Shown piece by piece: positions 1 to 64,000 of a stretch of DNA of 64,000 nucleotides. Origin of the DNA: Octopus sinensis (taxonomy: Eukaryota); the NCBI RefSeq assembly GCF_006345805.1, contig NC_043003.1, forward strand, positions 96,720,001-96,784,000, read 5' to 3'. Both the position numbers and the translations under genes were made by a program. Within the stretch, counting starts at the first letter, position 1, and each line of letters starts with the position of its first letter. The notes below the pieces were generated by a model. That model did no database searches. It saw only the letters and a program-made list of their open reading frames with translations, and had not been told where the DNA came from.

Positions 1-2775
1 GGAACCCCCACCGCAGGCGTTGCCCGAGCGACGGAATAGCAGGAGAGCCTTGCGACACTCCGTGTACCAAGTACCAAGTTTCGATCTACGATTCAGCCAG
101 GTTTCCCATCCACCGAAACTAGTGAACTTGGGAAACATCAGTTTTGCTAGCGAAGACCACACCCGTTCACCATCCAGGTAGAGCCACAGATGTCTTAACC
201 TCAGCGCATGTCTGCGCATCATCAGCCAAGGCATCCCTAGCCCACCCTTTAACGGTTGTTGACAGCAAGTAGAGCGTTTCACAAGTGGTTTCCCGCCCTT
301 CCACAAGAAGTAGAAGAGCTGTCTTTCCAACTTGATCAACCACGAGTCAGGGCAAGGAACGACGGAAAGGCGGTAGGTGATAACCGATGCGATAAACACA
401 TTGGCCACCTCCGCCCTCCCTTTCAGGGATAGCCACCGCCAAGACCAGGTCTTGGCTACTGCAGCCACCTTGCTCGTTACCTCGCCCCAATTCTTCTCTA
501 TTTGGAGGTCTGGACCGAACCAGACCCCTAGCAGTTTAATCGGACCCTCCGTCCAACGTCCCACGACGCTGTCAGGAGGCATCGACTTGCCTCTCCAGGT
601 GCCGAGTTGCAAGCCGACTGACTTTTCGCGATTAACTTTTGCTCCTGTCACCGTCTCGTAAACCTCTATGGCCTTGCCTACTTTACATAGGTGGTCCATT
701 TCGGTTACGATGATGGTGATGTCATCCGCGTACGCTGACACTGATTTTCCATTACCTGGCTGTCTCGGGATGCCGCTCAGTTTTCGCAGTAATGGCTCAA
801 GAGCCATCACGTACAAAAGCGGGGAGAGCGGACACCCTTGACGAACCGAGCGTTTGATTTTGAACGGCTTCGACAAGAAGCCGTTCACCCGAACTACCGA
901 GTCGATGTTATCATAAATTTGGATAATCCACCTGAGGAAGCCAAGGCTCAGCCCGAACTGTGCCAGGGCAGATACCAGGTAACGTTGGTCGACCCTATCA
1001 AAAGCTTTAGATTGGTCTAAATGGACCAGTGCCCCGCCCTTGCCAGAATCACTATTAAACCCCTCTATAGTGTACCGCATTAGATGGAGATTATCCTGAA
1101 TGGATCTGCCCGGAACGGCACAAGTCTGTGCCTCTCCGATCAGACCATCCGCGACACGCGCCAATCTTTTCGATAACACTTTGGCCAAAATCTTCAACTC
1201 TGTGTTTAGCAGAGTGATGGGCCTGAAATTATCAATGCACTCCCCCTTGCTCGGGTCCTTTCTGACGAGAGTCACTACTCCCCGGCGCACAGATCTGGGT
1301 ATAAGCCCGTTCTGCTGCCAGTTCGCATAGACCTCCGCCAGTAGGTGCCCGAACAAGTCTGGCATACTCTTATATAACTCATAGGGTAGACCATCCAAAC
1401 CCGGCGCCTTTCCCGCGCCGCAGTCCGCCATTGCCTCAAACACCTCCCCAGGCGTGATTGGCCCTTCACAGCCCTCCGCATCTCGCCCCGATAAGCGCGG
1501 CAGACCGTCGAGTAGGTCCGTAAAGGCCCTCCTCCTATCCAGTCCGCCGCACTCACCGAAAAGCTGAGCGAAGTGCTCCTGAAAGGCCTCAGACATCTCC
1601 TCGGGTTCGTTTATCAACTCACCTTGTTGGTTCGTCAAAGATCGAATCGTGGCATCGTTACCATGCTGAGCTTCCACCACTCGGGCCCATCTCACGGCGT
1701 TGATTCCTTCACATCCCATATGACGGATTCTAGCCCTGACAATGCAGCCCATGTGTTTGGCCTCGAGGTGCTGGTTTAACACCAGTCTCTTGGACGCCAC
1801 CTGAGCCGCAGAGCCAGTTTTCATGGCTTCCTCTAATTCCTTAACTAGAGTAGTTTCCCTTCTAGCCTCTCTAGCCACTACTCCTATGCTATATCTAATA
1901 GACTCAAACTTGATGGCTCGTTTGAGGGCGTACCACCATTTGTTATTAATGATGGTACCAGATAGTGCCCTCTGAATTATATTCCTAATCCGGTCTTTGT
2001 ACTCCTTAATCGCCAAAAGGGACGTATTAAGTTTCCAGTAACCGGATCCTCTATTTTTAACCTTATCTATGTCAAGCTTACAGGTGACCATTTTATGATC
2101 ACTGTAGCTGATCGGGTAAAACTGTGGACACTTAGCTATTTTACTGTCTACTTTTCTAATTAGTATTCTATCTAAATATGACCTGGAAGATCCGTCGCTG
2201 TTTGACCATGTCCACAATGGAGCGTTCGGAAATTCCAGCCTATAAGGATCTGCTAGCTCAAAGCGGCTTAGCAGTTCCATGAAGCCACTGTTGCCTTTTC
2301 TATCTGGACGCGAGCCAACACAATCTACATCCGCTTTGCAAATTGTGTTAAAGTCTCCTAGCACCACTAATGAATGCGAAGTACCAAGAAAGTTTTCTAG
2401 TTCACGAAAATAATCACTTTGCCCTGTATGGTTGGGTGCGTAAGTTGCAACCAGTCTGATAACTTTACCATTACTGAACGTCAAATCCATGACGACCAGC
2501 CTACCTTCTGGATCTGCAAAAATTAACTTTTTCTCAGAAACCCGGTTTCTTTTTAATAGGACCAACACCCCACTCCCGCCTGTAGGACTGCCAGGAGAGA
2601 AAAAACTCTCGTAGCCGTCAAACAGCGGGAGTAGACCTCTTGGCCCCTCTAACCGGGTTTCTGTAGCAACAATAACATCTAAATTACGCGACCTGATATC
2701 ATGCAGGAAGCGACCTTGCTTCCAGCCTGCTCCCAGGCCGCGCACATTCAAACAACCAACATAAATGTAATCCAT
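1..2775 (-). CDS. ORF2 of U1 (APE endonuclease + RT), partial at window edge
   Basis: ATG at 2775 in the same context as U3; no net indel versus the intact U3 ORF2. Probably missing from the ORF track because its stop lies outside the window. Confidence 0.85.
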   Translation of the reverse strand, partial: MDYIYVGCLNVRGLGAGWKQGRFLHDIRSRNLDVIVATETRLEGPRGLLPLFDGYESFFSPGSPTGGSGVLVLLKRNRVSEKKLIFADPEGRLVVMDLTFSNGKVIRLVATYAPNHTGQSDYFRELENFLGTSHSLVVLGDFNTICKADVDCVGSRPDRKGNSGFMELLSRFELADPYRLEFPNAPLWTWSNSDGSSRSYLDRILIRKVDSKIAKCPQFYPISYSDHKMVTCKLDIDKVKNRGSGYWKLNTSLLAIKEYKDRIRNIIQRALSGTIINNKWWYALKRAIKFESIRYSIGVVAREARRETTLVKELEEAMKTGSAAQVASKRLVLNQHLEAKHMGCIVRARIRHMGCEGINAVRWARVVEAQHGNDATIRSLTNQQGELINEPEEMSEAFQEHFAQLFGECGGLDRRRAFTDLLDGLPRLSGRDAEGCEGPITPGEVFEAMADCGAGKAPGLDGLPYELYKSMPDLFGHLLAEVYANWQQNGLIPRSVRRGVVTLVRKDPSKGECIDNFRPITLLNTELKILAKVLSKRLARVADGLIGEAQTCAVPGRSIQDNLHLMRYTIEGFNSDSGKGGALVHLDQSKAFDRVDQRYLVSALAQFGLSLGFLRWIIQIYDNIDSVVRVNGFLSKPFKIKRSVRQGCPLSPLLYVMALEPLLRKLSGIPRQPGNGKSVSAYADDITIIVTEMDHLCKVGKAIEVYETVTGAKVNREKSVGLQLGTWRGKSMPPDSVVGRWTEGPIKLLGVWFGPDLQIEKNWGEVTSKVAAVAKTWSWRWLSLKGRAEVANVFIASVITYRLSVVPCPDSWLIKLERQLFYFLWKGGKPLVKRSTCCQQPLKGGLGMPWLMMRRHALRLRHLWLYLDGERVWSSLAKLMFPKFTSFGGWETWLNRRSKLGTWYTECRKALLLFRRSGNACGGGS

Positions 2776-2783
2776 TACTTACC

Positions 2784-4179
2784 TTATATCAGTGGTTCGG
2801 TTTTTTCTTGTTCTTCTAACTCTTTTTCTGGGCCTCGTGGGGGAGTCTGACGTAGGCCCTCGAATATATGTGGAGATGTCACATCCAATCTAAGTGGGCC
2901 TACGTCATGGAAGAATTCTGACTTTATCCGCCCGTAATCCTTCCGGCCTATTCTGTAAATTACAAAGTCGTTTTTTTTCACTACTTTCTCCACTTTGGCC
3001 ATGGCTGCCAACACGTTTCCGAGTCTGCTATTTGCTGCCTTTACGGCCATATATGAGTTCATTGACTCTTTTTTCTTTTTTAAGATTACTCTGGGAGGGG
3101 TGGTTTCCGTTTTTCTTTTTTTTTTCCTTCCGGTAATTTTTTTTTTTTTTTTTTTTGCCCACCCCCCCTCATTTATCTTTTCCTCGCTCTTTTTTTCCTC
3201 CGCCGCTGGTTCTGCTGTCACCGTCACCTCCACACCTTCAGTCTTCCCTTCTGGGCCGTCCGACGCTGCTTCTGGTGACACATTATCTTCTTTTTCTTTT
3301 GGCTTAGGTGCTTCCTGCGGTTTGGGTTGGGGTTGGCATTCCGCCCTTACATGACCCTTCTTGCCGCAGCCGAAGCACCTCGGCTTCCTGCCCTCCACGA
3401 AAACTGTTATTTTCTCGTCTTCACTAATCTTTACCGTTTCTGGAATTTCTTCCAGTGTTTGCACCTCCGCCTGAATGGCTATCACTATTTTTTGGCCTTT
3501 CCAAAACTCCTCTTCCTCCACTGTGGCCTGGAGGATGTTTATTTTTTCCTCCAGACCTACCATCACTGCTGCCACCAGACATTCAGCATCTGCCTCTGGC
3601 GGTATGTTGTTCATTGAAATTTTCGACGTCCTTTTTCCTTTGTACAATGGTAGTAAGACAATGTTTTCCGCTTTGATTGGCTCCATCGATAGTTTCTTCG
3701 CTATATCCTCCGTAGTAAAACGCACCTCCACTGTGCCGTATCTTTTTCCTCTGTTTATATACGTTATTTTATCCATAAAAGGTTTTAGACAAAACTATTT
3801 TTTTTTCATCGATTTTTTGGATCATTTTTTTCGTTGTGTCGTAAGTTTTATATATTATTCTTTTTTTTTCTATATCGTCATGTATTTGTATGTTTGTGGC
3901 CACAGTCACTTCTGTGCCTTCTTTTTTTACACAGTCTGCAAATTTTTTAAAATTTTCTATATTTATTTTTTTGATCTTTTTCCCAGCCACTTCAGCGAAT
4001 TTTTTTGCTGGAGTTGATGCTGGTACTGGTTTTTCCATTTTCTTGGGCGACGCCGCCTCTTTTTTCTTCGGCGACAACGCCTCTTTTTTTCTTGGCGACA
4101 ACGCCTCTTTTTTTCCTGGCGACAACGCCGGGTATTCATCCTCGCTCGTCACGGGCGAATAAGAGATGGGGGACTCCAT
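2784..4179 (-). CDS. ORF1 family a (gag-like, CCHC zinc knuckle) of U1, one frameshift near 3795
   Basis: Track ORFs 3769-4188 and 2784-3776; knuckle CFGCGKKGHVRAEC; 2 nt shorter than U3 at the break. Confidence 0.85.
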
Positions 4180-4394
4180 CTTGAACAAATGGCTTTAACA
4201 AGCCTTTGGTAAATCCAAATTAATTGTAGTTTTCCCCCACTGAGGGGGGAACACCAACGCGAAGTCTTCGCGCGAAGGCTGACTTCGTCAGTTAGACAAC
4301 AATAGACAAAACAGGTAGACCAACAGTATATAATAACAGAGATAATAGTACGAGAGCAAAATTATATCAACTTACTAATAACGCAAAAAATTGA

Positions 4395-4405
4395 TTTCCG
4401 CCGTG
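4395..4405 (+). repeat. 11-bp target site/TSD TTTCCGCCGTG (also 6182, 11432, 13368, 15296, 17077, 18879, 20687, 22470, 24251)
   Basis: Identical 11-mer read directly at every unit junction and at the array/flank boundary. Confidence 0.95.
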
Positions 4406-6181
4406 TGATTTTATTATTACCCACAAGGGGCGAACATAGATGGGACAGTACAATCGGGGAACTTAAAATAAGAAAGTAAATGACAAGAAAAGGAAAAAAT
4501 AAAAGTAAAAAATGACATATGAAAGAATATTTACAATGAGATGTAAATGCCCACTCGATCCCCGGAATCGAGAGGTTACATTTTCGTCACATATAGTTCA
4601 CAATATTTTCTTTTTTCTCTTCTTTCTTCTCTCTCTTCTCACAATTCTATACGTATTCCATAATAGTTTTCAATTCTCTAAAGTCAATCACTGAGCCCTC
4701 AGGCAGCCGCTCTCTCACTCGAACACTCGTGTAAAACGTTACACTCTCTCCGGCAGCTCTGAGGAACTCAGCGACTCTTTCTTCGGGGATTAAAGCAGTC
4801 TCCTGCCACTGATCGGTCATCCTGTTGACCCATATATGTCCCTCCGTACTACTTGTCAATTCTTTCGTTTCAGGGCAGAAATGGAAGGTTACTAACTTGT
4901 AGAAGCAGTAATCTTGTTTCCGTCCTACGTTTTCCCTCGTTTTTCTTTTCGGGCTTATTTCTTCCTTGTTCTCCTCTCTTTGTTTCTCTCTTTCTCTCTT
5001 TTTGCCTTCTTTTCTTTCTTCTTCCTTCTCTTGTCTTTTTGGTTCTTTGTCTGTTCTCTCTTTCTCTCGTGTTTTTTGTTCCTTTTCTTTTTCTTTTTGT
5101 GTGCCGTCTTTTCTTTTCGTTTGATTCTGATCTCTCTCTTGTTTTTTTCCTGTTGTTTCTTTTTCCTTTTTCTTTTCCTGACTCTGTTTTGGTTCTATTT
5201 CTTTCTTTTCTTTTATTTCTTTTTCCTTCATTGACTTATTATTTCCTTTCTCTTGTTGTTTTGTTTCCTTTTCTATGTTTTCTTTTTCATTTACCGTATT
5301 CTTCTTTTCTTCAAATTCCTTCTCGCACTCCGCTACGAATTCGTATAACGGGCACTCTTTTTTAATGTGCCCCCTTGTCCCGCACAAGTAGCAGTTTGGC
5401 TTTCTTCCCTCTACAATTACACTGAGGGTTTTCTCATCTTCAATTTCTATTCTGTAGGGGAACCTTTCAATGTCCTCTTTTGTGGCCATCAAACACAGTT
5501 CTACCCCATATCCTCTCCAGTTTATCGCGTTGGACTCCTTAAAGGATTCCACCTCCACTTCCTCTTCTGCTGCTCCTAGAATAGCTGTTGCCAGCCATTC
5601 TGTTTTCACTTCTGGGGGTATATTCGGGATTTTAACCCGGACCCCTCTTCTTCCCTTGTATGAGGGCCACATTATAAATGTTTCCGCTCTTAGTACAGTG
5701 GTAGCCAGTGAGGCTGCAATTTCTTCCGTTGCACATCTCACCTCCACCGTACCAAATTTCTTGCCTCTACTCACGTAGGTCGATTTCCCCATTATGTCTC
5801 CCAGACATTTTTCGATTTCTGCTATCTCCACTCTTGCCAGTTTCTTTGTATTTTTGTCTTGGGTTCTATATGTTACAGTCTTGTTTTCTTTGTCCTCTTT
5901 TGCTTTCGCGGGGGGGATTAGCTTCACGCTATCACCCTCCCTTTTGAATAGCTTTTCGTATTCTTTGAGTTTACTCTTCTCAAAGAAAACATCCTTCACG
6001 ATTATCGACGAATCATTATTTTTCTTTCCCGTGACCCCCGCGTAAGTCGCCATGACTAGAGGGTCAATTCACCTTCTTCGGAAGGTTTCCACACGTGGAG
6101 GCAAACGCCTCGCGCGATATTAATCACTTTACACAACAAAATTTCAACGTCTAATCACAGATAACAACACACTTGAGTAAA
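4406..6181 (-). mobile_element. Array unit U2: ORF1-only non-autonomous element, family b
   Basis: 1.78 kb between two target 11-mers; single ORF1, no RT; 3'-terminal ~50 nt shared with U3. Confidence 0.9.
4647..6053 (-). CDS. Intact ORF1 family b, 468 aa: RGKKFGTVEVR block, CCHC knuckle, K/E-rich linker
   Basis: Uninterrupted ORF; CYLCGTRGHIKKEC; homologous to ORF1a (YINRGKRYGTVEVRF; VEGRKPRCFGC). Confidence 0.92.
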   Translation of the reverse strand: MATYAGVTGKKNNDSSIIVKDVFFEKSKLKEYEKLFKREGDSVKLIPPAKAKEDKENKTVTYRTQDKNTKKLARVEIAEIEKCLGDIMGKSTYVSRGKKFGTVEVRCATEEIAASLATTVLRAETFIMWPSYKGRRGVRVKIPNIPPEVKTEWLATAILGAAEEEVEVESFKESNAINWRGYGVELCLMATKEDIERFPYRIEIEDEKTLSVIVEGRKPNCYLCGTRGHIKKECPLYEFVAECEKEFEEKKNTVNEKENIEKETKQQEKGNNKSMKEKEIKEKKEIEPKQSQEKKKEKETTGKKQERDQNQTKRKDGTQKEKEKEQKTREKERTDKEPKRQEKEEERKEGKKREREKQREENKEEISPKRKTRENVGRKQDYCFYKLVTFHFCPETKELTSSTEGHIWVNRMTDQWQETALIPEERVAEFLRAAGESVTFYTSVRVRERLPEGSVIDFRELKTIMEYV

Positions 6182-6432
6182 TTTCCGCCGTGTGATTTTA
6201 TTATTACCCACAAGGGGCGAACATAGATGGGACAATACAATCTGGGTCAGACAAACGAATGGGTTTTTACACTAAATCGAATTTAAAAATTTTCATGAAT
6301 TACAATAAATGGACAGAAATCGAATGATGGGACAGACCGGAAGACGTTACGGGTGGAGTGGGTGCGGGTTTAGCTCGGACCCCACGAGCCCCGCCTCCCC
6401 ACTGATACTTTTGGTTGCACTTGGTATTACAT

Positions 6433-9400
6433 TTATGTTGTATCTTTCACTCGCAACTTTCGTGCTACATCCTTCCATCGTTCTTCATACACTCTCCTAG
6501 TCAGGCATATTCTTTCCAGCCCTATCTTCCTTTTCAGGTGAAAGATGAAATAGTTCATCAAACCAGGGCCGGAGATGAACTTGCCTGACTGTAAACCTTT
6601 CATTCTCGTCTTCCATATCACCTCTTTCGCAATTGCTACTACAACGAGAAAACGAAACTTACCTTCATTCACGAGGAAATCCGGTGGGTCAATTTTTGTA
6701 ATCGACTCAGTCGACAGCTGTACTCTTCGTGTACCTGACAACAGGTGTTCGGCATAAACCCACACCTCAGACACGTCCGGACAATGAACAATCGCGTGCG
6801 GGACGGTTTCCCTATCCCGCCCGCATCTTGGACATATCGGACTGTCTTGGCCACCGTGCCTTGCGAGTTTATCCCGAACAGGTAGAGCTCCTCTGTAGCA
6901 TTGCCATGCCAGAGACTTCTGGAAGTTGTCCAGTGTCCTCGGCTCGAACGTACGTCGGAACAGACTGGCCAGCTGATTATCGTCGAGACCTAGGGTTTCC
7001 CCCAAGGTATCTTCACATTCCGCCTCTACCAACCCTCTATAGAGGAATGTGGTGGAACCCCCACCGCAGGCGTTGCCCGAGCGACGGAATAGCAGGAGAG
7101 CCTTGCGACACTCCGTGTACCAAGTACCAAGTTTCGATCTACGATTCAGCCAGGTTTCCCATCCACCGAAACTAGTGAACTTGGGAAACATCAGTTTTGC
7201 TAGCGAAGACCACACCCGTTCACCATCCAGGTAGAGCCACAGATGTCTTAACCTCAGCGCATGTCTGCGCATCATCAGCCAAGGCATCCCTAGCCCACCC
7301 TTTAACGGTTGTTGACAGCAAGTAGAGCGTTTCACAAGTGGTTTCCCGCCCTTCCACAAGAAGTAGAAGAGCTGTCTTTCCAACTTGATCAACCACGAAT
7401 CAGGGCAAGGAACGACGGAAAGGCGGTAGGTGATAACCGATGCGATAAACACATTGGCCACCTCCGCCCTCCCTTTCAGGGATAGCCACCGCCAAGACCA
7501 GGTCTTGGCTACTGCAGCCACCTTGCTCGTTACCTCGCCCCAATTCTTCTCTATTTGGAGGTCTGGACCGAACCAGACCCCTAGCAGTTTAATCGGACCC
7601 TCCGTCCAACGTCCCACGACGCTGTCAGGAGGCATCGACTTGCCTCTCCAGGTGCCGAGTTGCAAGCCGACTGACTTTTCGCGATTAACTTTTGCTCCTG
7701 TCACCGTCTCGTAAACCTCTATGGCCTTGCCTACTTTACATAGGTGGTCCATTTCGGTTACGATGATGGTGATGTCATCCGCGTACGCTGACACTGATTT
7801 TCCATTACCTGGCTGTCTCGGGATGCCGCTCAGTTTTCGCAGTAATGGCTCAAGAGCCATCACGTACAAAAGCGGGGAGAGCGGACACCCTTGACGAACC
7901 GAGCGTTTGATTTTGAACGGCTTCGACAAGAAGCCGTTCACCCGAACTACCGAGTCGATGTTATCATAAATTTGGATAATCCACCTGAGGAAGCCAAGGC
8001 TCAGCCCGAACTGTGCCAGGGCAGACACCAGGTAACGATGGTCGACCCTATCAAAAGCTTTAGATTGGTCTAAATGGACCAGTACCCCACCCTTGCCAGA
8101 ATCACTATTAAACCCCTCTATAGTGTACCGCATTAGATGGAGATTATCCTGAATGGATCTGCCCGGAACGGCACTTGTCTGTGCCTCTCCGATCAGACCA
8201 TCCGCGACACGCGCCAATCTTTTCGATAACACTTTGGCCAAAATCTTCAACTCTGTGTTTAGCAGAGTGATGGGCCTGAAATTATCAATGCACTCCCCCT
8301 TGCTCGGGTCCTTTCTGACGAGAGTCACTACTCCCCGGCGCACAGATCTGGGTATAAGCCCGTTCTGCTGCCAGTTCGCATAGACCTCCGCCAGTAGGTG
8401 CCCGAACAAGTCTGGCATACTCTTATATAACTCATAGGGTAGACCATCCAAACCCGGCGCCTTGCCCGCGCCGCAGTCCGTCATTGCCTCAACCACCTCC
8501 TCAGGCGTGATTGGCCCTTCACAGCCCTCCGCATCTCGCCCCGATAAGCGCGGCAGCCCGTCGAGTAGGTCCGTAAAGGCCCTCCTCCTATCCAGTCCGC
8601 CGCACTCACCGAAAAGCTGAGCGAAGTGCTCCTGAAAGGCCTCACATATCTCCTCGGGTTCGTTTATCAACTCACCTTGTTGGTTCGTCAAAGATCGAAT
8701 CGTGGCATCGTTACCATGCCGAGCTTCCACCACTCGGGCCCATCTCACGGCGTTGATTCCTTCACATCCCATATGGCGGATTCTAGCCCTGACAATGCAG
8801 CCCATGTGTTTGGCCTCGAGGTGCTGGTTTAACACCAGTCTCTTGGACGCCACCTGAGCCGTAGAGCCAGTTTTCATGGCTTCCTCTAATTCCTTAACTA
8901 GAGTAGTTTCCCTTCTAGCCTCTCTAGCCACTACTCCTATGCTATATCTAATAGACTCAAACTTGATGGCTCGTTTGAGGGCGTACCACCATTTGTTATT
9001 AATGATGGTACCAGATAGTGCCCTCTGAATTATATTCCTAATCCGGTCTTTGTACTCCTTAATCGCCAAAAGGGACGTATTAAGTTTCCAGTAACCGGAT
9101 CCTCTATTTTTAACCTTATCTATGTCAAGCTTACAAGTGACCATTTTATGATCACTGTAGCTGATCGGGTAAAACTGTGGACACTTAGCTATTTTACTGT
9201 CTACTTTTCTAATTAGTATTCTATCTAAATATGACCTGGAAGATCCGTCGCTGTTTGACCATGTCCACAATGGAGCGTTCGGAAATTCCAGCCTATAAGG
9301 ATCTGCTAGCTCAAAGCGGCTTAGCAGTTCCATGAAGCCACTGTTGCCTTTTCTATCTGGACACGAGCCAACATAATCTACATCCGCTTTGCAAATTGTG

Positions 9401-9828
9401 TTAAAGTCTCCTAGCACCACTAATGAATGCGAAGTACCAAGAAAGTTTTCTAGTTCACGAAAATAATCACTTTGCCCTGTATGGTTGGGTGCGTAAATTG
9501 CAACCAGTCTGATAACTTTACCGTTACTGAACGTCAAATCCATGACGACCAGCCTACCTTCTGGATCTGCAAAAATTAACTTTTTCTCAGAAACCCGGTT
9601 TCTTTTTAATAGGAACAACACCCCACTCCCGCCTGTAGGACTGCCAGGAGAGAAAAAACTCTCGTAGCCGTCAAACAGCGGGAGTAGACCTCTTGGCCCC
9701 TCTAACCGGGTTTCTGTAGCAACAATAACATCTAAATTACGCGACCTGATATCATGCAGGAAGCGACCTTGCTTCCAGTCTGCTCCCAGGCCGCGCACAT
9801 TCAAACAACCAACATAAATGTAATCCAT
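6433..9828 (-). CDS. Intact ORF2, 1131 aa: APE endonuclease, reverse transcriptase, C-terminal CCHC finger
   Basis: APE motifs LNVRG, ATETR, LGDFN, YLDRIL, SDHK; RT motifs PGLDG, RPITLLN, DQSKAFDRV, QGCPLSP, YADD; CPRC...H...C. Layout typical of Tx1-like L1-clade elements. Confidence 0.97.
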   Translation of the reverse strand: MDYIYVGCLNVRGLGADWKQGRFLHDIRSRNLDVIVATETRLEGPRGLLPLFDGYESFFSPGSPTGGSGVLFLLKRNRVSEKKLIFADPEGRLVVMDLTFSNGKVIRLVAIYAPNHTGQSDYFRELENFLGTSHSLVVLGDFNTICKADVDYVGSCPDRKGNSGFMELLSRFELADPYRLEFPNAPLWTWSNSDGSSRSYLDRILIRKVDSKIAKCPQFYPISYSDHKMVTCKLDIDKVKNRGSGYWKLNTSLLAIKEYKDRIRNIIQRALSGTIINNKWWYALKRAIKFESIRYSIGVVAREARRETTLVKELEEAMKTGSTAQVASKRLVLNQHLEAKHMGCIVRARIRHMGCEGINAVRWARVVEARHGNDATIRSLTNQQGELINEPEEICEAFQEHFAQLFGECGGLDRRRAFTDLLDGLPRLSGRDAEGCEGPITPEEVVEAMTDCGAGKAPGLDGLPYELYKSMPDLFGHLLAEVYANWQQNGLIPRSVRRGVVTLVRKDPSKGECIDNFRPITLLNTELKILAKVLSKRLARVADGLIGEAQTSAVPGRSIQDNLHLMRYTIEGFNSDSGKGGVLVHLDQSKAFDRVDHRYLVSALAQFGLSLGFLRWIIQIYDNIDSVVRVNGFLSKPFKIKRSVRQGCPLSPLLYVMALEPLLRKLSGIPRQPGNGKSVSAYADDITIIVTEMDHLCKVGKAIEVYETVTGAKVNREKSVGLQLGTWRGKSMPPDSVVGRWTEGPIKLLGVWFGPDLQIEKNWGEVTSKVAAVAKTWSWRWLSLKGRAEVANVFIASVITYRLSVVPCPDSWLIKLERQLFYFLWKGGKPLVKRSTCCQQPLKGGLGMPWLMMRRHALRLRHLWLYLDGERVWSSLAKLMFPKFTSFGGWETWLNRRSKLGTWYTECRKALLLFRRSGNACGGGSTTFLYRGLVEAECEDTLGETLGLDDNQLASLFRRTFEPRTLDNFQKSLAWQCYRGALPVRDKLARHGGQDSPICPRCGRDRETVPHAIVHCPDVSEVWVYAEHLLSGTRRVQLSTESITKIDPPDFLVNEGKFRFLVVVAIAKEVIWKTRMKGLQSGKFISGPGLMNYFIFHLKRKIGLERICLTRRVYEERWKDVARKLRVKDTT

Positions 9829-9836
9829 TACTTACC

Positions 9837-11212
9837 TTATATCAGTGGTTCGGTTTTCTCTTGTTCTTCTAACTCTTTTTCTGGGCCTCGTGGGGGAGTC
9901 TGACGTAGGCCCTCGAATATATGTGGAGATGTCACATCCAATCTAAGTGGGCCTACGTCATGGAAGAATTCTGACTTTATCCGCCCGTAATCCTTCCGGC
10001 CTATTCTGTAAATTACAAAGTCGTTTTTTTTCTCTACTTTCTCCACTTTGGCCATGGCTGCCAACACGTTTCCGAGTCTGCTATTTGCTGCCTTTACGGC
10101 CATATATGAGTTCATTGACTCTTTTTTCTGTTTTAAAATTACTCTGGGAGGGGTGGTTTCCGTTTTTCTTTTTTTTTTTCCGATAATTTTTTCCCACCCC
10201 TCCTCATTTATCTTTTCCTCGCTCTTTTTTTTTCCGCCGCTGGTTCTGCTGTCACCGTCACCTCCACACCTTCAGTCTTCCCTTCTGGGCCGTCTGACGC
10301 TGCTTCTGGTGACACATTGTCTTCTTTTTCTTTTGGCTTAGGTGCTTCCTGCGGTTTGGGTTGGGGTTGGCATTCCGCCCTTACATGACCCTTCTTGCCG
10401 CAGCCGAAGCACCTCGGTTTCCTGCCCTCCACGAACACTGTTATTTTCTCGTCTTCACTAATCTTTACCGTTTCTGGAATTTCTTCCAGTGTTTGCACCT
10501 CCGCCTGAATGGCTATCACTATTTTTGGCCTTTCCAAAAATCCTCTTCCTCCACTGTGGCCTGGAGGATGTTTATTTTTTCCTCCAGACCTACCATCACT
10601 GCTGCCACCAGACATTCAGCATCAGCCTCTGGCGGTATGTTGTTCATTGAAATTTTTGACGTCCTTTTTCCTTTATACAATGGTAGTAAGACAATGTTTT
10701 CCGCTTTGATCGGCTCCATCGATAGTTTCTTCGCTATATCCTCCGTAGTAAAACGCACCTCCACTGTGCCGTATCTTTTTCCTCTGTTTATATACGTTAT
10801 TTTGTCCATAAACGGTTTTAGACAAGACTCTATTTTTTTTTCTTCGATTTTTTGGATCATTTTTTTCGTTGTGTCGTAAGTTTTATATATTATTCTTTTT
10901 TTTCTATATCGTCATGTATTTGTATGTTTGTGGCCACAGTCACTTCTGTGCCTTCTTTTTTTACGCAGTCTGCAAATTTTTTAAAATTGTCTATATTTAT
11001 TTTTTTGATCTTTTTCCCAGCCACTTCAGCGAATTTTTTGCTGGAGTTGATGCTGGTACTGGTTTTTCCATTCTCTTGGGCGACGCCGCCTCTTTTTTCT
11101 TCGGCGACAGCGCCTCTTTTTTTCTTGGCGACAACGCCTCTTTTTTACTTGGCGACAACGCCGGGTATTCATCCTCGCTCGTCACGGGCGAATAAGTGAT
11201 GGGGGACTCCAT
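9837..11212 (-). CDS. ORF1 family a of U3, broken by several indels in homopolymer runs
   Basis: Track fragments 9837-10115, 10208-10615, 10519-10860 and 10997-11461 tile the U1 ORF1a sequence. Confidence 0.82.
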
Positions 11213-11442
11213 CTTGAACAAATGGCTTATAACAAGCCTTTGGTAAATCCAAATTAATTGTAGTTTTCCCCCACTGAGGGGGGAACACCAACGCGAAGTC
11301 TTCGCGCGAAGGCTGGCTTCGTCCGTTAGACAACAATAGACAAAAACAGGTAGATCAACAGTATATAATAACAGAGATAATAGTACGAGAGCAAAATTAT
11401 ATATCAACTTACTAATAACGCAAAAAATTGATTTCCGCCGTG

Positions 11443-13367
11443 TTGTTTTATTATTACCCACTAGGGGCTACATAGATGGGACAATACAATCGGGAAAATG
11501 AATAATGAATTATGAAGTTTGTACAATGTGGTGCAATGCCCACTCGATCCCCGTAATCGAGCGGTTACATTTCGTCATTTATTTTTATTCGTCAACAATA
11601 TTTTCAAATAAAACATTTTATACATTTTCAACATACATTTCAAAAAGTTTTACAAAGTTCAACATTTCTTTTTGTTTTTTTTTTTTCCGAATTTAAAGTT
11701 CTTTTATCATTTCCAAATTAAAGTTTTCACAATACCTTTTCTTTTATATATACTCCATTATGTCTACCAAATCTGAGTAAATTTCCATCGTTCGAGGCCA
11801 CCTTGGAAGTCGGCATTTCATATGTTTTAACACGTTCTCGCCAGCTGCCTCGATGAACGCCTCGGCGTCGTTCTCGTGGACGAGTGCACCTGTTTCTTTC
11901 CATTCGGTGCCCATCCTGACCCACGTATATCCGTTTGTTTCGCTTATTAAATTTTCCATCTCCTCACAGTGCTTGTGATGGATCAACGTTCCATAGTATT
12001 TGAATTTTCTATTCGTACCTGCGTTTTCTCTAGTTTTTCTCTTAGGACTTACTTCCTCTTTTTTCTCCTCCCTTGGTTTCTCTCTTTCTCTCTTTTTGCT
12101 TTCTCTTCTTTCTTTTTCCTTCTCTTGTCTTTTTGGCTCTTTGTCTGCCGTCTCTCTACCCTGTGCCTTAAGTTCCTTTCCTGTTGTTTCTTTTCCTTTT
12201 TGCATACCATCTTTTCCTTTCTCTTGGTTCTGTTCCTTCTCTTGTTCTTTTCCTGCCTTTTCTCTTTCCTTTAATGTACTTTCCTTTTCTTTCTCTTGCT
12301 TCTGCCTTGGCTCCTTCTCCTCTACTTCTGCACCCTGTGACTTTTGCTCCTTTTCTACTATCTTCTTCCCTTTGTTTTCATTTTCCTTCAGTGCGCTGTT
12401 ACTTCCCTTCTCTTGTTGTTTCTCCGTTATTTCCTTTTCCTTGTTTTCGCTGTTCTTTCCTTCGTGTTCGTTTTCCTTCTCTCCACTTTGTGTCTCTTTT
12501 TGCTCCGCTGTGACTTCATACAGCGGACATTCCTTTTTTATGTGCCCTCTTGAACCGCACAGGTAGCAATTCGGTTTTCTGCCTTCCACTATTACACTAA
12601 TTGTTTTTTCGTTTTCTATTTCTATTTGGAAGGGAAATCTTTCGATGTCTTCAATTGTGGCCATCAGCCACAACTCGACTCCGAATCCCTTCCAATTTAC
12701 AACGTCGTCTCCTTAATTGACCCTATTTCTACTTCCTCTTTTGCTGCTCCAATAATGGCTGTTACCAGCATTTCTGTTTTAATATTTGGGGGCACCTTTG
12801 GGACTCTTACCCGTACCCCTCGTCTTCCTTTATACGTCGGCCACATGGTGAAATTTTCCGCTTTCAGGACAGTGGAAGCCAATGAGGCCGCCACTTCCTT
12901 TGTTGCGCATCTCACCTCCACCGTACCATATTTCTTTCCTCTGTCTACAAAAGTCGCTTTTTTCATGATGTCCCCCAGACATTTCTCTATTTCTTCAATC
13001 GTCACTCTCACCAGTTTTCTCGTGTTTCTATCTTGCGTTCTATACGTTATCGTCATGTTATTTTTCTCTTCTATTGTTTCCACAGGCGGGACCAGCTTCA
13101 CGCTGTCACCCTCCCTTTTGACGAACTTCTCGTATTCCTTCAATTGTTCTTTTCTAAAGAACACTTCTTTTATTCTAAGTGACTCGTCACTTTTTGTTGT
13201 GGCGACCCCCGCGTAAGTCTCCATGACTTGAGGGTCGACACACCTTCTATAAAAGGTTCAAACACGCAGCGGCAAACGCCTCGCGCGATTCAATTTTTGA
13301 CAATTTTTTAACAGTTTTTTTCCAAAGTTTCACATGCAAAAAATAACTCACAACACACTTGGGTAAA
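11443..13367 (-). mobile_element. Array unit U4: ORF1-only element, family c (ORF1 11744-13224, frameshifted near 12700)
   Basis: METYAGV start, CYLCGSRGHIKKEC knuckle, no RT; bounded by target 11-mers. Confidence 0.9.
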
Positions 13368-13378
13368 TTTCCGCCGTG

Positions 13379-15295
13379 TTGTTTTATTATTACCCACTAG
13401 GGGCTACATAGATGGGACAATACAATCGGGAAAATGAATAATGAATTATGAAGTTTGTACAATGTGGTGCAATGCCCACTCGATCCCCGAAATCGAGCGG
13501 TTACATTTCGTCATTTATTTTTATTCGTCAACAATATTTTCAAATAAAACATTTTATACATTTTCAACATACATTTCAAAAAGTTTTACAAAGTTCAACA
13601 TTTCTTTTTTTTTTTTTTTTCCGAATTTAAAGTTCTTTTATCATTTCCAAATTAAGTTTTCACAATACCTTTTCTTTTATATATACTCCATTATGTCTAC
13701 CAAATCTGAGTAAACTTCCATCGTTCGAGGCCACCTTGGAAGTCGGCATTTCATATGTTTTAACACGTTCTCGCCAGCTGCCTCGATGAACGCCTCGGCG
13801 TCGTTCTCGTGGACGAGTGCACCTGTTTCTTTCCATTCGGTGCCCATCCTGACCCACGTATATCCGTTTGTTTCGCTTATTAAATCTTCCATCTCCTCAC
13901 AGTGCTTGTGATGGATCAACGTTCCATAGTATTTGAATTTTCTATTCGTACCTACGTTTTCTCTAGTTTTTCTCTTAGGACTTACTTCCTCTTTTTTCTC
14001 CTCCCTCGGTTTCTCTCTTTCTCTCTTTTTGCTTTCTCTTCTTTCTTTTTCCTTCTCTTGTCTTTTTGGCTCTTTGTCTGCCGTCTCTCTACCTGTGCCT
14101 TAAGTTCCTTTCCTGTTGTTTCTTTTCCTTTTTGCATACCATCTTTTCCTTTCTCTTGGTTCTGTTCCTTCTCTTGTTCTTTTCCTGCTTTTTCTCTTTC
14201 CTTTAATGTACTTTCCTTTTCTTTCTCTTGCTTCTGCCTTGGCTCCTTCTCCTCTACTTCTGCACCCTGTGACTTTTGCTCCTTTTCTACTATCTTCTTC
14301 CCTTTGTTTTCATTTTCCTTCAGTGCGCTGTTACTCCCTTCTCTTGTTGTTTCTCCGTTATTTCCTTTTCCTTGTTTTCGCTGTTCTTTCCTTCGTGTTC
14401 GTTTTCCTTCTCTCCACTTTGTGTCTCTTTTTGCTCCGCTGTGACTTCATACAGCGGACATTCCTTTTTTATGTGCCCTCTTGAACCGCACAGGTAGCAA
14501 TTCGGTTTTCTGCCTTCCACTATTACACTAATTGTTTTTTCGTTTTCTATTTCTATTGGAAGGGAAATCTTTCGATGTCTTCAATTGTGGCCATCAGCCA
14601 CAACTCGACTCCGAATCCCTTCCAATTTACAACGTTCGTCTCCTTAATTGACCCTATTTCTACTTCCTCTTTTGCTGCTCCAATAATGGCTGTTACCAGC
14701 ATTTCTGTTTTAATATTTGGGGGCACCTTTGGGACTCTTACCGTACCCCTCGTCTTCCTTATACGTCGGCCACATGGTGAAATTTTCCGCTTTCAGGACA
14801 GTGGAAGCCAATGAGGCCGCCACTTCCTTTGTTGCGCATCTCACCTCCACCGTACCATATTTCTTCCTCTGTCTACAAAAGTCGCTTTTTTCATGATGTC
14901 CCCCAGACATTTCTCTATTTCTTCAATCGTCACTCTCACCAGTTTTCTCGTGTTTCTATCTTGCGTTCTATACGTTATCGTCATGTTATTTTTCTCTTCT
15001 ATTGTTTCCACAGGCGGGACCAGCTTCACGCTGTCACCCTCCCTTTTGACGAACTTCTCGTATTCCTTCAATTGTTCTTTTCTAAAGAACACTTCTTTTA
15101 TTCTAAGTGACTCGTCACTTTTTGTTGTGGCGACCCCCGCGTAAGTCTCCATGACTTGAGGGTCGACACACCTTCTATAAAAGGTTCAAACACGCAGCGG
15201 CAAACGCCTCGCGCGATTCAATTTTTGACAATTTTTTAACAGTTTTTTTCCAAAGTTTCACATGCAAAAAATAACTCACAACACACTTGGGTAAA
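13379..15295 (-). mobile_element. Array unit U5: ORF1-only element, family c (ORF1 13677-15152, several small indels)
   Basis: Near-identical to U4; bounded by target 11-mers. Confidence 0.9.
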
Positions 15296-15306
15296 TTTCC
15301 GCCGTG

Positions 15307-17076
15307 TGATTTTATTACTACCCACAAGGGGCGAACATAGAGGGGACAATACAATCGAGGAACTTAAAATAAGAAAGCGAAATGACAAGAAAAGGAAAAA
15401 ATTAAAAGTAAAAAATGACATATGAAAGAATATTTACAATGAGATGTAAATGCCCACTCGATCCCCGAAATCGAGAGGTTACATTTTCGTCACATATATT
15501 TTACAATATTTTCTTTTTTTTTTTTTTCTTCTTTCTTCTCTCTCTTCTCACAATTTTATACGTATTCCATAATACCTTTCAAGTCTCTAAAGTCAATCAC
15601 TGAGCCCTCAGGCAGCCGCTTTCATTCGAACACCCGTGTAAAAAATACACTCTCTCCAGCTGCTCTGAGGAACTCAGCGACTCTTTCTTCGGGGATCAGA
15701 GCAGTCTCCTGCCACTGATCAGTCATCCTGTTGACCCACACATGTCCCTCCGTACTACATGTCAATTCCTTCATTTCAGGGGTGAAATGGAAGGTTATTA
15801 ACTTGTAGTAATCTTGTTTTCGTCCTACGTTTTCCCTCGTTTTTCTTTTCGGGCTTACTTCTTCCTTGTTCTCCTCTCTTTGTTTCTCTCTTTCTCTCTT
15901 TTTGCTTTCTTCTTTCTTCTTCCTTCTCTTGTCTTTTTGGTTCTTTGTCTGTTCTCTCTTTCTCTCGTGTTTTATGTTCCTTTTCTTTTTCTTTTTGTGT
16001 GCCGTCTTTTCTTTTCGTTTGATTCTGATCTCTCTCTTGTTTTTTTCCTGTTGTTTCTTTTTCCTTTTTCTTTTCCTGACTCTGTTTTGGTTCCATTTCT
16101 TTCTTTTCTTTTATATCTTTTTCTTTCGTTGACTTATTATTTCCTTTCTCTTGTTGTTTTGTCTCCTTTTCTATGTTTTCTTTTTCATTTACCTTATTCT
16201 TCCTTTCTTCAAGTTCCTGCTCGTACTCCGCTATGAATTCGTATAGCGGGCACTCTTTTTTAATGTGCCCCCTTGTCCCGCACAAGTAGCAGTTTGGCTT
16301 TCTACCCCTACAATTACACTGAGGGTTTTCTCGTCTTCGATTTCTATTCTGTAGGGGAACCTTTCAATGTCCTCTTTTGTGGCCATCAAACACAGTTCTA
16401 CCCCATATCCTCTCCAGTTTACTGCATTGGACTCCTTAAAGGATTCCACCTCCACTTCCTCTTCTGCTGCTCCCAGAATAGCTGTTGCCAGCCACTCTGT
16501 TTTTATTTCTGGGGGTATATTCGGGATTTTAACCCGGACCCCTCTTCTTCCCTTGTATGAGGGCCACATTATGAATGTTTCCGCTCTTAGAACAGTGGTA
16601 GCCAGTGAGGCTGCAATTTCTTCCGTTGCACATCTCACCTCCACCGTACCAAATTTTTTTCCTCTACTCACGTAGGTCGATTTATCCATTATGTCTCCCA
16701 GACATTTTTCGATCTCTGCTATCTCCACTCTTGCCAGTTTCTTTGTACTTTTGTCCTGGGTTCTATACGTTACAGTTTTGTTTTCTTTGTCCTCTTTTGC
16801 TTTCGCGGGGGGGATTAGCTTCACGCTATCACCCTCCCTTTTGAATAGCTTTTCGTATTCTTTGAGTTTATTCTTCTCAAAGAAAACATCCTTCACGACT
16901 ATCGAGCAATCATTACTTCTCTTTCCCGTGACCCCCGCGTAAGTCGCCATGACTAGAGGGTCAATTCACCTTCTTCGGAAGGTTTCCACACGTAGAGGCA
17001 AACGCCTCGCGCGATAATTATCAATTTACACAACAAAATTCCTGTCTAGTCACAGATAACAACACACTTGGGTAAA
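15307..17076 (-). mobile_element. Array unit U6: ORF1-only element, family b variant (ORF1 15556-16950, frameshifted)
   Basis: MATYAGV start, ends GIMEYV; similar to U2 but a distinct variant. Confidence 0.9.
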
Positions 17077-17087
17077 TTTCCGCCGTG

Positions 17088-18878
17088 GGATTTTATTACT
17101 ACCCACAAGGGGCGAACATAGAGGGGACAATACAATCGAGGAACTTAAAATAAGAAAGCGAAATGACAAGAAAAGGAAAAAATTAAAAGTAAAAAATGAC
17201 ATATGAAAGAATATTTACAATGAGATGTAAATGCCCACTCGATCCCCGAAATCGAGAGGTTACATTTTCGTCACATATATTTTACAATATTTTCTTTTTT
17301 TTTTTTTTCTTCTTTTTCTCTCTCTTCTCACAATTTTATACGTATTCCATAATACCTTTCAAGTCTCTAAAGTCAATCACTGAGCCCTCAGGCAGCCGCT
17401 CTTTCATTCGAACACCCGTGTAAAAAATTACACTCTCTCCAGCTGCTCTGAGGAACTCAGCGACTCTTTCTTCGGGGATCAGAGCAGTCTCCTGCCACTG
17501 ATCAGTCATCCTGTTGACCCACACATGTCCCTCCGTACTACATGTCAATTCCTTCATTTCAGGGGTGAAATGGAAGGTTATTAACTTGTAGTAATCTTGT
17601 TTTCGTCCTACGTTTTCCCTCGTTTTTCTTTTCGGGCTTACTTCTTCCTTGTTCTCCTCTCTTTGTTTCTCTCTTTCTCTCTTTTTGCTTTCTTTTCTTT
17701 CTTCTTCCTTCTCTTGTCTTTTTGGTTCTTTGTCTGTTCTCTCTTTCTCTCGTGTTTTATGTTCCTTTTCTTTTTCTTTTTGTGTGCCGTCTTTTCTTTT
17801 CGTTTGATTCTGATCTCTCTCTTGTTTTTTTCCTGTTGTTTCTTTTTCCTTTTTCTTTTCCTGACTCTGTTTTGGTTCCATTTCTTTCTTTTCTTTTATA
17901 TCTTTTTCTTTCGTTGACTATTATTTCCTTTCTCTTGTTGTTTTGTCTCCTTTTCTATGTTTTCTTTTTCATTTACCTTATTCTTCCTTTCTTCAAGTTC
18001 TGCTCGTACTCCGCTATGAATTCGTATAGCGGGCACTCTTTTTTAATGTGCCCCCTTGTCCCGCACAAGTAGCAGTTTGGCTTTCTACCCTCTACAATTA
18101 CACTGAGGGTTTTCTCGTCTTCGATTTCTATTCTGTAGGGGAACCTTTCAATGTCCTCTTTTGTGGCCATCAAACACAGTTCTACCCCATATCCTCTCCA
18201 GTTTACTGCATTGGACTCCTTAAAGGATTCCACCTCCACTTCCTCTTCTGCTGCTCCCAGAATAGCTGTTGCCAGCCACTCTGTTTTTATTTCTGGGGGT
18301 ATATTCGGGATTTTAACCCGGACCCCTCTTCTTCCCTTGTATGAGGGCCACATTATGAATGTTTCCGCTCTTAGAACAGTGGTAGCCAGTGAGGCTGCAA
18401 TTTCTTCCGTTGCACATCTCACCTCCACCGTACCAAATTTTTTTCCTCTACTCACGTAGGTCGATTTATCCATTATGTCTCCCAGACATTTTTCGATCTC
18501 TGCTATCTCCACTCTTGCCAGTTTCTTTGTACTTTTGTCCTGGGTTCTATACGTTACAGTTTTGTTTTCTTTGTCCTCTTTTGCTTTCGCGGGGGGGATT
18601 AGCTTCACGCTATCACCCTCCCTTTTGAATAGCTTTTCGTATTCTTTGAGTTTATTCTTCTCAAAGAAAACATCCTTCACGACTATCGAGCAATCATTAC
18701 TTCTCTTTCCCGTGACCCCCGCGTAAGTCGCCATGACTAGAGGGTCAATTCACCTTCTTCGGAAGGTTTCCACACGTAGAGGCAAACGCCTCGCGCGATA
18801 ATTATCAATTTACACAACAAAATTCTGTCTAGTCACAGATAACAACACGTAAACATATACAACAACACATTGGGTAAA
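17088..18878 (-). mobile_element. Array unit U7: ORF1-only element, family b variant (ORF1 17336-18734)
   Basis: Near-identical to U6; ~20-nt extra segment with a repeated AACAACAC near its 5' end (~18841-18868). Confidence 0.9.
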
Positions 18879-18889
18879 TTTCCGCCGTG

Positions 18890-20686
18890 GGATTTTATTA
18901 CTACCCACAAGGGGCGAACATAGAGGGGACAATACAATCGAGGAACTTAAAATAAGAAAGCGAAATGACAAGAAAAGGAAAAAATTAAAAGTAAAAAATG
19001 ACATATGAAAGAATATTTACAATGAGATGTAAATGCCCACTCGATCCCCGAAATCGAGAGGTTACATTTTCGTCACATATATTTTACAATATTTTCTTTT
19101 TTTTTTTTTTTCTTCTTTCTTCTCTCTCTTCTCACAATTTTATACGTATTCCATAATACCTTTCAAGTCTCTAAAGTCAATCACTGAGCCCTCAGGCAGC
19201 CGCTCTTTCATTCGAACACCCGTGTAAAAAATTACACTCTCTCCAGCTGCTCTGAGGAACTCAGCGACTCTTTCTTCGGGGATCAGAGCAGTCTCCTGCC
19301 ACTGATCAGTCATCCTGTTGACCCACACATGTCCCTCCGTACTACATGTCAATTCCTTCATTTCAGGGGTGAAATGGAAGGTTATTAACTTGTAGTAATC
19401 TTGTTTTCGTCCTACGTTTTCCCTCGTTTTTCTTTTCGGGCTTACTTCTTCCTTGTTCTCCTCTCTTTGTTTCTCTCTTTCTCTCTTTTTGCTTTCTTTT
19501 CTTTCTTCTTCCTTCTCTTGTCTTTTTGGTTCTTTGTCTGTCTCTCTTTCTCTCGTGTTTTATGTTCCTTTTCTTTTTCTTTTTGTGTGCCGTCTTTTCT
19601 TTTCGTTTGATTCTGATCTCTCTCTTGTTTTTTTCCTGTTGTTTCTTTTCCTTTTTGCATACCATCTTTTCCTTTCTCTTGGTTCTGTTCCTTCTCTTGT
19701 TCTTTTCCTGCTTTTTCTCTCTTTCTCTCGTGTTTTATGTTCCTTTTCTTTTTCTTTTTCTTTTTCTTTTTCTTTTTCTTTTTCTTTTTCTTTTTCATTT
19801 ACCTTATTCTTCCTTTCTTCAAGTTCCTGCTCGTACTCCGCTATGAATTCGTATAGCGGGCACTCTTTTTTAATGTGCCCCCTTGTCCCGCACAAGTAGC
19901 AGTTTGGCTTTCTACCCTCTACAATTACACTGAGGGTTTTCTCGTCTTCGATTTCTATTCTGTAGGGGAACCTTTCAATGTCCTCTTTTGTGGCCATCAA
20001 ACACAGTTCTACCCCATATCCTCTCCAGTTTACTGCATTGGACTCCTTAAAGGATTCCACCTCCACTTCCTCTTCTGCTGCTCCAGAATAGCTGTTGCCA
20101 GCCACTCTGTTTTTATTTCTGGGGGTATATTCGGGATTTTAACCGGACCCCCTCTTCTTCCCTTGTATGAGGGCCACATTATGAATGTTTCCGCTCTTAG
20201 AACAGTGGTAGCCAGTGAGGCTGCAATTTCTTCCGTTGCACATCTCACCTCCACCGTACCAAATTTTTTTCCTCTACTCACGTAGGTCGATTTATCCATT
20301 ATGTCTCCCAGACATTTTTCGATCTCTGCTATCTCCACTCTTGCCAGTTTCTTTGTACTTTTGTCCTGGGTTCTATACGTTACAGTTTTGTTTTCTTTGT
20401 CCTCTTTTGCTTTCGCGGGGGGGATTAGCTTCACGCTATCACCCTCCCTTTTGAATAGCTTTTCGTATTCTTTGAGTTTATTCTTCTCAAAGAAAACATC
20501 CTTCACGACTATCGAGCAATCATTACTTCTCTTTCCCGTGACCCCCGCGTAAGTCGCCATGACTAGAGGGTCAATTCACCTTCTTCGGAAGGTTTCCACA
20601 CGTAGAGGCAAACGCCTCGCGCGATAATTATCAATTTACACAACAAAATTCCTGTCTAGTCACAGATAACAACACACTTGGGTAAA
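18890..20686 (-). mobile_element. Array unit U8: ORF1-only element, family b variant with a chimeric internal segment
   Basis: As U6 but with a family-c tract at ~19640-19720 and a (TTTTTC)n run at ~19745-19795. Confidence 0.85.
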
Positions 20687-20697
20687 TTTCCGCCGTG

Positions 20698-22469
20698 GGA
20701 TTTTATTACTACCCACAAGGGGCGAACATAGAGGGGACAATACAATCGAGGAACTTAAAATAAGAAAGCGAAATGACAAGAAAAGGAAAAAATTAAAAGT
20801 AAAAAATGACATATGAAAGAATATTTACAATGAGATGTAAATGCCCACTCGATCCCCGAAATCGAGAGGTTACATTTTCGTCACATATATTTTACAATAT
20901 TTTCTTTTTTTTTTTTTTTTCTTTTTCTTCTCTCTCTTCTCACAATTTTATACGTATTCCATAATACCTTTCAAGTCTCTAAAGTCAATCACTGAGCCCT
21001 CAGGCAGCCGCTCTTTCATTCGAACACCCGTGTAAAAAATTACACTCTCTCCAGCTGCTCTGAGGAACTCAGCGACTCTTTCTTCGGGGATCAGAGCAGT
21101 CTCCTGCCACTGATCAGTCATCCTGTTGACCCACACATGTCCCTCCGTACTACATGTCAATTCCTTCATTTCAGGGGTGAAATGGAAGGTTATTAACTTG
21201 TAGTAATCTTGTTTTCGTCCTACGTTTTCCCTCGTTTTTCTTTTCGGGCTTACTTCTTCCTTGTTCTCCTCTCTTTGTTTCTCTCTTTCTCTCTTTTTGC
21301 TTTCTTTTCTTTCTTCTTCCTTCTCTTGTTTTTGGTTCTTTGTCTGTTCTCTCTTTCTCTCGTGTTTTATGTTCCTTTTCTTTTTCTTTTTGTGTGCCGT
21401 CTTTTCTTTTCGTTTGATTCTGATCTCTCTCTTGTTTTTTTCCTGTTGTTTCTTTTCCTTTTTCTTTTCCTGACTCTGTTTTGGTTCCATTTCTTTCTTT
21501 TCTTTTATATCTTTTTCTTTCGTTGACTTATTATTTCCTTTCTCTTGTTGTTTTGTCTCCTTTTCTATGTTTTCTTTTTCATTTACCTTATTCTTCCTTT
21601 CTTCAAGTTCCTGCTCGTACTCCGCTATGAATCGTATAGCGGGCACTCTTTTTTAATGTGCCCCCTTGTCCCGCACAAGTAGCAGTTTGGCTTTCTACCC
21701 TCTACAATTACACTGAGGGTTTTCTCGTCTTCGATTTCTATTCTGTAGGGGAACCTTTCAATGTCCTCTTTTGTGGCCATCAAACACAGTTCTACCCCAT
21801 ATCCTCTCCAGTTTACTGCATTGGACTCCTTAAAGGATTCCACCTCCACTTCCTCTTCTGCTGCTCCCAGAATAGCTGTTGCCAGCCACTCTGTTTTTAT
21901 TTCTGGGGGTATATTCGGGATTTTAACCGGACCCCCTCTTCTTCCCTTGTATGAGGGCCACATTATGAATGTTTCCGCTCTTAGAACAGTGGTAGCCAGT
22001 GAGGCTGCAATTTCTTCCGTTGCACATCTCACCTCCACCGTACCAAATTTTTTTCCTCTACTCACGTAGGTCGATTTATCCATTATGTCTCCCAGACATT
22101 TTTCGATCTCTGCTATCTCCACTCTTGCCAGTTTCTTTGTACTTTTGTCCTGGGTTCTATACGTTACAGTTTTGTTTTCTTTGTCCTCTTTTGCTTTCGC
22201 GGGGGGGATTAGCTTCACGCTATCACCCTCCCTTTTGAATAGCTTTTCGTATTCTTTGAGTTTATTCTTCTCAAAGAAAACATCCTTCACGACTATCGAG
22301 CAATCATTACTTCTCTTTCCCGTGACCCCCGCGTAAGTCGCCATGACTAGAGGGTCAATTCACCTTCTTCGGAAGGTTTCCACACGTAGAGGCAAACGCC
22401 TCGCGCGATAATTATCAATTTACACAACAAAATTCCTGTCTAGTCACAGATAACAACACACTGGGTAAA
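20698..22469 (-). mobile_element. Array unit U9: ORF1-only element, family b variant (ORF1 20948-22344)
   Basis: Near-identical to U6/U7; bounded by target 11-mers. Confidence 0.9.
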
Positions 22470-22480
22470 TTTCCGCCGTG

Positions 22481-24250
22481 GGATTTTATTACTACCCACA
22501 AGGGGCGAACATAGAGGGGACAATACAATCGAGGAACTTAAAATAAGAAAGCGAAATGACAAGAAAAGGAAAAAATTAAAAGTAAAAAATGACATATGAA
22601 AGAATATTTACAATGAGATGTAAATGCCCACTCGATCCCCGAAATCGAGAGGTTACATTTTCGTCACATATATTTTACAATATTTTCTTTTTTTTTTTTT
22701 TTTTCTTCTTTCTTCTCTCTCTCTCACATTTTATACGTATTCCATAATACCTTTCAAGTCTCTAAAGTCAATCACTGAGCCCTCAGGCAGCCGCTCTTTC
22801 ATTCGAACACCCGTGTAAAAAATTACACTCTCTCCAGCTGCTCTGAGGAACTCAGCGACTCTTTCTTCGGGGATCAGAGCAGTCTCCTGCCACTGATCAG
22901 TCATCCTGTTGACCCACACATGTCCCTCCGTACTACATGTCAATTCCTTCATTTCAGGGGTGAAATGGAAGGTTATTAACTTGTAGTAATCTTGTTTTCG
23001 TCCTACGTTTTCCTCGTTTTTCTTTTCGGGCTTACTTCTTCCTTGTTCTCCTCTCTTTGTTTCTCTCTTCTCTCTTTTTGCTTTCTTTTCTTTCTTCTTC
23101 CTTCTCTTGTCTTTTTGGTTCTTTGTCTGTTCTCTCTTTCTCTCGTGTTTTATGTTCCTTTTCTTTTTCTTTTTGTGTGCCGTCTTTTCTTTTCGTTTGA
23201 TTCTGATCTCTCTCTTGTTTTTTTCTGTTGTTTCTTTTTCCTTTTTCTTTTCCTGACTCTGTTTTGGTTCCATTTCTTTCTTTTCTTTTATATCTTTTTC
23301 TTTCGTTGACTTATTATTTCCTTTCTCTTGTTGTTTTGTCTCCTTTTCTATGTTTTCTTTTTCATTTACTTATTCTTCCTTTCTTCAAGTTCCTGCTCGT
23401 ACTCCGCTATGAATTCGTATAGCGGGCACTCTTTTTTAATGTGCCCCCTTGTCCTGCACAAGTAGCAGTTTGGCTTTCTACCCTCTACAATTACACTGAG
23501 GGTTTTCTCGTCTTCGATTTCTATTCTGTAGGGGAACCTTTCAATGTCCTCTTTTGTGGCCATCAAACACAGTTCTACCCCATATCCTCTCCAGTTTACT
23601 GCATTGGACTCCTTAAAGGATTCCACCTCCACTTCCTCTTCTGCTGCTCCCAGAATAGCTGTTGCCAGCCACTCTGTTTTTATTCTGGGGGTATATTCGG
23701 GATTTTAACCCGGACCCCTCTTCTTCCCTTGTATGAGGGCCACATTATGAATGTTTCCGCTCTTAGAACAGTGGTAGCCAGTGAGGCTGCAATTTCTTCC
23801 GTTGCACATCTCACCTCCACCGTACCAATTTTTTTCCTCTACTCACGTAGGTCGATTTATCCATTATGTCTCCCAGACATTTTTCGATCTCTGCTATCTC
23901 CACTCTTGCCAGTTTCTTTGTACTTTTGTCCTGGGTTCTATACGTTACAGTTTTGTTTTCTTGTCCTCTTTTGCTTTCGCGGGGGGGATTAGCTTCACGC
24001 TATCACCCTCCCTTTTGAATAGCTTTTCGTATTCTTTGAGTTTATTCTTCTCAAAGAAAACATCCTTCACGACTATCGAGCAATCATTACTTCTCTTTCC
24101 CGTGACCCCCGCGTAAGTCGCCATGACTAGAGGGTCAATTCACCTTCTTCGGAAGGTTTCCACACGTAGAGGCAAACGCCTCGCGCGATAATTATCAATT
24201 TACACAACAAAATTCCTGTCTAGTCACAGATAACAACACACTTGGGTAAA
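22481..24250 (-). mobile_element. Array unit U10: ORF1-only element, family b variant (ORF1 22731-24124); last unit before flank
   Basis: Near-identical to U6-U9; followed by TTTCCGCCGTG and non-array flank. Confidence 0.9.
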
Positions 24251-24340
24251 TTTCCGCCGTGGGTTCAAATATTCTTTCTTCTCTACATTGTATACTTTAT
24301 AGACAATAGACTTTTCTTTAATTTCATTTTTTATTATCCA
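24251..24340 (-). pseudogene. Upstream part of a decayed Tx1-like ORF1 relic forming the array's right flank
   Basis: Minus-strand translation IKEKSIVYKVYNVEKKEYLN resembles ORF1a IEKKRIIYKTYDTTKK and ORF1b ENKTVTYRTQDK; paralogous to 46206-46300. Confidence 0.6.
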
Positions 24341-24574
24341 TCTGGACTATTCCATTTCTGTACGCTAATTTTATATTTAATTTATTCCCATTCATGGGAA
24401 ACCACTTATTCAAGTTCAAGTCATTGATGCAATTTTATATCAATTGTTATTTTTATTTTATTTTTATGTTACGATTATATTATACTTTAGTTTGATTTTA
24501 ATTATTACTTACTACATATAATTCAATTGATATTATTATTTTTATTGTTAAAGTGAAAGTATCTGACATAAAAT

Positions 24575-24950
24575 AGAGAAAATGTTTTTGTTTCACTTTT
24601 AACACGTAATACTGAAATAGTGGAGAAGATATGATATTGCTATGGGCTCGCTCTAGGCAAGAAGTTAAACTTTTTTGCCCATGAAACTACAGGGACGCTA
24701 AGTAAGCCATGTGTAAAATTTGAATGAAATTGGTCGTGTAGTTCTCAAGTTTTAGGGAATCGTAGTGGAGAAGATATGATATTGCTGTGGGCTCGCCCTA
24801 GTCAAAAAGTTCAAAATTTTTTTTGGCGATATCACTCTCCGGTCATGTGTAAGGCATGTGTAAAATTTGACTGAAATTGGTTGTGTAGTTCTCAAGTTTT
24901 AGGGAAACACACAGACAGACAGACAGACAGAAACATATTCTCAATTTTAT
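24575..24950. repeat. Unclassified interspersed repeat (also ~28135-28345, ~46525-46870, ~47510-47720)
   Basis: Recurring TTTTAACACGTAATACTGAAATAGTGGAGAAGATA...GAAATTGGT...TTTTAGGGAAAC block. Confidence 0.6.
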
Positions 24951-25548
24951 ATATATAAAGATAATTCAATCTAGCAGCTATAGTAAGTGGTATAAGCACA
25001 TGTCGATCTGGACTAATTCTCTTCTGCACTCAATTAAAATTTTCATATTTTAATTTCTCCCATTCATGCAAAGCCACATATTCAAGTTCAAGTCCTTGAT
25101 ACATTTTATACTAATTGCTATTTTTTCTTTTCATTGTTATATAACGATTTAATTACCATTTTAATAAAATAAAATATATTTAATTACTACTTACTATATT
25201 TACTATATTTAATTCAATTGTTATTATTACCTCTAACTTTTTTTGCAATTTTTTTTCTAAATTTCTTATGGAACGTCGAGTGGATCGTATGCGTACAATA
25301 TATTTTTATATGCTGTTTATATATTTGTATATTACTATATATTTCTAAACGTCGGACTTTATGCCTGTTCAGTAGATATAAATGAATATATGAATATATG
25401 TATGTGTTTGATCTTTCTGTGGATTTTGTAGTGCTTTTGTAGGTGCTGCTCGCATTGCCTCACCTAGGATTAAAAAGTGTATACAGCTCTGCTATATATT
25501 TTGAGCGTTGTTGTCACTAACGATCTCAAGATATTACTTTATATTTTG

Positions 25549-25740
<192 letters not shown>

Positions 25741-25745
<5 letters not shown>

Positions 25746-26750
25746 GAAAGAAGGTTTGAAAATGCAATTTAAAAGATGTTTATTTACTTAACCGGTTTCA
25801 GTCTTTGGAAAAAGATTGTCAAAATTAACATGGAATATTATGAATTCAAAAAATTTTTTTTACATAATTGCCACATTACATGTATATATACAGTCTTTGG
25901 TAACAGGGACATGTTAAGGACATAAAGAAGTACAACAGTGTGATGAGAATATTTGAAAAAATGGGCAGAAAAGAATAAAACAAATATGTTATTGGAAGTT
26001 TGGTTGCGTTAATTATTGGTTGTTGCAATTTGCCACATTACATGTATATATACAGTCTTTGGTAACAAGGACATGTTAAGGACATAAGAAAGTACAACAG
26101 TATGATGAGAATATTTGAAAAAATGGGCAGAAAAGATTAAAACAAATATATTATACATCTCAGGGTCAGTACAGAATATTATGAATTCAAGGCGAGCTTG
26201 TTTACTGACCTGTCCGTTTTAGCAGAAATGTAGAATTGAAAAAGATGTACCCGTTTTTTTCTTTTTTTGGCTTTCCTTCAAGCATCAGTGATTTTGGGGT
26301 TAGGATGAGGTGAATATGTGTGTCTCTCTGCGTGTGTGTGAATAGATGTGTCTGTGTGTCTGTAGTATTTGGTCAGATGGCGTCTGTTTGTCAAGTGTGT
26401 GTGGTTGTCATGGTGTTGTGTGTGCGCGTGCGTGTGTGCGTGTGCGTGCGTGTGTACGCATGCATGAGTGTGGATGGCATTTGACAACCAAACTTCCAAT
26501 AACATATTTGTTTTATACTTTTTTGCCCATTTTTTCAAGTATTCTCATCACACTGTTGTACTTCTTTATGTCCTTAACATGTCCCTGTTACCAAAGACTG
26601 TATATATACATGTAATGTGGCAATTATGTAAAAAATGTTTTTTGAATTCATAATATTCTATGTTACTTTTGACAATCTTTTTCCAAAGAGTGAAACCGGT
26701 TAAGTAAATAAACATCTTTTAAATTGCATTTTCAAACCTTCTTTCGTATA
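25741..26750. repeat. ~266-bp inverted repeat (25741-26006 / 26485-26750) with a degenerate hammerhead-like motif in each arm
   Basis: Arms are reverse complements with scattered substitutions; partial tandem copy of the left arm at ~26015-26150. Confidence 0.85.
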
Positions 26751-26787
26751 TAATTCCACTCATGCGATACCCCACAACTCAACTCTG

Positions 26788-26826
<39 letters not shown>

Positions 26827-27498
26827 TATATACATATATATATGAAAGCGAACAAAGGCCCTTTAATAAACACAATCGTCAAAAGATCCTACAGGTGTTT
26901 ACACTGGAAAAGACACACCTTTCAGTCATATAAATAGTGACTAATATATATAACCCCTCGATTTCCAAAATAAATATTTCCTATATTTCACCCCAATAGT
27001 CAAAAAGATTTTCTTATATTCCCAATTACTACTATCCATTCTTGCGTTGCCTCTCACTTCGCCCGATTCTTTCTCCCTTTCGCTATCTACTTTCCTTTCT
27101 CTACAGTAAACATAATCGAACACACAGACACAGATCTTTCACCTCACAGCTGTCAGTTTTCTGACATCTACCCATCCACAAACACAATCACGCATTCAGA
27201 CACACACATACACACATTAAGACAGTTATATACAGTCACACACACATACACTCATTCACAAAAGAAATCATTTAAACCCACCATTCTTTTGACCTGCACT
27301 CTCTCACCTTACTATTCTTATGCCTCCCTCCTCCTACTTCGTTTGAACTCTTGAACCTTTAGAAACTTCTAGATTCTTCTACATTTAGCCACTCTGACGT
27401 CACTCATTATAAAGAGACACTCATTATCGCCATAGGCTCCTTGAGAGCGGTCAGCTAAAAGTTTTTTGTGCATTTTGATTTCGACATAAGTTCCATGA

Positions 27499-27581
27499 TT
27501 TTCCTGATGAGAAATCTGCATAATGTACTCCTTATTCCATCGGAATTAGGAATATGCAGCCTTCGAAACATATATCGAGAA
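27499..27581 (+). ncRNA. Type I hammerhead ribozyme-like motif, stem III imperfect
   Basis: TTTTC-CTGATGA-long stem II (GAAATCTGCATA/TATGCAGCCTTC)-GAAA-CATATA-TC-GAGAA. Confidence 0.5.
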
Positions 27582-27777
27582 AAGATATTTGTTAACTCGT
27601 TCAACTCCATTCTTCATATACTTATAATTTTAAAATAAACATACAAATTTCCGCACGAAGACACGTAGTCTATGCCCTAGGGACGTAGCTTTACCGTGTT
27701 CTTTCTGATGTGAATTTGCTACCCAGGTATCGGTTATCTTTCGAATTATCCTTAATAAGATAATTCATTCAATTACT

Positions 27778-27821
<44 letters not shown>

Positions 27822-27936
27822 GTATATTAACAATTGACGATAAAATCTTTAAAAGAAATTATCAGTAGTCAGCGTGAAAAACCTCGTAAGAGAAAAAATC
27901 CGTAAATTCTTCCTCTTTGAAAATATTCATTTATAT

Positions 27937-28108
<172 letters not shown>

Positions 28109-28367
28109 TATATATACATCCATATACATACACTAGAGAGATGTTTTTGTTTCACTTTTAACACGTAATACTGAAATAGTGGAGAAGATATAATACTGCT
28201 CTGGGCTCGCTCTGGGCAAGAATTAAACATTTTTTGCCGATGACACTCCCCGGACCCTAAGTAAGACATGTGTGAAATTTGAATGAAATTGGTTGCGTAG
28301 TTATCAAGTTTTAGGGAAACACACAGACAGACTGACAGACAGACAGACACACACACATTCTCAGTTT

Positions 28368-28398
<31 letters not shown>

Positions 28399-28650
28399 TA
28401 TATATATTATATACGCACACACACACACACATAAAGAAAATGATGGATTTAGTTCACTTATGATCTAAAGGAATAGGTGCTACAGTTGGTCGACTGTTAC
28501 GTTCCCAGATCACAACTAAGGATGGATCTAGGGATCCGTTTTAGGGTTCCATTATAGATGGTATATATCATATTAGAGGAAAATCAAAACCAAGTCAGAA
28601 CGAGTATCTCAAGTCATTTAAAATAATCTAATGAGGGTAAGGTGAATTGG

Positions 28651-28730
28651 AAGTCTTACAGCCGTTTCCGGAATAACACGAGTAGTTGGTTAGCATGTCC
28701 GTGCACTGAGTATTCCGTCATCAGAGACTT
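28651..28730 (-). ncRNA. Canonical type I hammerhead ribozyme motif
   Basis: AAGTCT-CTGATGA-CGGAATA-(35 nt)-TATTCCG-GAAA-CGGCTG-TA-AGACTT: intact core, 6-bp stem I, 7-bp stem II. Confidence 0.78.
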
Positions 28731-28942
28731 TTTACTGCCGAGATTTACCTGTGTTTTTCACTGAAAACCTGTACCTTCATAGAAGTACTGACCAACATCC
28801 ATATCCTATGGAAAAAGTGGGTTGTGAACACTATTCTCCTGCCTATATTCTTCTAACTACTTTTACTCTTAATTCTTCTATTTTATTCCTTTATTATTTT
28901 ATGTTATTCCTTATAAATTGTGAATTTTATTCCTTGTGTGTG

Positions 28943-28985
<43 letters not shown>

Positions 28986-30770
28986 CGTGTGTGTGTGCCT
29001 GTGTCTGTGCGTGTGTGTGTGTCTATGTGTGTGCGTGTGTATATAGTTATATCCTGGTAAGTACAGTATAAAGTTCTTTCGCGCGTACCTGGAAAAGGAC
29101 CTGGCTTCCAGGGACGCGACAAGTGAACCCCACGTTTAAGTGCTAAAAAGTTATTGTTCGTCTTATCCTTAACCAATCCCCCATCAACAAAAATTATAAC
29201 TTCAATTGCCAGAGTGTTTGAGCTGGTTTAAAATGATCTTGTTTCGCTTCTGGCGTACTCGTGTTGAATTTTGTCTGAGGTGACTTCGGATATCATTCTT
29301 TTGCCTATATTCTTGTGAAGAAGGTAAACTGAATTCTTCCTGCAAAATATTCGGAATTATATGTTGTCTGGATTTGATTTTCCAATTAAACTTTATAACT
29401 TTCCCACATCGCTTTTAACTATAACTGACGACCACACAAAAGTTTCCTTTATAAATTGCCGTACCCAATCCGCCATCAACAAAAAATATAACTCAAACTG
29501 CCAGTGTTTGAGCTGGTCTAAAATGATCTTGTTTCGCTTCTGGCGTACTCGTGTTGAATTTTCTCAGACAGACAGACATACATACATACGGACAGACAGA
29601 CACACATATTTGCGTGTATACACACACACGCACACACATACATACATACACATACACACACACTACCATGATCTTTCATATGTACGTACATACATAAATA
29701 ACTACATACCTTATGCAAGTGTGTTTTTGTGTGTGTATGACTTAATACAACACACACACACACATATACACTCATTGCCGGCGAAGGTAAAAAATAGGCA
29801 CACACGGTGTTTAGGGTCAGGGTTACGCTGAAAACGAGTAGCATTCTTCACCTCCGCTCCATTACCTTTCATATACAGAAACCGGTATAACGACACGAAC
29901 ACCCATTATTTTCATGTACGTCTACATAATAGTGCTCTCCCACCCGCCTCTTTCACTTTAGAAAATAAAATAAAATAACGATCAACTAGTGACAAATGCG
30001 AGTGATCAACAACGGCTGTCAAAGCAATACGCATTGAGAGGCATTTTCTTATCTTCAATTATTTGTGTCTTTCCGTACAAACTGAAATCACACCAAAATG
30101 ATTATCACACCAAAACTCAGTGTTTTAGTTTCAAAGTATTCCAGTACATTTTTACACAATGCGCATTTTGTACTTGTTGTTCTTCTGATCGTTGGTGTAG
30201 TTTTGTGATTGCCGAGTGTATTACTGTTACGGTTAATATGTTGTTATTCAGTTACAAGTGAAACTTCACTGAATAGAAATATCATCTAAAAATTCATTAC
30301 CACATTGTTCTTTCTCTCAGGTGTTAAATACAAAAGTTAGTTTTATGCAATACACATTTCCGTTTCTAATACGGAAGTGTGTAAGAGTTTGACTTCCATC
30401 AAGTTGAGAAATAACATAAAAACCCGCTATATGCTCGTGGATTGGTCGCATCAGTGGATAGGTCGCAGCATCAGTTGATAGGTCGCATCCTTAGTTTGTG
30501 GTTGTTAACGTAGATATTTGCGGTTGGCTCGTAGATAGGTCGCACAGTAATCTGGTGAGATACATTGGCCTCTTTATAACGCAAGTATAGCTAATATTTG
30601 TTAAATATTATCAAATATTCACCTTTATTTCTAAATTTTACTTGCAAAAAATAAAAATATTTTTGCGGCAGTGACTTTATGAAAGGTACATGCTAACACT
30701 TCCAATCAGCTAAGATCAGGAGCCATGAGAGCACTGCCTGGTACTGCATCAGGGCATTTATTATTATCAT

Positions 30771-31000
<230 letters not shown>

Positions 31001-31183
31001 CCCAAGACAAAAAAAAAACTCAATAAAATTAAGGAGGTGGGGTGCTTTTGCCGTACCTCCGTCATTGCATGTATATATGTATGTATGTACTCACACACAC
31101 ACATGTATGTTTGTCTGTCTATACGTCTGTCTGTCTGCCTGTATGTATGTATGTATGTGTGTATGTATGTGTATGTATGTATG

Positions 31184-31214
<31 letters not shown>

Positions 31215-31649
31215 GTATGTACGTATGTATGCATACATGCATGCATGTACATGTATATGTACTAGCGACACCCGTGAATATTTCACGGAATTAATAGTAA
31301 ACCTATTGGGTTACTCCTGAAAACCTTTCCAAAAAGCCTGAAAGCGTAGCCTGTACTGTGTCTGTATCAAAAGATAGTCGCTCATCTGCTATTCATTGAA
31401 AAATGAAAGAAATCATTATTTCACGTTCAAATAACGACCATTTTTACACCTACGTTTATGTACTAGTTGTCTCTGGAATCAAAACCATTTTCAGAAAGGT
31501 ATAAAGAGCATCATACTGAAGGAGGAGGATTTTGTCAGTTATGCAGTGTGAAAAATTTAAACTTGAAGCACGACATGAAGACGATTGAAACTAGTGAAAA
31601 CTAACAAGTTTAGAGTTAATAAATCGAGTGAAAACTAATCCTAAATCAT

Positions 31650-31732
31650 TAACTATTGATAGAAAAAGAAATTCTGGTCATCTTCAACTGTAGTAGTTTT
31701 GCACGCACGCACACACACACAGACACACACAG

Positions 31733-31802
<70 letters not shown>

Positions 31803-32210
31803 TATGGAAATTTTTGCCCCGACAAGCAACACAAGTCTCAAATAAGCTGCAAGTTCGCTCATACAGACGGGTTTTGTTTGCTTAATGATTCAAGGGAAGT
31901 AAGCAAAAGTCCAATCATTCAAGGAAGTAAGCAAAAAGTATTTAGGTATCCGCTCGTTTCCATGGCATCTGCAGCCGCTGTCAATTCCAGTTTCGGGTCA
32001 TAATAAGTTAGTGATAAATCAGATTGCAATAATTCTTTCGCCTCTTCAAAGGCTTCATGTTTTTGTATCTTTCTGAAGCAGATGGTTTAAAGGTTCACTG
32101 AAACGTTGCATGGAAGGTAGGATCATACTTTAATAGCTAAGCAGCCCAAGAACGATCTCAGTTGGTTTACATCTGATGGAACTGACATTTTCAAAATTGC
32201 TTCTACGTTT
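31650..32210 (-). pseudogene. Rearranged Ty3/Gypsy RT-connection/RNase H relic (also ~59240-59830)
   Basis: Minus strand VEAILKMSVPSDVNQLRSFLG and EAKELLQSDLSLTYYDPKLE..AADA; plus strand IEKEILVIF (NYSQIEKE-type motif). Confidence 0.6.
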
Positions 32211-32389
32211 GTTAGATAAGACGAACAATAAATTTTTAGCACTTAAACGTGGGCTTCAACATGTCACGTCCCTGAAAGATAGGACCTTTTCCATGTATGC
32301 GTGAACCAACTTTATACTGTACTTAACTGGATATAACTATACACTCACACACGCTCACACGCACACATACATAAACACACGCACACACA

Positions 32390-32434
<45 letters not shown>

Positions 32435-33115
32435 ACGCACACACATCATTATCTCTGTATTATAATGCTGAAATGCGAAAATCCCTATTTTAAAAGGTGT
32501 CGTTGCTAGGGCCAAAAACGTACTTTGACAAGTCTACTCACATTCTTTTATATATCTGTCTTCCTCCATCACTCACTCTCTTTTCTCCCTTCCCATCAAT
32601 TTCTATCTATAACGTCGTTTCACAGCGTCTAATTCCCTTCCTTTCACATTCTCTCTATAACGTCGTTTCACAGCGTCTAACTCCCTTCCTTTCACATTCT
32701 CTCTATAACGTTATAGAGAGAACGTGAAAGGAAGGGAGAAAGTAATAATGAGTGAATGAGAATAAGGACGAAGGGTTTGAAAAGCGTAAAAATATTTTCT
32801 TTCTCAACTTACTCAACATCTTTTGTTGTTTATAAATGGGAGAGAGATAGATAGAGAAAGATAGAGAGTAAGAGAAACGAGGGAAAGTCTATTATATTTC
32901 CCTTCCGCCTTCACCAGCGCTGTCACTCTCTCTCTCTCTTTACGTCTGTCTGCATTCATAGAGAGAATTATCATCGCTACCACCACCACCACCACCACCC
33001 AATCATGAGAACAAATATTATCAATCAGATAATTATTGGGTTAATTTATATGTGTGTGTGTGTTCTATATATAAATATGTATATATTACGTATATATACA
33101 AAGTGTATATATCAG

Positions 33116-33161
<46 letters not shown>

Positions 33162-33236
33162 GTATACATTTGTATATACAATGCGTACACACACACACAC
33201 ACACACACGCGCACACACACACACACACACACACAC

Positions 33237-33268
<32 letters not shown>

Positions 33269-34826
33269 ATGTGTGCATTATGTGGTCGGTTGAGCGGAAA
33301 ACATGCACACCTATGTTAAAAGTACTGGCGTTACCTCTAGGACAACATTCCTCATCTTATAAAATGTGGCCCGAGTAGACCCGAGTGAAATCAGGTAATA
33401 TTAACCAAAATGTGAAAAGGGGTCTAAATGGGGCCGGAAGGGGATTAAAATTTACAGGAGCGGGTGTTTAGGAATTCTCTGTTACATCAAGCTAAAAAAT
33501 TTGCGCCAGCCTTTTAATCGTCAATGTGTTGCCGTCCATGATGAAGAAGTTTTGAATGCTTGCCATGGTGAGTCTACTGTCGTGAGAAAGAATCACTTCA
33601 AAGCTTGATGTCTAGCAATTTTCTTTTACATCAAGTTCAAAGTTTTACGCTAGCCGTTAAACTGCCACTGCGTTGCTGTCCGTCGTTAAGAAATGCCAGC
33701 CATGGTGACTCTACTATCCTCACATTCTATCCCTTCAAACTTTGGTTTCCAAGATTCTATTATTTTTATTCAGCTTGCAAGTTCGTCTGTCCCTTTTAAA
33801 TGTTCGTGTTTTACTGTCTGCCTTGAAGTAGACCTTTCCGTTGTCACTGCCTGATATTTATGATTGATATTTTAAAATATTTTCATTCTCACCTTACTCA
33901 AGATCTTTTCTTTTTTATAAATGGGAGAGAGATAGATAAAGATAGAGAGTAAGAGAAAGCGAGGGAGAGTCCGAGAGAAAGGAAGAGTAAGAGAGTGGGA
34001 AAGTGAAAGAGAATGAAGAGAGAAACAAAGAGGGAGAATCAACATCATCATAATCGTTCAATGTCCGTTTTCCGTGCTAGCACGGTTTGAACGGTTTGAC
34101 CGGGGTCTGGGAAGCCAGGAGGCTGCACCAGGCTCCAGTCTGATCTGGCAGTGTTTCTACAGCTGGATGCCCTTTCTAACGCCAACTACTCTGTGATTGT
34201 AGTGGGTGCTTATTTCGTGCCACCGGCACAGGTGCCAGGGGGTGCTGGCAGCGGCCACGATTGGTTGGTGCTTTTTACGTGCAACCGGCACGGAAGCCAG
34301 TCAAGGCGCCGCTGCCATCGGCCACGTTCGGATGGTGCTTTTTACGTGCCGAAAGGAAATAACAGAAAGTAACAACCATACTCTTACCTGCGCGTAGAGC
34401 GGGTCACCTTAAGCTAGTCTCTATATTATAATTCTGAAATGCGAAAAGTTTGCTTGTTTATCTGGTTTTGGCATTGAGAACGGTTTAAATGCTACTAGAT
34501 CCCGTCGGATTGACTCCAAAATTTACAGGGTCTTGTAAAATGAGGCGAAGATGCGAGTGATCTTGGTTATAAATCTCCATCTTAAAAGGTGTCGTTGCTA
34601 GGGGCAAAAACGCACTTTGACAAGTGTACTCTCATTCTTTAATGTATCTGTCTTCCTCCATCACTCACTCTCTTTCCTCCCTTCCTTTCAAATTCTATCT
34701 ATAACGTCGTTTCACAGCGTCTATTATCTTTCCCTCGCACCATCACATTCTATTGTGTGCCTGTCTTCTTCCAACTCTCTATAACGTCATTTGATAGTGT
34801 CTACTATCTTTCCTTCACCAGCGCTG

Positions 34827-34873
<47 letters not shown>

Positions 34874-36395
34874 ACGTTTTCTACATTCATAAAGAGAATT
34901 ATCATCGCCACCACCACCACACAATCATGAGAATCTTTCTCTTAAAACAAATCATATTTAGGTTTCAAAATATTTCATTTTTCACTCCTCTCTTTCATAT
35001 ATCGCTTTTCTTCCTCGATCTCTCTCTTTTCCGCTCTCTCCATTTTCTCTCACTCTATAACGACGTTTGGCACCTCCGTCGTCTCTCTTTCTTCTCCAAC
35101 GCGTCTCTCAATGACAGCCGCAAAAGTTTAAATATTCCTACCACAGGTCTTTCAGAAAGGTAACAGATATTATTTATTTTTGCGTGGATAAAAAGAATTT
35201 ATTTTTGTGCTCAAGCCGACCATCGTTAATAAAAATTTTTCTGTAAATTTGAAAATTTTCCAGTTTTGTAATATTTACATCTTAACTATTTTATTCGTTT
35301 TCTCATTCTAAACCAAATCAACTTTAGGTTTCCAAGTATTTTATTTTTCAAATTTGCTTTTCGATATGTCTATGTGTAAGCGCTCCAACTTATCAAACCA
35401 CCGAGGTAGAGTTGATTACTAAAAAGCCTTTTTACCCAAAAGAAAAATATTTCTAATACGGGCTATTCGCTTGCCTTCTGGTGATAAGTTTCCGTATTTA
35501 AAATTTATTGTTTAACATTTTACTTTACTGAAAAAATTAAAATCATTAACATAATCCCTCATTCGCTATCTTTTCTCCATTTTTGTAAGCTATACTTAAA
35601 GCACATTTTTCCATGCTTTAACTGTCAATTTCAAAAAATAAGTATTCATATTTTATAAATTAAATGTCAATGAGCTCTTCGTTCTTAATGCTACATTAAT
35701 ACATTTGTCCAACAACCAAAACATCACCCACGCGTAGAGCGGGTCACCTTAAGCTAGTATCATTCATTATATTAGAAGGAAAATAAAAACCAAGGCAGAA
35801 CGAGAATCTCAAGTCATTTAGAATAATTTAATTAAGGTAAGATGAATTTGAAGTCTTTCAGCCGTTTCTGGGTCAACCCAAGTGGTTGGTAACCATGTCC
35901 GTGCACTGGGTAATCTGTCAAGGTATGAATATTTTAGACAGGGAAAATTTATAGTTCACAAGGAATAAAATTCACAGTTTATAAGGAATAAAATAAAAGA
36001 ATAAAGGAATAAAATAGAAGAATACGCACACACAGACGCACACACATACACACACAAACATACAAACATGAACACACAAACACATGAATATGCAGAATAC
36101 ATACACACAAACGTACAAAAGCATATATATATATATATATATATATGGATACACAAATACATACATACATAATACATACATACACATCTACTTATATACA
36201 TACATACATATGTGTATACACATGCAAAACTGACGCATATACATGCACACAAACAAACATACAAAAAGAACTCAGCTCCAATAACGGACACAGTCAATGA
36301 CTATTGAAAAAATAAGTAAGTAAATGAGTGGAAATCCAACCGGTGACTGTGTTAATTAACAAGGCATTAAAACAGAATGAATCTCTCCAGACACA

Positions 36396-36428
<33 letters not shown>

Positions 36429-36432
36429 CGTA

Positions 36433-36488
<56 letters not shown>

Positions 36489-36743
36489 TATACTATCTTT
36501 TGCTTGTTTCAGTCATTTGACTGCGGCCATGCTGGAGCACCGCCTTTTTAATCGTGCAACTCGACCCTGGGACTTATTCTTATGTAAGCCCAGTACTTAT
36601 TCTATCGTTCTCTTTTGCCGAACCGCTAAGTAACGGGGAAAAAATTATCTGTCACAAGTGGGATATATATATAATCAAACGATAAGGGTGAGAAAATTGG
36701 ATAATAATTTAATAGTACATCCATTTACCACCAAGTGGCTTAA

Positions 36744-36775
<32 letters not shown>

Positions 36776-37938
36776 GTATGTATGTGTGTATGATCTTGAG
36801 TGGCGAATAATTTAGATTGAGCCTTGTTAGTGATAAGTATAGTGCCGGTGGTCGGCCGTAAAATGATGATAGTGGTAGATATTGCTTAATGGAGGTAGCA
36901 GTGGTTGCTGGACAGCAAAAAATGTAGTTTTTAATGTTTTTGAAAATATTTTATATCACCTATCTTTTGATGCATGCGTTTTATTGTAATTAAATTTTGC
37001 TTGCTCAGTCGAAGAATACTTGTTTATAAACTAGGGACAACGATATACAATGTAAACTAGGAATAGGAAAAGACAAGAAAGCTTAAGATTAATCGTTTTT
37101 ATAGTTTTCTTTTCCAAATAGCATATTCTGATTTGTGGAAACTTTACAAATATACTGTCCAAAAGGAGGATCAAGAGTCTTTCCCGAACCATTGACTCAT
37201 GAATCCGGTTTCTCGGACTCTGTGGCATATACATCGCATCCTGGACAGGACACATCTCCGTCGCAGAATTATTCATTTCTGTTAGCTGAGTGAACTGGAA
37301 AAATGTGAACTGAAGTGTTTTGCTCAAGAACACAACGCATCAGCAGTCCATCAATCAAAAACACAGCGTTGCCTTCGTAAGTGCCACACCCAAACCACTA
37401 AGCCATGCAAATCCATACCAACTTACAGCAGCAGAATAATAATTGAAGATTATGTCTTCAATTTTGTTCCATAGTTTATATTGTTTACTTCTTGGCACAA
37501 AGCGAAAAATATTAGATAACTCACAAAGTACTAAGGATAAGAATGTAGCTTTCAAAAAAAGTTGTTTCTTGAGACTGCGTCTTCAATGCTACCTATGTGG
37601 ATTTTTATACCATCTCAAGAATCAATCATTTCAGAAAAATATACAATTTTGTGTTACAATTTCAAAAATAATTTAGGAAATTTCACGAGCACTGATAGTA
37701 GTTATTTATGTAAGAGTTTCATCTAAAAAAATTGAAATAATTTGAGATAGTTCAATGTGATGAGTGAAACAGTGCTATTGAAAACAAATGAAGAATAACC
37801 TGATTTTCTCTGCGCTAATGATATACATTTTTGTAATATATAATTGGAACTCATGCTTTAAAAAAATTTTTGTAATGCATAAATTGTAATACATAATTGT
37901 AATACATAATATATTTTTTAGATTTTTGTAATACATAA

Positions 37939-39102
37939 TTGGCGTTTATGTTCTTTTTAGGTATAAGTTTTGCTCTTGAACAGTCGTACTTCGATAAAAG
38001 AACATCGATATTAAAACATACCAAAGTGACTTATAGAAAAAAACCGAAGCGTTCAAATGTTCCAGATGAGTATTATGATAAACCACGACCTTACAAACAC
38101 AACTTCAAAAGACTTATCAATGAACCAGATCTCTGTTCTAGGCATGAACGACTTTTACTTCTCTATATTGTTAGAAGCTTTCACACCAATTTTGGTCGTC
38201 GGGAAATACTAAGAGAAATATTCCAGGATATTCCGCATGATCCTTACTCAAAAAATATAATTGTTAGACATGTTTTCATATTTGGTAAAACAAAAAATTC
38301 TACATTAGAATCCTTAATTCAGAACGAGGGTAATGAGTATAGAGATATCATTCAGGAAGATTTTATGGAGTCCTACACTAATATTTCATTAAAAACAATA
38401 ATGGCGTGGAAATGGAGTGTAGAATTTTGTGGTAACGCTGATTATGTGATGGTCATGAACGATGAACTTTTTGTAGATCAATACAAATTGGTGCCTTATC
38501 TCCATTATCAGTTGCTTCAATCAACACGTAAAGATCGTTTTGTAGCCTGTTACTGATATGAAGATTCAGGAGATGTAAAATTCTTTCACGAAGTGAAACA
38601 CGTTCCTCAGAATATTCTTTACAAAGGAAAGCGCTTTCCCCGATTTTGTAATGGCGTGGGTTATGTGGCACATATTTTTCTAATTAATAAACTGTATATT
38701 GCTGCGTTGGACAACCATGTTTTTATGCCTGATGATGCTTGGAATGGACTTTTAGCAGAAAAATTGAATATAGAGCTACCTTACTCAAATAAATTTTATG
38801 AATTTTACAATCCTATTCAGAAATTTTCTTCACCTGATTATGAGTCAAGTGTTATAATGTTTGCAGTAACTGATAAGAGAAGTAATAGGAATCACGTGGA
38901 CGCTATAGAAGAAAAACTTTTAACCATTTTTGCTAATCGCAGCGCCAAGAACCAAGGAGAAATTTTGTATATTGAACATAATACAGACGAAATATCTTAT
39001 ATTCGTGTGTGGCTGATAATTATAGCAATAATCCTATGTTTTGTACTTTACGAAACAAGAAAATATTTTCGAAGGTTCTCAATTATATATTTCAAAATTT
39101 GA
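37939..39102 (+). pseudogene. GT31 (Galactosyl_T) beta-1,3-galactosyltransferase-like gene with one in-frame TGA at 38554-38556
   Basis: Track ORFs 37939-38556 and 38593-39102 are in the same frame; motifs NFGRREILR, VFIFG, EYRDIIQEDFMESYTNISLKT, C.NADYVMVMNDELFV, PRFCNGVGYV, DDAWNG. The true start may be in an upstream exon. Confidence 0.85.
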
Positions 39103-40183
39103 CATTTATGTAAGTTTTTTTAATATGATTTATAAATACAATTCATAAAATATGTTGGTATTAATGGAAACGAGTATGGATTCTTTTACTTTTTGTAATT
39201 AATTCACATGTCTTTAATTGTCTTTTATAAAGATTTTTCCACCGAAATATCATTCCCTCTTTAATTAACCATCGTAATTATGAATGCAAGACTGTAATAG
39301 CGAATACATTTTTTTAAAAAATGATTTATCAATAAACAGTAGAATACACTAAGCATGTATTTTTACTGCTGTTAAGACCGAGACCAGCGTCCATTAAGTA
39401 GACGTATAAAATCAGATATTCACACCCACGTTAATCTAGATCTTTTCTTGTGTATTGCACATTTAGAATTATATTATCCAAAGCACACGTCCTCTCTATT
39501 TTAAGCATAAAAATGTAATTCGCGGGTGATTTCACTACTATTCCTAACATGTCGAACAACTACAAAGAATCTCTTTCGTTGCCTCACATTTTATCATATA
39601 TCTTGGTCTATAGGAATTTGGTCTTTAACATCATTTAAGAATATTATAAAATCTGGACTTAACATTTTGTGCTTTTGAGTGACGAGCAATGCGTGGCTCC
39701 CTTTGTCTTATCACTCAGTATTTACAACTGAAATTTACATACATGTTTGTGAAGCTGGATTGATAAAAACGTATTATAAAGCTGTGTAACATGCCTTAAA
39801 TTAACATCACAGCATATTTTGCCAAACACACATCAGTCACTATTTTCAACAGATGATGAACAATAAATTATCAGCTAAGATCACCTTGTGCATTCCGTTT
39901 ACAGTAAAGCATTCTTTCATATGGTTTTGCTAGCAACGTTCAGTCAATCGAGGGCTTTCAGGACAGTAGTAGATTAGAAGTTTGTTGTACGGAGAATAGC
40001 AACTTATTGTAGCGTGGATTCAAATCGTATCGTTGTCGACGCGGAGCATTTTTTTTTATACGTTAACAATACAAGCAAAAATAAAAAGAAAACAGTTACA
40101 AAATCACAGTCATATCTATCTATCTATATATATGTCTGCCTGTCTGTCTATCTATATATCTATCTCTCTGTCTGCCTGACTGC

Positions 40184-40225
<42 letters not shown>

Positions 40226-40338
40226 GTCTGTCTATCTATCTATATATCTATCTATCTATATATCTGTCTGACTGCCTGCCTATCTATCTATCTATCTCCC
40301 TGTCTGTCTGTCTATCTATCTATATATCTATCCATCTG

Positions 40339-40392
<54 letters not shown>

Positions 40393-40433
40393 ATATATAT
40401 ATATAATATATATGTGTGTGTCTTATGTATGTA

Positions 40434-40460
<27 letters not shown>

Positions 40461-40464
<4 letters not shown>

Positions 40465-41411
40465 TGTTATATTTCGGAATGGTCATATTGCCAGTTTAGC
40501 CAATAAAAACACACGCACTATATATTTGGTGTTATTTTGCTTCAGTGATATTTATTTTTTACATTAATCTTAATCTTATTTCGGCCAAAGTTCTTTCGTC
40601 ACACTCCTGTGACCGCATCAGTGGTCCTTTGTTTTCTTCTCACTTACTTGTGTCTCTCCTTACTAACCGTCAGCCATTTTATATTTCTATTGTATGTCTT
40701 CATTTGCGCATGTTTATATCTCTATGTGCGTCTATGTTTATTTAGTGTGTGTGTGGGGGGGATGCCTGTAATATTTGTATCTTCTGGTTATATACATTCT
40801 TGTAATTTGTATTTTGTTTTTGTTGTTGTTGCTTTTGTTCTAATTTTGTTCATGTGTTTACATCCACCCATTATTATCATTACATATGCTTGTATGTATG
40901 TATAACAACAATATTAGTAATAATAATAATAAATCTAATGGAAAAAAAAAGGAATATACATATACATATATACATACACATACATATACATATATATATA
41001 TATACATATACACACACATATATACACATATACATATACATATATATACACATATACATATATATAGATATTCATTTCTATTTCTTTAATTACCTGTGTA
41101 TTTATTATGTAAATAAGGAAGGTAAAAGCTCATCGATTCTGTACCAACACGCCGAACAAGAACACGGGGGATCTATCAATAACATAGAGATTAAGATATT
41201 GTCCACACATAGAACAGATGCAACAATTAGACAAATTACAGAAGCTACACATATAATAGAAAATAAACCTAGCCTGAATAGAAAACTAGAATGGAGCAAT
41301 AGCGCACACCACAACATATGACAATAGTGGATCCTGCAAACACCAAATATATAGTGCGTGTGTTTTTATTGGCTAAACTGGCAATATGACCATTCCGAAA
41401 TATAACAATAT
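40461..41411. mobile_element. Short Penelope-like 3' fragment (GIY-YIG C-terminus ~41105-41321, +) with perfect 73-bp inverted termini
   Basis: SILYQHAEQEH...IKIL...IRQITEATHIIENKPSLNRK; 40461-40533 is the exact reverse complement of 41339-41411. Confidence 0.7.
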
Positions 41412-41463
41412 CTGTTCAACACACGACTTCACATAAAAAATCTTGCACAACAAATTTTAACGT

Positions 41464-41510
<47 letters not shown>

Positions 41511-41660
41511 TCATATATATATATATATATAACTTATATATATATAACTCATATATATATAACTTATATATATATAACTCATATATATATGTATATATAT
41601 ATATAACTCATAGAATTCCAAGAAATTTTAAACGGACTGGACGTAAACATCCAATTCACG

Positions 41661-42632
41661 ATGGAATATAGCCAGCAAGAACTCCCCTTCCTCGATATCC
41701 TCATTAAGAAAGCTAATAATGTAATAGAAACAGACATATATTATAAGCCTACAGATTCTAAGCAATATCTTTCATTCAATTCATGCCACCCCAGACACAC
41801 CAGGATGAATATCCCCTTCAATCTAGCAAAAAGGATATGCACTATAGTTTCTAAAGCAAACACCAGAGATACACGACTACAAGAACTAAAAGATACCCTT
41901 ATCACCAGGAACTACCCACCTTCACTTATTGACATGTGCATTCAACATGCCCTTCAACTTAACATCAAGGAACTGAGACATCCCAAATCAAAGAAAAACT
42001 TACGACCAAAAGCCTTACCATACATCTCCACACACACCCCTCTCAATAATGAAGCCTTCGGCACCATCCTCCACAACATACCCCTCCTAAAAAAAGACCA
42101 CAGAATGAACACAATCCTCCAAACACACACGATCATAAAAAGCAAGAGACAGCCTAAATCTATGAAAAGTCTCCTAACACAAGCCCGAATACACTCTTCA
42201 ACACAGAAGCCGACAGTAAAAAAATGCGGAAGACCCAATTGCGGGATATGCGATTATCTAATTGAGGGATCAGAGTTCTCCTTCAAACAGGGACAACGGT
42301 TTACAGTGAAAAGCAACTTCACATGTGCTTCGGAGAACCTAATATACTCACTAACCTGCTCCGGGTGTCAAGAGCAGTACGTAGGCCAAACAAAAAATAG
42401 TTTGCGTAAAAGAATGGCCCTGCACAGATCCCAGATAAAAATTCCCCAAAACAGAAAAATAGCTTTCAGCCAACACATAGATACTTGCGCCAACAACAAA
42501 ACACCAAGCTTTAGGATTTCCCCCCTCTACCAATTTAGGGACGATACAACCTCGAGACAACGAATAAGTAAAGAAACTCTCTTTATTACAAAATACAGGC
42601 CACTTCTTAACGGGTCTACGACAAACGATTAA
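41661..42632 (+). CDS. Penelope-like RT thumb and GIY-YIG endonuclease, partial, 323 aa
   Basis: LPFLDILI, TDIYYKPTD..QYL.FNSCHP, CGRPNCGIC, NLIYSLTC..CQEQYVGQTKNSLRKRMALH, KETLFITKYRPLLN. Confidence 0.9.
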   Translation: MEYSQQELPFLDILIKKANNVIETDIYYKPTDSKQYLSFNSCHPRHTRMNIPFNLAKRICTIVSKANTRDTRLQELKDTLITRNYPPSLIDMCIQHALQLNIKELRHPKSKKNLRPKALPYISTHTPLNNEAFGTILHNIPLLKKDHRMNTILQTHTIIKSKRQPKSMKSLLTQARIHSSTQKPTVKKCGRPNCGICDYLIEGSEFSFKQGQRFTVKSNFTCASENLIYSLTCSGCQEQYVGQTKNSLRKRMALHRSQIKIPQNRKIAFSQHIDTCANNKTPSFRISPLYQFRDDTTSRQRISKETLFITKYRPLLNGSTTND

Positions 42633-43320
42633 TATACCTCAACTTTAGAATAAAAGAAATACACACACACATATTACATTCCAAAGAATCCATTACAAAT
42701 CAGCCCCAATCACAGCTATAATCCATAACGTGCCAACTTCAAGTCATACAACACCTCACTACTTTCACCCATTCATATTCTCCCTTCTCTTTCTTCTTCT
42801 TCTTCTTCCTCTTCTTCTTCATCATCATCGTCGTCATCATCATCACCATCATCATCATCTTCTTCTTCTCCTTCTACTTCTTCTTCTTCTTCTTCTCTTC
42901 TTCTTCTTCTCTTCTTCTTCTTCTTCTTCATCATCATCATCATCATCAACATCGTCATCTTCTTCTTCTCCACCCTCTACCTCTTAACTTTATCACTAAT
43001 GCTTTTTAGTATAACACCTACGCAAATTCCATAAACAAACCTTTCAATAGAAATATTCTCCTGAATTGAACTGCAACTGCTAGCCGCCACTGACCATTCA
43101 AAATACGACCATCAAGGCACTCCCAAATTTTTCCACCCCCTCTCTTCATCAACCTTCTTCTTCTTCTACCCTACCAAGAATTCACAACGGCCTTGAACAC
43201 ACAAGTGCAAACAAGGGAGACAGAGAAAGGCAGAATGCCACTTATATTCAAACACTATACAAATATTCCTTTAAAAAAACTTTTCTTTTAATTTTTCCAA
43301 ATTTAATTATTTAATCGTTA

Positions 43321-43358
43321 CAGTTGAAAAGGTCACAAAATGACCGAAACCGGTACTG
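43321..43358 (+). ncRNA. Minimal Penelope-type hammerhead with a U3-A8 core variant
   Basis: CAG-TTGAAAA-GGTCA(CAAAA)TGACC-GAAA-CCGG-TA-CTG. Confidence 0.62.
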
Positions 43359-43583
43359 AAATGTTGTTTATTAAATTATTTTAGCATTTTCTATTTTGAC
43401 TTGTTTTTTCATATATATATATATATAAACTAGTACTATATACTAGCTAGTTTGGTATAAATTTGTTAAATTAAAAATTTGGGCTAATAAAACATACAAT
43501 GACATATTAAATAGACGAATTAAAATTCCAGATAAAAATATATAGAAGATAAATATACAAATTTACAAAAATACCTAAAAGTT

Positions 43584-43665
43584 CATCTACAGGCCGTTTC
43601 GGAGATGCATCAATTAATATGAAATATATTATATATTTAAAATAGACACTCCCCTCGTCAGGATG
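43584..43665 (-). ncRNA. Type I hammerhead ribozyme motif
   Basis: CATC-CTGACGA-GGGGA-(long AT-rich loop)-TCTCC-GAAA-CGGCCTG-TA-GATG; intact core, 5-bp stem II with one G.U. Confidence 0.68.
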
Positions 43666-44019
43666 TTTTTTACACACAACACATAGTACACGTAGACAAA
43701 TGCACAATTACATACCTGCTACACGCAAAAGACCAGACATTACGTACTCCCAAAAATTCTTCTAGATACTGAATGCTACTTTATAAGCATACTAGCATTA
43801 AAGACCCGTCGTCGCCGGGTCATAATGCTAGTGCATGTATATATGTGTATATATATGTGTTCATATTATATGTACATCTATATATATATATATACATATA
43901 CACATAAAATACAAAATATAATGTTATATCTTGATATCGCTAGTGATAACAATACTCAAAATATATTACAGACTGGAATTGTTAATCCATCTCTCGTAAT
44001 TTCGATCAATTGTATTTTG

Positions 44020-44287
44020 TCCTTCCTTCTGGTATAGACGTGTGGCTACAATCCAGCCTACCTCTACTTCTAGATGGGAGGCATTTAAAATTTTTCTTAC
44101 CGGGACGTCCTACGTCCCAGATATAAAGGTAAAAATGAAAAATTTCCACTTTGCAAGTTCTAGTCGAGTACTCCCTTGCACGCTCCGTTGACTCGAACCT
44201 TGCTTCTATTGTGGCGAACTTACCGCCTCTGATTAGATGTCTTTCATAGTCGCACCAAGACACTTTTCGAAGGTGCTTTCCTCCATG
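44020..44287 (-). pseudogene. Decayed Tx1-like ORF1 relic containing the insertion target; continues at 46206-46300
   Basis: Frameshifted blocks MEESTFEKCLGATM / LIRGGKFATIEARF / LYLGRRTSR / LEVEVGWIVAT match ORF1 blocks IEKCLGDIM / RGKRYGTVEVRF / LYKGKRTSK / PEVKTEWLATA. Confidence 0.78.
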
Positions 44288-46205
44288 TTGTTTTATTATT
44301 ACCCACTAGGGGCTACATAGATGGGACAATACAATCGGGAAAATGAATAATGAGTTATGAAGTTTGTACAATGTTGTGCAATGCCCACTCGATCCCCGAA
44401 ATCGAGCGGTTACATTTCGTCATTTATTTTTATTCGTCAACAATATTTTCAAATAAAACATTTTATACATTTTCAACATACATTTCAAAAAGTTTTACAA
44501 AGTTCAACATTTCTTTTTTTTTTTCCGAATTTAAAGTTCTTTTTATCATTTACAAATTAAAGTTTTCACAATACCTTTTCTTTTATATATACTCCATTAT
44601 GTCTACCAAATCTGAGTAAATTTCCATCGTTCGAGGCCACCTTGGAAGTCGGCATTTCATATGTTTTAACACGTTCTCGCCAGCTGCCTCGATGAACGCC
44701 TCGGCGTCGTTCTCGTGGACGAGTGCACCTGTTTCTTTCCATTCGGTGCCCATCCTGACCCACGTATATCCGTTTGTTTCGCTTATTAAATTTTCCATCT
44801 CCTCACAGTGCTTGTGATGGATCAACGTTCCATAGTATTTGAATTTTCTATTCGTACCTGCGTTTTCTCTAGTTTTTCTCTTAGGACTTACTTCCTCATT
44901 TTTCTCCTCCCTCGGTTTCTCTTTTTCTCTCTTTTTGCTTTCTCTTCTTTCTTTTTCCTTCTCTTGTCTTTTTGGCTCTTTGTCTGCCGTCTCTCTACCC
45001 TGTGCCTTAAGTTCCTTTCCTGTTGTTTCTTTTCCTTTTTGCATACCATCTTTTCCTTTCTCTTGGTTCTGTTCCTTCTCTTGTTCTTTTCCTGCTTTTT
45101 CTCTTTCCTTTAATGTACTTTCCTTTTCTTTCTCTTGCTTCTGCCTTGGCTCCTTCTCCTCTACTTCTGCACCCTGTGAATTTTGCTCCTTTTCTACTAT
45201 CTTCTTCCCTTTGTTTTCATTTTCCTTCAGTGCGCTGTTACTTCCCTTCTCTTGTTGTTTCTCCGTTATTTCCTTTTCCTTGTTTTCGCTGTTCTTTCCT
45301 TCGTGTTCGTTTTCCTTCTCTCCACTTGTGTCTCTTTTTGCTCCGCTGTGAATTCATACAGCGGACATTCCTTTTTTATGTGCCCTCTTGAACCGCACAG
45401 GTAGCAATTCGGTTTTCTGCCTTCCACTATTACACTAATTGTTTTTTCGTTTTCTATTTCTATTTGGAAGGGAAATCTTTCGATGTCTTCAATTGTGGCC
45501 ATCAGCCACAACTCGACTCCGAATCCCTTCCAATTTACAACGTTCGTCTCCTTAATTGACCCTATTTCTACTTCCTCTTTTGCTGCCCCAATAATGGCTG
45601 TTACCAGCATTTCTGTTTTAATATTTGGGGGCACCTTTGGGACTCTTACCCGTACCCCTCGTCTTCCTTTATACGTCGGCCACATGGTGAAATTTTCCGC
45701 TTTCAGGACAGTGGAAGCCAATGAGGCCGCCACTTCCTTTGTTGCGCATCTCACCTCCACCGTACCATATTTCTTTCCTCTGTCTACAAAAGTCGCTTTT
45801 TTCATGATGTATCCCAGACATTTCTCTATTTCTTCAATCGTCACTCTCACCAGTTTTCTCGTGTTTCTATCTTGCGTTCTATACGTTATCGTCTTGTTAT
45901 TTTTTTCTTCTATTGTTTCCACAGGCGGGACCAGCTTCACGCTGTCACCCTCCCTTTTGACGAACTTCTCGTATTCCTTCAATTGTTCTTTTCTAAAGAA
46001 CACTTCTTTTATTCTAAGTGACTCGTCACTTTTTGTTGTGGCGACCCCCGCGTAAGTCTCCATGACTTGAGGGTCGACACACCTTCTATAAAAGGTTCAA
46101 ACACGCAGCGGCAAACGCCTCGCGCGATTCAATTTTTGACAATTTTTTAACAGTTTTTTTCAAAAGTTTCACATGCAAAAATAACTCACAACACACGTGG
46201 GTAAA
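44288..46205 (-). mobile_element. Solo ORF1-only element, family c (ORF1 44583-46063, frameshifted), with 11-bp TSD TTTCCTCCATG
   Basis: Near-identical to U4/U5; TSD at 44277-44287 and 46206-46216. Confidence 0.93.
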
Positions 46206-47966
46206 TTTCCTCCATGTGTTCAAATCTTCTTTCTTCTCTACACTGTATACTTTATAGACAATAGTCTTTTCTTTAATTTAATTTTTTATTATCCATCTGG
46301 ACTATTCCATTTCTGCATGCCAATTTTATATTTAATTTATTCCCATTCATGGGAATCCACTTATTCAAGTTCAAGTCATTGATGCAATGTTATACCAATT
46401 ACTATTTTTATTTTCATTTTATATTACGATTATATTATACTTTAGTTTGATTTTAATTATTACTTACTACATATAATTCAATTGTTATTCTTATTTTTAT
46501 TGTTAAAGTGAAAGTATCTGACATAAAATAGAGAAATGTTTTTGTTTCATTTTTAACACGCAATACTGAAATAGTTGAGAAGATATGATATTGCTATGGG
46601 CTCGCTCTAGGCAAGAAGTTGAACTTTGTTTGCCCATTAAACTACATGGACGCTATGTAAGGCTTGTGTAAAATTTGAATGAAATTGGTTGATATGATAT
46701 TGCTGTGGGCTCGCCCTAGTCAAAAAGTTCAAAATTTTTTTTGGCGATGACTCTCTCCGGTCATGTGTAAGGCATGTGTAAAATTTGAATGAAATTGGTT
46801 GTGTAGTTCTCAAGTTTTAGGGAAACAGACAGACAGACAGACAGTCAGACAGACAGACACACATTCTCAGTTTTTTGTATATAAAGATAATTCAATCTAG
46901 CAGCTATAGTAAATGGTATAAGCACATCTCGATCTGGACTAATTCACTTCTGCACTCAAATAAATTTTTCATCTTTTAATTTCTCCCATTCATGCAAAGC
47001 CACATATTCGAGTTCAAGTCCTTGATACATTTTATACTAATTGCTATTTTTCCTTTTAATTGTTATATAACGATTTAATTACCATTTTAATAAAATAAAA
47101 TATATTTAATTACTACTTACTATATTTACTATATTTAATTCAATTGTTATTATTACCTCTAACTTTTTTTGCAATTTTTATTTCTAAATTTCTTATGGAA
47201 CGTCGAGTGGATCGTATGCGTACAATATATTTTTTATATGATGTTTTTATATTTATATATTACTATATATTTCTAAACGTCGGGCTTTATGTCTGTTCTG
47301 TAGATATAAATGAATATATGAATATATGTATGTGTTTGATCTCTCTGTGGATTTTGTAGTGCTTTTGTAGTTGCTGCTCACATTGCCTCCCCTCGGATTA
47401 AAAAGTATATATAGCTCTGCTATATATTTTGAGCGTTGTTGTCACTAACGATCTCAAGATATAACTTTATATTTTGTAATATATATATATATACATCCAT
47501 ATACATACAATAGAGAGATGTTTTTGTTTCACTTTTAACACGTAATACTGAAATAGTGGAGATGATATAGTACTGCTGTGTGCTTGCTCTAGGTAAGAAG
47601 TTAAACATTTTTTTGCCGATGACACTCCCCGGACCCTAAATAAGGCATGTGTGAAATTTGAATGAAATTGGGTGCGTAGTTATCAAGATTTAGGAAAACA
47701 CACAGACACACACACACACATTCTTAGTTTTATATACATATATGTATATATAAGTAAATATATGGCACAACGAAGTACCGATATTTACTGGAAAATAGCG
47801 AACGTAATAAATACGACGCGAATGTATAGCTTCACCGCGTATGTACTAGCAAAAATGCGTGTGTGCAACAAACTTGAAAAAATTGTCTTACTTCCATTCT
47901 TTACTGGAAAGAAATACTCTCGTATTGCATTACTATGTTTAACCACTTGTGGGTAGTAAAGAAATA

Positions 47967-48026
<60 letters not shown>

Positions 48027-48052
48027 TATATATATATATATATATATATATT

Positions 48053-49141
48053 GTAATGCAATACGAGAGTATTGCTTTCCAGTAAAGAATAGCCCGTGAG
48101 GGAAAGTTATACATAGAAGTAAATATATGGCACAACGAAGTACCGATATTTACTGGAATAAGCACGACGCTTATATATAGCTTCACCGCGTATGTACTAG
48201 CAAAAATGCGTGTGTGCAACAAACTTGAAAAAAATTGTCTTACCTCCAGGGAGAATATCTGAAAGATGAAATACCTAGAAAGGGATAATGTGGTACCGGC
48301 TTGAGATTTTTCAAGATATGTCTGCGCACATATACTTGATTTATTTTCATTAGCCAACATATACCTCGACAACATTTCAATTGTTGCCACATCAATGCCA
48401 ATGCACTCGACTGAAACGCCAAAACGCTGACAGAACGAGAACAGTGAAGAAGTTTCAACAAAAATAGTAATGCAATACGAGAGTATTGCTTTCCAGTAAA
48501 GAATGGAGGTAAGACAATTTTTTTAAAGTTTGTTGCACACACGCATTTTTGCTAGTACATACGCGGTGAAGCTATACATTAGCGTCGTATTTATTACGTT
48601 CGCTATTTTCCAGTAAATATCGGTACTTCGTTGTGCCATATATTTACTTCTATGTATAATTTTCCCTCACGGGCTATTCTTTACTGGAAAGCAATACTCT
48701 CGTATTGCATTACTATTTTTATTGGAACTTCTTCACTGTTCTCGTTCTGTCAGCATTTTGGCGTTTCAGTCGAGTGTATTGGTATTGATGTGGCAACAAT
48801 TGAAATGTTGTCGAGGTATATGTTGGCTGATGAAGATAAATCAAGTATATGTGTGCAGACATATCTTAAAAAATCTCAAACCGGTACCAGATTATCCCTT
48901 TCTAGGTATTTCATCTTTCAGATGTTCTCCCTGGAGGTAAGACAACTTTTTTCAAGTTTGTTGCACACAAGCATTTTTGCTAGTACATACGCGGTGAAGC
49001 TATACATTAGCGTCGTATTTATTACGTTCGCTATTTTCCAGTAAATATCGGTACTTCGTTGTGCCATATATTTACTTCTATGTATAATTTTCCCTCACGG
49101 GCTATTCTTTACTGGAAAGCAATACTCTCGTATTGCATTAC
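48053..49141. mobile_element. Foldback composite built from a ~250-bp MITE with 38-bp TIRs (GTAATGCAATACGAGAGTATTGCTTTCCAGTAAAGAAT)
   Basis: TIR copies at 48053 (+), 48467 (+), 48676 (-), 49104 (-) and 47896 (-); central unit 48467-48713 is flanked by TA. Confidence 0.7.
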
Positions 49142-49145
49142 TATA

Positions 49146-49198
<53 letters not shown>

Positions 49199-49199
49199 T

Positions 49200-49422
49200 T
49201 ACTACACACAGGGGGTTAAACACAGAGGAGACAAATAAGGACAGACAAAGCGATTAAGTCGATTACATCGACCCCAGTGCGTAACTGGTACTTAAGTTAT
49301 CGACCCCGGAAGAATGAAAGGCAAAGTCGACCTCGGCGGAATTTGAACTCGGAGCGTAACAGCAGACGAAATACGGCAACACATTTCGCCCGGCGTGCTA
49401 ACGTTTCTGCCAGCTCGCCGCC
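49200..49422 (-). mobile_element. tRNA-derived SINE
   Basis: Head GGCGGCGAGCTGGCAGAAACGTTAG, B-box-like GAGTTCAAATTCC, GGGGTCGAT body motifs. Confidence 0.7.
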
Positions 49423-49503
<81 letters not shown>

Positions 49504-49812
49504 GGAGGCGCAATGGCCTAGTGGTTAGGGCAGCGGACTCGCGGTCGCAGGATCGCGGTTTCGATTCCCAGACCGGGCGTTTTGAGTGTCTATTAAGCGA
49601 AAACACCTAACGAGGCTCCGGCAGGGGGTGGTGATCCCTGCTGTACTCATTCACCACTCTTTCTCCCACTCTTTCCTCTGTTGGCCTGCTCGCTTAGCCA
49701 GCGGGGTGGCGTCATTCGAAGGCTAAAACAATGCGAACGCATTGTGACCAGCGATGTGTAAATACATCTGATGGTCTGGTCGGTCACGTGATCGTCACGT
49801 GATCATGTGATG
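49504..49812 (+). mobile_element. tRNA-derived SINE
   Basis: A-box TGGCCTAGTGG, B-box GTTTCGATTCC, non-tRNA body, CACGTGAT repeats at the tail. Confidence 0.75.
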
Positions 49813-50064
49813 TATATATATACGCACACATAAAGAATATGATGGATTTAGTTCACTTATGATCTAAAGGAATAGGTGTCCTGGGTAAGTCCTACAGTTG
49901 GCTGACTGTTACGTTCCAAGATCACAACTAAGGATGGATCTAGGGATTCGTTTTATGGTTCCATTATAGATGGTATATATCATATTAGAAGAAAAAATCA
50001 AAACCAAATCAGAACGAGTATCTCAAGTCATTTAAAATAATCTCATTAGGGTTAGGTGAATTGG

Positions 50065-50144
50065 AAGTCTTACAGCCGTTTCCGGAATAACCCAAGTAGC
50101 TGGTTAGCATGTCCGTGCACTGAGTATTCTGCCATCAGAGACTT
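50065..50144 (-). ncRNA. Degenerate paralog of the 28651-28730 hammerhead
   Basis: Core CTGATGG (A9 to G) and a stem II mismatch. Confidence 0.5.
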
Positions 50145-50824
50145 TTTACTGCCGTGATTTACCTTTTTTTTTCACTGAAAACCTGTACCTTCATAGAAGT
50201 ACTGACCAACATCCATATCCTATGGAAAAAGTGAGTTGTGAACACTATTCTCCTGCCTATATTCTTCTAAGTACTTTTACTCTTAATTCTTCTATTTTAT
50301 TCCTTGTGTGTGTTTGTGTGTGTGTGTGTGTGCGTGCGCGTGTGTGTGTGTGCCTGTGTCTGTGCGAGTGTGTGTGTCTATGTGTGTGCGTGTGTATATA
50401 GTTATATCCTGGTAAGTACAGTATAAAGTTCTTTCCCGCGTACCTGGAAAAGGACCTGGCTTCCTGGGACGCGACAAGTTGAACCCCACGTTTAAGTGCT
50501 AAAAAGTTATTGTCCGTCTTATCCTTAACCAATCTCCCATCAACAAAAATTATAACTTCAACTGCCAGAGTTTTTGAGCTGGTCTAAAATGATCTTGTTT
50601 CGCTTCTGGCGTACTCGTGTTGAATTATGTCTGAGGTGACTTCGGATATCATTCTTTTGCCTATATTCTTGTGATGAAGGTAAACTGAATTCTTCCTGCA
50701 AAATATTCGGAATTATATGTTGTCTAGATTTGATTTTCCAATTAAGCTATATAACTTTCCCACATCGCTTTTTAACTATACCTGGCGACCACACAAAAGT
50801 TTCTTTTATAAATTGCCGTACCCA

Positions 50825-51300
50825 CATTGGCTGTCCAAGGCAGAACTATCTCATGAACCTCTTGTGTTAATCGAATAAATCCGTTTTGCTTTTTTTTCTA
50901 CAAATATGTAGCAAAATATCTACATAGTTTGAATTTGTCTCCTAATCACAAGTTCTGCAAGAGACTTCTCTTCAAGGGAAACTTGACTTCATTACCTGAG
51001 ATCCAATATCTGAAACTAGGGTTTCTTGGAATCCGAATTGGCTGAACACTTGCTTTAGCTTGTGAATTATGGATGAAGTTGAAATAGCAGTGGTTATGAA
51101 AATTTCACTCCACTATGAAATAGCATCCATTATGTAATAAAAAATATTTACCAATTGTAGGATCAGTAAAATCAATGCGAACCCTGGACCCTGGTTTTTC
51201 AGGTACTGGCCGTGGTTGCCAATCAGACCTTCTAAGTATCTGTCACGGTAAATAAAGCATTTTGCACATTATACCTACAGATATGGAAGCAATAACAACA
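50825..51300 (-). pseudogene. Ty3/Gypsy integrase relic
   Basis: WQPRPVPEKPGSRVRIDFTDP resembles the PW.R.HIDFAGP integrase block; heavily decayed. Confidence 0.55.
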
Positions 51301-51699
51301 TGTTTGTTGTCTAACTTTTTGATTCACCAGGAGATACGATAATACATCAGCTTCATCAGATTCACTCGTTGCCTTGTATTTGAGTTGAAAGTTATACCCT
51401 AGTATCATTTTTTCTCATCTTTGTAAGCAATTTGCTGAATAAACTAGAGCGCATTTTTTCCGAACCGAAAATAGGTACAAGGGATGTATTTTCCGTGCAA
51501 CATTTTGCAAAATCTTTTAACTCCACACCTAAGAACTAATACTTCATTTTGTAATTTGACTGCAGTTTCTTTCCGCTTTACTCAGGGTAGCAGGTTTAAA
51601 ATGGATTAAAAACCAAAAATCTGACTGATTGTCCAGTGTGGATGCGGGAGAAACACCCACAAAGACATATGCGCTAGAGGAAGAATATTCACACGTTTT

Positions 51700-52570
51700 C
51701 AAAAATTTCTTGTGGCCTCGCAAGTTATACAAACTACATTTGTCACTAAAACCTCATTTACAGCCTATATTTAGGCCTCGCAGACCAGTTCTGTATGCAT
51801 CCAAGTCCAAGGCTGACCAAGAGTTAGACCATCTGGTACAATTAGACATAATGAAACCTGTTAACTATTCAACTTAGGCAGCACTAGCATTGGTGGTTAG
51901 CAAAGCAAAAGGTTCTATTCGCTTTGTGCAGATTTTTCGACTCGATTAAGACCACTGCTACCTATTCCTGAAGATATTTTCAGTAAGCTTAATGGTTGTC
52001 GTTCCTTCACAAAAATAGATCTGGCTGATGCTTACTTACAAATTGAAGTTGATGATAAATTGAAAACAGCTGTTAAAATTTAATTCTCACAGAGGTCTTT
52101 ACCGATATCAATGATTGCCATTCGAAATGAAAAACGGCTCCAGCTATATTTCCACAAGTAATGGATTCAACGACTGCAGACATATCTGAAGTTTCAACTT
52201 ATTTGGACGATATTATAGTGGCTGGTTCAATAAACGAAGAATTGTTTCATCGATTCGATACTCTTTCCCATAGAATGAATTCATTTGGTTCTCAAGTAAA
52301 AAAGAATTAATGCAATTTTATATGACATCAATAAAATATCTTTGATTTATTATAAACGAAAACAGTCGTAACCAGACCCAACAAATGTGGAAGCAATTCT
52401 GAAAATGTCAGTTCCATCAGATTTTAACCAACTGAGATCGTTCTTGGGCTCCTTAGTTATTAATGTATGATCCTAACTTGAAGAGGCGAAAGAATTATTG
52501 CAATCTGAGTTATCACTAACTTATTATGACTCGAAACTGGAAATAACAGCGGCTGCAGATGCCTTGGAAA
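51700..52570 (+). pseudogene. Ty3/Gypsy reverse transcriptase relic
   Basis: LKPHLQPIFRPRRPV, IFSKLNG...FTKIDLADAYLQIEVD, YLDDIIVAG (~52200), LRSFLG, with stops and frameshifts. Confidence 0.8.
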
Positions 52571-53551
52571 CGAGCGGATACCTAAAAACATTATGCTTAC
52601 CTCCCTTGAGTGTTTCTTGTCGGGGCAAAACTTTCCATAACGTTTTTGCACAGCAAAACTACTACAGTTGAAGATGACCAGAATTTCTTTTTCTATCAAT
52701 AGTTAATGATTTAGGATTAGTTTCCACTTGATTTATTAACTCTAAACTCGTTAGCACTTCACTAGTTTCAATCGTCTTCATGTCGTTCTTCGAGTTTAAA
52801 ATTTTCACACTGCATAACTGACAAAATCCTCCTCCTTCAGTATGATGCTCTTTATACCTTTCTGAAAATGGTTTTGATTCCAGAGACAACTAGGTACATA
52901 AATCTGAGTGTAAAAATGGTCATTATTTGAATGTGAAATACTGATTTCCTTCATTTTTCAATGAATAGCAGGTGAGCGACTATCTTTTGATACAGACACA
53001 GTAAAGGCTACGCTTTCAGGCTTTTTGAAAAAGTTTTCAGGAGTAACCCAATAGGTTTACTATTAATTCCGTGAAATATTCACAGGTGTCGCTAGTACAT
53101 AAACATGTACATGCATGCATACATACATACATACATTGTGGCTGCCCCCTCGTTATCGAGTATGGCCATTGCACGAAGCTTAATCAATGTTGTTATCGTG
53201 CAATGCCTGTGCAAGACATTTTTTTTTAAAGTGGGGAAAGGCTGTGCATTGAGTCAATCCCACTCACTAAGCAACAGCAGCCATAATCCGAAAAGAAGAA
53301 CAAGTCAACATCATCGGTAAGCACTGAGTTACAGGTTTTATATCGGAGTTATCCCAGTTACCTGAGTTACCTTCTCCTAGAAGGATGCCCTAACAAAGAC
53401 TAGGAGTCCTTCACTCCCAATGGTTTAACCGCGCGATCGGGTATTCAGTCCGATTATTTCTGTCCTCACGCATGATCCAGCCTTAAGACATTTATTGGAT
53501 GGCCGTTGACTCTCAAGAGTTCCTCCGCCCTTTGACGGGTTTTGTTTTTCA

Positions 53552-53794
<243 letters not shown>

Positions 53795-55080
53795 TTAACT
53801 TTGTTTTTGCCCTTGGGCATATGGCGTAGTGGTTAAGAACTCGTTAAACTAACCCTAAGACTACGAGTTTGATTCCAGGGAGTGACCTGAATAATAATAA
53901 TAATAATAACAATAATAATAATAATAATAATAATAACAATAATAATAATAATAATAATAATAACAATAATAATAATAATAATAATGATAATAATAATAAA
54001 TGAAGTGTTAGCATGTACCTTTCATAAAGTCGCTGCCGCAAAAATATTTTTATTTTTGTAAGTAAAATTTAGAAATAAGGGTGAATATTTGATAATATTT
54101 AACAAATATTAGCTATACTTGCGTTATAAAGTGGCCAATGTAACTCACCAGATTACGAGCCAACCGCAAATATCTACGTTAACAACCACAAACTAAGGAT
54201 GCGACCTATCAACTGATGCTGCGACCTATCCACTGGTGCGACCTATCCTCTGGTGTGAGCTATCCACTGATGCGACCAATCCACGAGCATACAGCGGGTT
54301 TCTATGTTGTTTCTCAACTTGATGTAAACCAAACTCTTACACACTTCCGTATTAGAATCGGAAATGTGTATTACATAAAACTAACTTTTGTATTTAACAC
54401 CTGAGAGAAAGAACAATGTGGTAATGAATTTTTAGATGATATTTCTAATCAGTGAAGTTTCACTTGTGACTGAATAACAACATATTAACCGTAACAGTAA
54501 TACACTCGGCAATCACAAAACTACACCAACGATCAGAAGAACAACAAGTACAAAATGCGCATTGTGTAAAAATGTACTGGAATACTTACATGCAAAATAT
54601 ATACTGACTATTGAAACTAAAACACTGAGTTTTGGTGTGATGATCATTTTTCAGTTTGTACGGAAAGACACAAATAATTGAAGATAAGAAAATGCCTCTC
54701 AATAAGTATTGCTTTGAAAGCCGTTGTTAGTCACTCGCATTTGTCACTGGCTGATCGTTATTTTATTTTATTTTCTAAAGTGAAAGAGGCGGGTGGGCGA
54801 GCACATTTAGGTAGACGTACGTGAAAATAATGGGTGTTCGTGTCGTTATATAGGTTCCTGTATATGAAAGGTAATGGAGCGGAGGTGAAGAATGCTACTC
54901 GTTTTCAGCATAACCCTAACCCTAAACACCGAGTGTGGGTATTCTTTACCTTCGCCGACAATGAGTGTATATGTGTGTGTGTTGTATTAAATCATACACA
55001 CACAAAAACATACTTGCACAATGTATGTATTTATTTATGTATGTACGTACATATGAAAGATAATGGTAGTGTATGTGTGT

Positions 55081-55114
<34 letters not shown>

Positions 55115-55239
55115 TGTGCGTGCGTGTGAGTGTCTGTCTGTGTGCGAGCGTGTTCAGCTTTATGTATTTGTACTCACGCACACAAAGACACATGCACATT
55201 CATTTATCTTTCATATTACACAGACATGCATACATATGT

Positions 55240-55650
55240 AGGCGCAGGAATGGCTGTGTGGTAAGTAGCTTGCTTACCAACCACATGGTTCCGGGTTCAG
55301 TCCCACTGCGTGGCATCTTGGGCAATTGTCTTCTGCTATAGCCTCGGGCCGACCAATGCCTTGTGAGTGGATTTGGTAGACGGAAACTGAAAGAAGCCTG
55401 TCGTATATATGTATATATATATATGTATGTGTGTGTATGTCTGTGTGTCTGTGTTTGTCCCCCTAGCGTTGCTTAACAACCGATGCTAGTGTGTTCACGT
55501 CCCCGTCACTTAGCGGTTCGGCAAAAAGAGACCGATAGAATAAGTACTGGGCTTACAATGATTAAGTCCCGGGGTCGATTTGCTCGACTAAAGGCGGTGC
55601 TCCTGCATGGCCGCAGTCAAATGACTGAAACAATTAAAAGAGTAAAAGAG
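55240..55650 (+). mobile_element. tRNA-derived SINE (3' part also at ~36500-36630, minus strand)
   Basis: GGCGCAGGAATGGCTGTGTGG head, GGTTCAGTCCC B-box-like motif, CATGGCCGCAGTCAAATGACTGAAAC tail. Confidence 0.72.
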
Positions 55651-56050
55651 TTATACATTCATCATGCAAGTGTGTAAGTGAATACAAATACATAGAGCTG
55701 GACACGATTGATTGCCATTGTTGTTTATGATACTAGAATGTAGGTAATTACTCAATGATTGATAACAGACGAACTGTTGACAGGAACTAGCTAGTGAGCT
55801 GGTCTGCAGAGAAGGACTCCCAGTTTGGTGGGTTGGGGACTCTTGCCTGAAATCTGAGATGGCCGATCGCATTCGCCCTCACAGTGTGTAACTGAACGAA
55901 ACGAAATAGATACTACACCAACACACTCTCGTTTGCGATTGATTTTTTTTTGTGTATAGCTTAACGAATCTATAAAACTTTACTTTCTGCTTTACTGCTT
56001 CACCTGTCATAAATACTTAGTGTATACAGAAATCGATACAATTGATTATA

Positions 56051-56235
56051 TGTCATCATCATCATCATTGTTCGACCATGGTCGAGACAATGGAATTTAC
56101 CATGCTACGCCAGACTTCACGGTCAATCATGGCATTACGGAGGTCCTGTTGCTGGATGCCTGTAGCCCTGGAGATTACATCAGGGTAGGAGAGTGTGCGC
56201 CCTCTGGTATTGCGAGTAGATGGCTTCCAGAGGAG
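56051..56235 (-). mobile_element. 3' end of a 5'-truncated RTE-like LINE
   Basis: LLWKPS...GRTLSYPDVI...DLRNAMIDREVWRSMV stop followed by a (TGA)n tail. Confidence 0.6.
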
Positions 56236-58447
56236 AAGAGTAGAAATTACTTCTTTCTTATATGTCACTAACCTACAATCACAGTCAGTGGTGACTCGTT
56301 GATAAAATTAGTGGGGATACTGCTTCAGAAAATCTTTAGCAGCTGTTTTAATATTGTGTAAAAGGAAATAAACATATAAAACAATGGATCTTTGCGAAAT
56401 TGGGAAATTATACTCTATGCATAAGGGCCATAACTCCCATGACAATTCGTATATTTTTCCTTAGAAACAAATGAAGTAATATTTATAAAATTTCTTCTTA
56501 CAATTTAGTCATTTTATCTAAGCAGGAAGCTGTAGGGCAACCCGAGCATAAAAAGATGAACATTATTTGTAATTCAATGGTACAACTGTGTAAGAGTTTA
56601 CTTTGACATACACTTAGATTGTGATTTCTGCAATGTGGTGCATAAATTGTCAAGTATATGAGAGGCATTTTTGCCTCCACTGATTCAGTTGCAAAGTGCT
56701 GAGTAAAGTTATTTGGTTGCAGACCTCCTTTCAGTCTTTTTATTATCACTGGGTCACACATAGTCCCCAGTTGGTAACATTGATTCCAAGGCCTTCCCAG
56801 ATGAGTGACTGGTTATTCAAAAACATTTATAGATTGTAAATTTATTCTGTTCAGTTACTTATCAGTATAGTGGTCATTTGCAAACTCCAGAGGTGACACT
56901 TTCATCTCTCCTTAGCCCTCACGTCAAGCAGTTGTCAATGTTTATTTCAGTTGATTCACGCCATTCCAATTGCTATAGATCCGTAATGCAACTTACGGCT
57001 GTGCCTGTCACATGGATGGTGAGGAATCCTACATTGGGAGTGGTAACGACTAGGGTGCGGTAGCTGGCTGCTTATTATGATCATTCGTCCTTTGGTTTCC
57101 TGTAGTTTTGCTCTCTTTTACAAACTCAGTGAACATACATATATTTCCTATTTTAAGGAAATTCAAACAATAGATATAAGACCCAAGTTTAAAAGATTCT
57201 CAACAATTCAACTTCTCTGGTTGACATTAAGACACCCACCCACAAGGGGCCCTTAACACCCACATCTTAGAGCTCCATGACTGTGATTGTAGGTTAGTGA
57301 CATACAATCAATTGAATCGATTTCTGTATACACTAAGTATTTATGACAGGTGAGGCAGAGAAGCAGAAAGTAAAGTTTTATAGATTCGTTAAGCTATACA
57401 CACAAAAAAAAAAAATCAATCGCGAACGAGAGTGTGTTGGTGTAGTATCTATTTCGTTTCGTTCAGTTACACACTGTGAGGGCGAATGCGAAGTCCACCC
57501 GCTACCAAACCGGGAGTCCCATCTCTGAAGACCAGCTCACTAGGTAGTTCCTGTCAACAGTTCGTCTCTTATCAATCATTGGGCAATTACCTACATTCAA
57601 GTATCATAAACAACAATGGCAATCAGCTGTTAAAGCAATACGCATTGAGAGGCATTTTCTTATCTTCAATTATTTGTGTCTTTCCGTACAAACTGAAAAA
57701 TGATCATCACACCAAAACTCAGTGTTTTAGTTTCAATAGTCAGTATATATTTTGCATGTAAGTATTCCAGTACATTTTTACACAATGCGCATTTTGTACT
57801 TGTTGTTCTTCTGATCGTTGGTGTAGTTTTGTGATTGCCGAGTGTATTACTGTTACGGTTAATATGTTGTTATTCAGTCACAAGTGAAACTTCACTGAAT
57901 AGAAATATCATCTAAAAATTCATTACCACATTGTTCTTTCTCTCAGGTGTTAAATACAAAAGTTAGTTTTATGTAATACACATTTCCGTTTCTAATACGG
58001 AAGTGTGTAAGAGTTTGACTTCCATCAAGTTGAGAAACAACATAGAAACCCCCTATATGCTCGTGGATTGGTCGCATCAGTGGATAGGTCACACCAGAGG
58101 ATAGGTCGCACCAGTGGATAGGTCGCAGCACCAGTTGATAGGTCGCATCCTTAGTTTGTGGTTGTTAACGTAGATATTTGAAGTTGGCTCGTAGACAGGT
58201 CGCACAGTAATCTGGTGAGTTACATTGGCCTCTTTATAACGCAAGTATAGCTAATATTTGTTAAATATTATCAAATATTCACCTTTATTTCTAAATTTTA
58301 CTTGCAAAAAATAAAAATATTTTTGCGGCAGTGACTTTATGAAAGGTACAAGCAAACACTTCCAATCAGCTAAGATCAGGAGCCATGAGAGCACTGCCTG
58401 GTACTGCATCAGGGCATTTATTATTATCATTATAATAATAATAATAA

Positions 58448-58520
<73 letters not shown>

Positions 58521-60729
58521 TTATTATTATCATTATTATTATTAATCAGAACACTCCAAGGAATCAAGCTCGGAATCTTAGGGTTAGTATCCCGTGCTCT
58601 TAAACACTGCGCCATATACCCCAAGACAAAAAAAAAACTCAATAAAATTAAGGAGGTGGGGTGCTTATACTTTACCTCCGTCATTGCATGTATATATGTA
58701 TGTATGTACTCACACACACACATGTATGTTTGTGTGTCTATACGTCTGTCTGTCTGCCTGTATGTATGTATGTATGTGTGTATGTATGTATGTATGTATG
58801 TATGTATGTACGTATGTATGCATACATGCATGCATGTACATGTATATGTACTAGCGACACCCGTGAATATTTCACGGAATTAATAGTAAACCTATTGGGT
58901 TACTCCTGAAAACCTTTCCAAAAAGCCTGAAAGCGTAGCCTGTACTGTGTCTGTATCAAAAGATAGTCGCTCATCTGCTATTCATTGAAAAATGAAAGAA
59001 ATCATTATTTCACGTTCAAATAACGACCATTTTTACACCTACGTTTATGTACCTAGTTGTCTCTGGAATCAAAACCATTTTCAGAAAGGTATAAAGAGCA
59101 TCATACTGAAGGAGGAGGATTTTGTCAGTTATGCAGTGTGAAAATTTTAAACTCGAAGAACGACATGAAGACGATTGAAACTAGTGAAGTGCTAACGAGT
59201 TTAGAGTTAATAAATCGAGTGAAAACTAATCCTAAGTCATTAACTATTGATAGAAAAAGAAATTCTGGTCATCTTCAACTGTAGTAGTTTTGCACGCACG
59301 CACACACACAGACACACACAGAACACACACACACACACACACAACACACACACACACATACACACACAAACACACACACACACACACAACACACACACAC
59401 ACACACACACACACAATTATGGAAATTTTTGCCCCGACAAGCAACACAAGTCTCAAATAAGCTGCAAGTTCGCTCATACAGACAGGTTTTGTTTGCTTAA
59501 TGATTCAAGGGAAGTAAGCAAAAGTCCAATCGTTCAAGGGAGCTAAGCAGAAAGATTTGAGGTATCCGCTCGTTTCCATGGCATCTGCAGCCGCTGTTAT
59601 TTCCAGTTTCGGGTCATAATAAGTTAGTGATAAATAAGATTGCGATAATTCTTTCGCCTCTTCGAAGGCTTCGTGTTTTTGTATCTTTCTGAAGCAGATG
59701 GTTTAAGGTTCACTGAAACGTTGCATGGAAGGTAGGATCATACATTAATAGCCAATCAGCCCAAGAACGATCTCAGTTGGTTTACAACTGATGGAACTGA
59801 CATTTTCAGAATCGTTTACATTTGTTAGATAAGACGAACAATAAATTTTTAGCACTTAAACGTGGGGTTCAACATGTCACGTCCCTGGAAGATAGGACCT
59901 TTTCCATGTATCCGTGAACGAACTTTATACTGTACTTAACTGAATAATCTATACACTCACACACGCTCACACGCACAACACATAAACAACGCATACACAC
60001 ACACCACACACACACACACACACACCACACACACACACACTCACACACGCACACACATCATTATCTCTGTATTATAATGCTGAAATGCGAAAATCCCTAT
60101 CTTAAAAGGTGTCGTTGCTAAGGCCTAAAACGTACTTTGACAAGTCTACTCACATTCTTTTATATATCTGTCTTCCTCCATCACTCACTCTCTTTTCTCC
60201 CTTCCCATCAGCTTCTATCTATAACGTCGTTTCACGACGTCTACCTCCCTTCCATTCATTTTCTCTCTATAACAAAGTTTCACAGCGTCTAGCTCCCTTC
60301 CTTTCACATTCTCTCTATAACGTTATAGAGAGAACGTGAAAGGAAGGGAGTAAGTAATAATGAGTGAATGAGAATAACGACGAAGGGTTTGAAAAGCGTA
60401 AAAATATTTTGTTTCTCAACTTACTCAACATCTTTTGTTGTTTATAAATGGGAGAGAGATAGATAGAGAAAGATAGAGAGAAAGAGAAACGAGGGAAAGT
60501 CTAAATATATTTCCCTTTCGCCTTCATTAGCGCTGTCACCCTCTCTCTCTTTACGTCTGTCTGCATTCATAGAGATAATTATCACCGCTACCACCACAAC
60601 CAACCAATCATGAGAACAAATATTATGAATCAGATATTTATTGGGTTAATTTATATGTGTGTGTGTGTGTGATGTGTTCTATATATAAATATGTATATAT
60701 GATGTATATATACAAAGTGTATATATCTG

Positions 60730-60773
<44 letters not shown>

Positions 60774-60802
60774 GCATACTTTTTTATATATAATGCGTAC
60801 AC

Positions 60803-60847
<45 letters not shown>

Positions 60848-61270
60848 ATGTGTGCATTATGTGGTCGGTTGAGCGGAAAACATGCACACCTATGTTAAAA
60901 GTACTGGCGAGTTTGCAATGGCAACTATTTTTATCCTCAAATGAAAGGCGTTGCCTCTACGACAAAATTCCTCATCTTATAAAATGTGGCCCGAGTAGAC
61001 CCGAGTGAAATCAGGTAATATTAACCAAAATGTGAAAAGGGGTCTAAATGGGGCTGGAAAGGGATTAAAATTTACAGGAGCGGGTGTTTAGGAATTCTCT
61101 GTTACATCAAGCTAAAAAATTTGCGCCAGCCTTTTAATCGTCAATGTGTTGCCGTCCATGATGAAGAAGTTTTGAATGCTTGCCATGGTGAGTCTACTGT
61201 CGTGAGAAAGAATCACTTCAAAACTTGATGTTTAGCAATTTTCTTTTACATCAAGTTCAATGTTTTACGC

Positions 61271-61739
61271 CTATCCCCGATTTTGTAATGGCGTGGGTTA
61301 TGTGGCACATATTTTTATAATTAATAAACTGTATATTGCTGCGTTGGACAACCATGTTTTTATGCCTGATGATGCTTGGAATGGACTTTTAGCAGAAAAA
61401 TTGAATATAGAGCTACCTTACACAAATAAATTTTATGAATTTTACAATCCTATTCAGAAATTTTCTTCACCTGATTATGCGTCAAGTCTACTAATGTTTT
61501 TAGTAATTGATAAGCGAAGTAATCGGAATGACGTGGAAGCTATAGAAGAAAAACTTTTAACCATTTTTGCTAATCGCAGCGCCAAGAACCAAGGAGAAAT
61601 TTTGTATATTGAACATAATACAGACGAAATATCTTATATTCGTGTGTGGCTGATAATTATAGCAATAATCCTATCTTTTGTACTTTACGAAACAAGAAAA
61701 TATTTTCGAAGGTTCTCAATTATATATTTCAAAATTTGA
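61271..61739 (+). pseudogene. 3' third of the GT31 gene in copy B; 5' part deleted
   Basis: PRFCNGVGYV...RRFSIIYFKI nearly identical to 38635-39102; upstream sequence matches 33650. Confidence 0.88.
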
Positions 61740-62742
61740 CATTTATGTAAGTTTTTTTGAATATGATTTATAAATACAATTCATAAAATATTTTGGTATT
61801 AAGGGAAATGAGTAAGGATTCTCTTACTTTTTGTAATTAATTCACATGTCTTTAATTGTCTTTTATAAAGATTTTTCCACCGAAATATCATTCCCTCTTT
61901 AATTAACCATCGTAATTATGACTTCAAGATTGTAATAGCGAATACATTTTAAAAAAATTATTTTTTAATAAACAGAAGAATACACTAAGCATGTATTTTT
62001 ACTGCTGTTAAGACCGAGACCAGCGTCCATTAAGTAGACGTATAAAATCAGATATTCACACCCACGTTAATCTAGATCTTTTCTTGTGTATTGCACATTT
62101 AGAATTATATTATCCAAAGCACACGTCCTCTCTATTTTAAGCATTAAAATGTAATTCGCGGGTGATTTCACTACTATTCCTAACATGTCGAACAACTACA
62201 AAGAATCTCTTTCGTTGCCTCACATTTTATCATATCTTGGTCTATAGGAATTGGTCTTTAACATCACTTAAGAATATTATAAAATCTGGACTTAACATTT
62301 TGTGCTTTTGAGTGACGAGCAATGCGTGGCTCCCTTTGTCTTATCACTCAGTATTTACAACTGAAATTTACATAAATGTTTGTGAAGCTGGATTGATAAA
62401 AACGTATTAAAAGCTGTGTAACATGCCTTAAATAACATCACAGCATATTTTGCAAACACACATCAGTCACTATTTTCAACAGATGATGAACAATAAATTA
62501 TCAGCTAAGATCCCCTTGTGCATTCCGTTTACAGTAAAGCATTCTTTCATATGGTTTTGCTAGGAGCGTTCAGTCAATCGAGGGCTTTCAGGACAGTAGT
62601 AGATTAGAAGTTTGTTGTACGGAGAATAGCAACTTATTGTAGCGTGGATTGAAATCGTATCCTTGTCGACGCGGAGCAGTTTTTTTTATACGTTAACAAT
62701 ACAAGCAAAAATTAAAAGAAAACAGATACAAAAACACAGTCA

Positions 62743-62843
<101 letters not shown>

Positions 62844-63344
62844 GTCTGTCTGCCTGTCTGTCTATCTATATATCTATCTATCTATCTCTCTGTCTGCCTG
62901 CCTGTCTTTCTGTCTGTCTGTCTGTCTGTCTATCTATATATCTATTCATCTGTATATATATATATACATACACATATAATATATATATAATATATATATA
63001 ATATATATGTGTGTGTCTTATGTATGTATATATGTATATATATATATCATCCAGCGAACACCGACCATAAGTCATCACAGTTGCTCAAAGGTAAAATCTA
63101 AAATGAATTCCTCGCTCTTTCAGGAACATCAATTTTTTATATTGACTGCATATCACCACTGTGATCTATTTTTTATATTGAATGCATATCACCACTATGA
63201 ACCACTGCATCAGACACTTTAAACATATAGCATGAACGAACTCACTTCACACTATATATGAACTTTTTGATGTCTGACTCTATTGTGTATTATAAATGAA
63301 TTTTTTATATTTGATAGCATGAACTATCTTTTTTTATATATAAC

Positions 63345-63387
63345 TTTTTTTGATAAGGTTCATTTCAAGAACCGAAACATGTTATAA
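63345..63387 (+). ncRNA. Minimal hammerhead-like motif with U3-A8 core, weak stem I
   Basis: TTGATAA-GGTTC(ATTTCAA)GAACC-GAAA-CATG-TT. Confidence 0.4.
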
Positions 63388-63491
63388 TGTATATATAAAA
63401 ATTAAAAATTTGTATAATATAGCAGCATTTTCGAACTTCATTGTTTACAAATATATACCTACTCGTATACGAGCTAATCCTATATATAAAT

Positions 63492-63631
<140 letters not shown>

Positions 63632-63771
63632 TAGCATTATATACTAGCTAGTTTGTTATAAATTTACTAAATTAAAAATTTGGGCTAATAAAACATAAAA
63701 TGACATAATTAAAAATCCAGATAAAATACATACAAGATAAATATACAAATTTACAAAAATACCTAAAAGTT

Positions 63772-63851
63772 CATCTACAGGCCGTTTCAGAGATGCATCA
63801 ATTAATATGACATATTATATATTTAAATTAGACACTCCCCTTGTCAGAATG
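63772..63851 (-). ncRNA. Degenerate paralog of the 43584-43665 hammerhead
   Basis: Core CTGACAA (G8 to A, breaks C3-G8) and weakened stems I and II. Confidence 0.45.
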
Positions 63852-64000
63852 TTTTTTACACACAACACATAGTACACGGAAACAAATGCACAATTACATA
63901 CCTGCTACATGCGAAAGACCAGACATTACGTACTCCCAAAATTCTCCTAGATACTGAATGCTACTTTCTAAGCATACTAGCATTAAAGACCCGTCGTCGC

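What the first reader, a model, noticed from the sequence alone, without database searches (positions are those of the whole stretch)
1..24261. Self-regenerating head-to-tail array of three Tx1-type retroelement families joined at one 11-bp target
Seen: ten junctions carry exactly TTTCCGCCGTG, between elements of three divergent ORF1 families in mixed order (a+ORF2, b, a+ORF2, c, c, b x5). Plain tandem duplication cannot join different families at the same base. Known: some Tx1-clade elements are sequence-specific (Tx1L in Tx1D, Keno in U2 snRNA genes, Dewa in tRNA arrays), and a TSD recreates the target. Inference: a site-specific APE retrotransposon and its dependents insert repeatedly at this motif and build a mixed array of at least 24 kb, reminiscent of HeT-A/TART arrays but interstitial. 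I do not recognise this target.
Basis: partly seen in the sequence, partly recalled or inferred. Interest (0 to 1): 0.92.

Follow-up and report, generated by a model that had tools for sequence, protein, structure and literature searches.

The report
Octopus site-specific LINE stacking arrays
An octopus jumping gene of the LINE type, plus short relatives that carry only its first gene, insert again and again at one exact spot inside an old decayed relative, building ordered head-to-tail stacks on several chromosomes; this is a new variant of a known behaviour, not a new kind of element.

Summary
There are ten exact TTTCCGCCGTG junctions (0.42 expected) between a 5.25-kb APE+RT LINE ("a") and two ORF1-only families ("b", "c"), all on the minus strand.

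The 11-mer is a target-site duplication. It is neither an element terminus nor, probably, the recognition motif. A solo "c" at 44288-46205 is flanked by a different 11-mer, TTTCCTCCATG, on both sides.

Five Octopus vulgaris loci on five chromosomes carry similar arrays at the same nucleotide of the same ~1.2-kb dispersed repeat ("d"). This repeat is itself a decayed ORF1-bearing relative. The "a" copies differ by 0.6-1.8% between loci, whereas the d flanks differ by 4-9.5%. The insertions are therefore independent and site-specific.

Three lines of evidence indicate that arrays grow one way, at the edge next to d's upstream half:
- derived 11-mer variants always lie 5' of the consensus;
- "a" is always the 3'-most element;
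- b subfamilies are layered in parallel across chromosomes.

Insertions still occurred where the 11-mer had been altered or deleted (L006, L007, L009, L010). This points to recognition of the upstream purine-rich tract.

Verdict: a new variant of known site-specific non-LTR behaviour (R1 arrays, Tx1L/Tx1D, HeT-A/TART-like partners). Tx1-clade placement was not tested by phylogeny.

The parts
1..4394 (-). Element a, copy U0, cut by the window start. Holds the ORF2 N-terminal 925 codons, ORF1 and the 5' end.
   Evidence: 98.1% to the full a copy. ORF2 tblastn is contiguous over aa 1-925 at 98.4%. ORF1 at 2784-3776 is 330 aa.
4395..4405 (-). Junction 11-mer (TSD copy), CACGGCGGAAA in element orientation. 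Nine further copies lie at 6182, 11432, 13368, 15296, 17077, 18879, 20687, 22470 and 24251.
4406..6181 (-). Element b, copy U1, from the older 'alpha-like' subfamily. ORF1-only, with an intact 468-aa ORF1 at 4647-6053.
   Evidence: It is 1.8-2.1% from L006_5-8 and L007_1 and 5.0-7.1% (5.0-5.7% excluding U7) from U5-U9.
6193..11431 (-). Element a, full-length copy U2 (5239 bp). Intact ORF2 at 6433-9828 (APE+RT+zf-RVT). ORF1 is broken in this copy.
11443..15295 (-). Two c elements: U3 at 11443-13367 and U4 at 13379-15295, with the 11-mer at 13368-13378 between them. ORF1-only, with ORF1 split by a frameshift.
   Evidence: 99.2% to each other. ORFs listed.
15307..24250 (-). Five b elements, U5-U9, each separated by the 11-mer. 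U6 (17088-18878) has a ~19-nt duplicated 5' end. U7 (18890-20686) has a variant low-complexity region.
24262..24960 (-). Upstream half of target repeat d (dUP) flanking the 5' edge of the array. It ends ...AAGAATATTTGAACC next to the 11-mer and contains 147-bp repeats and (ACAG)n.
   Evidence: 94% to 46218-47507. Homologous to the upstream flanks of L006, L007, L009 and L010.
43788..44276 (-). Downstream half of target repeat d (dDOWN) at the solo locus. It is an ORF1-like remnant (FEKCLG.., RGGKFATIEARF.., PLYLGRRTSR..).
   Evidence: 91-97% to the flanks of L007 and L008. ORF1 profile scores are 15-24 bits, against at most 6 for shuffles and -3 for the reverse strand.
44277..46216 (-). Solo c element (44288-46205) with 11-bp TSD TTTCCTCCATG at 44277-44287 and 46206-46216.
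   Evidence: 98.45% to U3. Both flanking 11-mers are identical and differ from the array 11-mer at 2 positions.
46217..46895 (-). Upstream half of target repeat d (dUP) at the solo locus.

Best explanation
The window comes from an octopus of the O. vulgaris/sinensis group. It holds two occupied copies of one insertion site for a family of site-specific non-LTR retrotransposons. Element a (5.2 kb) is autonomous: ORF1 with a CCHC knuckle, and an L1-like ORF2 with APE, RT and a C-terminal zinc domain. Elements b and c (1.8-1.9 kb) keep only an ORF1. They share with a just the last ~45-65 nt, a conserved 3' tail (...GTCCCATCTATGTTCGCCCCTTGTGGGTAATAATAAAATCA). They are presumably copied in trans by a's ORF2 protein through that tail (inferred). 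All of them insert, in one orientation, at one nucleotide position of a ~1.2-kb dispersed repeat d, which is a decayed ORF1-bearing relative. Insertion is by target-primed reverse transcription with an 11-nt stagger, which duplicates the 11 bases after the nick. This is shown by the TSDs: consensus CATGGAGGAAA in d, and CACGGCGGAAA at the window array. The nick lies immediately 3' of d's upstream half and the new element is placed downstream of it. The upstream half therefore survives intact next to a fresh copy of the 11-mer, and the site can be used again. Arrays thus grow only at their 5' edge (inferred from polarity): the 3'-most element is the founder and the 5'-most is the newest. Recognition probably lies in the purine-rich tract ...GAGAAGAAAGAAGA about 8 nt upstream of the nick rather than in the 11-mer (inferred; one informative locus, L010). 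Some local unequal exchange may add copies on top of this.
For: The element is real: Pfam domains; the best solved-structure match is human L1 ORF2p, E=1.8e-67 over aa 3-867; an a copy with both ORFs intact exists at L007.

The 11-mer is a true TSD: the solo c has its own 11-mer on both sides.

Site specificity: arrays at the same position of d occur in the window (x2), L006, L007, L008, L009 and L010, on 5 O. vulgaris chromosomes, and flanks outside d are unrelated. The a copies are 0.6-1.8% apart while the d flanks are 4-9.5% apart, so insertions postdate the dispersal of d.

Trans retrotransposition rather than local duplication only: b subfamilies are shared between chromosomes (L006_8 vs L007_1 0.6%; L006_1-3 vs L008_1-4 0.7-1.8%). 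They are layered along arrays, with the alpha-like type 3' and the beta type 5' in L006, and U1 lying 3' of U5-9 in the window.

Polarity:
- wherever the 3' end is visible (L007, L008, L009), the 3'-most junctions keep the consensus CATGGAGGAAA;
- derived variants lie 5' and, once they arise, recur in the more 5' junctions (L006 8/8; L007 2/2; L009 2/2; a largely graded series in L008);
- a is the 3'-most element in 4 of 4 arrays with a visible 3' end;
- b copies in L006, L008 and L009 carry locus-specific 5' caps that look copied from the neighbouring a 5' end, for example TCAATTTGCGT+GTTGTTATCTG.

The 11-mer is dispensable: at L010, a d copy lacking TTTGAACA, the 11-mer and 293 bp of dDOWN still received c and a. 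Both have an 11-bp TSD, TTCCAGYCTGT, located 8 nt after AAGAAGA as at canonical sites.

Shared 3' tail across a, b, c, X and f.
Against: - There is no genome-wide census. All loci outside the window were found through annotated ORF1 proteins, so empty d copies and a/b/c copies outside d could not be counted (one search found no empty d in ~230 kb).
- The fixed-offset, upstream-recognition idea rests on one rearranged locus (L010) plus tolerance of 11-mer variants.
- Runs of near-identical neighbours (L006_5-7 0.2-0.6%; L008_1-4 0.1-0.7%; window U5, U6, U8, U9 0.3-1.1%) and the eight identical junctions in L006 are equally compatible with unequal exchange.
- The L008 junction series is not strictly monotonic.
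- The solo c shows that a need not be the founder.
- No covariation supports a structured 3' tail.
- Trans-mobilisation and the TPRT details are inferred from what is known of other LINEs, not shown.
- The 3' end of the window array is outside the window.
Confidence: 0.78

Rival explanations
1. Double insertion followed by unequal exchange (the Drosophila R1-array model). Only a few true insertions happened per locus. Most copies, especially the b runs, were made by unequal sister-chromatid exchange or replication slippage between tandem units.
For: Neighbouring b copies are nearly identical. All eight L006 junctions, including the b 5' caps, are the same sequence. The R1 array precedent is described in PMC5932611.
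Against: Mixed order of three families in the window. Near-identical b copies sit on different chromosomes, and subfamilies are layered rather than scrambled. Junctions and 5' caps are heterogeneous in L008, and U6 has a private 5' duplication. In L006 two b subfamilies that are 4-5% apart share one junction type, which fits inheritance of the junction from the resident neighbour at each insertion better than duplication of whole units.
Confidence: 0.3
2. One reading: the 11-mer itself is the recognised target, and every junction in an array is an equally good new target.
For: Ten identical 11-mers in the window. The consensus CATGGAGGAAA recurs at several independent d copies.
Against: Insertions occurred next to strongly altered or replaced 11-mers (L006, L007, L009, L010). 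The polarity of variants and subfamily layering argue against use of internal junctions. The solo site differs at 2 of 11 positions yet was used.
Confidence: 0.12
3. The 11-mer is part of the element (a shared terminus), and arrays form by end-to-end addition or template jumping, as in telomeric HeT-A/TART arrays.
For: All families share a conserved 3' tail that abuts the 11-mer. An AATAAA signal sits just before it, so transcripts may read into it.
Against: The 11-mer differs between loci and matches the local d sequence. The solo c has the local variant on both sides. The 11-mer is present in d upstream of the first element and downstream of the last. Near-identical b copies on different chromosomes carry different 11-mers.
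Confidence: 0.03
4. Assembly artefact: the mixed array is a mis-join or collapse of repeats in a long-read assembly.
For: Differences among the window b copies are dominated by single-base deletions that break ORF1, typical of long-read consensus error. Raw reads cannot be checked.
Against: Arrays with the same architecture (dUP-(b/c/X)n-a-dDOWN) are present at five loci of an independent chromosome-level assembly, GCA_951406725.2. Junctions are base-precise.
Confidence: 0.05

Closest known systems
R1 of Drosophila (28S rDNA-specific APE LINE) and its tandem R1 arrays
   Same: An APE-type non-LTR element that inserts at one defined site with a TSD. Re-insertion at the duplicated site gives head-to-tail units separated by a short piece of target (33 nt of rDNA in the R1 array; PMC5932611).
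   Different: The target here is a decayed transposon relic dispersed on several chromosomes, not a multicopy gene. Arrays are mixed, holding autonomous and ORF1-only families. The evidence points to serial insertion at one edge rather than mainly unequal exchange. The ORF2 is L1-like, not R1-clade.
Tx1L in Tx1D (Xenopus composite elements) and other target-specific Tx1-clade families (Keno, Mutsu, Dewa, Kibi, Koshi)
   Same: An L1-group APE LINE with a CCHC-type ORF1 and strict target specificity. As with Tx1L/Tx1D, the target lies inside another mobile element. The Tx1 clade is one of the three groups holding most target-specific families (PMC4640811).
   Different: d has no terminal inverted repeats and is a relative of the inserting elements rather than a DNA transposon. 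Long stacked arrays and ORF1-only partners are not part of the Tx1 description as I know it. Tx1-clade membership of element a is untested.
HeT-A / TART / TAHRE telomeric arrays of Drosophila
   Same: Head-to-tail mixed arrays in one orientation, growing at one end. A Gag/ORF1-only member (HeT-A) depends on RT-encoding partners. Subfamily turnover is recorded along the array.
   Different: The arrays here are interstitial, with target sequence on both sides. Each unit is bounded by a TSD, so insertion is endonuclease-dependent rather than addition to a free end. There is no sign of a host function.
HAL1 (half-L1) of mammals
   Same: A non-autonomous LINE derivative that keeps only ORF1 and is thought to use the parent's ORF2 protein (own knowledge).
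   Different: b, c, X and f are several divergent families (28-72% ORF1 identity). They share only the 3' tail with the autonomous element and are site-specific.

Membership tests
Non-LTR retrotransposon, L1 group (L1/Tx1) | ORF2 with an N-terminal APE endonuclease, a central RT and a C-terminal zinc-binding region; no RNase H | tested here: met
   Pfam Exo_endo_phos 4.5e-13 (aa 23-227), RVT_1 3.8e-32 (511-752), zf-RVT 1.4e-8 (971-1023). The best PDB sequence match is human L1 ORF2p at 1.8e-67, against R2 proteins at 1e-26.
Tx1 clade | RT domain groups with Tx1 references in a phylogeny | not testable with these tools
   No named Tx1 or L1 reference set was available. Indirect hints only: one distant hit carries the source name 'Transposon TX1', and O. 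vulgaris repeat annotation lists 13 recently active L1-Tx1 families (PMC13282606).
Tx1 clade | Type I ORF1 (RRM plus CCHC knuckle) rather than mammalian Transposase_22 | tested here: inconclusive
   One CCHC knuckle has a Pfam match in the b and c ORF1s. In a the CX2CX4HX4C motif is visible in the sequence but there is no Pfam match. No Pfam RRM hit. The AF2 model is too poor to judge (pLDDT 42). Type I variants in animals are described as consistent with Tx1 (PMC5203782).
Target-specific non-LTR retrotransposons | Independent copies occupy the same nucleotide position and orientation of a repeated target | tested here: met
   Window array, window solo, L006, L007, L008, L009 and L010 are all at the same position of d in the same orientation. 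Contexts outside d are unrelated. a is younger than d. A genome-wide census was not possible.
Target-specific non-LTR retrotransposons | Target-site duplication derived from the local target | tested here: met
   11-bp TSDs that differ by locus.
HeT-A/TART-type telomeric arrays | Located at chromosome ends, added to a free end without TSD | tested here: not met
   Arrays are flanked on both sides by the halves of d and lie tens of Mb inside chromosomes. Every unit is bounded by a TSD.
Tx1L/Tx1D-type composite | Target element is a DNA transposon with terminal inverted repeats | tested here: not met
   No inverted termini in the reconstructed empty d. d carries an ORF1-like remnant instead.
R1-type tandem array by double insertion plus unequal exchange | Units separated by identical target duplication; array homogeneous through exchange | tested here: inconclusive
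   TSD between units is met. However, arrays are heterogeneous in family, layered by subfamily, and share subfamilies across chromosomes. Exchange is not excluded for the b runs.

The most novel reading that the evidence does not exclude
The ORF2 protein reads a purine-rich tract in the upstream half of d. It nicks at a fixed offset (about 8 nt) with an 11-nt stagger, whatever sequence lies at the cut. Insertion therefore never destroys the landing pad. Each d copy becomes a one-way stack that records, layer by layer, a founder autonomous element followed by waves of ORF1-only parasites. The same LINE group targets other members of its own extended family as well: family f inserts in the head of the SINE that shares its 3' tail. 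This would be a self-contained 'transposons living in transposons' niche with a cut-at-a-distance LINE endonuclease.
Probability: 0.35. Interest if true: 0.75.

Novelty: new variant of a known kind. Interest (0 to 1): 0.62.

Why it matters
Site-specific LINEs are the natural models for targeted, RNA-templated DNA insertion, and few APE-type examples are understood. This octopus system offers three things.
- A target that is not a host gene, so the element's 'safe haven' is a dead relative.
- Several ORF1-only families competing for one enzyme at one site.
- Arrays whose order appears to be a time series, which makes the succession of parasite and autonomous lineages readable from a single locus.
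If recognition really lies upstream with a fixed-offset cut, the endonuclease tolerates any sequence at the insertion point. That bears on how APE domains acquire specificity. It also explains part of the recently active L1-Tx1 fraction reported for O. vulgaris.

Tried and rejected
- Rfam at gathering thresholds on the whole window found nothing. Rfam at E<=1 on the L007 downstream flank gave only microsatellite-driven miRNA noise. The target is therefore not a known RNA gene. ARAGORN found no tRNA at the site.
- The empty d has no inverted terminal repeats.
- The exact ORF2 protein is not in the gene-position index. The closest ORF2 relatives (58%, 39%, 37%, 30%) sit on short or metagenomic contigs with no tandem structure and no similar termini, so they say nothing about the target.
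- The O. sinensis orthologous or paralogous region (L005) loses homology before reaching the target site.
- The AF2 model of ORF1-b was too poor (mean pLDDT 42), so no fold search was run.
- RNAalifold on the shared 3' tails found only a 4-bp invariant hairpin with no covariation.
- No unoccupied d copy exists in the ~230 kb of octopus DNA in hand.
- Considered and rejected: telomere-like end addition, because TSDs are present; the 11-mer as an element terminus; and dispersal of whole arrays by segmental duplication. The last is true only for the window's two loci and probably L008, which share flanks beyond d.


Full report
**1. Observation**

TTTCCGCCGTG occurs ten times, always on the + strand, and nowhere else even with one mismatch. 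The chance expectation is 0.42, and 0 of 100 shuffles reached ten. The motif copies delimit units of 1787, 5250, 1936, 1928, 1781, 1802, 1808, 1783 and 1781 bp.

Unit-against-unit BLAST gives three families:
- a: 5250 bp at 6182-11431, plus a partial copy at 1-4394 that is 98.1% identical.
- b: U1, and U5-U9. U5-U9 are 96.4-99.4% alike. U1 is ~94% to them.
- c: U3 and U4, 99.2% alike. They align to b at ~75% over part of their length only.

The strong T-richness of the + strand and the ORF list show that every element is encoded on the minus strand. In element orientation the array therefore reads 5'-flank, b x5, c, c, a, b, a(cut)-3'.

**2. What the elements are**

The 1131-aa ORF2 of a (6433-9828) has Exo_endo_phos, RVT_1 and zf-RVT domains. 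Its best match among solved structures is human L1 ORF2p, E=1.8e-67 over residues 3-867, far ahead of R2 proteins.

ORF1 proteins of b and c carry one CCHC knuckle by Pfam. The ORF1 of a has the same CX2CX4HX4C motif in its sequence but no Pfam match. b and c are 1.8-1.9 kb and hold nothing but an ORF1. ORF1 identities are b-c 72%, a-b 38.5% and a-c 38%.

a, b and c share only their last ~45-65 nt. This is a sequence block conserved across five or six families...GATTGTATTGTCCCATCTATGTTCGCCCCTTGTGGGTAATAATAAAATCA. It contains a 4-bp invariant hairpin but shows no covariation. That b and c are copied in trans by a's ORF2 protein through this tail is an inference from the usual LINE/SINE logic.

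An L1-like ORF2 plus a CCHC ORF1 in an animal fits the Tx1 group as described in PMC5203782, but I could not run an RT phylogeny.

The host is an octopus. A beta-1,3-galactosyltransferase ORF at 37939-38556 is 95% identical to an O. sinensis protein. Annotated O. vulgaris proteins are 93-96% identical to ORF1-b.

**3. The 11-mer is a target-site duplication**

A solo c copy at 44288-46205 (98.45% to U3) is flanked on both sides by TTTCCTCCATG. This differs from the array's 11-mer at two positions. An element-borne terminus would not change on both sides to match the locus.

The sequence to the right of the solo copy (46218-47507) is 94% identical to that right of the array (24263-25579). The window contains a patchy ~20-kb segmental repeat. 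The two sites are therefore paralogous positions that were hit separately.

**4. Related loci**

Using the O. vulgaris proteins, I fetched six loci from an independent chromosome-level assembly, GCA_951406725.2. Five of them carry arrays of the same elements:

| Locus | Chromosome record | Array, 5'->3' in element orientation |
|---|---|---|
| L006 | OX597814 | dUP - b x8 - a (cut by locus end) |
| L007 | OX597816 | dUP - b - a - dDOWN |
| L008 | OX597820 | (cut) b x8 - a - dDOWN |
| L009 | OX597830 | dUP - X - b - c(deleted) - a - dDOWN |
| L010 | OX597821 | dUP - c - a - dDOWN(partly deleted) |

dUP (~480-700 bp) ends ...AAGAAGATTTGAACA. dDOWN (~490 bp) starts GCACCTTCGAAAAGTGTCTTGG. They are homologous in all loci and in both window sites, and homology stops at the ends of this ~1.2-kb unit. 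L008 is the exception. It shares 2.7 kb with the window's solo locus and is probably a paralogue or orthologue of it.

I call this unit d. It has no inverted termini and no Rfam match. Its downstream half, read with frameshifts, is an ORF1 remnant collinear with residues ~70-170 of ORF1-b: FEKCLG..M.., RGGKFATIEARFESTERA, NFSFLPLYLGRRTSR..PPEVEVGWIVATLL. A profile built from the a, b, c and X ORF1s scores 15-24 bits on the forward strand. The reverse strand scores about -3, and 60 shuffles reached at most 6.

The target is thus a defined position inside a decayed relative, in the same orientation as that relative.

**5. Independent, site-specific insertion**

Over 2.6 kb of ORF2, a copies from different chromosomes differ by 0.6-1.8% (L010: ~5%). 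The d halves that flank them differ by 4-9.5%. d therefore dispersed first and was hit later, repeatedly, at the same base.

L007's a copy has an intact 324-aa ORF1 and 1129-aa ORF2. The window's U2 has an intact ORF2, so the family looks recently active.

- other copies do not have unrelated flanks;
- the 11-mer does not travel with the element;
- a second assembly shows the same architecture.
Support from long reads could not be checked.

**6. How arrays grow**

Four observations point to one-way growth at the edge next to dUP.

(i) Junction polarity. In element orientation the consensus 11-mer of d is CATGGAGGAAA. It is seen at the solo site, at both a-proximal junctions of L008 and L009, at a|dDOWN in L007 and at b|a in L006. 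Wherever the 3' end is visible, the 3'-most junctions are consensus and derived variants lie 5'. Once a variant appears, it recurs in the junctions further 5':
- L006: CGTGTCGGAAA, 8 of 8.
- L007: CATGGCTCCAA, 2 of 2.
- L009: CATGTCTGAAA, 2 of 2.
- L008: a largely graded series from CATCGAGGAAA to CAGCGAGGAAA, with some irregularities.

This is what a TSD copied from the current 5'-most junction would give, with the known imprecision of 5' junction formation as the source of new variants.

(ii) a is the 3'-most element in all four arrays whose 3' end is visible.

(iii) The b distance matrix shows subfamilies shared between chromosomes and layered along arrays:
- L006_8 vs L007_1, 0.6%. Both lie directly 5' of a.
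- L006_1-3 vs L008_1-4, 0.7-1.8%.
- L006_5-7, 0.2-0.6% among themselves.
- In the window, the alpha-like U1 lies 3' of the U5-U9 group.

(iv) b copies in L006, L008 and L009 carry locus-specific 5' caps that look like the first bases of the neighbouring a fused to b. An example is TCAATTTGCGT|GTTGTTATCTG, against native TTTACCCAAGTGTGTTGTTATCTG. In L006 the same cap is shared by two b subfamilies that are 4-5% apart. This fits second-strand priming from the resident neighbour.

Points (i) to (iv) are inference from pattern, not demonstration.

**7. What is recognised**

Insertions continued at altered 11-mers (L006, L007, L009).

In L010 the d copy lacks TTTGAACA, the 11-mer and 293 bp of dDOWN; CCTGCCAA replaces TTTGAACA. 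It nevertheless received both c and a. Both are bounded by an 11-bp TSD of unrelated sequence, TTCCAGYCTGT, that starts 8 nt after AAGAAGA, exactly as at canonical sites.

Small deletions 22-30 nt upstream in L006 and L007 do not shift the nick.

The common denominator is the purine-rich tract from about -22 to -8. I therefore think the 11-mer is only the stagger and the determinant lies upstream. This rests on one rearranged locus.

A weak extra point concerns U6-U9 in the window. They end ...AAAATCC instead of ...AAAATCA, matching the C that precedes the 11-mer in this locus's dUP. That is expected if they were inserted next to dUP with a 12-nt duplication.

**8. Rivals**

- Unequal exchange after a few double insertions, the model for the Drosophila R1 array (PMC5932611), can explain runs of near-identical b units and may contribute. 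It does not explain mixed families, cross-chromosome subfamily sharing, layering or heterogeneous junctions.
- The 11-mer as an element terminus is contradicted by points 3 and 4.
- An assembly artefact is unlikely given the second assembly. However, differences among the window's b copies are mostly single-base deletions that break ORF1. These may be consensus errors.

**9. Comparison with what is known**

Tandem insertion of target-specific LINEs is known: R1, and Utopia-1_NVit 'occasionally inserted in tandem' (PMC4640811). Targeting of another mobile element is known from Tx1L/Tx1D. ORF1-only partners are known from HeT-A and HAL1. L1-Tx1 elements are listed among recently active O. vulgaris repeats, with 13 families and 421 insertions (PMC13282606). 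I found no mention there of site specificity or arrays.

What appears new is the combination:
- a relic of a related element as the target;
- several ORF1-only families sharing the site;
- ordered, apparently unidirectional stacks on at least five chromosomes.

I rate it a new variant of a known kind.

**10. Limits**

- There was no DNA search of octopus genomes, so there is no census of d or of off-target copies.
- All loci outside the window were ascertained through ORF1 proteins.
- The window array's 3' end is not visible.
- There is no RT phylogeny, and the ORF1 fold could not be modelled.

Noticed in passing
L011:10240-12420 (O. vulgaris OX597815.1); window 49190-49420 (-); L007:480-1000 (-): A further ORF1-only family ('f', ~76% to b/c) sits in tandem behind another element's 3' tail. 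Its junction/TSD is different and 17 bp long: GAAACGTYAGCACGCCG. Its downstream flank is the body of a dispersed tRNA-like SINE. Unoccupied copies of that SINE, with the site intact, are in the window and in L007. The SINE ends in the same conserved 3' tail as a/b/c/X/f, so this LINE group probably mobilises it, and one member inserts into it.
   Followed up: partly
L009:8594-10284: A fourth ORF1-only family ('X', ORF1 28-36% identical to a/b/c, with the same 3' tail type) forms the 5'-most unit of the L009 array. Its 5' junction has lost the 11-mer, which may have closed that array to further growth.
   Followed up: partly
L007:480-1000 (-): Two copies of the tRNA-like SINE lie head-to-tail, the second 5'-truncated. 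A ~23-bp sequence (TATTGTGTACTCTCTTTTCCTAA) is repeated before the first copy and between the two. This looks like a double insertion at one non-specific site.
   Followed up: no
window 15307-24250: Differences among the five b copies are mostly private single-base deletions that break ORF1. The U1 copy and many O. vulgaris copies have long open ORF1s. These may be long-read consensus errors rather than real mutations.
   Followed up: partly
window 24262-44276 vs 46217-64000: A patchy ~20-kb segmental (tandem) repeat, 88-97% identical. Each unit carries a d copy and a beta-1,3-galactosyltransferase gene or pseudogene (37939-39102, split into two ORFs; paralogue at 61260-61739). An O. sinensis locus (L005) is 93-97% identical to part of it.
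   Followed up: partly
window 41661-42632 (+): A 323-aa ORF with a GIY-YIG nuclease domain (Pfam 3.2e-5). It is probably the C-terminal part of a Penelope-like element and is followed by a (TTC)n tract at 42791-42969.
   Followed up: partly
window 55792-55885 (+): ARAGORN calls a 94-nt tRNA-Thr(GGT)-like sequence. It is too long for a plain tRNA and is possibly a SINE head or a pseudogene.
   Followed up: no
window 30437-30489, 54200-54284, 58063-58147: Short tandem arrays of a 17-bp unit, GTGGATAGGTCGCACCA, recur in both orientations inside the segmental repeat.
   Followed up: no
L007:11290-11598 and window 10997-11461 (-): Element a has a ~100-150-aa ORF upstream of its ORF1 whose end resembles the N-terminus of b/c ORF1 (..AEVAGKK..LEKF..KKEG..). 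In a, ORF1 is either split by a conserved frameshift or stop, or preceded by a separate small ORF. The same arrangement appears in U0, U2 and L007.
   Followed up: no
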